In this document: piece after piece, positions 1-64,000 of the stretch
Numbering within the stretch: position 1 is the stretch's first letter
Layout: each line of letters starts with the position of its first letter
Assembly (NCBI RefSeq): GCF_002571385.2
Contig: NW_019218325.1
Location: forward strand, 16,642 to 80,641
Direction of reading: 5' to 3'
DNA: 64,000 bases
From: Stylophora pistillata
Taxonomy: Eukaryota
Program-made: the position numbers and the translations under genes
The notes under the pieces: generated by a model
The model's input: only the letters and a program-made list of their open reading frames with translations
The model's database searches: none
What the model was told of the DNA's origin: nothing

Positions 1-2760
1 CGTGAAATAAAAATGGGCTAAAATTCTGAAATTCTGTACACAGTCCATTACAATCTTACCGGAGAAGTTTCCATTGTGTTCTCTGTGATTTTATTCACCT
101 CCGCAGTTCGCAGTTCTGATCGTTGCCTCTGTTTATGACAAATAGCTCCAGGTCTGTTTCTTTTATATATACTTTCAGTAATCCCTTCCTGTTTGGTCAT
201 ACGTGACCAGTGCGGCACTATCAAACCTCGTTTTGCGCGTCAACAACGATAATGACCTTTTGTTATTTGAATAGCCAAGGCCATTAATGTTAACCTCAGC
301 GACGGAAATGCAAACCTCCTTTATAAACGCTTTTTTTTTTCCAGTCGCCTACACAATTTTATTTCTAAAACGAATCCACGCTTTATGTGTCATACATAGA
401 TTTGTCTTATATTACTCCCGTACACTGGAAATATGTTTGATATCCAATTTTAAACGTCAAATTATTACTCCACGACCATCTTCACAAATTACGATAAAAG
501 TAGACGTGAGGAACTTTATGATAATCACAATAACGAATTACGACAGATGAAACACTTCCTGAGTCAATGTCACAGCCACTTTGTGCGCTCGTGTTTATGC
601 CCAGTCCATATTAATGAACTACGACTTGTTGTGCTGGTGTTTGAGCTAGCGTCGCTAGTGAAAACCAGACTCATTTACATGTCATTGAATAAGAATTGCA
701 TCTATTGTGTTCTGCTTCATTCTTCAAAGCCTCCCGACACATGTAAATGATGTGGACGGGTATTCTGAAGTTGCTCCAACTTGCTATCAGTTGACTGTTG
801 TTAGGTCAGATATATACATTGATCCAACCTTTCCAGTTGGCTTGTTAGCTCAATTGGTAGAGCGCTGCACTAGTATCACAGAGGTCAGAGGTTCGAATCC
901 CGTACAGGCCTGATATTTTTTTCAGGTCTGATTTTCGCTATTGCATAAATAGTGCTATCTACTGCGAGGATCGTGCATCATACGTAAGCTAACTATTGTT
1001 TTAGCACTCACAATTAGGTCACTCCGCAAGTAACTGACTGGCACAAGCGTGAATTAGACGAAACGTGTATCGTAATAAGCGTGAAATAAAAATGGGCTGA
1101 AATTCTGTACACAGTCCATTACAATCTTACCGGAGAAGTTTCCATTGTGTTCTCTGTGATTTTATTCACCTCGGCAGTTCGCAGTTCTGATCGTTGCCTC
1201 TGTTTATGACAAATAGCTCCAGGTCTGTTTCTTTTATATATACTTTCAGTGATCCCTTCCTGTTTGGTCATACGTGACCAGTGCGGCACTATCAAACCTC
1301 GTTTTGCGCGTCAACAACGATAATGACCTTTTGTTATTTGAATAGCCAAGGCCCTTAATGTTAACCTCAGCGGCGTAAATGCAAACTTCCTCTATAAACG
1401 CTTTTTTTTTCAGTCGCCTACACAAAACGAATCCACACTTTATGTGTCATACATAGATTTGTCTTATGTTACTCCCGTACACTGGAAATATGTTTGATAT
1501 CCAATTTTAAGGATGAGTAGACGTGAGGAACTTTATGATAATCACAATGACGAATTACGACAGATGAAACACTTCCTGAGTCAATGTCAAAGCCACTTTG
1601 ATCCTTGTGCGCTCGTGTTTATGCCCAGTCCATATTAATGAACTACGACTTGTTGTGCTGGTGTTTGAGCTAGCGTAGCTAGTGAAAACCAGACTTAACT
1701 TGCTATCAGTTGACTGTTGTTTGGTCAGATCCAAATCTTTTCACTTGCCACATGGACTGTTCTGACAAATGTTAACTCGCCGAGAGAGTCCATAATATAA
1801 CATTAGAATACAAATTGGTCATCTNTGAAAAGTAGTAATCTAATAAGCTGACTATTGTTTTAGCACTCACAATTAGCTTACTCCGGGAGTAACTGACCGA
1901 CACAAGTGTGAATTAGACGAAACATGTATCGTAATAAGCGTGAAATAAAAATGGGCTAAAATTCTGAAATTCTGTACACAGTCCATTACAATCTTACCGG
2001 AGAAGTTTCCATTGTGTTCTCTGTGATTTTATTCACCTCCGCAGTTCGCAGTTCTGATCGTTGCCTCTGTTTATGACAAATAGCTCCAGGTCTGTTTCTT
2101 TTATAAATACTTTCAGTGATCCCTTCCTATTTGGTCATACGTGACCAGTGCGGCACTGTCCAACCTCGATTTACGCGTCAACAACGATAATGACCTTTTG
2201 TTATTTGAATAGTCAAGGCCCTTAATGTTAACCCCAGCGGCGTAAATGCAAACTTCCTCTATAAACGCTTTTTTTTTCAGTCGCCTACACAATTTTATTT
2301 CTGAAACGAATCCACACTTTATGTGTCATACATAGATTTGTCTTATGTTACTCCCGTACACTGGAAATATGTTTGATATCCAATTTTAAACGTCAAATTA
2401 TTACTCCACGACCATCTTCACAAATTACCATTGGCACGTGGTTTAAGGATGAGTAGACGTGAGGAACTTTGTGATAATCACAATGACGAATTACGACAGA
2501 TGAAACACTTCCTGAGTCAATGTCAAAGCCACTTTGATCCTTGTGCGCTCGTGTTTATGCCCAGTCCATATTAATGAACTACGACTTGTTGTGCTGGTGT
2601 TTGAGCTAGCGTCGCTAATGAAAACCAGACTTAACTTGCTATCAGTTGACTGTTGTTTGGTCAGATCCAAATCTTTTCACTTGCCACATGGACTGTTCTG
2701 ACAAATGTTAACTCGCCGAGAGAGTCCATAATATAACATTAGAATACAAATTGGTCATCT
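1..2760. repeat. Three near-identical tandem copies of a ~0.9-1.1 kb non-coding unit (starts near 1, 1080, 1939)
   Basis: cgtgaaataaaaatgggct...tacacagtccattacaatcttaccggagaag recurs at 1, 1080 and 1939. Copies differ by small indels, and a single n at 1825 lies between copies 2 and 3. Confidence 0.95.
839..985 (+). mobile_element. tRNA-Thr(AGT)-derived repeat/SINE (pseudo-tRNA plus 3' structured tail)
   Basis: GGCTTGT TAGCTCAATTGGTAGAGC ... CT AGT AT ... GGTTCGAATCCC GTACAGGCC has A/B boxes but imperfect T and anticodon stems. The same family occurs at 3970-4397 and 52158-52309. Confidence 0.85.
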
Positions 2761-3969
2761 CCTATAAAATAAAAGAAAGCACGATGGAGTTTTGATCGTT
2801 CCTCAATAAAGTTTTCCATAACGTGTGAATTAAAAGCGTGACTTATTGGCGGACCGACGTGACATGCATAACGAAGATATGATACACAATAGCGAAGTTA
2901 TTATGTTACGCAATGTTATTATTTGGCTAAGGAAAAGGCGCCATTAAGACTTTTCTAAATGTAGACTATCTTACCCAAGTAAGGTTTCCTTTTATAACTT
3001 TTTACCAACCCTGACCCTAAATCTAACCCCATGAAAACAAATGAGGGCATGGAAAGTAATTTTGATAGGTGACGACTTAGAAGTCTTCACAAATTCGCGA
3101 TCTTTGCATTTTTAGTATTCACTGAAAATGATTTAACAGCACAACAAAGCGAACCCTCGCCGTAAACATAAAATTTTCCTACAGCTACTCCAATCGGAAA
3201 AAACAAAAACAAGGCAAATAACAATAACATACCAAACAAAAACAAAACGAAAACAAAAAAAAAAAGGAGGCAAACGCGACATTAGCAGCAACAAGAAGCT
3301 GTTAATGAATTGTTCACTCGATATTGCACTCACAGCATCCCGGTGGCGTTAGGAAAACCGAGAATTCTTATTTATATGCAGTGCATTTGAATATGGTCAC
3401 TATCCTGACGACTACACGATAGAAAATTTCAAAAGTTCAAAAGGCGAGCGTTCCTTTTAAGCTTTATCCTTTAGTTTTAGCTCAATTTCATCCTGGAATG
3501 ATTTAACTAATATATTTCAACTGTTCTATGCTAACGTGTGGGGTATTTCCTTGTAACGTTATCAGCAAGTATGAATCACTAACCACAAAGTTATGGGCTT
3601 TTTTAAACATCTCATGTACCACTTCCACACACGTAATTCCATTGACAAGATTTCCATGCTCAAGAGAGTCTCAAATTTCGTCATTAACTTTCCTTTCCAC
3701 TTCCTTTGGAAGGAAATATGTAATTATCGCCGACAGCATTCCAGTGTGGATTACTTCTCTAATCACGTTCTCACAAGCTTATCGAAAAATCTTTCGGTTT
3801 ACAGTCGGCTGACTTCGACCCACAATCGGTCGACTGTCGGCCGACTGACGGTCGACAGGTTTTTTAGAAAGTTGTTTTTCACCCCAATTTCGATCTTCTC
3901 TGAGAACTGAATAAACAACTCATCATATTAATAGATGTCTTGGAGTTTTATCTTGACACATACATACAT

Positions 3970-4397
3970 AGATACAATGAAATATATGAAGTTCATATAT
4001 TTTGAACTGCGGTATTAGATACATATGATGCACGATCCTCGCAGTAGATAGCGCTATTTAAGCAATAGCGAAAATCAGACCTGAAAAAAATCAGGCCTGT
4101 ACGGGATTCGAACCACTGACCTCTGCGATACTAGTGCAGCGCTCTACCAATTGAGCTAACAAGCCAACTGGGAGCAGGCCGTTAAGTTGATTCGTAATAA
4201 ACCCGTGAAAGTGATAAATCAGATACAATGAAATATATGAAGTTCATATATTTTGAACTGCGGTATTAGATACATATGATGCACGATCCTCGCAGTAGAT
4301 AGCGCTATTTAAGCAATAGCGAAAATCAGACCTGAAAAAAATCAGGCCTGTACGGGATTCGAACCACTGACCTCTGCGATACTAGTGCAGCGCTCTA
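3970..4397 (-). repeat. Head-to-tail tandem (251-bp period, ~1.7 copies) of the tRNA-Thr-containing repeat
   Basis: agatacaatgaaatatatgaag starts at 3970 and 4221. The tRNA-like part lies on the minus strand at ~4094-4166; the second copy is cut in the D-arm at 4397. Confidence 0.9.
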
Positions 4398-5292
4398 AGA
4401 AAGTTTGACGAACGAGTGACTGAAATAGGGAGAGAGTTCCAAATTTTAGGACCTTGGTAGAGAATAGTAAACTGTTTGACATTTGTACGGCACAAATGCG
4501 TTCGATAATGACTGGCTGTTCTGGTACCATAGTTGTGAATTTGGCTATTCCTTACAAAAAGATCGAGAATTAAGGGGGGCAATAGGTTATTTTTGAAATA
4601 AAACATAAATTTAGCGATTTGAAACGTATTGACTTGGAAAATATCTAAAATTCCTAGTTTGGAGAATAAAGGGGCAGAGTGGTCTCGATAGTCTGAGTTG
4701 GTGCTAGCCCGCACAGCTCGCTTTTGCAAATAATAAATTCTATTTAAGTTAGATACGTATGTGGACGACCAGATGGAGTTACAATAGATGATATAAGGAT
4801 AATCTAAGGTGTAATACAAAGTGAGTTTGGTTGCAGAGGATAGGGAAAAGCGAGACCTAAATTATAATACCTATTGATTTAGTGATTTGTTTACATACCT
4901 AGCTGATAAAATTATGGTATTTCCAGGTGAGATGATTGTCAATATAGACCCCAAGGAATTTAGTTACATTAGCTTGTTGTAGGGATTTACCTCCAAAGGA
5001 GAGAGAAATGCTAGAGTTAAATTTCTTCTGTCTGGGTTTAAAATCATGTAGTTGGTTTTCTTTATACTAACTGAAAGCTTGTTACATTTTAGCCAAACGT
5101 TAATGTTTTGGAGTTCATCATTAAGTATGGATTCTAAGCAATTTAGATTTGAGTGAGAATAAAAGATACTGGTGTCATCTGCAGCGAAAAAGTAGAGGGT
5201 CTGATAATTCAGAGGCATTAAGAAGGTCATTAATGTATAGAATAAACAATAGTGGGCCTAAAATCGAACCTTGAGGGACACCACACTTGATG
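4398..5292 (-). mobile_element. Non-LTR retrotransposon (CR1/L2-like) reverse transcriptase fragment, frameshifted
   Basis: Minus-strand translation gives CGVPQGSILGPLLFILYIND, a F(A)ADDT motif, WLKCNKLS, LQKRAVR, HSAPLFSKLGIL, HNYGTR and GPKIWNSLP, all typical of LINE RT and C-terminal regions. Confidence 0.92.
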
Positions 5293-5349
5293 GTTTGCAT
5301 CGGAGAGCAAGCTTGATCGAATTGGACAACATAATTGCTGGCAAAATTA

Positions 5350-5985
5350 CCCCTTTTATGAGCTCAACATTAAGAATGGCAATCAATATTTGCTTAACAA
5401 CAGCGTTAGGTTTTGTACTTATCACTACTAGCCTTGTTAGTGTTGACAACATTATACTCACAAACCAGCTGGATGTCAGTAGCAAAGATGTTACAATTAA
5501 CTTCAACTGGAATGCTTGATTTATTGAGAAACCTCAGTAAATTCCTTAAATCCCACATTTAATTGTGTCACTTGATAATGCAGGTGAAGTCTCTCCATTG
5601 TTCATTTCCGGTGTATAACAAGCGATTTACATGTAGTCCCCATTTGCTTTTAACATGTTAAGCAATTATGCCTTTTATGAGCTCAACATTAAGAATGGCA
5701 ATCAATATTTGCTTACAGACGGTGTTAGATTTTGTTTGTATCATCATTAGCCTTTTTACTGGTGACAACATCATACATGTACTCACAAAACAGCAAGATG
5801 GCAGTAGCAAACTGAAGATGTTAAAATTAACTTCAACTGAAACACTCGATTTGTTGTTACTGCCTCAGTAAATTCTTCAAGTTCCACATTTGAAAGTGTT
5901 GTTTGATAATACAGATGACATTTCTCCAGTATTGGTTTCCTGTGTCTAACAAGCCATCTAGTCCCATTTGCTTTTAACACGTCCA
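5350..5985. repeat. Diverged two-copy tandem duplication (~320-bp period), possibly decayed coding sequence
   Basis: ccttttatgagctcaacattaagaatggcaatcaatatttgctta at ~5352 and ~5671; tagtcccatttgcttttaaca at ~5634 and ~5959. Confidence 0.8.
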
Positions 5986-6320
5986 TGGTTATGTACTGAA
6001 GTTGAAACTGTCTGTTTTTCTCCTCCAAAATTCATGTAGCCCAGGAACAATACACAGCCAACAAGTGCCACAGAACCTCCGATCATCATCACTTTGTTCT
6101 AAATTTGAGAACAAAGAATTACAATAAAATTACAAAATGTTTTCCTTCTGGCAATGCTTCTGTCAAAAAAAATGATGGTTGTGTCTTGTTTCCGACAATC
6201 AACTCTAAAAAACTCCAAAAACTCCTTCTTTGCTGTCAATGTCTATGAGACTTAGTTTTCACAACTTTGTGAATTTAAGCAGTCAAACATTTATTTAAAA
6301 AAAATAAGATTTATAGGAAG

Positions 6321-6781
6321 GGGAGATGACAAAACGTGAAGCCCTACTCCATGGAGTACGTTATGGAGTGCCTAAATGGAGTACCCCTAAAAACCATGTA
6401 TTGGTCTAGTAAAATACTTAATAAACATGGTGAATCATTTAGACGTACATATCTTAATGTATTTTGAGTGGGTTTTGTTCATCACATGGAGTTTTTTTAA
6501 TCTTTCTAGTCAAAGGACTCATTATGCATTACACAGCAGAAAAACCAAAATGGAAGAACCAGTAGGACTGAGAGCCCCCTGTCCCCCAAAAAACTGGACT
6601 GCATTGAACTGTGACAATTGGGGAGTCGGCAAGCTCAAAATACCTTAAGATATGTGCTTCTAAATGATCTACCATGTTTATAAAGTATTGCATTTGACCA
6701 ATACTTGATTTTTAGGGGTACTCCATTTAGGTACTCCATAGGATTCTCCCTGGATTAGGGCTCCATGTTTTGTAATCTCCC
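6321..6781. mobile_element. MITE with ~70-bp imperfect terminal inverted repeats
   Basis: gggagatgacaaaacgtgaagccctactccatggag...cctaaatggagtacccctaaaaa versus tttttaggggtactccatttagg...tagggctccatgttttgtaatctccc. Confidence 0.8.
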
Positions 6782-7030
6782 TATGGAAAGTTACCACAAT
6801 GATTGGTAATGCAAAATTTCATTCAAAATTACAGACTTTAATTCTTGGAAAAATTTTAGGTATATTGAGGCAATGAGGCTTCTTTTGTTATCTGAGTGTT
6901 TATAAGGCAGCTACCGGTGCCCCTAAATCAGCCAGAATGTTAATAGTAATGGTAATCAAAGTTTAATGTCTTTACATGGTTACCCATATTGCCCTAGCCA
7001 GAGGCTCATGTATGAAATGGAAGACAACAA

Positions 7031-7311
7031 CCCACCCATCTCACCCCAGGGGAGGACATCCATCACACAGTAATCTTGTGCGTGGGAAATTAACGTCTCC
7101 TACCCCTAACCCTGCAGGAGACGGGACCTCCATTTATTCGTCCCTATCCGAGAAGACTAGAATATCTAAACCATTTCTTGATGTTATAGAAAGGCAGCAT
7201 ATTCTTCTCAATTATTTTAAGACCTTGAGTGTTGGTCTGGCCGGGGCTCGAACCCTCAACCTCCCGCACATCAGTCCAGTGCTCTATCTATTGAGCTAAC
7301 CGAGAGGCGGT
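7031..7311 (-). mobile_element. tRNA-headed SINE (family B)
   Basis: tRNA-like head with A/B boxes followed by a conserved body (ggaccaacactca.ggtcttaaaat...tagtcttctcggatagggacgaataaatgg). Highly similar copies at 14377 and 19302. Confidence 0.88.
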
Positions 7312-8202
7312 TGAAATCAAACCAATGAATCCTTTCACTCCAAAGATCTGATTGTTAATTCTCTCCTCTAGCTGCTAGGTACACATTTCCTCGTATATTA
7401 GTTAAGAGAGTTTTGATGTTGGATCAAGAGCACAACTACCACCTGTTAACTTTGAGTATTCTCATTACCTGTTTGCTGTGTAATGTATGGATATGATAGA
7501 GAGAAGTTACATGTTAATCAGGGTGCTTAATGCAAGTGTTTGTGTAATGGGAATGAGAGTTGCACGGGAGTAGTTGTTTTTAAGTCTAATGAATGAATCA
7601 TAATTCACTGGGCGCCAAAGTGCATTACACAATATGAAATGTTTCGTAGCTCTTCAAAATATTTTAAGATAATATCTACAACTTAATTTATTGGATAACA
7701 CATTGTTAGTTCCATCTACTAACTATGGATAACATGAATCTAAGCCAGGCCGAGAACAACCTGATGTTTCTTGCTTCATTATCAAAACAAATAAAAATGA
7801 GAATAAACCAAGGATACTCACAGGTTTGATAAATAACTCTGGATTGATCAATCGAAATGCTAGTGTAGATTGTCTTGCATTTTTCTTTTCTGGTGAAGAC
7901 CCCATCTTGTTTTTTAGTTTTGTTTTTGTGAAGAACTGGAAACCAATGTTAGTGTCCAGTTTCATTCGACAGAATGTAACACCACGATGGAATGCCTGAT
8001 CATTTTTGCATAATTGCAAGTTTTCTCAGAGATTTAATAGAAAAATTTTATGCTAAAGCTCACCATTGTGGTTTTAAATGAAGTTCACAGCTTATAGGAA
8101 TATTATAAAGCTGCACATGAATATGCAAAGCTTAAAAATATTCGAAAGAATGCCTTGGAGCAAATTAGAAGTTCAACCAAGTCGCTTCCAGGTAGTGTGG
8201 AC

Positions 8203-11200
8203 ATGTCATTGTCAAACTTAGCCAAAGGAAAGACAAAACGTAAGCCAAGCGCATATTTGAGCTTTGACGATGAAGTTGACAGTAGTGATGTTTGTTATAA
8301 TGCACAACAACGAGAACTTTTGGAACTTATCAAAGAGCAAGATGTTAAAGGAGTGAGGGCGTTCTTTGCAAGAGGTCCAACTTTCGAATTAAGCCGACAC
8401 GAAATAGGAAAAGTTGCCCTTCGATTAGCCATTTTCAACGAACGCACGGACATTGCAGAGATCTTGCTCGAAAATGGTGTCCGGATTGGGAATGCTCTTT
8501 TCTCAGCCGTCATCGAGGGTTCCAAAGAATGCGTCGAGCTATTTCTTGACAAGCGCTTCTTTAACAGACTCAAGGGAGATATTGGGCCAACTGATCGCCA
8601 AGATGGATTCTTTATGAGCCCATTGATGTTGGCAGTTCAACTCAAGGATTACGACATTATACAGTACATGGTTGGAGAAGGATTTAGAATTGATCGCCCT
8701 GAAGATGCAGACGCAAGCGAAGACGAGATTCAATTCTTACTGCACATCAATTCTTATCGTGCCCTTGCAAATCCCTTGTACATGGCATATTCTTACCTTT
8801 ACAACCAACAAAGTGAACACCCAATATTTACTGCATTTAACTTGCACGAGACTCTCGATCGTAAAGCCAAAGTTGATCATGAATTCAAGAGAGATTATGG
8901 AGCTTTGTCTAAAGGATGTGAGGAGTTTGCAGTCAGCCTTCTGGAGCAGTGCAGAACAATGGACGAGATAAAGATTTTGACAGATGTGCAGCAAGAAATT
9001 GTACACAAAGACACCAACAAGAGAGAAACTCAGTACACTGAGTTTTGTGAAGAGACAGAAGAGGCCAAAGACCTTGCATTTCTTAACATGGCAATAAGAA
9101 ATAATAACACCAAGGTAAATACTATAAATCTTACAAACATTGTGTATTCAGAGAAAAAATTGCTGAAAATGGATTCATTTTTTTTATCACTTCAGCTTGT
9201 AGCTCATCCATATAGCCAACTCAGACTCAACATAGTCTTACATAATGGAATTTCCCAATTTTTTTGCTGTAAACAAACGTGGAGGAGCTCAAGCCTTTTG
9301 AGTAAAGCTGTCTACAGCATATGCCACACCTTGCTTTTCCCATTTCTGGCAATGATCTACCTTGTTGCGCCAAGTTTATCACTGTCAGTTGGTCTGGCAA
9401 ATCCAGTCGTGAAATTTATCAGCCACACTGGATCCTTTGCAGTTTTTCTTGTTTTGCTCATCTGCTCAGCTTTTCAAGATCAGTTCAACACAGGAATGGA
9501 TGCTCCAAGTATTTTAGGTGAGCCCAAGGTGGGATTCAGAGATGAAATTGTCTTATGCTCTTTTCATTGCAACTACTAGTCTGCTTCAATTATTGTGCAC
9601 TACAAGGAATACAAAGGCCCCCTTATTCTACTATTACCTCTCCTTCTGCATCTCTCCTGTGGTAATATGTAAATGAATAAGAAAATAAAGAAAGAAAGAA
9701 AGAGATAAAGAAATAGATTTGCAAAATCTCTCCTTTATGTTTCCCTCAGTGTCCTTTCTTGATCTCTTGCATTTCTTTAGCTTGCTCCTGAGCCTGAGCT
9801 CTATCTCCCCTGGCACCATTTTATAATATTTGGCCTTCCTTACTGTGAGCCCCTTGCGTGAGTACCCTTAATTCATTGGTACTCTGGGCCTGTTTCATTC
9901 CTGTTACATCCTTTGTGTTTGTCTCCTGCCCTCAATCAGGGCTCGAAATTAATTTTTGGATCACTAACCCTTCGGGTTAGTAGACATCTTTTTTACTAAC
10001 CAAATTATAAGTTTGGTATCCAAGCTCACAAGGTATGATATCTCAAATATTCAACATTTTGATAATAACGACTAGGACAAATTAAAGAGTAGCTGAAAGG
10101 TTGACAATTATGTACGTACTTTATTTCCCTCTCATTTACCATGATTAGTCAAGAACAGTACATCTACAGCAAATTCTCTAAAAAGAGTTTGAGTTGATTT
10201 AACAACTTGAGTATTCTAAGTATTCCTCTGAGAGTCGGGTCTACGTGCTGTTTGTCCCGAAGTCCACCAATGTTTAAATATTTTGGAAAATTTTACTAAC
10301 CATGTCGGGTTAGTTGGACACATTTTTAGTAACCAAACATTGAAAATTACTAACCATTGGTTAACGGGTTACCGTTAATTTCGAGCCCTGTCAATTCTCT
10401 CTTTGTCTTCACTAATCTTTATTTCTTGTGACCTTACAATTTGTTTTTCTTTTGCAGAGTGGTTGGTCTTTTTGTGGGTGGTTGGCCTGGCAGTACAAGA
10501 GCTGAAAGTATTTTACTACCAGGGTGCAAATCTCTACAGACGGCAGTGGTGGAATTTAGTGTCCCTGTTGATGATAACTTTCTTTTTGCTTTCCTACTGC
10601 TTCCAAATAATTGCCTATGGCCTAGTGAGGAGCTGGGCAATCCTTGATCAGTTTGGCAAGTTGGTGTCCTCTCTTGGGTACCAGCCTATTTTGATAGCAA
10701 ACAGTCTATACACAGTGGGCATGGTGCTGAGTTTCTTTCACATCTCCAGTGCTTTCCAAGTAAATGCTACATTTGGTCCCTTGCAGCTGTCCTTGTACAG
10801 ACTGTTCAGAGATGTTCTCAAGTTCTTGGTATTCTTTGCTTTACTTTTTATAGCATTTGGGTTTAGTTTGAGGAAACTGTACTCACAGTATAACAGTGTG
10901 CTGTATCAATTGGCAAAGGTAAATGGAACAAGCCGCCAAGAACACCACTTTGCAAGGTACACAGCACTGGCTCTTTGAAGGATAAGTACACTGAATGCTC
11001 CAGAAATCATTTCTCATTTGCCATTTCACCCCTAAGAGTGCACTCTATAATTTAATTTCTTCCCCACAATATAACCCCTGAATCAAACATAAAGGTCACA
11101 CAAATATAGGAAATAATCACCAACTAATTAAAGAAGCTCTTGATTGTTAAACAAATTCTCCTGGTGAGCACTGTAGGAATATGTATAGAGAAAAACATGG

Positions 11201-14095
11201 AGAATATACATTCTGATGTTAGTTAAAGATTTTTTCTTTGCTGTTCTTAAGTATGTAGGAACTCTGACACTGTATTTTGAGGATACCAAAAGTACCCTAA
11301 CCATAATCTGTCTTTGGAAATTGGAGTGAAAAATTATCTTTTTTTATTCTGTAGAGTGGATAAGAGCTTGGGAAGTTTGTTTTGGTCCCTATTTGGTTTG
11401 ACTGATTTGGACACATTGGCAATTGACAAACCTGAGTTTGGGATCACGCAGCAGACAGGTGTTGCACTGTTTGGCTTCTACCAAGTTCTTATTGTGGTTA
11501 TTGCTTTCAACATGCTGATTGCAATGATGTCAAGGTCATTTGAAACAATTGTGGTGAGTAATTGCTCTCTTGACATAACAATAAAGAATGCCTTTTGTTT
11601 GAGTTATGTGAAAACCAAAACCAAAGTAATCACAACTACCATGCAAACATAACTAAACAAATATCACACGGAGAACTAAAAGTTAAAGTAACAACAAGTA
11701 AACTGCCTGAAGCATGGGAAAACGCCAGTAATCAAGTACTGATTGGTTGTGGTCTTGACTTTGATTGGTTGAGAGAAAGGCACAAATTTCCTGGGTCAAT
11801 CCGAAAGCAAAGTTAAGAAAATCTAATGCAATCCACAATTACTTTCTACAGCGATTGAAGATGCTTTTATTTAAGGATTGTATGCTATGACGCTAGGACT
11901 GCCGCCTTGTTTTTGAAGCAGTCGGGCTACTTTAATTAGATAAAGCAGAGATTACCCAGGGTTTACAATTGAACCAGTAACCCGTAACACCTGTCACGAG
12001 TGTCACTGGTAAGTGTTACGGCTGTCAAAGCGCTTCGACTAGTAGACCAACGCCTATTAAATGCAAATAAAAGAACGCCTTTGGGCAGAGATAATTGAGT
12101 TTAGTATTGAATGTTAGTCGGTTTTAGTTTTCGAAACGAAGAGCCTGACAGCGAACAATCGCTATGCTTCATAACTTCTCCGCAACGTTGTAGGTTCTAG
12201 CCCAGGCCTCTCCAATTAAGATGTCGTCTTCCCACATGCTAAGACACGACCGCTGCGATTTGAATTGGGACTCGCGGGCCTTAAGATACGTAGCCTTAGC
12301 TTCGGCTATGTACTTAGCTGTTACGCATGGAGGTGGCACAGCAACGGCTGTACAAAATTATATTGAGAACCCTGTTACCTGTCTTGATCTTGATACCTTT
12401 GTCTGCTAGTGATTTTCTTTACGGCTAGCTTCTAAAAATCTCAGAAGAACTTTGTGTGTAGTTCGATCAACATATGTTTTAGTTGTTTCATTTTCCAGGA
12501 AGAAGAAGACGTTCACTGGAAGGTGTCAAGGACTCGTATGTGGATGAACTGGGTGAATAAAGGAAGTGTCCTTCCGCCTCCTTACAACCTTATTCCCAAT
12601 CCGACAGACCTCGCTTATGTGATCAAGAGAATGAAGGACAAATACCAAGTAAGTGAAAATTAGCGGGAGTGTTGGAAGAATTAACAAGGAAGGGGGCCTT
12701 TTGTCACTGAGACCCTTTCGGAATAATGAAACTTTTGGTGTCAAAATGTGTAGCTCTTATTCACCTTGAAATGCTCTCCTGATCAGTTTCTCGAGTGAAG
12801 AATTTCGCTCACGGGAGCGTGACTTCATCGCGTGTTTTCGAGACAGACAGTCCAGGCTCTCTCATTCTTTTGTTCTCTGTACTTTACCGCCGCTAGTTCT
12901 CTCCCTTGCTCCACTCTTTTTCTCGTCCACTCAAACTGAGTACACGAGAAAGGCTAGATTTGTTTTAGCATTCGATTCAGTTTAAGCGGAAGGATTGGCA
13001 AGGGATGGATAAAAAGTGAATAGGTATGATACAAGGTGGGGGAAAGTCAGAAAATTGGTAGATTATTTGTTACTTGTTTCAAACAGCAATCGGTAATTGA
13101 GAAAAAAAAATTTTTTAGCTGTCGTCCAACAAACGTGAAACTTTTTGTCCACCTTTCAGAGCCAAGCTACTCCTTACGTAGCTAACAACAACAACGACAA
13201 AAAAAGTTTCAAGAACTGGGCGGAAGTTTCGCGAGAAGAACAAGTAAGTTTCTGGACAACCTGAGTAGCTTCCAGTCAGAAAGAATCTGCGATCGTAACG
13301 TTTTTAAACCGTTTTGAGAATTAACTGGGAACGGGGTAGCAAAAGAAGGGGGGAGGGATGGGGAGGTCCTGATCCCGTTTCACGCACGAATTTTTAGAAA
13401 AATTGATGCGTCACGTATAATTTGAACAGCATTTCATGCCTCACAGATGTTAAAGGGAAAACTTCAATTCTCTCTTATTATGTACATGGTTTCAAAGAAA
13501 TCTTAAGGTTTTCTTGAAACGACAGAAAAAAATCATGGGTCGCTTTTTTTTCATATGGCAAATTACGCCTCACCCTGGTTCATAAATTCTCGAATCACGC
13601 TCACTTTTCTGTAAATTCACGCGTTCGATATTAATTTTGGCCTTATTCATGCATCTAGTACATTACGCATCACGTACGTTTTACAAACCCATTGCTACCC
13701 TGTGAGAACCCCATAGTTTGCAGACCTGCCAGCTTCGTGGACTTTTACGGTAAGTCATATCCTCCGTCATCGTAAATTTGGCTCGACTTCTAAACCTCAA
13801 TTATTTAATCTGTTTCTCTTTTAAGGACGTGTTGAAGATAAATTTGAGTGCGGCAGAAGACAGAAGGAAATACAAAAGGGAAGTACTCGAGCAGATCGTG
13901 GAGAGATATTTACATCAAGTAAGAGAGGAATCCAGGCAGGAAGATTTTGAAAATATTAAAGATATCAAGAATATTCAGGAGTTAATGTGGCAAGAATTGG
14001 GAGGCCATGCTGATGGATTCCCAAGATCTCCTTTGAGACGGAGTTTCCGGGCGCAAAAATCTGTGCAGGTATTTGGCTCCGTTTGGAAAAACTGA
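8203..14095 (+). CDS. TRPC-like (short transient receptor potential) cation channel; exons ~8203-9114, 9196-9517, 10458-10956, 11355-11553, 12499-12648, 13160-13243, 13826-14095
   Basis: N-terminal ankyrin repeats, INSYRALANP, DHEFKRDY..LS..CEEFAVSLLEQCR, VAHPYSQ, transmembrane segments with FGPLQLSL, pore LFWSLFG, NMLIAMMS, TRP-box-like HWKVSR and LPPPYNLIP. All introns are GT-AG with consistent phases. The start codon is uncertain: the frame is open from 8098 after a possible acceptor. Confidence 0.93.
9937..10390. mobile_element. MITE with CAGGGCTCGAAATTAA terminal inverted repeats in a TRPC intron
   Basis: cagggctcgaaattaa ... ttaatttcgagccctg, with subterminal actaacc/gggttagt repeats, flanked by tcaat on both sides. 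Confidence 0.88.
13334..13700. mobile_element. Probable non-autonomous DNA transposon with short TIR and internal TCACGC repeats
   Basis: gggtagcaa ... ttgctaccc ends and many tcacgc/tcacg motifs. A similar motif-rich segment lies at ~51315-51500. Confidence 0.5.
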
Positions 14096-14182
14096 ATTTT
14101 AAGTTTCACTTTTATCTCCGAGTAACAACGCGCGCAACAGTTTAGAGGTGACGCATTTACTACTAGACTTAATAATCAAATG

Positions 14183-14211
14183 GCTGACTGACTGACTGAC
14201 TGACTGACTGA
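14183..14211 (+). repeat. (CTGA)n microsatellite in the TRPC 3' region
   Basis: ctgactgactgactgactgactgactga. Confidence 0.9.
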
Positions 14212-14376
14212 TAAACTGGACACTACTTGCCTGACGGTGTGACTAAAGCTAATTGACTGAAGTTGCATGGAAAGACAAGCAAGGGATTGAATTTTGACAG
14301 GTACAGAGAATTTACATGAATAATTTATCAACAAGTTTTGCTAATCAACAAGTTAAATCAACAAGTTTTGCTAATC

Positions 14377-14660
14377 GCCGCCTGGTTAGCTCAATTGGGA
14401 GAGCGCCGGACTCCTGTGCGGGAGGTCGAGAGTTCAATACCGGCCGGACCAACACTCAGGGTCTTAAAATTAACTGAGAAGAATATGCTTCCTTTCTTTA
14501 ACATCAAGAAATGGTTAGATATTCTAGTCTTCTCGGATAGGGACGAATAAATGGAGGTCCCGTCTCCTGCAGGGTTAGGGGCAGGAGACGTTAATTTCCC
14601 ACGCACGAGATTACTGTGTGATGGATGTCCTCCCCTGGGGTGGTGGGATGGGTGGGTAAC
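14377..14660 (+). mobile_element. tRNA-headed SINE (family B)
   Basis: gccgcctggttagctcaattgggagagcg...ggtcgagagttcaatacc head; body matches 7031-7311 and 19302-19572. Confidence 0.88.
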
Positions 14661-15451
14661 AGGACCCCCCAGTGTTTACTACACTGAAGGGGCTATCCTG
14701 TATAAATATAGATGTCTGTCTGTCTGTCTAATCCCCAAATGAAGCCCTTGCAAATCCTCATTTCAGTTAAGTTTTCACAGTCGGCAAATATGATTAACGT
14801 CGAATTTCAGTGAAGTTTTCAAGTTTGTTTTATCGTCTCAAATATTGTTATTTCAGATAACTGAAGAGACGAGTCTTTGAGAAGTCAGGCAAGCTGACTA
14901 AACTGAATCACACATGAGCTGAAATTTCCATGGACTTCTATGATTGTAATTTTCGTGATTATTTCTAACGAGTGGTGTTTAGCATTGGGTGGAACTTACT
15001 AATAAGTACGGCCTCGCAATCCTTTCAAGTCTCTCGGTCTATAGATCACTTCTTCACAATGTTGCCGTACGTTGCTTATAATTTCAATACGCAATTACCG
15101 CGTTGTAATATTTGTTTGCGGATAGTCGTGTCTGGCGTTGGAGCGGGATCGATGAACACAGCTTACCGCTCTGGTTTTCCTGTAAATCACTTTATCCACT
15201 TAGGAGTGGGTGAATAAACTCATTGATTTCCGTCGAGAATTGGAGATTATGTCTTACATTCCAGGCTGCCATTTCGGTCCCTTTATCTTGATAAAACCTT
15301 AGTAGGCATTATATAAGTCAGGTTTCCAACAGTGTTTAGTATTGTGATAAAACCGTACCATCAACTAAACTAAAAGATACGTGAATGTTGAGTAGCGTTG
15401 TTTAACAAATAAAACTATTCTCAGCAGTACATCATTTTGTGTTCTATATTT

Positions 15452-18400
15452 CTACAGTCCATCCAGAAGTTGTCTTGCTTTTGGTCCAACTTTACTAGCA
15501 AAGAAATAAGCCGGTTTTTCAAGTCCAAGACCGTGGAGATATCGAGCATATTCAGTGTAGACTGCGTGCACCAGGGCAGCTGATTTCAGTGTGTTAAGGA
15601 CATATTCTAAACAGGATTTTGTTGTTTCATGTCACACGTCTTAAGCGCAGTCTACAGGAGACAGAACAGTTGTCACAAGCCTACGAATTTCCAAGCCTAT
15701 TCATTCTTGCATAAACAGTAGTGTTAATATCCATTACCGTGGCATAAATTATCATAATTTTCCGCAATTCACCTGGTCACGATGCTAGTTAATCGAAGGC
15801 AATCACCCATCCCCCGCCCCTCGCTCGTTGCAATTCCTTTTTGTAGCCTTCCTGTCGTACAACAACATCTTATTTTAAAAGGATACTGTTCTTTTCGTCC
15901 GATGGTGAAAGAAAGCCGTATTCTTGGCAGGCTTCGGCAAACAATGCTGCTCGGTCAAAGTAACGCATGCTGCAAATGAACAGAAATACAATTTTAATGA
16001 CTAACACTTCCAAACTCAGAAAACTTTGAGTTCTTGTTCTTACCTGTAGAGCATATCAAGCGCCCTGTAAAACTTTCCTAACGACAGCAACACCAAAACA
16101 GCTTTGCTCTGTAAGAGATTGGGTGTCACAGAAACTTTGATTAAAAACACATATTCAAATATGGAATAAAACATTTGAATATCTCCGTAACACGATTTAT
16201 CTACGCTTATCACGTGACACAGAGCTGAGGCTCTTAATAGGCCTTTTGCAGCTAGAGATCACGAGCTTAGATACCGCATAGCAACGCCAGACTGGAGAGC
16301 AAGCACTGCAGTGATCTCAGTATAGAGGTCACAGAGGTCTGCATTCAAACAAAGAATACAGCGGATAACAGGTCAAAAGGTATCCCAATTCGAGAAATCC
16401 AGTAAGAAGTAATCAACAGCTTCCCCGGGGTGTACCAGCAGCAAAATCACACCAAAATTCGTTTTTCGCTGATACACTCCAAGGAAGCTGTTGATTAAAA
16501 CTTACAAGATTTCTCGAATTGGGATACCCTTTAACTTGTTATCCGCTGTATTCTTTGTTTGAATGCAGACCTCTGTGACCTCTATACTGTCTGAGATCAC
16601 TGGAGTGCTTGCTCTCCAGTATGGCGTTGCTACGCGGTATCTAAGCACGTGATCTCTAACTGCAAAAGGCCTATTTGATTCTCCATGAAACATTTTTAAA
16701 CCATTAGCGAGCGGGAGGCAAATATAGTATTTCGTTGTGATATTGTGTTCCACCCTGACCTGTTGACTAGTGTGTGTACTGGAGAGATGCTCAATCCATC
16801 TCCTCACCACCTCTGCACAGTCTGGATAGTTCAGAGTAGCCTGCAATAATAATCAGTAAAATCCATTCAACCCTGGAGTCCCAGAACTGATTCACATCTC
16901 TCTTCTCCCAACAATATCCATGCATACATTACTCAGCAAACAGGCCAATCACATTACTCACACTTATCAAGAAGTAAATATGATTTGATACTACTCTGGT
17001 TTAAGGATTTAATATATGTAACCGGGGGAATTACAATTCATAGACCCTATGAATTGTAGTTCCCCGGCTACATTCATTAAATCCTTAAACCAGAGTAGCA
17101 TCAAACCGTGTCTGATTGTCCACCTGTTTGCTTTGGGAACTTCAATTTATCAAGTAGTAGTTGTTATCTTGATTTAACACCAAATTCTCATCACAAATTC
17201 ACAAAGAAACTTGTAGCAGCTGAAGAGAGGAATTAAGAACCAGATCTTGAAGGTTACAGGGTTAAAAAGGCTGCTCTAATCGAATATTTTCTTAAATTCC
17301 GAAGTTAATACGAACAAATCATATTCGTGATAGAGGTATTGATATCTAATTCTTACTAATTTTATAAAATTACAATACGGTACAATTTATTTTCGATATA
17401 AATAACAAAGATATCAAATACTCCAGATGATGTTGTATGGTGTCCGAAAACTTTGAAGAAATTGTTTTAATCTATACGTTTCAGCGGTGTTCTCGGTTAG
17501 AGAGCTTTTCGAATAAAAAAAGAGGTGAATATCACAATTTGCCAATAGGAGCTCAAATAACGAACGAGCAAACTTCCAACAGCACGGGAAACACTTGTGA
17601 CCGAGTCGCGGTTGGTTTAATATCGCATCTGATTGGTTAAGAGAATGGAACGTGTTCTTTGGATCAATCACAAAGCTTACGAAGGCAAGTTCGGGTTACT
17701 TCCGTTACACTCTGTTGAAACTTGCCGTATTTGTAGTTTTGCGCGGGAGGAGAAATGGAGGACACACTGAAACAGTATCGGAAATTAATGAATGGGCTGA
17801 GTTATCACCTTTGCAAGCCACGCGGCTCGATCCCATTCACCGTATGTCTGAAGATAACGGCAGGCATCCAGGCCCTTGTCAATCAAACAGAGCAGCTGAA
17901 CTCCCTCTGTACATAGTAACAAAAAGATTAGTGTGAACCCATACAATATCGCCAACTACATTGAACATGCCCGTTAATTGTTCTAATCATGCTCACCTGC
18001 AAGTTTACCGCTGGCGATGAGATTTGTGGCCACCAGTTTGATGGTGCTCTGTGAAGCGCCCGACGAACGAATCGTGGCCACAAGACAGGCTCTATGGAGG
18101 AAAAAAATTAAAGGGAAGAAAGTCGAAGGAAAGACGTCTTTACAAGGGAAGAGTCTAGTCCATCCTTAGACTCTGGAAGAGTCCTCAAAAAGGTCATCAT
18201 TTCAAAACCTTGTTTTATCTTCTACTTTTCGTTCAGGATGTCTTTCAATCAGGTGCCGTGAAACAAAAACCAAAGTTATCAAAACAGCCAATCAGGCCAA
18301 AAGTAAAAAAGAGACGAACTCAAACCAAATACACGTTAGAGTCCAGAAGCGAGGGAAAACGCGTCACTCAATGCCAGTGGTTGGTTTAAGCTTCAATTGG

Positions 18401-21400
18401 ATTGGCTGTGAAGTTCGCTCGGGTTCTTGTGAACCATCAGAGCGACGCATATCAAAACCAAAGCCAATTCAGAGTACTTTCGACAAATAAACACACAATT
18501 ACCAAACTCAGTTCTGGAGTCAAATTTTGCTCCAAGTAAATTTATTGAGCAAAAAATTGATGTTCAATAATACCTTAGAGAGTCCACATAATAGTTATCA
18601 TTGGCGGCATCTGTCTCTAGAAACAACTGCACTGCTCTATCTGCCTGTAACACAATCATGTCATACAACATAAGGCAACATAGTTAAGGCAATAAATGCA
18701 TCATTAAGCCCTTGTTGCTGACGAGATCGTCCAGCGCTGACCACCACAAAAACGTTCTAGGCATACCTATTACAAAGCCGTACTCTTGACGATAGACCCT
18801 AAAGAATATAGTTATTTTTTTTTTCACGTACAAAGTAGGAGAGCCGCGAAGAAGACCTGAGATTGCCATAGCTGTTCATCGAAATTGAAATTGTATCAAA
18901 AGATAGACCAGGCGCTACCTGTGATTTTCAACAACTTTAACTAAGTTTATTGAGTATCAAACAACAAGAAACATATGAAACATATGAAACATATTACTGC
19001 GAAGGATCGTTCTCATATACGTTTATTGAGTGTATAAAACAAATATAAACTCAAACTGTGTTCCTACTTGTCCCAAGAGCACCAGAGTGTCAGCACATTT
19101 TTTTGTGTGTTCGTAGGTGGATCGTTTGCTGTCATGAAGAGCAAGTCGGTCCAACTGACTCCTCTGAGAAAAGATCAAAATATGTACAAATTTGAAAAAC
19201 AAATTGAATTATTACAAACTCATGTGATGAAATTTTCATAGACTCAAAAACAGGCCATTCGCTTTGAACTGGTCGGTAAAAATCAAAGTTTAGTAATATT
19301 NCCCACCCCAGGGGAGGACATCCATCACACAGTAATCTCGTACGTGGGAAATTAACGTCTCCTACCCCTAACCCTGCAGGAGACGGGACCACCATTTATT
19401 CGTCCCTATCCGAGAAGACTAGAATATCTAAACCACTTCTTGATGTTATAAAAAGGCAGCATATTCTTCTCAATTATTTTAAGACCCTGAGTGTTGGTCC
19501 GGCCGGGGCTCGAACCCTCGACCTCCCACACATCAGTCCAGCGCTCTATCCATTGAGCTAACCGGGAGGCGGTCTTGTGGGTATGGGCCGATTGATTGCA
19601 GGAGCCATGATTAATTGCTGTTTTTCAGCAAGGGAGAGGAGTAGGGTTACAGCCCTATAGGGGGGGGGGGAGGTGTAAGGAAGCACACTACTAATTTACT
19701 TACTTAAGAGTCGACTCACCTGGAATGCATCAGTGTCACTGAGTATGTCGTAACAAGTGTCTAGGGAGACTGGGTAGCAGCAGCAGGTTTCGCTTCCATT
19801 CATACCAGTCTCTTCTTGACCACACATGTCTAGGTCATCGTCGATTGATAACAGGTCCAGGCTCCTGGCACTGAAGCTCCGTCTAAGCTTGGCTGTAGTC
19901 TCGGACGGGTTGAAGAGATCAGCAGAGAATGATCGTGCACGATTGTACATGGGTTGATGATCACCCTGCAAGGTAGAGAAAAATCGACAACTGTGAACTA
20001 ATGAGGACGTTTCAAGCACATCCAGCCATCTTGTGGAGGAAAACTCGGTTGACGCACTGAAATTCAGATTCGGGAGGTCTGGGTTAGAGCGATAGAGGTG
20101 GGGTGCGAGAGACTGGGAGAATACTAGCGATAAGCTACTTTCTCATCCAAGAGGAGTAGCAAAGCTGGAAGTCGCGTCATATCATGGATCAGTAGTTGTG
20201 TACCACTGAGCTGAGCTCGTTAAGACTAGCCCCATCGTTCCTCCATTCCCCAACCTAAGTGGTATTTTCAGCCGCAGATACTTAAATTCTTCCTTAACTC
20301 TTACACGCACCTGATGCTTTACGCACAACAACCTGGCCTTTTCTCGTCTGAGGAAGTGAAGAGCAACTTCCCAAAACGTTGTTTCGGATTCATCTCCATA
20401 TAAACTGAAACGAGAAATCATAAACAGAGATTTAAGTCAAGCAATACACGTGAAAACGAGATTTGAAACCTACTCGCGGCACTAAAGCTAATACTATAAA
20501 GAGATTAGCTTTCATTCGTAATTCACTCGTGTTCCCTGATTTAAAGACGGAGTAGTTCATGCTTTTTTAAAAGTAAATGTTTTGAACCCCAAGAATGTCG
20601 TGAAACAGAACATACCAACTTGATTAAAAGATTGAATCTGACCCAAAGCTTTATAACACACTGAACTTACAAAGCAGTAAGGTAGCACTTCTGTGCAGTC
20701 CCTAGTGTAGAATTCTGGAGCAGATTTGCAATGGCTCTGTAGAGAAAAAAAATCATTTCTATGAATGTACCGAGTAAACGTCTCTTACGTTTTGCAGCCT
20801 TCGATGGCAACAGTTGTGAACTTTAATCAGGAATCTCGTAAGACAGGTGTGAAGTGTAATTTCTTCCTAAAGACAACAACATTTCTTATACTCACGGCGG
20901 AATCATTTGTAACTGATCTTCAATAGCACGGAGAGTTTCTTCTTTCTGGATTTCCCTGGATCGATTAAAGTAAATTAAATTTCTTTAATTTTTTGTTTTG
21001 TTTTTGTTTGATTGTTTAGGAGTCTCATTACTGGAACATTAATTCTGTGAGATCTCTCCTGCCAAATTGTTTTTGGGGAAGTTTATAAATAAATAAATAA
21101 ATAAATAAATAAAAGCACACAGAGTAAATACAAAGGTAATGTAAGACTTCAGCTATGGAAATGAAAAACACGAAAAGCTCTACCTTCTACTCAAGAAAGG
21201 AGTAAAATTGGTCTTGCCAATAGGATTTTCATAAAAATATACTTAACGAAATTATTTTCTTGATTTGTGCTCCTTTACGTGTATATCTTAAATAAAAAGA
21301 ACAAACCTAAAGATGAACATCTAAGCACTTTCTTCTCCATAACCCTTTAAACTCTAAAGAGCGAGTAGCATCTACACTAACACTGTTCAATCATTCACTG

Positions 21401-24400
21401 AGATCACGAGTAGAGACGAAATGATTTCCAACCTGACAGGCTCGTTTGTCTAACAAATTCTCCTTGTTAGTACCAAAGGACAAGTATAAAGATGAGTATA
21501 AAGATACTGGATATTGAGGTTAGAGTCTAAAGAGTTTTAATGGAAAGTACAACTCTTTCAAAGTCAGATATGACTGTGTCCTGCAAGCATTACCTCTACA
21601 CATAGAGAAACTAATAAATCTGTGCCTTACAAGTCTGAAATATCTGTAAGTGAGTATTTGTCCCTTCCAAGTGAGTGCTGTAGAATGGACTTAAGAATGA
21701 GACTTGATTTTGGCTCCATGATGTGAGGACACCATAAAGGACCTTAATAACGAAATAGCAAAACAGATGACAATTTACACGGCTGATGCTAATAGAGGAC
21801 AGACAAAAGTCCAACTGAACCAGCAGTAATCAAATTAGAACACAATCTGTTGCAAATGAAGTGCTTTACACCTCTTTGAGGTTCAATAACGAGAGGGGTC
21901 AAATACAAGCACATACCATCAAGATCCATCTGAGCCATAGGTGAGGAAGAGTGTTTTAGATCCATGGTCATGACAAAGATTGCTCCATTAGAGTGGGTGG
22001 TTATTGGTAAGTCTGATGCCAACCAGTCTAGGTCAATAAGTGGGGGAGAATCCTTTGGCAGCTTGTAGTTACTGAATATCTCAAACTTATGAAGAAAAAA
22101 ACTGTACAGTTTAATTTTTTAATCCAACAAGATGCCACAAATCTTGAAATTAACCACAGAAGATAACAATTAAGCCTTTGGCCAACACATTGTTGACATT
22201 GACAGTGCAAGGTGATGGAAAGCTATAAAGATGTCATTCTGAGTAGCATATTTTATAATTGTAGCTCTATCATGTGGTTTCATATGTTTGCAATTTATTT
22301 AAATTACCTTTTGTAGGTCCCAAATATCAACTCCATCACTGAAGAGCACGCCCAGTTTGAAGTTACCCCGCCCAGGACCAAACTTTATTTTCTTGATGTG
22401 TCCTCTGTGTGTTGCAATAGATCTTGTAATGTAAAAAAAAAAGATCAAAATGACTGAAAAAGAAAAATGACTGACAAATGGAAAAACCACAAAAAAAAAA
22501 CATACTCATTATTCCAATAGCAACATAAGTTTTTCCTCTTTAACAAGATACAAAACTGATGTGTTTACCTGGTGACTCTAGCCTTTAATTCCCAGATACT
22601 CAAATTACCATCCACATCACTCAGCACCAAAAAGTCACCTTTCCAAGCTACATAGGTTACAATTCCAAGAGTACTCTGTGGAAGGGTGGAACAAAATCAA
22701 TTACCAGTGTTCAAACAAAAAAATTTATTTCAACTCAAACAGTCAGTTGAGTTGCATTGTAAAAGTCCTAAATACTAAAAGGGATGGGGAGGATTTACCA
22801 TACCTTCTGCCACCAGTTCCCCTAACATCCCCTCCCTAACAGTAACTCATTATTATTACACGACTCAGGCAGTCAGAGGGCTAATAACTAAAATCAACCA
22901 ATCAAAATGCTCTATTGCCGGTCAATATTCTCTCAGTATTGGACCGGGCACTGTCCCGAATGGTCCTGAATGGTCCTGAATGATACTGCACATGTGTCTC
23001 TTTGAACTTCAGTCATATAATAAATCTCTTATTAACCAAGCCTGCTCAGACCTGTACCGGAAGAATATTGGCTCTCGGTCTTTTTTGTACGGACCAAGCG
23101 CAGCGAGGTCCGTACTGTCAAGACCTCAGGCCAATATTCTCCCAGTACAGCCCTCGCACTTGGTTAATAAGATATATGTATCATCAAAACGAGACAAAAT
23201 AACTTTATTGTCCTCAGCAGTTTGTGCAAGAACAACTGACAGAACATTACTAACAGCATGAGTAGCTTACATCACACTGAACTTTGGAGCCATCTTTGAT
23301 CACTGTTCCTTCCACGACAAAATGATACAACACTCTGTCTTGATCCATACATACAAAGTGCTCTTTTATCCAAGACTGAAGGAAAAAAAAGAACTTGTTA
23401 AATATAATCATTAAAAGCTCTTTTGGTGAACCACAAGACAGAAGAGTTACTGATTGTCATAACTGCAATTTGCAACAGTATGTTATCTGTGATTTTACTT
23501 AGATTCGATGCAACAATTACTAAGTATGTCATCAAAACTTCCAATGTGAAAGAAAAACCCCAGAAGATTGGTGTCCACTTGAACTAATTACTAAAGATTA
23601 CAGGTCCTCATTATCGACGCAGCAGAACACGCATTTCTCAACCCGCAGGAATATTTAAGATGAGTTATGGAGTGAGGTTTGCCAGGGATGTCGACCCTTT
23701 AAAGATCTTTCCCCTGCTTGCATTGCTCTTCAGGGCCTCAGACTTTCCAAGGGGTGAAGAAACACTAGTGCTGATGAGATGAGAGGTGAAACACTAGTGC
23801 TGATGAGATGAGAGGTGAAACACTAGTGCTGATGAGATGAGAGGTGAAACACTAGTGCTGATGAGATGAGAGCAAGGGCCTGTCTCCAGACAAATTGCAA
23901 AGTGAAGATGATTTTTTTTAGTAGCTCTATGGGTGAGGGAAGTATTTTCACCTGCGTCTGTGTTTGGTTTGCCCTGCTTGGATCCAAAACATTAGCTGCA
24001 ATACCAGAAGGACTCTGCTCCAACTGCTGACTCAACTTTTTCTTCAAGTGCTTGGAGTGAAGAGATGGTGACCATTCCTGGAGAGTAAAGGACAATGAAG
24101 TTATGGTTCACCATTTGGCCCAGGGCCTTTAACACCCAGAAGCGATGAACATGTAACTTCTCCCAAAATTATCCAAACATAATCCATTATTTTTATAAAA
24201 ATAACGACACATTTGAAACTAAATTAATTTTATAAGACATGTTTCGGTCGTTCAATGACCATCTTCAGTTGAGAGTAGAACTGATCTGAAGTTACCGGTA
24301 CATTTGAATTTATAATATAGTACTAACCAAAAGCTATTGAAACTAACAGAATACCCAAAGGTAACAAAAGAGTGTATAATATGACGTGTTAATTAGAACG

Positions 24401-27400
24401 AAAGAGTTAAATTAATGTGATACAATTGCTTGTTTAAAGAAGGTTGTTCCCAGGACATCTTCAACAATCCCAAGCATGCCGCAATTCCAGCTCTGCTGAA
24501 TGTTTTAAAGTTATAGATCATGTGACCACAAGATTCCAGGTCAAGATAAAAGAAGCACTACATATTTCCTGGGCGCAACCTTCTTTAAACAAGCAATTTT
24601 ATCACCTTAATTTAACTCTTTCGTTCTAATTAACACGTGACATTATACACTCTTTTGTTACCTTTTGTATTCTGTTAGTTTCAATAGCTTTTGTTTAGTA
24701 CTACATTATAAATTCAAATGTAACCTCAAATCAGTTCTACTCTCAACTGAAGATGGTCGTTGAATGACTAAAACATGTCTTATAAATTTAGTTTCAAATG
24801 TGTCGTTATTTTTATAAAAATTGCTGTCAGTCTGTTCCTTTCCAGACCTCTTGGAAATATAATCCATTATCCAAGTTATAAGAATACTCAACCAAAACTT
24901 GTGGTTTTTGTACAGACCAAGTGTAACGAGGTCCATGCAAAGACAGCCTCGGGGCCTCTGTTTAAGACTCACCCCAATCATAGTGTAGCACAGTAGGAAG
25001 AATAACAACTTGTTCAAAATTTCTGTATTGCAGTATTGTAGTGCAGCAGTAAAAAGAAAAATGCTGACAAAAATGAGTGATCACTATATGATAGTAGCAA
25101 GTAAACATTACACAAAGTTTACACATACCAAAGCTGTGATGGATGAAAACTTTGATGCCATCTCCCTGAGTACTGTGAGATTTTTCAAATCCCATAACTG
25201 CATTGGTCTGTCCTTAATTACAACAAGAAAATATTGCCTGCAAAAAAACATATATCTTATTAACCAAGTGCGAGGGCTGTACTGGGAGAATATCGGCCCG
25301 AGGTCTTGACAGTACGGACCGAGCGCAGCAAGGTCCGTACAAAAAAGACTGAGGGCAGATATTCTTCCAGTGCGGTCCCGAGCAAGCTTGGTTAATAAGA
25401 GATTTATTATACGACTGAAGTTCAAAGGGACACAAGTGTGGTATCATTCGGGATAATTCGGGACAGTGCCCGGTCCAATACTTAGAGAGTATTGGACCGG
25501 CAATAGCATTTTAATTGGTTGATTTTAGTTATTGGCCCTCTGACTGCCCGAGTCGTGGAATAAAAGTCAAATATTCCAAGAAAAACTACAAATATGGAAC
25601 AAAGAATTGAATTAGAAATTGCAGTTGAGACTTGGAAGTATTAAGTCTGCTTCTAAAATTTTAAAATAAATTTAAAGTAATTATTACCTAAGTTGAGAAA
25701 CTTTAACAGCCTCTACAGTTGATTCCTCAGCTGCTTTACCAAGTTCAATAGGTGTTGTTTGACCTGCAATTTGTAAACAATAAACAACACATATAATTGA
25801 TACAGGGAAATAAAAAATGTCTTGGTCAGAAAAAATTCGGTTCAAAAACACATTTCCTAAAACAGTTCAAGCGTATTCACACCAGTTTTTATGCTGACAA
25901 GTTGTAACTCATTTTTGGATGTACTCCCTGAGGCCTGGGCCCAAGAGAAAAAACTCTCCAAGCTACTCCATGTAATTCCTCTGAAACAGAAACAAAAAAT
26001 GTCATTAATTAAATTAAAAATTCCTAACACATTAAAAACTTGATGTGCAGTCCTCTGGAAAAGCCCCTAATAGAAATAGAATCGGGTAAAAACAAAGACA
26101 TCACCTTCCCTTACTACATGGTTGACAACCCTCCACTGAACAAAATAAACAAAAATTGTATAATTCATCTCCAATGTATTACCTCAAAGTCCCCCCTCCC
26201 AAAAATAGACTATTGCCTGAAATTAGTGGACAATTTATTACACCATGAAACATTGAAATAGGGGAAAGGGACAGGGAAATGAAAGTTATGACAAAAATAA
26301 TTAAAAAAGTAGTAGAGCGTGCAGCATGCATAGACTTTTGCCACTCATTGTAGCTCATTCTCCAAAGCTCAGCTCAGTGATGCATTATTCAAACTGAATT
26401 TTACTCAGAGTTGAAGTCAGTCAATATTCTTACTTCACTGCTCCAGTATGGATGGTATATTCCCGAGTAAGCAGGCCAGTACCAAGATTAAAAACTTGAA
26501 CACAACCTTGGCTGTTTCCTTTTCAAGAAAAAATTAACAATCATTTTTAAAAATTGGTGTTTTAAATGTGTTATTGAAAATCATACAAAGCAGAAGCAAA
26601 ATTGCAGAGTATAGCATATAATGAAGTCTCTTACCAACTGCTAATAAAGGCTTGTAACTTGCCCAGTTCTTAGTTGTCAATGGCGGACACATGACAGAGC
26701 AAGTCGGAGATGATACTACACTGGACAGGGCTGCCATGATAAACTTGTAATGAACAGAATTTTGAATGACATTTCCAGATGTAAGAGGAGGAGGAATCAC
26801 ATCAGAAAGTGTCAAGTTAGGATTGACATGACACTGTAGCTGTTCAGAGTCTGTGTTGCATGGCAGTGAAGCTTTCAAAGCTTCTTCTGACAAGACTGAT
26901 GCTTCTCCTTGAAGCCTTTTAGCCTTCAATTCCCATATGATCATCCTTCCATCACTAATCAGAAGGGCAACTTTCCGTTCACTTGTTGGACAGCACATGA
27001 AGCCAAAGAGCCGGCTTGATTTGCCGAGACGCAGTGGATCTGACTGGCATTTGTTTTCATAAATGATGTCCACAGATGAATTGGTATCATTACTCCTTTC
27101 ATCAGGTTCAAAAAAGTAAGGATTGTTCTCTACCCGTCTACGCACTCGCATAATAACACTGCCATTCTCATGTAAACACATGAGGACATCGCGTTGTTGA
27201 CAAGGGATGACTTGTAGAAAAGAAGGGCTGTTTCTCTCCAGGCTAAAAGAGCAAACTGCCTGGTTGATTTCCATATCTAAGATCATTACTTCCCTTGGAA
27301 ACAATGCTAGAAGATGGTGATGAGCAGAAGAAAGGTACGCCAGCTGAAGACAGTCACTCAAAGCAACACTTTCTTCTCCAGCTCTGAAATAGAAAAAGGC

Positions 27401-29638
27401 AAGAAACAGGGCTTCATTATCCAAAAGACATGTTGACCAAATGTGCTGTCCCCAAAAATTAGTTCTAGCTTTTATTCATTCACTTGTTCACCTAATGGCT
27501 GGGACAGTAACTGATATAAGGCATGAAATTTTACTCTTATAATATCTACCAGAGCTTGTATTTATGATGAATGCAAACTGAAAAAAAAAAAAACCAATAC
27601 CAGCAATAATGCTGAGAAAAGAGAGGGGGAGGGGGGGGGGTTTCAGGAAATGTAAACTACCTTTCCCAACAGGGATAGTGCCTGAAGACCCCTTCAGTTT
27701 TATAACTTGTATGCTTTGTTGAAAGACTCCTAGAGATAAGAAAGACAAAACATATAAATTCTACCTGTTTTTGGAATCGCCTCCTCCCCATAGCCTCATC
27801 CTGGAGAGTGCAGACTTGGGTGTGGCTGGTTTATTTGTGTTCTTGCTATCTGGGCCAACAGTTGGTGAGCCAACAAAACTGCCACTGGGTGATGCTGAGC
27901 CAGAGCTTGTCAGGTAGAACTTACGGCCATTGCTTTCTGGGGCTTTGCCAATGGAAAAGTCATTGATGAAGAGAATCCAGTCCTGACACATCACTGAAAG
28001 TAGAACGAGACAAAATTAATTGTCTTTTGTCAATTTTTGGGAATAAATCTTCCTGGTGTATATGCTCAGCAAAACTGTTGCATAAACTTAGAAAAACTGC
28101 ATTTTATTAATTTCCACAGACTTAATTACAAGTTAACTGATTCAAAGTGTTAGCTAGGCATCAGAGATGCAGCCAGCCATCAAGTTTTGACAGCTTAATT
28201 GCCCTATTTTGTATCCAAACATTGAGAATACTTTCCAATTACTTTTCATTTCTCTCCTGGTACTACCTTTTTCAAGGAAAACCTTTCTGATTTCACACAA
28301 GGAAAGCAAGATGGCAATTCACTTTTAACAAAGGCCATATTTACATCAGATGCACCACTAAAATGTTTTAAGTGACCTCAATGCAGCCTTGTTATTGGAC
28401 AACTGCAGTTCATGAAGTCTGACCTGTGTATGATATGCATTCATAAGCTTAAAATTCCAACTTACAGGTGACATTTGAAGGTATGAAAGGATCAAAAGCA
28501 AAGCAAAGCAAAGCTTCTTGAAAGGTCTTTTTCCACAGTTTTGTACCAGTATCAGCATTCCAGAGGATCATTGATGATGGAGCATGGAGAACTGCCAATA
28601 GATCATGACAGGCATCTTGAGTTCCAAGCCATTCTAGATCAAGAATTGGTCTGTTTCCATCTGAGAACTCAGTCACTGCAGTCCCTTGAGAAATGTCCCA
28701 GACAATGACATTACCAGATGTATCTCCAGAGGCAAGACGTAGGATATATGGCGAGTTGCTGTCGTGATGGTAATTATCACGTGCCCATTTCACCTAAAAT
28801 TAAACAAGGGAAAAGTGGAAACATTTTTACAGATAACAACAATTTCAATAAAACAAGGAAAACATCTCTTGAGGAATCACTCGGGAGAAATGTAAGCTAT
28901 TAAGATAGAAATTTACCTACCTTTGTGCAAGGGGCAGTGTGCAGGGTCAGCGTTTGAATAACCTGCCAAGAAAGTAAAAAGTGAAGATGATCTTGCACAA
29001 ACTTAGACACAGAAATTTCTTTCCAAGCTACAGATCGGAACTAAAAATGATTAGAAGATAAACTGATTATCCTCACCTGAACTGATTTGGGATCAAAGAC
29101 AACCACAAAGTTCTGACAACCATAGGCTATAAGTGACTGTCGTCCCCTTAAAAGCAAACAAAAAAAAATGACAACAAACTTTTCCAACTTTTCTGATGAA
29201 ATGATATCTTCTTAGAATTAGCCAACAAAATAATATGCAAATTCGAGGGAAAATTTTAGTGTAATATTTGAAAGGGATCTATACTTAATTGCTTGCGGTT
29301 TAATATTTACATCACACCGTCATAATTAGCGCAGGATTTTATATGAATCTATTGGGATAGGAAGCAATCACAGTCAAGAGATAACCAGGGTCCTTGCCCT
29401 TCTTTCTCTACATCATAGATACGTCCACCACAGCTCAAGGCTTTAAAGTTTTTAAATACAAAAGTTACCAAGAACGTCACTACTTGTGATCGATGTTTGA
29501 TCTGTACATTGTAAAATAATGGGTTCAATATGTTCAAATTGTACACTGAAGGAAACCCGGCCAGCTGACTCACCAGTCACAAGCTCCTCTGTTATGACCG
29601 TGAAGAGCACCGGGCAAAACTCGAGGCGACAGCTTCAT
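15452..29638 (-). CDS. WDR11: WD repeat-containing protein 11 (over 20 exons; first 29574-29638, last 15452-15579)
   Basis: N-terminus MKLSPRVLPGALHGHNRGACDWGRQSLIAYGC, then KWARDNYHH...LRLASGD, CPPLTTKN, LYGDESE..FWEVALHFL, SSGASQSTIKLVATNLIASG, EGVQLLCLIDKGLDACRYLQTYGEW and SMRYFDRAALF. These match recalled WDR11 sequence, and splice sites are consistent. Confidence 0.96.
15580..15886 (-). other. U12-type (minor spliceosome) GT-AG intron, last intron of WDR11
   Basis: 5' site GTATCCTTTT; branch point TCCTTAAC 13 nt before the exon; no polypyrimidine tract. Confidence 0.92.
16236..16675. mobile_element. Foldback MITE with ~190-bp inverted arms
   Basis: aataggccttttgcag.tagagatcacg...aatcaacagcttcc is mirrored by ggaagctgttgatt...cgtgatctcta.ctgcaaaaggcctatt. 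Confidence 0.92.
16868..17266. mobile_element. ~200-bp TTAACCC...GGGTTAA MITE family member carrying a nested hairpin insertion
   Basis: Family body (gatctg.tt.ttaattctc.cttc.agctgcta...tgtttgctg..taatgtatg) also occurs at ~7330-7530 and 52996-53510, with more diverged relatives at ~11025-11225, 21340-21540, 35375-35535, 44870-45065 and 62245-62435. Confidence 0.75.
19302..19572 (-). mobile_element. tRNA-headed SINE (family B), 3' end cut by an assembly n
   Basis: Near-identical to 7031-7311; n at 19301. Confidence 0.88.
22850..23176 (+). mobile_element. Interspersed ~320-bp repeat with an internal palindromic end (family C)
   Basis: ttattaaccaag...cttggttaataa palindromic block. An inverted copy lies at 25250-25562 and a related copy at ~35000-35330. 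Confidence 0.8.
23759..23872 (+). repeat. 29-bp minisatellite x4 (gaaacactagtgctgatgagatgagaggt)
   Basis: Four near-perfect direct copies in a WDR11 intron. Confidence 0.95.
24191..24858 (+). mobile_element. Penelope-like retroelement 3' remnant with inverted pseudo-LTRs, GIY-YIG C-terminus and hammerhead motifs
   Basis: ORF HLQQSQACRNSSSAECFKVIDHVTTRFQVKIKEALHISWAQPSLNKQ resembles the PLE endonuclease tail. ~260-bp inverted arms, a CTGAAGA-stem-GAAAC motif, and a flanking 12-bp direct repeat ataatccattat. Confidence 0.85.
25250..25562 (-). mobile_element. Interspersed repeat family C, inverted relative to 22850-23176
   Basis: Reverse-complement similarity along the whole length; the spurious ORFs MNFSRIINLLLTK and MNFSHIINLLLTK match. 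Confidence 0.85.
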
Positions 29639-30748
29639 GGTCGTTAAAATTGCCTTGCAACCAGTTACATAGGAATAAAAAAAAGTGCACAATGATCGGG
29701 TTTTGTAAAAGATGTGAGATCTCGACTCAGTAATCCTTAATTAAACTCTGGGACCACCTCTCATTTCCGCCATTTTGGTTCCTGTTTCTTATTTGCGATA
29801 AATTATATAGATTCGTACACGAAATAACCTATATTTCTTTGTAACCGCTGGTCAGTAAAAATTCAAACTGTCTTTAGGGATGGGTAGGAGGGTGATAACA
29901 AATTACTTCAAATTTCCTAAAATTATCTATATTTAGAATGTAGTAGCCAGAGTAATTTTTAAAATGTACCAAGATAAAATATAAAATCTAGGAAAGTCGA
30001 GAAGAGGTGATGTACTCTTCATTGTTGTTAGTGTCACTACCTTTCCATACCCTGGAAGGGATAGCTTTGTACTGTTTGTGATGGCGCGAATTTCTAAAGC
30101 CCCGCGTCTAGCGAGAAGGATCAACATCTAGCTGCTAGAAAGGTTATGCTGTATAATGCCAGTCTTTTATGCAAAGATATCGTCTAACTGTGGCCTTATA
30201 AAAGGACAGAAGGGTCTTTTGTCACTGCTGGTAATCCTGCAAACGTCTGACCGACATGGTTAAAGTTCAAAACATCGTCTTGGATGTTTTATCTCAGATT
30301 TGTTAAGGTAACCTCTGACTGTGGCAAGAGGCTGTTAAGTCACTTTTTTTTTTTTACACCAATCCTTTTTATTTGTGTAACTCCGAATTATTTTGTTATA
30401 TCATATAACGATTAATTTTCGTGAAAGACTTCCTAAATGACTTCCTTTTAATCCTTGGGGAGTTAATATGATATCTCACAGGTATTTAAAGATAAGTACT
30501 TGCAATTCAGAGGGTTAAGAGCAAAGTAACCATTGTATTTTGTTGAAACCCTTTCAGCGCTTATTTTCAGGAATGATCGTGCACTAACGGTTGCTAACAG
30601 CAAAAGACTAGGTGTTTGTTTTTCACACAACGAAGTTTTGTTAGTCGCTTAAAAAGTCGATAGAAGGAGATAACTCTGTTGGATTTTTTTATTGTTTACA
30701 AATGACGAAGCAGTCCTTAAACAACTCAGCTGATGTGGTCTCATAACA
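29639..30748. promoter_or_regulatory. Divergent WDR11/FANK1 promoter and 5'UTR region
   Basis: Head-to-head genes; CpG-richer than flanking gene bodies; YY1-like ccgccatttt at ~29767; possible FANK1 5' exon ending at aag|gtaac near 30307. Confidence 0.55.
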
Positions 30749-33700
30749 ATGTCAGGTAAGACTTGATGAATTTATTTGTCAGAATGCAGAACCAAAAACC
30801 AGAGTCCCATATGAGGATTAGAAATTTAAAGCCCATTAGACTGGAAAAAATGTTCTTCCTCGTAGCCGTAGAAAAAAAGGCTCATTTCATGTTAAAACCT
30901 CCTTACATTAGCATCATTGATGTTTCATCGTTCAACTAGCCTCATCCTTAAAAGAAACGCTTTGAAAGGGTGGTTTAATATCCTCGATCTCACGGGATAA
31001 GGAATTAAAATTAACTTTCTTAAATTGTACTTTGTGGCTATTGGTTTTCCTTAGTTTGATATTTCTCAAACATGTTATGTTTTGTTTCAGTATTAGTTGA
31101 ACCATTACATACTTTTTAATCATCTAATTGAATTTGAGATTGTCAATGGATTTTTTTGTCTAGTTTTAATCAGTTTTCTGGTGTAAAGGCAAGCTGACAA
31201 AGTTTCTGCCACTTGAAATATTTCCTTTTTTTATTTTTTCTGTACATACACAGCGCCTGAGAAGCCAGCTCCTCCTGTGGTTGGAAAGGTTACATCCAAC
31301 AGCATTGAGCTGTACTGGGATCAGGCAGCAGGCACTGAAGACAGCTCAGGAGGGAGGCTACGTTACTGTGTACAGGAAGAAGAAGAAGAGGCAAGGAAAG
31401 GATTTGGAAATGTCTACAAGTATGGAGCCATTTACTTTTTTCTATGTGACAGTATATAGAAAAATTTTCAATCGAGTTTCAAAAGTAAGCTGTGATTGCT
31501 TTGTTCTTGCTTTACTTTATTCTGGGAATGGTCTAGGAAACTGGTGCCATCCTCTCAACCAAGCAGATACAAAACCAAAACCAATTACTACTTGGTTGCT
31601 GGCATTTTTATGTGCGTTAGGCAGTTTGATTAGTTTTAGTTTGAGTTCTCACAGGCTCTATAAGTATTTTCCTTTCTTCTGATTGACCATTATGTTAAGG
31701 CACTTAATTGAAAAGTGCTCTCTCCTTAATTGATTGATAATTGTCTCATGTTTGCAAACAATCGAGCAACTTTGACTGTAACCACTTTGTGGATTGTGTT
31801 GAATTAGTTTTATGCAGTATTTACTGATATAGATTTTTATTTCTGTTATTTTAATAGTTTATTTATTCCATCAAACAAAACATATACAATATTATTTACA
31901 AAAAATGGTTAAAAAAATACATAAAAATTACAAAAGATGTAGATTTTTTTATGTTAGTAATAGACTCTTACGACTTCAATGAAAATTTTTATGGTCCCTC
32001 AGTGGCTTTGCCAAAAGCAATGAGTTCAGAGGCCTGGAGCAAAACAAGACTTATCGCTATCGCCTTCGAATAAGTAATGATAATGGGCACAGCCCATGGA
32101 GTCAGGTGATATCTGTTACTACTACAAGTAAGTAACAAAGTCATGTCTTATTGCACTCGGGTTAGTCGGCATTAAGGACAATACTAGTTGATATGTAACT
32201 TTTGATCTATTGACAGAAGATAGCATTTATTTTATGATGCTTTTTTAATAATTCTTGAAACACAGTGTAACTGCATGTGATTGCAGCAGTGTTTTTCTTT
32301 CGAAATTCATCGACAATACATAGCATTTAGACAGGAGGAGAATTTAAGAGCATTAAGAATTTTTACAAGGTTGTAAGCACTTAATAAATGACTGTGACCA
32401 TGTCTTTAGTGAAAACTTGGCAGGCATAATTACATGATGTTGACAATTTTTTCGAAGATAATAATGATAACTGCTTTATTACTTAGTTCTTAGTTCTTAG
32501 TAAGCAGCTCCATCATTATGGAATGCTTTGCCAAGTGAAATTAGAAATGCTCAGTCTGTGTCTGTTTTTAAAAGTAGATTAAAAACTTTTCTTTTTAGTA
32601 AAGCCTTTTATAATTAATTTTAGCTTTCTTAAGTGTTAATGTTAAAGTTTTTGTAGGCGCCTTTGAACAGTAGGATACTGGCGCGGTATAAATCTTTCAT
32701 TATTATTACTATTATTATTATTGTTATTGATTAATTGCAATCTGGACGGCCAAAAAAAGAGGAAAATCATGTACTGGAGTGATGAGTGGTAAACTCTTTT
32801 GTTTTGTGCAGAAATTCCATTTTCCGGTCATGACCTTCATAGAGCAGTCCTTAACTGGGAAGTTGAAAAAGTCATATCAATTCTTGAAGAAAGGTTGGTA
32901 GACTCTGTGATTAACTTTTAAAGTAGTTCATGATGGCATTTATTAAAGAATTGCACAATTTTCTAACATCAGGAGCAGTAAATTTGAGTTTACTCTATTT
33001 ATTCTTGAATTTAATTAGTACTGAAACCATAGTTGATTGTCCTAATGCATATGGAATGTCCCCTCTGATGATTGCTGCTCAAAAGGGTTACACAAGGTTA
33101 GTGTTCATTAGGAGGTGATCAGATACTATGGTGAGTTATTGAGAAAATGTTTGCATGGGAGCCAAAGCATATTCTGTGAAAAGTAAGGCAAAGTCTATAG
33201 TTGAGCCAAGTGGTTCACCTGGAAGGGGCATATCCTGATTTCCTCAAGGCATGAAGCAAGTAGGAGGACCTGTCCACTACTCTCCTATGGATGGGATGCC
33301 AGTGTATCTCAAGGTTACCCCTCAGCATTTCACCTGGCTTCTCTGACAATTTGCTGGTACCCATTTGTACTCCTGAATGGAGAGAGTCAATGTGAGAGTA
33401 AAGTGTTGTAACCCAAGAGCATAACACATTGAATTGGTTGAGGCTAAATTCAAACTTGGACTTCTGGACCCTCAGTCCAATTCACTGACCAGTAGGGCAC
33501 CATGTCTCCCATTTTCCAGAAATGACTACTAAAATTCTACTAGAAACTGCTTTATTTTGGAAGAGAACCTAATCAGTCTTTTTCATATATAGTTTGGTTC
33601 TAGCATCAGCCCTTTGTTGGAACATTTTACTCTGACAAAGGGCTAATTAATGCCCAAAACATCAGCTTTGGATTCAACTCTTTACTGTGGCCAATTTGTA

Positions 33701-36564
33701 TTAACGAGTTGAACTCAGTTGATAAAAAACCAAAATATCATATTGTACCCCCACCAATGTAGCACCATAGTTTCTATGGAAACCTACCTCCTTTATTCAT
33801 TTTTGCCAGATACATGTGTTAGAAGGTGCACTCAATATTTTATTAATATTTTTTTTCTTCAGCATTGTTTCAACTTTGATTGAACACAAAGCTGATGTCA
33901 ACTACTCCAACACAAGTGGAAAAAACAGGTGATTTGATAACTAATTAACTCAACAGCTAGTGGCAGATCTGATCCAGTAATGGAAACAGCTTGATATATA
34001 TGTACATGATATAATTTTTTTTTATGCTATATAAACTATATTTTGCAAGTTACTTTCGATTATAAATTAAAATTCATTTGTATTTACTGCAGTGACTATT
34101 TTTGAATATTATAGTATGATGTTGGCCTGTGCTGGTGGTCACATCAATGTAGCTGCTAAGCTGTTTGAAAAAGGAGCATCACTAGATAATAAAGACAATG
34201 GTGGCTCTTGTTGTCTTCACTGGGCAGTAGAAGGTGGTAACACAGGCTGCATACAATGGCTGTTGGACAATGGAATCCATGTATGACCATTCCTGTATAA
34301 AAAAAAATAATAATGTTTGATTGATGTCAGATTGCATCATCAATTCATTACCAACAGTAAATGCTTTGTATCCCATCCAGCTGTAGTTTTTCCTGCAGAT
34401 CAGGGGACACTTGTGCTTTTCAGTTGATGAAGGGAAGTGTAAGTTGAGCCCAAGGATGAGTCATGTGAGAGAGGCAGAGCTAAAAAATTACATTTTTTTT
34501 ACTTTTATATCCTGTGTATCTCCCACTCTTCCAGAGCATGACTCACCTTATTTGCTCACCTTGCACCTTGGCTGATTAAGAGGCAAAAAAAGTTATAGCA
34601 GTTCTTCACATTGTAAATGAGGCCCTGCAAAATAAGTGTATTGTTTGTCCAACAACAACAGTGTTTTGTCGCCTACCCTGAAGTTTCAACAACCTTTCTT
34701 TTAAGTAGTGCTTCCTCCACACTTCTCTATGGTGCAACTCCACAATCTGTTATCAATGATACATAAACTTGTCAGGATTAATTTATCAGTGGAAGCATTG
34801 GAGGATAATTCATTGTTTGCAATGTTCTCAACAGGTTGATATTGAAGATGATTTTGGTTGTTCGCCATTGATAAGACTTGGTACGGAGTTGTGAAAAAAA
34901 AATTGTAGCTTTTATTTTCCAATGCAAATTTTTAATTTGGTATGTTCTTATTACTAATATTTCTCCCATCAGCAGTGAAAGGGGTTGAGTCATTATTATT
35001 TATTAACCGAGCGGGAGGTCTGTATGTGAGAATCTTGACCGAGGTCGCCAGTACAGACCGAACGCAGTGAGGTCTAAACTAGTGACCGAGGTCAAGATTC
35101 TCCCATACAGACCGGCCTCTCTCGGTTAATAAGATGTTTGTTATATGGCTGTGTCTTATATGCCAATTTTTGGCATTCTTTGTACCTTTTTTTTCTAAAC
35201 TGGTCTAGATGCCAGTCTAGATGGGAAAATCTAGACCGCTTTCAATATTGATTTCTGCCAATCAAATTCGTGAATTGGGTCGTTCCCAGTCCTTGTGAGA
35301 CGCAGCCATATAATAATTATAGATATCGAAGTTAGACGCATGACTTCCACCCAAGTCTTCAATTTCTCTATTATCATCACCCTTGAATCAATTATTAATG
35401 TCATGAGAATAAGGGAAATGATCACCAGTTTAGGAAGCTCCTGATCGCCAATTACATTCTCCTTGTCAGTAGCAAAGAAAATGTAAAGAGAACAGTATGG
35501 AGAATATGATTATACCAACCTAGGGTGTAACTGGTCAATGTCATATTCTTAGTCACCAAGTCTTGCTATGCTGATGCACAACTTTGAACTGGAAAGATGT
35601 AGATTTGGAATCTTATCAAATATGAAAAGGAGGGAAGACATTTTAAACTGTCTCACCATGTTTTTGGTGAAATGTCCCAGCAAATTTTCTTAATTATTCA
35701 TGGTTTTCATATGGGTTATACAAATCCAGAATTGAAAATCATACTAATCCGATTAAGTTAGCTCCAAGCTATGGAAGACTAAACTTTAACCTGTTGAAAA
35801 TTCTGTAATTTCTTTTGTAGCCTGTATGAATGGAAATGTTGAGGTGGCCAAGATTTTGATTGACAATGGGGCAGATGTGAACAAAAAAGACAAAATGAAG
35901 AAATCTGCTTTGATGGTATTGATATTTTTTGACAGCTTGGCGTAGATTTTCCATATCATATTAACTACTTTCAAACATTGATTTGAATTCTTTATTATTT
36001 GTTACGTTTGTTTAGGCTGCTGCAACAAATGGTAAAATTGATTTGATTAAGGTACTGGTGGAAAAAGGGGCAGATGTATATGCTGAAAATGAGGTTTGTA
36101 TGTCCTTTTTATCTAGTTGGGGAAGAGATTGTGGAAGTGCAAGGAAATATGAATACGTTTTTCTCTTCATTTACTATGTTGATTTTAACCAGCTATGGCT
36201 AAAATGTGGCATATATCATTAATTTCAATTTTTCTCTTTTTTCCCTCAGTACTATAATTTTTTCTTTTACATTTTATGTTTCCCTTTTTTTTTTTGTTTT
36301 TTTATAGTTTGGTCACAGAGCTGTTGATTTTTCGGAGACGTTTGGCAAAAAGGTGTGTCTATATTATGGAAAGTAAGCTCACATAATATTACAGTTACGG
36401 TGGCACAAACTGCCTTGCTCGTCACTTTAGAACTCTACTCTCTGCTCATATTAAGTCTGACATCAATGCTTTTGTCTCGCCCGTTCTAATCAACTCCGTT
36501 ACAGGAAGTTGAAAGCTATCTTAAAGAAGTAATGGAAGGAACTGGTACAGATGGTAAAGCTTAA
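30749..36564 (+). CDS. FANK1: Fibronectin type III and ankyrin repeat domain protein 1; exons ~30749-30755, 31254-31419, 32003-32127, 32812-32892, 33019-33096, 33863-33928, 34115-34260, 34835-34880, 35821-35915, 36016-36093, 36308-36352, 36505-36564
   Basis: KPAPPVVGKVTSNSIELYWD, FN3 YRYRLRI, DLHRAV, SPLMIAAQKGYT, MMLACAGGH, CLHWAVEGG, AKILIDNGADVN. The domain order and motifs match FANK1. The 7-nt first exon is tentative. Confidence 0.93.
32490..32730 (+). mobile_element. L2-type LINE 3' end with (ATT)n tail
   Basis: Translates as ..AAPSLWNALPSEIRNAQSVSVFKSRLKTFLFSKAF, followed by a 3'UTR and attattattatt. A similar remnant lies at ~53060-53390. Confidence 0.75.
33203..33510 (-). mobile_element. 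Old tRNA-headed SINE with CORE/Nin-like central domain
   Basis: Minus strand has a degenerate tRNA head, then gtgttatgctcttggg...cactttactctcaca...aaatgggtaccagcaaa...ggcatcccatcca. Confidence 0.7.
33590..33800 (+). mobile_element. Decayed Penelope-derived non-autonomous element (same family as 58861-59103)
   Basis: tctgacaaagggctaa...aaacatcagct...gtggccaattt...cccccaccaa.g.agc.cca..agtttct..gaaac. Confidence 0.65.
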
Positions 36565-38219
36565 AAAGAAACAGAAGATTCAGAGGACTTAGAACCTTGG
36601 GAAACTTGAAATCAACAATGGATAACTTGTTGCAAATTCCATTTCCTTCAATCCAGCCAATCAGAGTAAAGATGCAGTTTCAACAGCCAATCATGCACGT
36701 TCGTTATTTCATTTACGTGACTCTTCTCCTTCTTTTCACCAATCGCCATTTTTGTTTTCGGTTCACTGACTGGCCTTTTATCATTTGTGGACACGATATA
36801 TGTTTGATTTTAATACAACCATTTCTCGAGTTTTATGGTACTCAATTTAAAGTTTAGTATTCAGTTGGGATAAGGTTAATAAATTACTTGAAAAGTCAGC
36901 GCTGTCTTTTTCTCTTGACCGTATACTTCCCTTTCTTAACTTTTATTTTCTACGTCCAGGCGTTTTTTCTCATTATATTTTGCACAAGATTAGAAGATTT
37001 TAATGCTAATAATCATGTTGCTGTTTTTGAGATGTCGAACATCAATTTCTTGGTTCTCTGGGCATGAGACAAAAATGTTTTTTTTTTTCTTTAAATAGAA
37101 ACATCGCTTTTCATGCAAGTCTAATTTTGGAACAGTTCCGTTATTCAAAAACAGGAGGTTACGTTATCAAGCAGCCTCAAAGGATTATACTTTTTAAAAA
37201 GATCGAGAAAGCAAAATACTCCAGCGCTCAGCCAATTCTAAACATATGGGATATTTAACCGGGTGTCAAATTTATTCAGGAACAGCCATTTACGTAATTT
37301 GCAGTAACAAGTGAACTTGCGTCAATTGTGTTCGTCACTTGATGGAATTGTTTTGTTTGTTTTCCTGTTACTCACAGCTCAGACTTGGTTGAAGTTTCTA
37401 AAAATTCCAAGTTTCTCACGGCAAAACCGCAGTTCGTGATCCAATTCCGCAATGATTGTGTTTTTTCCTTCTTACTTGTAAATATGAGTTAGGATAATTT
37501 TTCAGTCACCTTACAAACCTTTTTCATAAATGCAAATATTGTTCGCAGGTGTTATGAACACTCCTATAATTCCAAGTCCGTTAAAAGTCACCTATAAACG
37601 TATGGTTCCAAATCGATACTTACAACCGATCCTATTAAAATGTGGAAAATAGGTGCCATTCGTTTGTCTCCAAATAGATAAGTTTTACCACAAAGGCATT
37701 ATGATGTTGTCTTCCAGTTACGCACTGTTAAACACAGTTCCGCATTCGATTTCGAGCAAGCATCCCTAGCGAATGCTCACTAATAAGTCCACCAAACCGT
37801 AAGATAAAGAGTGTTTTATTCACAATCTAAAGAGACCACTTTAAGAGAAGAATTTTTACCAGTTTTTAAAACCACCCAAGTTAAAAAATTGTACCTGGTG
37901 AAAAATTAAATTTACCTTAAAAAAAATTACCTGCAACACATACACAGGCACGATTACGTAATCACTACGTGTATGAACACCGGATTTTGATCATGCTAGC
38001 AAGGTGTGATGGTAACAAATATTTTTGAGACGATAAGACGAAAGTGAAAAGGCTGCATAGTCATTGTGGATTTTGTTGTTGGAGGAAAGAAGCAGTTGTA
38101 TTTGGGAATCTTCTCATTTAGCTTCTACGGTTGTTTTGCAGTAAAGTCCCGCCGCTCGTGTGGCTTCCATCCAATGCCATTTAGTTTTTCGATTGTCATG
38201 TCTCGGTATATTGAGCAAT

Positions 38220-38310
38220 TTGATTGGCTATTTTTTGGGATCTCCTTTTTAAGTGGATGATGTTACTCACGTGACACGTGAGTAAGCCAGCGCTGTTCAA
38301 CATGGCGGGT
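38220..38310 (+). promoter_or_regulatory. Mitoferrin proximal promoter: CCAAT box, palindromic double E-box, YY1-like motif
   Basis: attgg at ~38223; ttactcacgtg-a-cacgtgagtaa at 38263-38285; aacatggcgg at ~38299; ~130 bp upstream of the ATG. Confidence 0.55.
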
Positions 38311-38414
38311 GGATTTTAATTGAGCGAAAGATAGAACGAAAGTCGGAGACAAACAACTAATTTGTGGGATTATTTGCAACTTTAAGGCTGGAGATTATTA
38401 GTTTTCCCTGCGTT

Positions 38415-41400
38415 ATGGACGATTCAGAGTATGAAAGCCTGCCAACGGAGAAGGTGACGGTACATCTTGCCGCGGGTGCTATGGCAGGAGTCATGGAACA
38501 TTGTGTAATGTACCCTGTGGACTGCGTTAAGGTACGATCGATGTACGAGTTCTTAGTCTCCTTTGAGAACTCTAAAACGTAGTCTAATCATATTATTCAC
38601 ATCGGTTAATCATGGGTTTTCTCTCTTTCTCCCTTTGTCTGAGTGCGGGAAATGTATCGCCTGTCTATCTTCAAACATTTAGGCTGGTGTCGATCGGTAC
38701 GCGTGGCCCAGTGAAATTCATCGTTAGGTCATATCACTTTGGGTGGGTAGAATTTTTTCGCCAAATTTTAGTTTTGCATCTGTAAACTGTTGGCATAGCA
38801 TATGAGTCCTAGTTCACTTTAAACTTTCGGCAAAAAATCTTGAAAATTCATTTTTTGACACCGTCACTGTGGATGATATTGGATCAACAGTTCTAGTTTT
38901 AAACAGAAATACTCCCGCGGATAATTAAAGGCTTTGCAATTATCGATTACGTCGTTCAGGTCATCGTCATCTCAAGATATTCGGAATGTTCAATATCAGA
39001 AAGTTGTTCTTTGAGATCGAAATCGAAGTGACTTTGTATGCACAGGGGACAATCTCTCCTTAATCAAACAAATTAGCCAGCTTCGGTGTTGAAAGGAAAT
39101 GATCGTCATCTCTGCAAGATTCCAGATGAAATAATTGTTTTTGAGACTAGCAGTGATGTTGTGTGACTTGTCTGAACACGGAATTAAAGAAATGGGAACT
39201 AAAAGAATGTGACGCTTTCATTATGATAGAGCACACCTTAAAACTACCTCATCCATACAGAAATGTGCTTGTTTGTATTGCAGATAACTGAATGTGTTAA
39301 CAAAGTGATAATAATTATAAAACAAAAGAGTTAATGTTGTGGGGGGACATCACTGTGTTTTAGGAGGGATTTGGAGTTATTTTAACCAAAGCTAATAGGC
39401 AAGGGTTAACTGGACTCTGAGAAGGGCCCAAAATATATTTATGCTGGAGAATGTAGACTTTGTTTCAATTATTATCACTTGTGAGATGCCAAGAAACTAA
39501 AAACCAAAAAAAAAAAGAAAAAAAAAACAAAATTATGACAAAACAGTCTGAACAATCTTGTGAGTGGGCTGAAATGCATTTAAGTGGGACAAGGTGATAA
39601 TAATATCCAGTATACCTTGTATTCCAAGTTTTCATAGATTTTGGAAGTTAGATTAAAAAAAGTCAGAAATTTGCATCAGTGGGAAGCTTTTGCCCATCAG
39701 GCTTGGAGTGGTAGAAAACTGTTAAAAGATAATTTAAAAGTAGTTTTTGCAACTGGTTTTGTGTTTGGAATTTTTGAAATCATTGTTTCATACTACCTAT
39801 CCTGTCTTTCCTGAGGAATCATGAAAATGTGGATCGCTTTGTATGGTCAAGTAGTTAAAGTTTTATGGAAAAAAAAATATGCGTCTTTCTTAATTATAGA
39901 CAAGGATGCAGAGTTTGCGTCCACATCCAAATGCTGTCTATAAAAGCATTGGGGATGCTCTCACAACGATGGTTAAAAAAGAAGGACTTTTTACCCCTCT
40001 TAGGGGAATGAATGTGGTAGCAATAGGAGCTGGTCCTGCGCATGCATTCTATTTCAGTACTTACGAGGCAACTAAGAAGTTCTTGAATGGGAACCAAGAC
40101 ACATACAATCCTGTTTCACATGGTAGGTATCTGTGTTGAGCATTTTGATGTAACAGATGTCATAAGAGTTGACAGAAACTTAACCAGCTAGTAAAAGAGA
40201 AGAGAAGGAAAGAGAAAAGAATGTTTCGTCAATGTTATTGGAAGGAAATGAATTCTTTGCAAGATGATCCCTTGAAAAGTTAATGAATTATCAATCTTAG
40301 ATGCAGCACGAATGGTTCCTATGTTCCTTTCTAGTCCTTCCCCACTGCAAAACTTAATGCAGTGAAAATGGACTAAATTAAATTAAACTAAATTAAATTA
40401 AATTAGATGTTTTCGATTAGTTATGTGGTATATAATTTGAGCTTTTCAAAATGTCAAACAAGGCAATACTTCGGATTTTTTACTCAAAATTAGGAGGGCT
40501 TTTCAAGACAACTTGCATGTTATTTGATCCATTTACACACACACTTTTCAAAACAACTTGTACATTATTTGATCCATTTACACACACACATACAATGTCT
40601 AATATAAATAATAAATCTCCCCTTCTTGATCATTGTACTTGTTGATTCAAGTGAGACAATCTGAAAGAGACATTTACTCCACATAAATTACTCCAGTGCT
40701 GGCAAGTGGCTGGCTGTAGGTGTTTTGCAGAACACTTGTTCTTTTTTTTAAGTTGCAGCAACACCAGATGATATCTGAGAAGACATTCCAGATATGGTTT
40801 GATGACATGTAGTTAAGCATGTTCATTAAAAATTATCCATAGTATCCTAACTTCCAAATCTGTTGCCCATTATTGTGTCTTTTTCTCAGGTAAAATTTCA
40901 GGAGGGACTGCTCAGTTGTTAGAAAATTTTAGTCATTATTGCTTTACCTTTACTCTCCCAGTTCTGCAGCAAAATGCAAGTCCATCCACTGCCCTCAATA
41001 CCAACTGATTAAATACTTTAACTACAAAAGATGAATGTCTCTCTTTGTGAAGTATAATCAAGTTTCTGTTTATAATTTTCTTTTTCATTGTTTTAAGGCA
41101 TTGGGAAATTCTTGTTACCTCAAATGAATGTGAATTCAAATTGTAAAAAAACAAAAAACCACAAATTTTGACTGGGGAAATGGGAAATATTCTATATAGG
41201 AGAAAAACTGTCTGTCAGAAGATACTAACTGGCAGTTTTAATAATTATTTTCCCTGCAGGTCTTGCTGGAATTTGTGCAACAGTATTTCATGATGGTGCC
41301 ATGAATCCTGTAGAAGGTGTATCAAGACACTCATTCTTTTAATTAATCTTGCTTTTATCCTTCACTGCCCTTTAATACCTTTTTCAACATTCATATTTAA

Positions 41401-42311
41401 AGTCATTGAAAATTGCCTGTAGAACCCTGCAGTCAAGTCATCTAATATGTAACTTAAGAAGATGGTTAAATTTGAATGTTGATGACTCTGGTTAACAGAT
41501 CTCCAACTCTATTCTAAGGTTAAGCTGGTAGGCCCCCCCCCAGTGGATAATCCATCACTCTCTTTGATAACCAATATTTAGCCGAGAAATATTCTGGACA
41601 GCCTCTCTGCTTCTGAGCAGATCCTGCACGTAATCATAAAGTTATCTGTTGGCTTTGTCATGTAACGTTTGTCTTTCTAAATACACAAGACTACAATGTA
41701 TGAACAGTGTTGCTATAAAGTGTCTAGTTACTAACACTGCATTTCTTTCCTTTTGTGCTGTCAAATCAGTGATCAAGCAAAGGATGCAGATGTATGGGAG
41801 TCCATATCGTAGTGTTCTTCATTGTATAAGGACTGTACTTCATGAGGAAGGGTTCAGAGCCTTCTATCGCAGTTACACAACTCAGCTTTCAATGAACATA
41901 CCTTTCCAAAGTTTACACTTTACTGTGTATGAATATGCACGAGAGACACTAAACCCATCGCGTGGTTATGACCCAAAGACTCATGTGATAGCAGGGGCAA
42001 CTGCAGGAGCTGTTGCAGCTGCCGTAACCACACCACTGGATGTAGCAAAGACATTACTTAACACCCAGGAGAGGGAAGCTGTTTGTTTAGTTGGTAAACA
42101 AGAAGGACATGCTTACCTAGATGGAATGGTTATGGCTTTCCGCTCTATTTACAGACTTCGTGGCTTCTCTGGGTATTTCCAAGGAGTTCAAGCTAGAGTG
42201 CTTTATCAAATGCCGTCATGTGCTATTTGCTGGTCAGTTTATGAGTTTTTCAAACATTTCTTGCACCTGACTGAGAAAGAGACTACTGATTATGAACTCA
42301 CTGTGGCTTAA
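38415..42311 (+). CDS. SLC25A28: Mitoferrin (mitochondrial iron carrier, SLC25A28/SLC25A37 family); exons 38415-38531, 39900-40122, 41260-41316, 41770-42311
   Basis: [101 protein letters not shown]. Likely co-orthologue of both vertebrate genes. Confidence 0.97.
40499..40590 (+). repeat. ~45-bp direct duplication in mitoferrin intron 2
   Basis: cttttcaa.acaacttg.a..ttatttgatccatttacacacaca occurs twice. Confidence 0.85.
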
Positions 42312-44230
42312 AAGAATGGGAAATGGAGAAATCCTAACAAAAGATTCATTCACCTGTAGATGTGAAGAGGTAGTTGTCATTAATTGCATAAATTGTGTCT
42401 TCCATGGAATGCCTTAATCAACTTATTGACGAAGATTGAATATGCAGATGTTGGGGAAACCACAGCATTATGGAAAGTTATAAAACCATCCTTGAAAGGG
42501 TAATCAGATACAATGGTTTCAAGCCAGTTCCTCATACTGTTGTGGCTTTTCAATGTAGATGAAAGTTGAATTCAAGGTAAAAGGATGGGAGTTTGTCTGT
42601 AGGGTGACACGCCAGTTCTTCATTCTATTGCCTTGTTGTAGTTTTAAAATGTAGAAAAGAAAGTAGAGGAGAGGAACGTTGGCTTCAGTGTTATGCCACT
42701 TCCTGCCTCACCAAACAATTCTGCATACTGGTAGTGCAGTTTATTACTGATCATGTGCTGCATATTAAAACTATTAACAATGCCTTCAGTTTATGGAATG
42801 AAGTAGTTTAGTAAGAGTATAAAACGTAAAAGGAAATTTAACCATGCACCAGTAGATTAATTCAAATTAATCATACATAAGGGAGCTGCAAATCTTATGC
42901 CAATGTTTTTTACATGGAAAGTATATCCATGTGTTTGTCATGACACGACAGATATTTTTATTGTAAAAGACAGTTACTGTATTGTTAAAATGTTTGAATT
43001 TTGGGGTGGCTGCTGTTCAGGGAAGAATTTGCAGTTTCAGTGTTCAGCCATTTCTTGTTGTTAAGGAGGCACAGCTTATTGCAGTGGAGTAAGATAGGAC
43101 TATAGACTTTCTCTGCTGAGCTTTGTAACCTCCTCTGGGCAGCAAGAGCCTCTACCAGTCTTGCCATTTCACTGGTACAAGGTATCTTAATCATTTATAT
43201 TATGGCATGAAATAAGAGCTTTGTATGGTTACAAATATATGAGCAAGAGTCAAACTCGGTCTCACAGTGTTTGCCAGTTTCTCTCTGTTAAGGTGGTTAA
43301 AGATGAAGATTTGTGTAGTAAATAATTTTGAATAAAATTCAGCTCTTTTACACTGAAATGTATCTTCATTTTTTGTTTATTTGTTGTCTTGGAGCCTTTG
43401 AACCTTAAATTGTAATTCACAGAGGAAGAATGAAGGAAAATTTCATAATGCTTGTAAAACTCTTTGTATTTGTCTGGCCTTGTGGGCTCTTCAAAGTACT
43501 GCACAACTCGTGAAAATACTCAGTGAAAGGTTTAAAGACAAGGTGGCACTCCTTTGCTTATATGCTCTTACTTCAGACTGATAGGCTCTCGGTATTTTAA
43601 AAGTCATCACACAAACAAGTGCCTCTTCAGGTATCATAATTAAGTTAGTAAAAACATGTCAATTTACAAACATGGTAGCATTCAGGAAGTTTGATGGCCC
43701 CATCATCACTCTGTGGGAATGCCCTGATTTTAAAAATATTTCAAACAACTCTGCAAGACTGCATGAAGGATTTCATCAAAAGGTTGGTGATCGTACATTT
43801 TCGATTTTTCTACACCTTTCCTCATTACTATTATACCACAATTTATATTCTTCTTAACCTTTGTCAGAAAGAATTTTCATATTTGGGGAGAATGTTCATT
43901 TTTCTGTATATTATGCTGTACACAATGGGCCTAGCTAAGGGTTCTGGATATTAGGCTGTTTTTGGTTTGTGTATGTAGCATTTTCTGTTGTTTTGTTTGT
44001 GTGTGTGGTATTTTCCTATCGCAAAGAGAAATTAAAAAGAAAAAAATTGACAAAAAACTAACAGACAATTTTAAGTCAGCAGCATCTCATGGGGAAAAAC
44101 ACTGTGTATCAGCATTGTCCACTCGTGTCCAGGCCCAAGAGGAGTGAGGTTCCTCTGGCAGCTTTTCTCAGCTCAGTCAAACAATGTCAGAGTTAACCAC
44201 CTGTTCCAAGGTGTTTTGATGGCTTTCTGG

Positions 44231-47200
44231 CTAGTTACTATCTGGAAGGACAGAAATGATCATTCCATATCTTGGCCAGCGATATTCTCTTGGAAGGACA
44301 AGCTGAAAAAATTTGACAGCCTTAGTCCTCGTAAAATATACCAGTATCCTTTAAAGACAACACTTTTCAATTAACCAATCGAAAAAAACAGCTCTCAATA
44401 ATTTGAAATTGGAATACCTCGTTGGGCCTTGTCAAAACATCCAGGTCTCTGTCAAGTGTTTGTAGGAAGTCCTCAGTTATCAGAACCTGATAAACATAGT
44501 AGAAGAAGAATACACTGACAAGAAATACAGACTTGATTAGAAATTATCTAAACCTCATTTTCTAACCTGGCTGGACAATAGTCCATTTTACAGTTGTGTG
44601 CTTGGTTGCCAAGCCTTTGAATGGGAGTGAGGCTAGAGATGACCTTGCTGCCTTTCAAATGTAAATCATTTTGTTATCATGCTAACTAGATACAGGTCTC
44701 TATCACAACAAGGTCATCTTTATCCTCACTCTGAATCAAAGGCTTGGCACCTAAGTACACAACTGTAAAATGGCCTATTACATTGTTTTTGGAAACAAAT
44801 CAGTTGGGACAGCAGATACCAAGTGGCAACCAAGGAGTCATGGGTATACAGGCTTCCTTTCTCAACCTTTTCACCCATACCTAAGTGTGACAACTATACA
44901 ATTTTTGTTCACAACGTCTTGGTTGAATCAAACACCAGGGTCACAAGAATAAAGAAAATGATCGCCATTTAAAGAAGCTATTGATTGTTAAATTCTTGTT
45001 GGTCTCCCAAGGAAAGTATAGAAAACAGTGTGGAGAATCTACGTGCTGATGTCGGGATGAAAAGAGATAACATCCACTCGCAGGCTTGTCTTTAACTCAG
45101 CTAGCTCCCACAGTAATTCTTTTTTTCTATCCTCCCCCTATCTTTATTTGTCACAACTGACAGACCCATTCTGATGAAAGGGAAGGTGATGGAAGAAGAA
45201 AACTCTTATGGGAATGACCTTAGATTTTAAACATACATATGATTTTGCTCTATGTACCTGAAGCCAAGTTCCGCATGCAGCAAACCTGTGCTCATTATCA
45301 GCAATGGACCCAGTTACATTAGAACTAAGAAATGTGACAGCCATGTCATTCACTGAACTATGGAATGTGAAGTGTCGTCCATGATTGAGCCGACCCCTGA
45401 TTAACAAACACATTGCAATCCTCATTTCTAGCAACCCCATCATCATCATTATCAGCATCATCTTGTTTTGTCTTAAAAATGGAGTTTACATACAGAATAT
45501 GGCAAATACAAAGCATAAGTTTAATTTACTGGAAAAAATTAAAAATTCATCACTATGGAGAACATAAAATTACAGCTCTTTTTAGGAATACCTCAGAGCT
45601 AGTGGTAACAGCATGGCGGCCTCCAAACCAAACCGAAGATGAATACCTCGCAGAGTTCGTGTACGAGAAATTTCACTGACGACACTACTACAAGCAGAGC
45701 GTCCTTCAGTTGTCACACCATCTGTGGCCCTGTTTGATGTAAAGGAAGACCCAGTGCGTATTGGTGGTAAGACAGGGAAACGTGTGGTCAAATCCTTCCC
45801 AGTCTGGGTATCATGTGATGATCCATAAGGAAAACTTGCTTGCTGGCTGGTAGAATTGTTTACAAAGCTTTCCTCCCACCAGCATTTAGCACTGACACCA
45901 CTTAGATTGGAACCCTCTTTCTCAATTCCATTTGTGACTGTTTCCTTTAAATAAAAATGACATTGGAAAGTCATGTTAACTTATGGTAATAGTTGTTGTG
46001 CATTCAACAGCTGATGACTCTAAAAACTATGTTATGTCAAGGAAATATCATTAGAGAGCCTTTGATAAATATTGAAGGTTTTGTTTCCCCCATTCTAACA
46101 CACTTTGCCATGCATTTCAAATAGTTTTTTTTTCAATACGGCAACAATGAGGTTTAATGCTTCAGATAAAACAGTCCAAAAATTCTTCATTTACTTGGTT
46201 ATGTGCTGCCCTTGCATAAATGCTGCCCTGGACTGCACAGCACAGATGGAGTTATAATTACATATCTATCTCTAACTGAATCAGAAAAATGCAATGTTCT
46301 TTCAAGTATTGGACCAAAATAAAGTTATGTTACGATGGACTTTGGTAATCTGCAAGATCATGGGAAATTAATATTAAAATACCAGCCATCAGAGCTTTAA
46401 ACAAGTTTCATATTTCACATTATATTCTGGGAATTTAACAATGATATGGGAAATATGACTTTGAAATAAACCCTGTCCCTGAATAAATGCAGTATCAGAA
46501 ATGCAAATTATTTAATTTTACAGAGGGGCATCCATTTGGTAGCTTAGGAGATATTGTATTGAATTCCAACATGACTTCATCTGAATTTTTTTCCAGTTCT
46601 CTTGCATGACGTGATAAATCAAAGACAACTAAAATTTACCTGCAAGGAGGGTTTAATTACAAAAATTGATTCTATCCTGTCCATGTCAGTCACAAGCCAA
46701 GGTCCACCAGCTCTGAAAAAAGGAAAGGAAATTGAAAGACTTATTTCAATATTAAGGTCCAGTTCAAATGTCAAATTTCTTATGTGCCAAACTTAACTCC
46801 TTTTTTTTTTTTGCTTGTGTGGTATTTTTTGTATTTTTGTATTTTATTGTAATCAGACATGACATGACACTTAGCATAATGACGCACTACCCACAAATAG
46901 CAGAGCTAGTCTCGGCAGGTAGTGTGTGCACACTAAAACATCTGAAATAAAATTCGGCTTAACAAAAGATTGAATAAATATACAAGAAACAGAAATTAAA
47001 TATTAAATCAGTAAAGCACAAATGACAGTATGAGATACAAATACAGAAACAGAAACACATGACAATAAATAGAAGAATACATAAGTTATGATTTAACTTT
47101 CGACACATCATTGATTATTCGTTCTACGTCAACATAACTATCCTGAACTTGAAGATTTTGAAATAATATTTTTGTTATCTTTTTCTTGAAAATATGTTTT

Positions 47201-50200
47201 GGAAGATTCCTTAAGTTTCCTGGGATGCTATTCCAAATTTTACAACCAATCCTTAAGAATGAGTTTTTATGTTGATTTAGCATAGAATACTTTATGTAAT
47301 AGTTACCGGCAGATGAAGATCGGGTATTATGATTGCGTATTTAGTGGGAAAGAGTGAACATACCAGAAAGATTAGGGGACGTTAAGTCGACTAAAATAGT
47401 TAAATACAGCATTTGATTCAAACGTTGAATTTAACTCTGTTTGCTGTCAATATTCCCTGGCACGCTACTTAATTTCTAGACCGTGATGAAGATATCTATT
47501 GAGCATTTGCTTAATTACTTAACTGATGCTTTAATTTGTTTTTCTCTTTGTTTTTGCTTCATCATCTTGGCTTTTCGTCATGATACCCTGACTCGATTCA
47601 CGTTCCATCATTTCATTGAAACACGACTCCCAATATGCCACAGATTTTCCAACTTTCCACCCAGGAGTGCCCTCTTTATTTTTAAAAACCGAACACCTCA
47701 TACAAAAGTAATTACAGCACGTCAAACAACTATAAATTGTCTTTGCAAACAAGAACTTCGAATTCCTTCGTCTCCCACTATTTTTTTGTGCTGTTTTGAC
47801 TTTTTTACATATGGCATTAACAGAATTCCTGGTGAGTTGTGTGTAATAAATGAACCATAATAATTTCCTATAATTCATGCATTAAGTTCATCACATGTGA
47901 GATGCGATGTTTGAATTAACAGTCGAACCTAAGTCGAATCTTCGACTCTTTCAGTTGCAGATACGGCAAAAGTCGCATTTAATTTAAATCAGTCGAATTT
48001 AATTGATTCAAAAGTCGCACTTGATATGCACATAACTCTTGCATTAAATTCTGCACCTGTCAAATTCGACATTTGAACCGGGCCTAAGTAATTTACTTTT
48101 CAGTACTTTACTGAACAAAACTTTACTTTTAACAACTATTTATTAAATAACTGTTATAATACATCTCTTTTCAGTGGCAATGACCAAGGAGAGAGAGGTG
48201 GTTGAGTAAATTTTTGCTAGGTATGGCCACTGGCCTTTAAGAACCCTTTCTCATTATTACTAGGAATTTACCCCTCCCCCCATGGGCCAATGGCCAACAT
48301 TATACAATGGACACTTCCCTCGCACAAACGTTGCTGCTGTCAAGACCATAAACTGTGGTTGAAACATTACTTGAGGAGTGTTTAACTACTGGCAAACTTA
48401 CGGAGGTACTTGTTTCAAAAGATCCAACACAGCAATGCCATTCCAATGTTGAGCAGCTTGCAGTTCCTCTGTGCAAATTCCAACTACCTGTTCTTGGCAA
48501 GTGTCAGAGACAGTAAGAACTACAATCCATTCAAAAATGACTGAGAAACAGACAAATTTAATTACTCATTAAATTATAAATTACATCTTGACATCAGTCG
48601 GCAATTTCTCCAAACTTTTCTTTAAACATTCCTTATGATTCTTATAAGAAGAAGCTTAATAATCAAGAGTTTCTTGACCTCACAATTATTTCATTAAATG
48701 GTTGAGTTACCTGAATGAAACGAACTGATCCCAAGGGACCTGAAATAACTGGTATCCGAGGGTCATCTACCATCAACATGTGTTGTATATGGGATGGGTT
48801 ACAGTTATATTGTCCAGCGGCAGAGGGTGTCTGGTCTAATGGGAGATGCCAGGAAACATGGTCTCCACTCACTAGCATATTGTCTGACAAAAGAAATTAT
48901 TAAATCAAACAAATATAGTACATTAAACAAAGGCTAAGGATGGGACGCTTCTCAGGTGCATGTCACCTTCTCTTCCTTTTGTCATGAACAAGTAATAATT
49001 TACCTCTAAAGGTGCCCAAAAGTGGGTTGCCAGAAAGATAAACACACACAAACCCTACCTCTAAACTCAATGCATAATTAACTTCTTTGAAATTGCAAGA
49101 AAAGTTTATGTCTTTACCTGTCTGAAACACATAGCGTGCAAGTGACTGGAGCAATTCTGCTGGCCAGCTGGGTGGTGATGTCTCTCCAACTTGCTTCTTC
49201 AGACGAAAGGTGAGCTCAAAACCAAACCCACTTGGACTCTCCCGCCTTTTGACTCTGCAGTGAAATCATAAAGGAAGTCCTTTCAGGTCCTTTTTTGATA
49301 ATGTCAGGACTCCCAATGAAACAATAGAAAATGTTGAGGAAAAAGGGACATCTTAAGAAGAAAACCACATCTTATTTTTATGAAGAGTGAGTGAAGATGG
49401 GGTAGGTTTAGTGAGCTAAAGCATAGCCAATAAAGAATTTCTAGAAAAGATTTCATTTTGAAGTAAAAGAAATTACTTCTACCATGTGAAATGACCCAGA
49501 AGAAAAATTAGTCTCACATACTCATGAACACGTCCATCACCATGGAGATCAGATAGCCCGGCTGAGATATAGTGCCAGTGTGAGGGAATCCCCTCCATTG
49601 GGCTACCAGGATTGTTAAACATGCTGATGAAATCCAGGGGATCAGGACCACCAAGCCTGCAAAGAATGGCAACAGTAACTTACTTTAGTCTTATAAGGAG
49701 AGTGACCCCCATCCATCCCCCTCGTCAGGGGCTGCCGGTTGTGTCACCCACGCCTTGCAATAGGCCATTTCTGAATTACTGTTGGCCTCTTCTTCAAGAT
49801 GAGGCCTGGTGCTCAAGCATTCTTGTGAAAATGAGTTAAATTTGTGTGTGAATGAAAACTTAATATCATATGAAAGGATGAGCCCCAGGATTCGCTTTGA
49901 AAAAGAGGCTGAAGAAAATTCAGTTTTAAATTCGGCTCCTGGGAAACATTTTAGTGTGCCTATCAAGACTCGAGGTGCAAGGAATGAGCCGCAGAAACCC
50001 CCTTGGTTCAGTTTGAAAGGTCTCGCTTTAATTCGGCTCTGCGACTATAACGGATTGGGAAGGCTAGTTTTAAGGCGAAGAAAAAAATGTAGAGATTTAC
50101 TGCAGATTCACACTGGTGAAGATATTTACAGAATGGTGGAAATTTAGAGTATCCCATGTCTACATCTTTACCGTATTTTATTTTGTCTTCATGGACTCAC

Positions 50201-50340
50201 CAGTATTTTATCAGGGCAGTAACTTGTAGTGGATTTGGTTGATCAGGATAGATTTGTCTTAGAGTGGAGTAGATTGCTTCTAAGCCTCGAGGTGTTGGAA
50301 TACTTGGCGCCGGTAAAGACATTCCGCAATATCCTGACAT
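44231..50340 (-). CDS. SUFU: Suppressor of fused homolog; exons ~50201-50340, 49522-49656, 49118-49254, 48711-48883, 48402-48487, 46640-46712, 45591-45944, 45258-45396, 44419-44487, 44231-44302
   Basis: YPDQPNPLQVTALIKYWLGGPDPLD, HWHYISAGLSDLHGDGRVH, GFGFELTFRLK, WPAELLQSLARYVFQ, GDHVSWHLPLD, EGSNLSGVSA, LPLALRGRLNHGRHFTF, LPREYRWP. Confidence 0.97.
44577..44779. mobile_element. Palindromic MITE in a SUFU intron
   Basis: aatagtccattttacagttgtgtgcttggttgccaagcctttga versus tcaaaggcttggcacctaagtacacaactgtaaaatggcctatt. Confidence 0.85.
46870..47385 (-). mobile_element. LINE (CR1/L2-like) 3' end
   Basis: HNTRSSSAGNYY..YS.LNQHKNSFLRIGCKIWNSIP.NLRNLPK..FKKKI, followed by an AT-rich 3'UTR. Confidence 0.8.
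47386..48088. mobile_element. Probable Harbinger-like non-autonomous element, one end lost next to the LINE
   Basis: Right end reads ...ttcgacatttgaaccgggcc|taa, and repeated gtcgaa/ttcgac subterminal motifs occur at both ends. Confidence 0.45.
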
Positions 50341-50796
50341 GGCTTCTTGAAGATATTTTGATTACACAATTTCAAGCGCCTGAGGACAGAATAGTAGAAA
50401 TAATCCTACACTCGCCACCTCACAGGATAAAAACTATGTCCTCCGATCCTAAATTATCGATTTTCCAAAGCTAAACCTGAGCGTCAAGAGATAAAATGTC
50501 GCAAAGTCTAACACACATTGATGGAATGTGCGACGCGTCCGTTCTTGAAGCAGAATTCAGCGATCACGCCGAAAACACTTGGTTTCGCGGATAGCGTAGC
50601 CACGTGATTGAGCAAATCGGTAGTAATAGCGTTTTCCAGAATCAAGCTCTATCACAGCTCCAGAGTCTTCCGTGTTAAAAAGAGAAGTTTGCCCAACATG
50701 AACCTCAGATGTGTAATAAATTTCGAAGAAGACTGGACCGAGGTGAGGTTATCGAGCACAGACTCCTGGGACAGATATCTTTCGCCAACTTTCAAG
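50341..50796. promoter_or_regulatory. Bidirectional SUFU/BOD1 promoter (456 bp between ATGs)
   Basis: Head-to-head starts; CpG-rich; E-box cacgtg at ~50601; YY1-like aagatggcggc overlapping the BOD1 ATG. Confidence 0.65.
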
Positions 50797-53700
50797 ATGG
50801 CGGCAGAACGACCGGCGAAACTCGATTACAAATCGAGGCTTTTAGTCGACCAGATTGTACAACATGTAAAATCACAGGGCATTTTTGATCAGTTTAGACG
50901 TGACTGCATTGACGAATTGGAGCAGAAGGTTGGTTGAACGACCAGTATTTTATCAACTATCGTTGATTAGGAGGAGATGTAAGATGCGTAACTTATTGCA
51001 TGCAGCTTTAAGCTTATGTATACCATTATATTTTTTTTTCTACCCATACACATTGTTCTTCAAGGATGTTAACTTTATTTTACTTAGGAATCCTATCGTC
51101 AGTTGAAGCAAAGAGTCGAGAGCCATGTTGCAACATTCTTATCAAAGCAGACTTGGACGGACGCTCTGCCCAAAAATCAAGTCAGAGACAGTCTGCGAAA
51201 ACACATTAACCAGTAAGTAATACTGATATGAGAATTAATGAAATTAATTCGCAGAAAATTTAAACATCAACAAAATTATTGGAGGAATTTCATATGAGTG
51301 CCCTGGATAATATGAGGGTCCCCTATACCTCTTCTGCAAACAGTTTCACGCGTAAGTAAATGGCCTTTTCACGCATCACGAAAAATTAAAAAAACGGCTT
51401 CACGTTCACAGAAAAAAGCAAGCAATCACGTTTCACGTAAAAATGCCAAGGCTAAATAATGCTTCGCATAAAAATACAAATACGATTTACCTTTCGCAAA
51501 ACATACAAATACAATCATTACAAAAATGTATTTACACATTTTACCTTAAATTACTGAAATGTGCTACAGTAGATATTGTTGCACATGACCATCGTTTGGT
51601 AATTTTGTCTCTATTGTTGTCGATGTCTAGATCTTTTGTGGCTTGGGTAATTGAAAAAACTTTGTGGTAGAGCTTAGGAGGAGTATCCGGTACTGTAGTT
51701 TGGCTAGTTTAGTAAAAGCTGGATAGAGTGTGGATACTGACAGATAAGCTCACCTTTTCCGCAGAACCCTCCATTTTGATGCATCGAAATGGCGTGTGTG
51801 ACACATCGTGACAGACTCGATTCTAGGCCCTGCTGGTTCACTGCCGCTGTGGTTAGTCCTCAGTCCTCCATCTGCGAGCGCGTCGAATAGTTGAATAGGC
51901 ACGTTTTACATCCACTAGTTTGGTGCAGTTTACAAGCTTTAAGGTGGCTGAACACAGTTTTTGATACCTTTGTTTCTTTCACCATTTTCTCTAAAATCCT
52001 TGATCTTTCGGTCGCCAAAATTGGCAGCAAGCAAGTTAATAACACAAACTTTGTTTTTTCGATAGTTAAGCTGTCGTAGGTGTCATTGCCATGGCAACAT
52101 GAATGGATATAAATAGGCAATTGAAATCAGTTTTGTTTCTTTGTAGAAAATCTAGTTAGATACAATGAATATATAAAGTTGTATCTGATTTATCATCACG
52201 GATTTATTACGAATCAACTTAACAGCCTGCTCCCAGTTGGCTTGTTAGCTCAATTGGTAGAGCGCTGCACTAGTATTGCAGAGGTCAGTGGTTCGAATCC
52301 CGTACAGGCNNNNNNNNNNNNNNNNNNNNNNNNNNNNNNNNNNNNNNNNNNNNNNNNNNNNNNNNNNNNNNNNNNNNNNNNNNNNNNNNNNNNNNNNNNN
52401 NNNNNNNNNNNNNNNNNNNNNNNNNNNNNNNNNNNNNNNNNNNNNNNNNNNNNNNNNNNNNNNNNNNNNNNNNNNNNNNNNNNNNNNNNNNNNNNNNNNN
52501 NNNNNNNNNNNNNNNNNNNNNNNNNNNNNNNNNNNNNNNNNNNNNNNNNNNNNNNNNNNNNNNNNNNNNNNNNNNNNNNNNNNNNNNNNNNNNNNNNNNN
52601 NNNNNNNNNNNNNNNNNNNNNNNNNNNNNNNNNNNNNNNNNNNNNNNNNNNNNNNNNNNNNNNNNNNNNNNNNNNNNNNNNNNNNNNNNNNNNNNNNNNN
52701 NNNNNNNNNNNNNNNNNNNNNNNNNNNNNNNNNNNNNNNNNNNNNNNNNNNNNNNNNNNNNNNNNNNNNNNNNNNNNNNNNNNNNNNNNNNNNNNNNNNN
52801 NNNNNNNATTGGTTTTGCCTTGTGGTTGTTCCTAAAAGCTTGCCCTACCTTCTAAACCAATCAGATGTGTATATGTACCACAAGATTTTATTTGCTCCTC
52901 CTGAGGTTTACCTTTGTTCTAGTTGGCCATTGCCATTACTCGTTTGTATAGTTAACTGATCTCAGGCGAAAAGAGTTTCTGTAGCTTATCTTACTTTAAC
53001 CCTTAATGACCAAGATCTGATTGTTAATTCTCCCCTCTAGCTGCTACACATTTCCTTCTGTGCACCTACTTAATGTAGCCGTACAGAACGTGTGTTCTCC
53101 TTCTGTGCCCCTACATCATGGAATACTCTTCGTGATTCTCTTAAATCTGCAGCTTCTCTTTCATCTTTTAAAATTAATCTGCCCTTAAAACATTCCTATT
53201 TCTGAAATTTTATTTTTAGTATTGTGAAACACTACATAGGTTTTTGTCCCATTAAACTTTATTTTTGTCAGTGTAGGTACTACTGACTGTTAGTATCATT
53301 GTTATATTTTATTTTTATTATGCTATGTAAGTGCACTGAGATTCTTAAATGTGCTCATAAAAACCTTACTATTATTATTATTATTATTGAGAATTTGGTG
53401 AGCTAACAACTTCTACTTGAAAACTTTGAGTATTCTCATTACCTGTTTGCTGTATGTATGGATATTATAGGGAGAAATTATATGTTAATCATCTCTGGGA
53501 TTTAGGGTTATTGTACAGATTTGTTTTAAAGATAAGATAACTTGCTCTGATAAAATTGACCTCCAAACCAAGTTTATTCTGCCTGCATTTATGGCCCAAA
53601 CCTAAAGCAGTCAGACCATAGATCGGAAATAATGAGGTTCAGTAACTTTGGTATGGACTGAGAGAACTTCCTCAGTAAGATATTAAGGAGGGGGGGAGAA

Positions 53701-54956
53701 GTCAATTCAAACAAACTTTTAAATTAAGAAGGTAGGACAGTGAAATAATTTATGGCCTGCTTAATTGACCAATCATAGCAAGTGCACTAAATGAGAGATA
53801 TAATACATGTAATTTGTTGTAATAATTTTTTTTTAGATCGGAAGTGTTGGAGCGAGGTATAAAGCAACTGATCTCCCAAGCCCTTGATAGCAAAGCCAAA
53901 AGCTTCCAGACTCGCATTGAAGGTGTTGTTCAGAACTACATTTACACACAAAATAATCCACATAACCAAGACAAGCAAAATCGCAAACACAAGACAGTGG
54001 ATGAAAAAGAGGACAGCACATCCAACTCAAGCTCTGAGACAAAACATGTTGGGATATGTGACATAAGTGACCTTATTCCAATACCAGGCCTTATAAGCAC
54101 AGTTGCAAAGACAACAGAGACTGCTGATAAGAAATCAGGGGCTCAAGAGGGTTCAAAGAGTGGAACCTCAAAAAGTTTTCCAACAGGAAAGAAATCTCAT
54201 TCAACACAAGGGAAGTCAAATTTGCATGCGGGAAAAGGAGAGGAGAGTAAGACTGCAAGTCCCTTGGATGAAAAGGTCACTCAGGTAGATGAGAGTAGCA
54301 AATTTAAAGATGGAAAAAGCAAAGCATCACGAGTGAAAACAGAAAGTATGAGTACAGATGAGAGTTGTCTTTCACCTAAAGTGGAAGAAAGTTTATACAA
54401 AGTCAAGGATGAGATGAATAAAACCAGCAGATTGAAACTGGCTAGTTCCAGTCCAGGAGAATGTTTGGCATCTTAGTCGTCAGTGGAAGAAAGAGGTGAC
54501 AAATACATGACATCTGAGGGAAAGAACGTAAATACGAAACAAAGTTATCCTTTGTCTGGAGTTACAGAAACTGAGGCTGTCAAGGAGGATATCACGAGAG
54601 GAATAGTAGTGCAGGCAGACAAAGAAAATGAAGCAAACACACAGTTAAACTTCAAGGTCAAAGAAGAAAAGGTTGATGCATATGGAATTAATGAAGAAGG
54701 CTATATTTCTGGGAAACTGATAGAAGAACAAAGAGCCGACAATATCGTGTTGGATGAAGGAAGTAAAAGTGCTGAAAGTACCCAAAGTGAAAGTTTTCAA
54801 ACAGCGAAGGCAGATGACAAAGTTCCCGAATTTTGGAGCAGATTCAATGAAGCACCTGCCATGGATGTCACGGTCACCGCTGGTGAAATCAAAGAAGACG
54901 AAAGCGTGGAAAAATGCGAACCTATGATGCTATTTTCTGAAAAGATGTCCGCAGCA
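50797..54956 (+). CDS. BOD1: BOD1/BOD1L-family protein (COMPASS-Shg1 domain plus long low-complexity tail); exons 50797-50928, 51088-51212, 53837 onward; in-frame TAG at 54474-54476; 3' end lost in a gap
   Basis: LVDQIVQHVKSQGIFDQFRRDC, YRQLKQRVESHVATFLSKQTW...KNQVRDSLRKHINQSEVLERGI match the BOD1 domain, followed by K/E/S-rich sequence as in BOD1L1. Confidence 0.88.
52158..52309 (+). mobile_element. tRNA-Thr(AGT)-containing repeat running into an assembly gap
   Basis: Same leader and tRNA-like sequence as 3970-4220; the tRNA-like part (52239-52309) has a perfect anticodon stem CTGCA/TGCAG. Confidence 0.85.
52310..52807. other. Assembly gap (N-run); smaller gaps at 54957-54977, 1825 and 19301
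   Basis: n characters. Confidence 1.
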
Positions 54957-55106
54957 NNNNNNNNNNNNNNNNNNNNNAGTTGGGGGGGGGCAGCTTATAA
55001 TCTGATTATTTGGTTTTTGTTTGCCAGTAGGTGGGCCTATAACTGAGGGGGGGGGGCAGCTTAGAATCTTATGGGGTTTTTTGTGTTTGCCAGTAGGTGG
55101 GCCTAT

Positions 55107-55288
55107 GGACCACTTTCATAAATGGCTGCCGGATTAATATTCTTTTGTTTAAATTTAAATTAGCCCCACTAGCCTCGTTCTCCAGTACAAAATTCAAAAG
55201 AATACATCATCTCAAGCGAGGCCAGTAGGGCTAATTTAAATTTAAACAAAAGAATATTAATCTGGCAGCCATTTATGAAAGTGGTCTA
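55107..55288. mobile_element. Palindromic MITE
   Basis: gaccactttcataaatggctgcc.gattaatattcttttgtttaaatttaaattagccc is mirrored by gggctaatttaaatttaaacaaaagaatattaatc.ggcagccatttatgaaagtggtc. Confidence 0.9.
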
Positions 55289-55289
55289 T

Positions 55290-55580
55290 TAGCCTGCAGA
55301 GCAGGCATTCTTGTGAATTTTGGGCGAAAATTAGGACTTTAGGCTTTCTGTTTTATTTTCCAGACCATGTGTAAAATGGAGCGAGGCGAACAATTAGAAG
55401 GTGGGGGGAGGGGGAGAAGTTAGGGCTAGGGGGAAGGATTCCCTTCTCTCCTCTCCCCCTTTCCCCCGCCTCCTAATTTTTCGCCTTGCTCCGTTTTACG
55501 TGTGGTCTGGAAAATAAAACAGAAAACCCAAAGTCCTAATTTTCTCCCTAACTCCACAAGAACGCCTGCTCTGCAGGCTA
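55290..55580. mobile_element. MITE with long inverted arms, TA-flanked
   Basis: tagcctgcagagcaggc.ttcttgtg ... cacaagaacgcctgctctgcaggcta. Confidence 0.88.
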
Positions 55581-57168
55581 GTTGACTATCAAAAATTTAT
55601 TGTTTTCATATGGAGAGATGGTTTCACTCACTGAAAGGAAAATGGTCAACGTTTATCATTTTCATTGTGAGGTGTGAGTCGTTAGGAAGCCTGCACCTTC
55701 ATACGGGTATCTTTCGGGTGCTTTGTTCAGTAAACCTTTTCTCTTGGCGATTATTTCAAGCTCCGGTGTTTTTAATTAATGTTTCTTTTGTTCCGTCATT
55801 CCATACCTCAATTCAAGCCACTAACGCCAAATTGCTTAAATTTTTTAGTTTTAATCAAAAGTGAAGAAAATTGTTGATGAGCCTGTGGGTAGGGTGAAAA
55901 GTTTCTTCCCCCCCCCCTTTTTTTGTAACGAACCAAAGCAATTTGTAAAATAATGACAAAATTAAAGTCTGACCACATCTCTGGAAAAGTATGCCCATGA
56001 TGCTGAGTCCTTTTGACATTGCTTTTATTTATAACCTGCTCTTGCAATGCCTCCTTGAGAGGGCATGTTATAGGGGGTCCTTAGGCATCCCTTTCTGTTC
56101 CCTGTGTAACCTGGCTTACTCCTTTGCCCTAGCCCTAACTCCTTGACCAAAACGGTGATTTATGATTTCACCCCCCCTCCCCTCTTCCTTTTACAGGAAG
56201 TTTTAGGTCACAGTCCTTTTTCCGGTTATTAAATCTCATTCAGGATTGGCCAAAAAGGAATTTCTCCCACCTATATCTATGGTGCAAAAAGGCATCGAGA
56301 GGAAAGAAAAATACCAATCTTGATATTTTTATCTAACTCTAACTTCTTTGAGCTGAAATTATTAGACATGTTTGCAAAAGAGAGGGGATAATTTATAAGA
56401 AAATCTTGAGAGTGGAATGGGTCAAAGAGTTATGGCATTCAAGTGGTCAACTTTGAATGGTTATTCATTCTCAATGCACACATTTATGAGATTTATTGAA
56501 ACAATGTACACTGTACAACAACAAAAACAGGATAATATTGTTCCAATACCATATTACCATGAAAAATGATACAATCATAAAATTTAACACAAAGTATAAA
56601 ATTTAGATACGTGATGCATGCAGTCAGTTAACACTTTTTAGGTCAATTATTGATTCTGTGGCATTGTTGATATTCACTAAGAGCATTGACAAGACAGGAT
56701 TGAGCTTCAATTTGACGGAAAGCAGCACAGTCATAGAACCAATGAAGTATACAGGGGTATGAAGTATGTTGGCCTTCATAGGACCAGGGAGTTCATTAAG
56801 CATTGGAGGTCAGAATTTTCCCCCTACCACATAAAATTATCTGGCTACATTTTAATTGCATGAGTTAATTTGTACTCAGAAGTGGAAAGTATTCTCCTTT
56901 TACTTAGTGCTAATCTTCAACCACAACATTTCTAAATAAAAACTCTGAGCAGGGTACCATGTAAATCAAAACCCGTCTTCTACTCAATGCCTTAAAAATT
57001 GCAGTACTTAGTTCTTGCTGCACAAGATTCTTTCCTAGAGGCTAGAGCTAGAGGTAGTCACACTCTAAAGGACAGAGTACCCTCCCCTCCCCAAACTTTG
57101 AGGTTGGTTTTCATAATAAGTACTTTCATTTTAGACCAGAAAGTAGTTTTAACATGCATCTGCAGAAG

Positions 57169-60100
57169 CTACTGAACAGAGCAAAAGGAACTCTTGGTTT
57201 GGGATGATGCAGCTCTTGATGGCATTTCATGATTTCCATACTGTATGATATCAGCCTTTATAACTCTCTAAGAACAATGTCAAGGAAAATAGAGAATCAG
57301 AACTCCTTTTTCAGTCTCAAACTCAACTTCAAGAACACAGAGCTCACAAGAGTGACATTTTTGGCCACATAGCCATCAACTGGAAATGTGTGGGCATCAC
57401 TTTTCTGGAATGGAAGGGGGGATGGGATGTACTCCCCAGAACAATTTAATAAAAAGTAGGTAGCTACGATGTCTATTCCTTTATCCTGAGAGTTTGTGGA
57501 AAGAGCATTACAAGTCTGCAGTCTGCATGTGAGCAGGTGTAATAGTAATTAAAACCACTGACTGTTGTAACAATGGCTCTCCACGAGAACATCCACGGTT
57601 GAAGAGAATTTGAAGTGAATATGAAGGGGAGAAGGAGTACCGCATCTAAAAATAAACCTTAAACCCTAGAGAGAGGAACCTTAGAAGCCTTAAGAAACCT
57701 CAGAAACCTTAAATGACTGAGTAAAAGTAGTTTCAGAGTGCAAGCCTAAGATTGAATTTATTTGCACAAGTCTCATGCTCTATGGGTGAGACCTTGAGAG
57801 CTCTGAAATCATGCAACTTGAGACAAGCAAGAAAACATCACAATCTAACAACACTGTTCAAAAGTATTTCTTAGACTTGGTATAGTTGTATAACATAGTT
57901 TGCAGAGGATACAGATTGCTGCTCCATTTCATTCTTTGTAAGTCGTATTCCTAACACTTCTGCTGCTATTTTTTGAAAGCAGAGGCTGATCTGTTTGTAA
58001 CAAATAGCGAAACACACTCATGAAAGATGTCCTCATGTTGTAAGTTGTGAAAACAGTAGAATATCATTTACAAAAAGCATTACATTTAATCTTAATGTTT
58101 TGGAAAAAAAATGAAAAGAAAAAAATTACCTGGTCTGCTGTCTTGGCAGATACATAGTAACTAAAGACAAAAATAACAATATCTTTCTTTTACTATAAAT
58201 TCAAAGAACTCAATTCTCCTGTGCCAGAAGTTAAAATGCTCAATTGTACATCAGGCATTAAAATGAAGTCACAAACTACAAATTCAATAGTAACTGGGGA
58301 GAGAGGTAAATCTAGAAAATGGAGACTGAACATCACAAGACTCCAAAGTCTTACCTGGACAACCCATGCTCTTGAGCAAATTTTCCATGTTTGTCTGATC
58401 TGACAACTCTTAAATGCTCCAGGTCAACTAAAGGGATGGTAAAAAAAGTGTTGAAAGAAAATGTTACTGATATGTCACTTAATCTATTGACCCCTTAGAC
58501 AGACTAGCATCTAAATTCTCTCTACAATATCACCCCTGAATTGCACATTCAATGTCACCAGAATAAATTTGCCATCTTTCTTATTCTATTTACAAACATT
58601 AATTTATCTTCGCAACACTGATGAAAAAACACAGCCCTTTTGATCGGAAATAACTGTATGAAACCCTGACGTATCACTTACCTTTATTAGCTACAAGTGC
58701 TATATGAGGTAATCTAGAGCCATCTTTTTCACAAAGCTTCTTCACTGTATCATACCAGTCCTCAAGGTTATCAAAACTGTCCTGGTTTGTTACATCATAC
58801 ACCAGTAGTACAGCCTGCAGAGGAATGGCATATGTGGTCTCCATGGCAATTTAGGGAATATCAACAAAGTTGAAATGGTAAATTGGCCACCGTAACGATT
58901 ACAAAAGCTGACGTTTCGAGCGTTAGCCCTTCGTCGGAGCGAAGGGAGGAGCTCCGACGAAGGGCTAACGCTTGAAACGTCAGCCTTTGTAATCATTATG
59001 GTGGCCAATTTACCATTTCAACTTTTTTGATATATCCAAATTATTTTGTTACCCCCACCAACGCAGCCCCAAACAGTTTCTTTCGAAACTATCAGCCTTT
59101 ATTAATTTAGGGAATAGACTGCTCTTTGTATTAAATTATTAGTATAGTAATCCAAGTAGGATGTTGGGAGAACTCAAGAAAAGTTTGTAAATGAGCAGTC
59201 AGAGGCTAGTGACTTGCACATTTTTTTAGTGTTCTTCCTAGATCCTGAGTGGGTTATTACTCTGCTGAACCAATAGAAAATATGGTAAATTGATTTTATA
59301 AAATATTTATAAATGTTTCAACCTTTATGGGTTTACCTGTGCAATCAACAATGGGTTATTGACCAATCAGGGGGCTCATAGTATCTAAGTTATTTTGCAA
59401 CATGAAATTGATTCTCTTTACTGATTATATACCAACAATTTAGTCCTTATCATTATGATGATAATAATCATCATTAACCCATTAATGGCCGCAGCTTTTG
59501 TGGAAAACTGTGTTTTGAAGCTAGTTGAGCAGATTTCAGGTCACTGTTGTGGTTTTAAAAGCTCAAACTTACCAAACCCCTTGACAGCTCGTGCACTCGA
59601 CAGCCTTTCGATCCAAATGCAAAATGGCGGCCTGAAAATCTCGGGCACGTGCAGAGAGCAAAATTTCGACATAGTTTTTGGGTTGAAAAGTCATGCCCCA
59701 CTTACGACTTCTACTTTTCTCTCTTTCTCCTGCCCTTTTTTTCCCCTCTCCTTGCCTGAAGTTTCTCCTCACTTGCTGGAAATTGAGTAGGCTTCAATTT
59801 GGTGTAGAGATTTTTCAGAAACTACTCATTATTTTCAAAGCACATGCTCGGAAAGGTAGGTGGGTAGTGAAACACGATTTTCGTGCAGATTTTCAGGTCA
59901 AAGTGACACGGTTTTTTGGCTATTTCTCCTATCTCCTTCACTCAATTGCGCTCATTCTGGTATCATCTGTAAGATATTTTCAACCTGTTCAAGTAGGTGC
60001 TCAAATTCGTGCTCCAGGGTTAAAAGTGATGACGTCACAAGGCATAGAAAGGGTGTGGGTCCCCATGGGCGCATACGGGCGCACTGGACGTCAATGGGTT

Positions 60101-61689
60101 AATAGTGGTAGAATTATTTGGTTCTTTTATGGATTATATTACATAGATTTTGAGATTGGCATCTGTTAGAAGCTACATTTAAGCCTACCTTGATCACAGT
60201 TCTCTCACCCAAAAAATCTTAGTTACCAAATGAAAACATATAATGAAGAATAACAGTATCTAAAAAAAGACTGGCTTAAATTATTGTATCAACACATAAG
60301 CCGTCATGAGAGACGTCTGTTTTTTTCTTTTACTGATTATTGTCACATAATGCCATTTGGGAGAAATGAACTTTAAGCCCTGTGCAAATGCACTGGATTT
60401 GTCCACCGTACACGCTCTCAACATGCTGAGCTCAACAAGTTGAGTGCATTTGAACCCCCTGTTGAGCAGTGTTGATTCTTATTGAATCAAATTTGAAACT
60501 GGTCAAACTTTTCACTCCACACGGCTCAACATTTCCTTTGTTTCGCGGTCATCCATGCGTGGCTCAACAAAGTTGAGTCCATTTGTACAGCAACGCTCAA
60601 CATGTTGAGCCCACGCATGGGCAGTGACCAACGTATCCATTGGGAGTTTAAACATACCGAACATTTTACAAGATGGTGTCGCAGCAGTTAGAAGTTATAC
60701 AGGAAAGTTCAAATGCAAAAAATTCTAAAAGAGGAAATACAAGAAAATGGATGGAGGAAGAAACGGAAAAGCTGATTGATTGTTGGAAAAAAAATACATG
60801 GTTATGGGACGTAAGCACGAAAGAATACCATTTAAAAAACAAGAGAGAAAGCACTCAGTGATATGAGTGATGAACTAGACATTGAGGTAGCAGATATTAA
60901 GACAAAGATGTTTGGCCTTTGATCTCAGCTTGGCCGAACTTAACAAATAATTATCCCATGAGCCTTTGTGAAATCTTCGGAATGCTCAACATGTTGAGTC
61001 GTTGTTGAGATCATTTGAACACCCCGCTCAACAACACCTCAACAAACACTCAACATGTTGAGAGCTTATACAGTGGACAAATCCAGTGCATTTACACGGG
61101 GCCTTAGAGGATAATGACATCAAGAAAGGGTTACATTTCAAGACTGCTTGTTTGCCAAGCCTGTCCTATAATTTATACTTACATGAGCGCCATAAATATA
61201 TTTGTCTAACATTTTTCCACCGAGAGTTTGCCCACCAATATCCCATACTTGTAACGTGACGTGAACATTCCCTGAAAAAAGCATAATTATGCAATAAATC
61301 GTTAAAGTTATGTAATTGCGCCGAAGAAATAGCACCTGGTTCGACTGATTTCAAGTTTCGGAATTACGAACCTGGTAAGACAACTCTTCCCAGAAAGAAA
61401 TCCAGTCCTAGGGTCTGTTTGTAAGCTTTGTCAAAGTTCTCCTGGGAATATCTTACGCATATTGATGTCTACAAAGGAAAGAGTATAACAGTTAGCTTAT
61501 TTATGAGGAAGTTTTTCAGCGCACATGTAAATCATATTCTCGATGATGAGTCGAATTTGAGATCTTCGATCGGACTGAAAAGGGCTTCTTGAACTTATTT
61601 GATACACTCACCTTGCCCGATGCACCATCACCTAAAAGAACAAACTTCAGCTGATGGTCCGTTGTCGTTTCCTCATCAGAATCGGTCAT
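57169..61689 (-). CDS. RAB28: Ras-related protein Rab-28; exons ~61612-61689, 61373-61469, 61182-61270, 58682-58814, 58357-58428, 58130-58160, 57913-57990, 57169-57267
   Basis: [53 protein letters not shown] (characteristic of Rab28), [21 protein letters not shown] and a C-terminal CaaX, CSVQ. Confidence 0.97.
57268..57912 (-). other. U12-type GT-AG intron, last intron of RAB28
   Basis: 5' site GTATCCTCT; branch point TTCCTTGAC 11 nt before the exon. Confidence 0.85.
58861..59103. mobile_element. Penelope-derived palindromic non-autonomous element with hammerhead-like motifs and a 13-bp flanking direct repeat
   Basis: ~85-bp inverted arms containing c(c)gacgaagggctaacgct.gaaacgtcagc; aatttagggaata at 58848-58860 and 59104-59116. 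Confidence 0.82.
59474..60102. mobile_element. piggyBac-like non-autonomous element (TTAA target site)
   Basis: TTAA|cccattaa ... tcaatggg|TTAA. Confidence 0.65.
60376..61103 (+). mobile_element. PIF/Harbinger-like non-autonomous transposon with a decayed MADF/Myb-SANT ORF
   Basis: TIR agccctgtgcaaatgcactggatttgtccac / gtggacaaatccagtgcatttacacggggcc; TTA target duplication; ctcaaca/tgttgag subterminal repeats; peptide [30 protein letters not shown] followed by stops. Confidence 0.85.
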
Positions 61690-61837
61690 GTTTTCAGTTG
61701 TTTAAAAGGAGATTGAACCGAACTTGCCACAAATGTTTGTAGCCATTTTGCTTCTGAGCTTTGTTTGTAGTGACGTCACGGTAACAAAAGCAAATGTACT
61801 AAAGTTGCGTGGGCTCAGCTGAGTTGAGTTGGACAAA
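61690..61837. promoter_or_regulatory. Very compact bidirectional RAB28/TMEM53 promoter
   Basis: Central palindrome gtgacgtcac (CRE) at 61770-61779 abutting ggtaac. Outward-facing YY1-like aaaatggc motifs at ~61742 (-) and ~61835 (+). Confidence 0.65.
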
Positions 61838-62599
61838 ATGGCCTCAAGAGGGAACAAGAGGTTGGTGAGTTGGTAGTTTTAAATTTATCTTTTTGGACGT
61901 TTGTATTCACTATTGTATTGTGTAATTGAAATTAAAATTGAATTTATTTTGTATTTATGAATTCACGGAACCATTGACAAGTGAAAAATAGATCACGGCA
62001 AGTTTTTCCGACAGTCTCGTGCTTCATTATCCACACTATTCTTGGATTTCAAGAAAACAAAATGGGAAATAAATTATTAGATTACACTTGGGGCTACGAC
62101 TTTTTTTTTTTTTAGAATAGTGAGGGGTTAAACAGAAATCTCTCATAAATCAACTGAGGTGTAGCAGCTTTGTTCAATGGAGTCGACAAAAGTTACCTTT
62201 TCGGAGTTCATATTCCAGCTTTTTAGCACGACAGCCGCTCTTAAACCTTTGACCCCCACGATCTCATTAATAATTCTCCTTCCTGTCTGACATACAATTC
62301 TTGTGATGCTACTGTAGAGAATTTGATATTGGATCTTCTAATAATCCCTCCATGTTTTTCTTTATTCTCATAACTTGTCTGCCTGATATTGTAAGGAGAA
62401 ATTCAGTCTCCATCACTCATTGGAAGTTAATGGTCGAAATTTTCTCTTACATATTTTGAACAACCTTTTATTGAGAATCTGGAGAAAATTTGCTTAATGA
62501 ACTATTTTATTAGTGTGAGATTTACAGTAAGGTTTGTGTTTATGCACTAAACTTCTTTATTTTGCAGACACATTTGAAAATGTATAATTTATTCCAAAC

Positions 62600-63487
62600 A
62601 TGACACTTGGAATCCTGCGAACAGGAAAGCCTTTCCTATTCTGCCGTACAATCTGTCAAATTGCCTCTGTGAATCACATGGCAACAATTACCCGTTTTTC
62701 CCACTTTGAGGACAAGTGTAAGAAGATCGGTGCTGTTGTCACCAGAACAGGATCAGAATCAAGTAGAAGTCCAGTTGTTGCCATTCTTGGCTGGAACAGT
62801 GCCCAAGACAAGCATCTGGCAAAATACAGTGAAATATTTGAACAAAAAGGCTTTGACACCATCAGGATTCCAGCAAACCCATACAACACTTTCCTGCGAT
62901 TAAACAGAGTTAAAGAGATCAGTCTAGAACTTTTGGAAATACTAGAGGAAATGAATGCAAATCAAAACAGAGCATTTATACTCTATGCCTTCAGTATGGG
63001 AGGCTTTAATGTTAATCACTTCATAAGACAAGCAATATCTATCCCAGGGCAGAGGCACTTTAAATCTATTAATATCATTGGTTGCATATTTGATAGCTGC
63101 CCCCATTTTCCTGGCTGGCAAAGTCTGAAAGGTATACAGTCAACAATTTTAGATACCATACCAAACCCTCTGATTAAGGCTGTTGTTTGGGTGGGCTTAG
63201 GATTGGTATGTCCACCAGTTTATTTGTTCTCTTCAGAATTAAAACTGCTTATACCAGACTCCATGTCCAACCCCTTTGGTAGTCCTGAGTTGTTCCTTTT
63301 CTGCAGCACTGATCCTTTAGTTCCTGACAAAGATGTTTGGGTTTTCATTGAGACACACAAGAAGAAAGGTGTTGAGGTTTTTACAAAGTGCTGGGAAGTA
63401 TCAGGTCATGTGCAACATTACAGGAATTATCCCGCAGAATACTTGAACCAGGTTAATAACTTTACAGACTATTGTATGAAACAGTAA
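62600..63487 (+). CDS. TMEM53: Transmembrane protein 53-like (DUF829 alpha/beta-hydrolase fold); single coding exon, probable 5' exon ending at 61864
   Basis: PVVAILGW..AQDKHLAKYSEIF, YAFSMGG, GCIFDSCP, PELFLFCSTDPLV, WEVSGHVQHYR.YPAEY...V.NF. Confidence 0.9.
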   Translation: MTLGILRTGKPFLFCRTICQIASVNHMATITRFSHFEDKCKKIGAVVTRTGSESSRSPVVAILGWNSAQDKHLAKYSEIFEQKGFDTIRIPANPYNTFLRLNRVKEISLELLEILEEMNANQNRAFILYAFSMGGFNVNHFIRQAISIPGQRHFKSINIIGCIFDSCPHFPGWQSLKGIQSTILDTIPNPLIKAVVWVGLGLVCPPVYLFSSELKLLIPDSMSNPFGSPELFLFCSTDPLVPDKDVWVFIETHKKKGVEVFTKCWEVSGHVQHYRNYPAEYLNQVNNFTDYCMKQ

Positions 63488-64000
63488 TTCACTTCAGGAA
63501 CTTCTAAGTTATGATAAACCTCACAATAGGCTTTTGGGTCTGTTCACTCCAAATTTGATATTAATTAAACTATGTATTCACATCACCTGCAAGTTGAAAG
63601 TCAGTTATTGTAATAAAGTTCATGACATATCTTTGAAACTTAACTTGGCAGTGCACTGAACAGTTTTAAAAGAGATGCTGACCTTAGCAATTTTAAGTAA
63701 CTTGCAACATTTTAAGGTGGAACTATCTTGGTTGCCATGGCAAGTAGAAAAAAAAAAATCCTTGACGACTCATTTTGCTAAATAAGTGGCTGATTCAGTG
63801 ATCTGTATTCAGCTCCCATGAAGAGAGAAGTAACATTTTTACTTAGTTTAAGTTAAATGCAGGCAAACATTTTACAAACATTTTGCATTTTTTGTGGCAA
63901 GCTGATGTTTTATTTTTGTTAGAATTTACAAAACAGTTTTTCTTTTCAGTTTAACCCCTTGTTATCAAAATCACCCCACACTACCACACAGGAGATGCTT

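What the first reader, a model, noticed from the sequence alone, without database searches (positions are those of the whole stretch)
15452..61689. Ancient microsynteny: neighbours of the vertebrate NK-homeobox paralogon are contiguous here, with no NK gene visible
Seen: WDR11-FANK1-mitoferrin-SUFU-BOD1-RAB28 are adjacent within ~46 kb. Known (human map, from memory): RAB28 and BOD1L1 flank NKX3-2 on 4p15; BOD1 lies near NKX2-5 on 5q35; SLC25A37 is next to NKX3-1/NKX2-6 on 8p21; SLC25A28 is next to NKX2-3 on 10q24; SUFU, WDR11 and FANK1 are on 10q24-26. Inference: this block preserves a pre-bilaterian gene neighbourhood whose members were scattered over the chr 4/5/8/10 paralogon. No homeobox is recognisable between BOD1 and RAB28 (54957-57169), so the NK3/NK4 genes may have entered the block later or left it in this lineage.
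Basis: partly seen in the sequence, partly recalled or inferred. Interest (0 to 1): 0.8.

Follow-up and report, generated by a model that had tools for sequence, protein, structure and literature searches.

The report
Coral gene block from NK-homeobox linkage group
Six unrelated genes sit side by side in this coral in an order shared with other stony corals, and their human counterparts all lie near NK homeobox genes. That pattern fits the already known conservation of whole ancestral chromosomes; an older tight neighbourhood is possible but not shown.

Summary
WDR11, FANK1, mitoferrin, SUFU, BOD1 and RAB28 lie in that order at 15.4-61.7 kb, each identified exon by exon, and RAB28 is shown to be spliced by RNA. 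No homeobox exists in the block or anywhere on its 205-kb contig.

The same six genes, in the same order and orientation, occur on a contig of another coral-like assembly. Parts of the block recur in Porites lutea and in one more assembly. In Nematostella only FANK1-mitoferrin is kept, with a TRPC-like gene nearby, and SUFU is not adjacent. In Trichoplax nothing is kept.

The coral's NK3, NK4 and Msx sit together on a different 1-Mb scaffold in a stretch with few long open frames. In Nematostella the mitoferrin locus is on chromosome 5, the NK-cluster chromosome, about 5.65 Mb from NK3/NK4.

So the block is shared among stony corals and belongs to the NK-bearing ancestral linkage group. This explains why all human orthologues fall in the 4p/5q/8p/10q paralogon.

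It is untested here whether mitoferrin, BOD1 and RAB28 were already tight neighbours before the cnidarian-bilaterian split. Interest is modest: a new example of a known phenomenon.

The parts
15452..29638 (-). WDR11 orthologue, many exons. Start codon at 29638-29636, stop at 15452-15454.
   Evidence: PF23751 (WDR11 first beta-propeller) matches exons 26537-27475 and 28452-28793. Human WDR11 (8xfb_D) matches at E 2.5e-53. Exons are 81-88% identical on ENA contig ERZ25071792.
31217..36219 (+). FANK1-like gene (fn3 plus ankyrin repeats), head-to-head with WDR11. The first coding exon with the ATG was not located; it lies between about 29.7 and 31.2 kb.
   Evidence: Ank_2/Ank match on 34071-34283. 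The fn3 exon 31217-31456 has 1wfu as best PDB hit, E 1e-7. Nine exon pieces match the Porites gene that carries fn3 and Ank.
38415..42311 (+). Mitoferrin (SLC25A28/37 orthologue), single copy in the genome.
   Evidence: Mito_carr at E 1e-37. Named relatives: mitoferrin-2-like of Porites at 82% identity and Nematostella mitoferrin-1 at 76%, with Trichoplax and vertebrate MFRN1/2 also listed. It is the only match in the own genome at E<=1e-10.
44367..50340 (-). SUFU orthologue, tail-to-tail with mitoferrin. Its start codon lies 456 bp from the BOD1 start codon.
   Evidence: PF05076 SUFU on exons 49482-49679 and 48966-49265. PF12470 SUFU_C on 45585-45980, E 6e-18.
50341..50796 (.). Short spacer between the divergent SUFU and BOD1 start codons; a candidate shared (bidirectional) promoter.
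   Evidence: Coordinates read from the open frames. The same head-to-head layout occurs in two other coral assemblies: about 420 bp between the two genes' first-exon matches in L045 and about 470 bp in L060. Promoter activity was not tested.
50797..54476 (+). BOD1-like gene with three coding exons: 50797-50934, 51088-51213, and 53826 onward. It has an in-frame TAG at 54474-54476. Intron 2 holds the 498-N gap.
   Evidence: COMPASS-Shg1 profile positions 1-26 (E 1.5e-4) and 27-68 (E 2.6e-3) fall on consecutive exons. Exons are 79-98% identical in two other corals. The tail aligns up to about 54419.
56610..61689 (-). RAB28 orthologue. ATG at 61689, stop at 57169-57171, 3' end near 56610, tail-to-tail with BOD1.
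   Evidence: Best PDB hit is Rab-28 (2hxs) at E 8e-12, against 2e-5 for other Rabs. RNA joints are at 57267|57913, 57990|58130, 58160|58355 and 58427|58682, all CT..AC on the + strand. The first-mate strand is consistent with a - strand RNA, and reads begin at 56610/56617.
8098..10975 (+). The gene's 3' limit was not determined.
   Evidence: TRP_2 and ankyrin domains. It is 41-46% identical to a channel gene two genes downstream of mitoferrin in Nematostella.
62600..63487 (+). Flank: single-exon TMEM53-like (DUF829) gene, head-to-head with RAB28, about 0.9 kb between start codons.
   Evidence: PF05705 DUF829 at E 2e-41.

Best explanation
This is a real, transcribed run of six functionally unrelated genes in a stony coral.

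1. All six belong to the ancestral linkage group that also carries the NK homeobox cluster. Cnidarians and vertebrates keep such groups at chromosome scale. The human orthologues of any set of neighbouring genes from this group are therefore expected to fall in the 4p/5q/8p/10q paralogon. No ancient tight neighbourhood is needed for that.

2. Within stony corals the exact order and orientation are conserved. The packing is tight. WDR11/FANK1, SUFU/BOD1 and RAB28/TMEM53 are head-to-head pairs whose start codons lie 0.5 to about 1.5 kb apart. Mitoferrin/SUFU and BOD1/RAB28 are convergent pairs. I infer, without having tested it, that few break points could separate the genes without damaging a shared promoter or a 3' end.

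NK genes play no part. NK3, NK4 and Msx lie together elsewhere, in a stretch with few long open frames.
For: Gene identities. RAB28 splicing and its 3' end near 56.6 kb.

Between BOD1 and RAB28 there is only weak + strand signal and no spliced gene.

The whole block has the same order and orientation on ENA contig ERZ25071792:ctg18916, 1,296,259-1,341,765. Porites lutea has FANK1>mitoferrin><SUFU. ERZ25071797 has SUFU<->BOD1.

In Nematostella, FANK1>mitoferrin is kept and a TRPC-like gene lies two genes away, but SUFU is replaced by a metallophosphoesterase.

Nematostella mitoferrin is at scaffold_4:1,642,081-1,647,155. The Not2 gene, about 19 kb away on that scaffold, maps to chr5:6,187,790. 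NK3 and NK4 are at chr5:11.86 Mb. The NK4 and mitoferrin proteins are both recorded on an 18,096,078-bp record.

The coral's NK3 and NK4 are 4 kb apart and Msx is 32 kb further on, all on C52, a 1.04-Mb scaffold. No piece of the block's genes occurs in C52:480-600 kb.

Published work reports strong macrosynteny but poor microsynteny in sea anemones (PMC10719294). Other windows of this genome were flagged by first readers for the same kind of paralogon match.
Against: Three of the six genes (mitoferrin, BOD1/BOD1L1, RAB28) do more than share a paralogon in vertebrates. They lie within one to a few genes of NK3/NK4-family genes. That is closer than random order within a linkage group would usually give. 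My rough estimate is about 2e-4 for one given triple. About ten such triples would still be expected in a genome-wide look, so the estimate is indecisive. This is inference, not a computed test.

The role of shared promoters is inferred from spacing alone.
Confidence: 0.65

Rival explanations
1. Deep microsynteny. Mitoferrin, BOD1 and RAB28, perhaps with SUFU, were already tight neighbours in the cnidarian-bilaterian ancestor. Either the NK3-NK4 pair later moved in between them on the lineage to vertebrates, or it sat there originally and moved out in anthozoans.
For: In gnathostomes Nkx3.2 lies directly between Bod1l1 and Rab28, and in lamprey Nkx3.2 lies next to Nkx2.6 and Rab28 (PMC9665848). 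SLC25A28 shares the 10q24.2 locus with NKX2-3. SLC25A37 shares a 1-Mb chicken window with NKX3-1 and NKX2-6. BOD1 comes after NKX2-5 and STC2 in the cattle chromosome 20 gene list. In corals these three genes lie within four consecutive genes. All of them share one chromosome with NK3/NK4 in Nematostella, where that could be checked.
Against: In Nematostella the block is already broken next to mitoferrin. There is no SUFU, BOD1 or RAB28 within 10 kb on either side of the gene. Trichoplax mitoferrin has unrelated neighbours.

Bod1l1 and Rab28 share a strand in vertebrates but are convergent in corals, so at least one extra inversion is needed.

In both anthozoans NK3/NK4 sit among other NK genes, as expected for tandem duplicates, 5.65 Mb away or on another scaffold. 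A coincidence of this size is expected a few times per genome when many windows are read.
Confidence: 0.3
2. Genomic regulatory block. The genes are held together because they carry enhancers of a developmental gene in or beside the block. Candidates would be an NK gene hidden in a gap, or SUFU itself.
For: Bystander genes kept next to developmental regulators are a known cause of ancient microsynteny (PMC3514665, PMC7530604). In Nematostella the homeobox gene Not2 lies about 19 kb from mitoferrin.
Against: There is no homeobox in the block, on the 205-kb contig, or in the syntenic 45 kb of the other coral assembly. The genes are compact, with very short spacers and no gene desert. Sea anemones are reported to have short-range regulation and no TADs. 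No conserved non-coding elements were looked for.
Confidence: 0.04
3. Assembly artefact. The adjacency comes from a misjoin at one of the N gaps.
For: Two gaps lie inside the block and a 3.8-kb N stretch precedes the window.
Against: An independent assembly carries all six genes in the same order and orientation with no N in the last stretch checked. Porites and a further assembly agree for parts of the block. Both gaps lie inside or just after BOD1, and BOD1's exons on either side belong to one gene.
Confidence: 0.01

Closest known systems
Cnidarian-bilaterian ancestral linkage groups (macrosynteny), as described for Nematostella and other animals (PMC10719294, PMC8809688)
   Same: Neighbouring cnidarian genes have human orthologues confined to one set of paralogous chromosome segments. 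The Nematostella counterpart of the locus lies on the chromosome that carries the NK cluster.
   Different: Macrosynteny says nothing about gene order. Here the exact order and orientation of six genes is also kept among stony corals.
Conserved ancestral microsyntenic pairs, many of them head-to-head pairs thought to share promoters (Irimia et al. 2012, PMC3514665)
   Same: There are three divergent pairs with start codons 0.5-1.5 kb apart. Two of them (WDR11/FANK1 and SUFU/BOD1) were also found, with the same orientation, in other corals.
   Different: Conservation is shown here only within hexacorals, and for SUFU/BOD1 only within coral-like assemblies. In human the partners are far apart or on different chromosomes. 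The supplementary pair lists of that paper were not available to check.
Vertebrate NK paralogon on chromosomes 4, 5, 8 and 10, with the Bod1l1-Nkx3.2-Rab28 locus (PMC2446394, PMC9665848)
   Same: It contains the same gene families: RAB28, BOD1/BOD1L1, mitoferrins, SUFU, WDR11 and FANK1 (the last three placed on 10q24-26 from memory of the human map).
   Different: The coral block has no NK gene. Coral NK3-NK4-Msx lie on another scaffold. BOD1 and RAB28 are convergent here but share a strand in vertebrates.

Membership tests
Conserved microsyntenic block (orthologues adjacent in distant lineages) | Same genes adjacent in a second, independently assembled species | tested here: met
   All six are on ERZ25071792:ctg18916. 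Three are in Porites lutea. Two are in ERZ25071797.
Conserved microsyntenic block (orthologues adjacent in distant lineages) | Adjacency kept between cnidarian orders (coral against sea anemone) | tested here: inconclusive
   In Nematostella FANK1>mitoferrin is kept and a TRPC-like gene is nearby, but SUFU is not adjacent. The positions of WDR11, SUFU, BOD1 and RAB28 in Nematostella could not be obtained.
Conserved microsyntenic block (orthologues adjacent in distant lineages) | Adjacency kept between cnidarians and bilaterians or placozoans (needed for 'pre-bilaterian') | tested here: not met
   Trichoplax mitoferrin is flanked by a WD40 gene and a HECT gene. Ptychodera, Saccoglossus and Hydra show no neighbour within 10 kb, so they are uninformative. 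In human the six genes are spread over three chromosomes. Only RAB28 and BOD1L1 are near each other, with NKX3-2 between them.
NK-cluster-bearing ancestral linkage group | [quoted passage not shown] | tested here: met
   Mitoferrin and FANK1 are at about 6.20 Mb on Nematostella chr5, and NK3/NK4 are at 11.86 Mb. This was tested for only two of the six genes.
NK-cluster-bearing ancestral linkage group | Human orthologues confined to the 4p/5q/8p/10q paralogon | tested here: inconclusive
   Papers confirm RAB28 and BOD1L1 on chromosome 4, SLC25A28 at 10q24.2, SLC25A37 linked to NKX3-1, and BOD1 linked to NKX2-5. The positions of SUFU, WDR11 and FANK1 on 10q24-26 rest on my memory of the human map.
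Genomic regulatory block around a developmental regulator | A developmental transcription-factor gene inside or beside the block | tested here: not met
   No homeobox on C540 or in the syntenic loci of other corals.
Genomic regulatory block around a developmental regulator | Conserved non-coding elements in bystander introns or spacers | not tested
   No non-coding alignment between species was made.
RAB28 subfamily of Rab GTPases | Closest to Rab28 rather than to other Rabs | tested here: met
   Exon 58677-58850 matches Rab-28 (2hxs) at E 8e-12; the next best hits, SEC4 and Rab8A, are at 2e-5 or worse.
BOD1 / COMPASS-Shg1 family | Shg1 domain over Pfam's threshold | tested here: inconclusive
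   Two exons score 22.9 and 18.9 bits, each below the 24-bit cut-off, but they match consecutive profile positions 1-26 and 27-68. The joined protein was not searched.

The most novel reading that the evidence does not exclude
Mitoferrin, BOD1 and RAB28, possibly with SUFU, formed a tight neighbourhood already in the cnidarian-bilaterian ancestor. On this reading the NK3-NK4 homeobox pair was inserted into it, or excised from it, by an intrachromosomal rearrangement. The vertebrate 'bystander' genes flanking NKX3-2, NKX3-1 and NKX2-3 would then be older neighbours of each other than of the NK genes.
Probability: 0.3. Interest if true: 0.55.

Novelty: new member of a known kind. Interest (0 to 1): 0.3.

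Why it matters
If only the safe reading holds, this is one more illustration of two known facts. Cnidarian and vertebrate chromosomes share gene content, and compact head-to-head gene pairs resist rearrangement. It is useful mainly as a marker block for coral genome comparisons.

If the deeper reading holds, it would give a datable case of a developmental gene pair (NK3-NK4) moving into or out of a pre-existing gene neighbourhood. That bears on how the regulatory landscapes around vertebrate NK genes were assembled, and on whether bystander genes are kept because of the developmental gene or independently of it.

Tried and rejected
**Walking along chromosomes of annotated genomes.** So the positions of WDR11, SUFU, BOD1 and RAB28 in Nematostella, and the rest of the block in Porites, stayed out of reach.

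**Neighbours of mitoferrin in Ptychodera, Hydra and Saccoglossus.** No other gene lies within 10 kb, so these are uninformative.

**BOD1 word search.** It returned only two short unnamed proteins. A Pfam Shg1 scan of the own genome found nothing because the domain is split by introns.

**Literature.** No paper in the library holds microsynteny together with at least two of SUFU, BOD1 and RAB28. The supplementary tables of the microsynteny and linkage-group papers were not held.

**Hidden NK gene.** Rejected for the sequenced bases. RNA shows no spliced gene between BOD1 and RAB28.

**Paralogues beside the coral NK3/NK4.** None of the block's genes occurs in C52:480-600 kb; only transposon fragments match.

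**Not run.** No structure or complex prediction, because no binding or fold claim is made.

**Joined models.** All searches were exon by exon, by reference.

The N gaps were neither filled nor looked up, and the reads were laid on 54978-60900, beside the gaps.
Full report
**Where the window lies.** The window is G000:C540:16642-80641, on a 205,432-bp contig of a 397.6-Mb assembly in 5,513 contigs. The closest named relatives of its proteins are from stony corals and sea anemones. RNA runs labelled 'coral metagenome' hold the sequence.

**Check of the observation.** I listed stop-to-stop open frames on both strands and searched single exons by reference.

- WDR11, - strand, 15452-29638. The WDR11-specific Pfam family PF23751 matches two exons. 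A 313-residue exon frame matches human WDR11 at E 2.5e-53.
- FANK1-like, + strand, about 31.2-36.2 kb. It has ankyrin exons. Its fibronectin-3 exon has PDB entry 1wfu as best match; from memory, that entry is the fn3 domain of mouse FANK1. The gene at the same position in Porites carries fn3 plus Ank.
- Mitoferrin, + strand, 38415-42311. Mito_carr matches at E 1e-37. Named relatives are mitoferrins of Porites (82% identity), Nematostella (76%), Trichoplax, hemichordates and vertebrates. It is single copy in the genome.
- SUFU, - strand, 44367-50340. Both SUFU-specific Pfam families match.
- BOD1-like, + strand, 50797-54476. Two consecutive exons match positions 1-26 and 27-68 of the COMPASS-Shg1 profile. 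Each match is just under the family threshold.
- RAB28, - strand, 57169-61689. The best solved relative is Rab-28 by a wide margin.

**RNA evidence.** PolyA and stranded RNA runs were laid on 54978-60900. They show four RAB28 introns with GT..AG ends on the - strand, including a 31-base exon at 58130-58160, and a 3' end near 56610. Between BOD1 and RAB28 there is only weak + strand signal at 55.56-56.64 kb, probably a BOD1 3' UTR or read-through, and no spliced gene.

**Flanking genes.** Upstream is a TRPC-like channel gene, whose two longest open frames span 8098-10975 on the + strand. Downstream is a single-exon TMEM53/DUF829 gene at 62600-63487 on the + strand.

**The gaps.** The 498-N gap lies in BOD1 intron 2. 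The exons on both sides match consecutive profile positions. In two other corals the same intron is 0.3-0.6 kb and holds no exon. The 21-N gap lies 480 bp behind the BOD1 TAG, in a frame that stays open. Continuity across it cannot be judged, and I did not fill either gap.

**No NK gene.**
- A Pfam homeodomain scan of the whole assembly gave 149 matches, none on C540. Only 150 of 223 candidates were scored.
- I fetched the rest of C540. No homeodomain helix-3 motif occurs in any frame.
- tblastn with seven of the coral's own NK-type homeodomains gave nothing better than E 0.39.
- About 19 kb of the contig is N.

**Where the coral's NK genes are.** By homeodomain sequence, NK3 (C52:537.7-538.6 kb) and NK4 (C52:541.5-543.0 kb) lie 4 kb apart. 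Msx is 32 kb further on, and another NK-like gene lies at 489 kb, all on the 1.04-Mb scaffold C52. NK1, NK5 and Hex are on C219; these names rest on my reading of the homeodomains. The NK4 frame's best named relatives are Nkx-2.5-like proteins and Nematostella 'NK-4 homeobox protein'. The 120 kb around NK3/NK4 has few long open frames and no piece of the six genes.

**Other species.**
- Porites lutea (chromosome OY283127.1): FANK1>mitoferrin><SUFU in the same orientation.
- ENA contig ERZ25071797:ctg29073: SUFU and BOD1 head-to-head.
- ENA contig ERZ25071792:ctg18916: I walked the contig with exact open-frame look-ups. It carries WDR11<->FANK1>mitoferrin><SUFU<->BOD1><RAB28 over about 45 kb, in the same order and orientation and without any homeodomain motif. 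Its mitoferrin is 78% identical, about as distant as Porites. Its species is unknown to me.
- Nematostella: a FANK1-like gene precedes mitoferrin as in the coral. The next genes are a metallophosphoesterase and a TRPC-like channel that is 41-46% identical to the one flanking the coral block. SUFU is not there.
- Trichoplax: mitoferrin lies between a WD40 gene and a HECT gene.
- Ptychodera, Hydra and Saccoglossus: no neighbour within 10 kb.

**Linkage to the NK cluster in Nematostella.** The mitoferrin and NK-4 proteins are both recorded on an 18,096,078-bp record, and mitoferrin's record is OW051990.1. In the older assembly mitoferrin is at scaffold_4 (DS469510.1):1,642,081-1,647,155.

The supplement of Zimmermann et al. 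2023 (PMC10719294) maps the homeobox gene Not2, at scaffold_4:1,621,203, to chr5:6,187,790. It places Nk3 at chr5:11,857,406 and Nk4 at chr5:11,860,946, with Nk6, Nk7, Msx, Nk5 and Nk1 within about 1 Mb.

So the Nematostella counterpart of the block lies on the NK chromosome. It is about 5.65 Mb from NK3/NK4 and about 19 kb from Not2.

**The vertebrate side.**
- Bod1l1-Nkx3.2-Rab28 is a conserved gnathostome arrangement. In lamprey Nkx3.2 lies next to Nkx2.6 and upstream of Rab28 (PMC9665848).
- NKX2-3, SLC25A28, GOT1 and ENTPD7 share the 10q24.2 locus (PMC3297573).
- NKX2-6, NKX3-1, STC1, ENTPD4 and SLC25A37 share one 1-Mb chicken window (PMC6678660).
- BNIP1, NKX2-5, STC2, BOD1 and CPEB4 are listed together on cattle chromosome 20; STC2, BOD1 and CPEB4 are at 4.97, 5.31 and 5.60 Mb (PMC12128320).
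- The NK paralogon on human chromosomes 4, 5, 8 and 10 is long established (PMC2446394).
- SUFU, WDR11 and FANK1 on 10q24-26 rest on my memory of the human map.

**Interpretation.** Sea anemone genomes show strong chromosome-scale conservation with bilaterians but poor conservation of local order (PMC10719294). Given that, six neighbouring coral genes whose human orthologues all fall in one paralogon is the expected outcome for any stretch of that linkage group.

First readers flagged several other windows of this same genome for the same kind of match. Those notes are unchecked, but they fit a general rather than a special cause.

What goes beyond macrosynteny is the conservation of exact order and orientation among stony corals. 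The layout suggests why:
- Three divergent pairs have start codons 0.46 to about 1.5 kb apart: SUFU/BOD1 at 456 bp, RAB28/TMEM53 at about 0.9 kb, and WDR11/FANK1 at under about 1.5 kb.
- There are two convergent pairs. In one of them, BOD1/RAB28, the transcript ends nearly touch at about 56.6 kb.

Divergent pairs with short spacers are the commonest class of anciently conserved gene pairs (PMC3514665). That shared promoters act here is inference.

**The stronger claim.** This is neither shown nor excluded.

In its favour, mitoferrin, BOD1 and RAB28 lie within four genes in corals. Combining the four vertebrate paralogons, they lie within roughly seven genes around NK3-NK4 in the inferred pre-duplication order ENTPD-mitoferrin/RAB28-NK3-NK4-STC-BOD1. 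That order is my own reconstruction and from memory.

For a linkage group of about 800 genes in random order, one given triple would do this with probability near 2e-4. A genome-wide look at all coral-adjacent triples would still produce about ten such cases by chance. This is a rough figure, not a computed test.

Against it:
- Nematostella has already lost the mitoferrin-SUFU junction.
- Trichoplax shows nothing.
- BOD1 and RAB28 differ in relative orientation between corals and vertebrates.
- In both anthozoans NK3/NK4 sit among other NK genes, far from the block.

I put the deep-microsynteny reading at about 0.3.

**Verdict.** The feature is a coral-conserved six-gene block belonging to the NK-bearing ancestral linkage group. 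It is a new example of a known kind of conservation, of modest interest, with a clearly testable stronger reading.

Noticed in passing
window 8098-10975 (+); L017:21131-24216: A TRPC-like channel gene (TRP_2 plus ankyrin) flanks the block. Its Nematostella relative, 41-46% identical, lies two genes downstream of mitoferrin. The wider neighbourhood is therefore partly shared but rearranged between coral and sea anemone.
   Followed up: partly
window 58130-58160 (-): RAB28 has a 31-base internal exon, defined only by RNA joints (57990|58130 and 58160|58355). It is too short to show up as an open frame.
   Followed up: partly
window 54474-55046 (+): The BOD1 last exon has an in-frame TAG at 54474-54476, yet the same frame stays open for about 160 more codons of similar K/E/S-rich composition, up to the 21-N gap. 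The other coral's last exon is a 650-codon open frame. This could be a real stop, an allele or a sequence error.
   Followed up: partly
window 58740-59135, 54978-55373, 59334-60125: RNA depth is very high on both strands, with many loose ends and irregular joints. These look like high-copy repeats in a RAB28 intron and behind BOD1, not genes of this locus.
   Followed up: no
window 49755-49925 (SUFU intron): An element of about 150-170 bp has dozens of copies, 85-89% identical, on many contigs. It also matches itself in reverse orientation at 70-77%, like a small inverted-repeat transposon.
   Followed up: no
G000:C52:488884-574708: Coral NK3 and NK4 lie 4 kb apart on the same strand. Msx is 32 kb further on and another NK-like homeobox lies at 489 kb, in a stretch with few other long open frames. 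The NK3-NK4-Msx order and spacing resemble Nematostella chr5 (3.9 kb and 65 kb).
   Followed up: partly
Nematostella scaffold_4:1,621,203-1,622,926 (chr5:6,187,790): The homeobox gene Not2 lies about 19 kb from Nematostella mitoferrin. No counterpart is present on the coral contig C540.
   Followed up: partly
G000:C540:102748-103095, 169926-170402, 174421-174885 (L004, L007, L013): Several fibrinogen-C-domain-like open frames, interleaved with cysteine-rich frames, look like a tandem family. A 397-codon single-exon frame at C540:95921-97111 looks receptor-like, and a C2-domain frame at C540:9941-10348 looks cPLA2-like. All were judged by eye only.
   Followed up: no
G000:C540:12796-16641: A 3,846-N stretch lies directly before the window start, so the 5' neighbourhood of the TRPC-like gene is partly unread.
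   Followed up: no
window 51-2700: Near-identical open frames recur at 51-239, 1122-1310 and 1989-2126, with partners at 178-348, 1249-1446 and 2116-2325. This is a tandemly repeated unit of about 1 kb at the window start.
   Followed up: no
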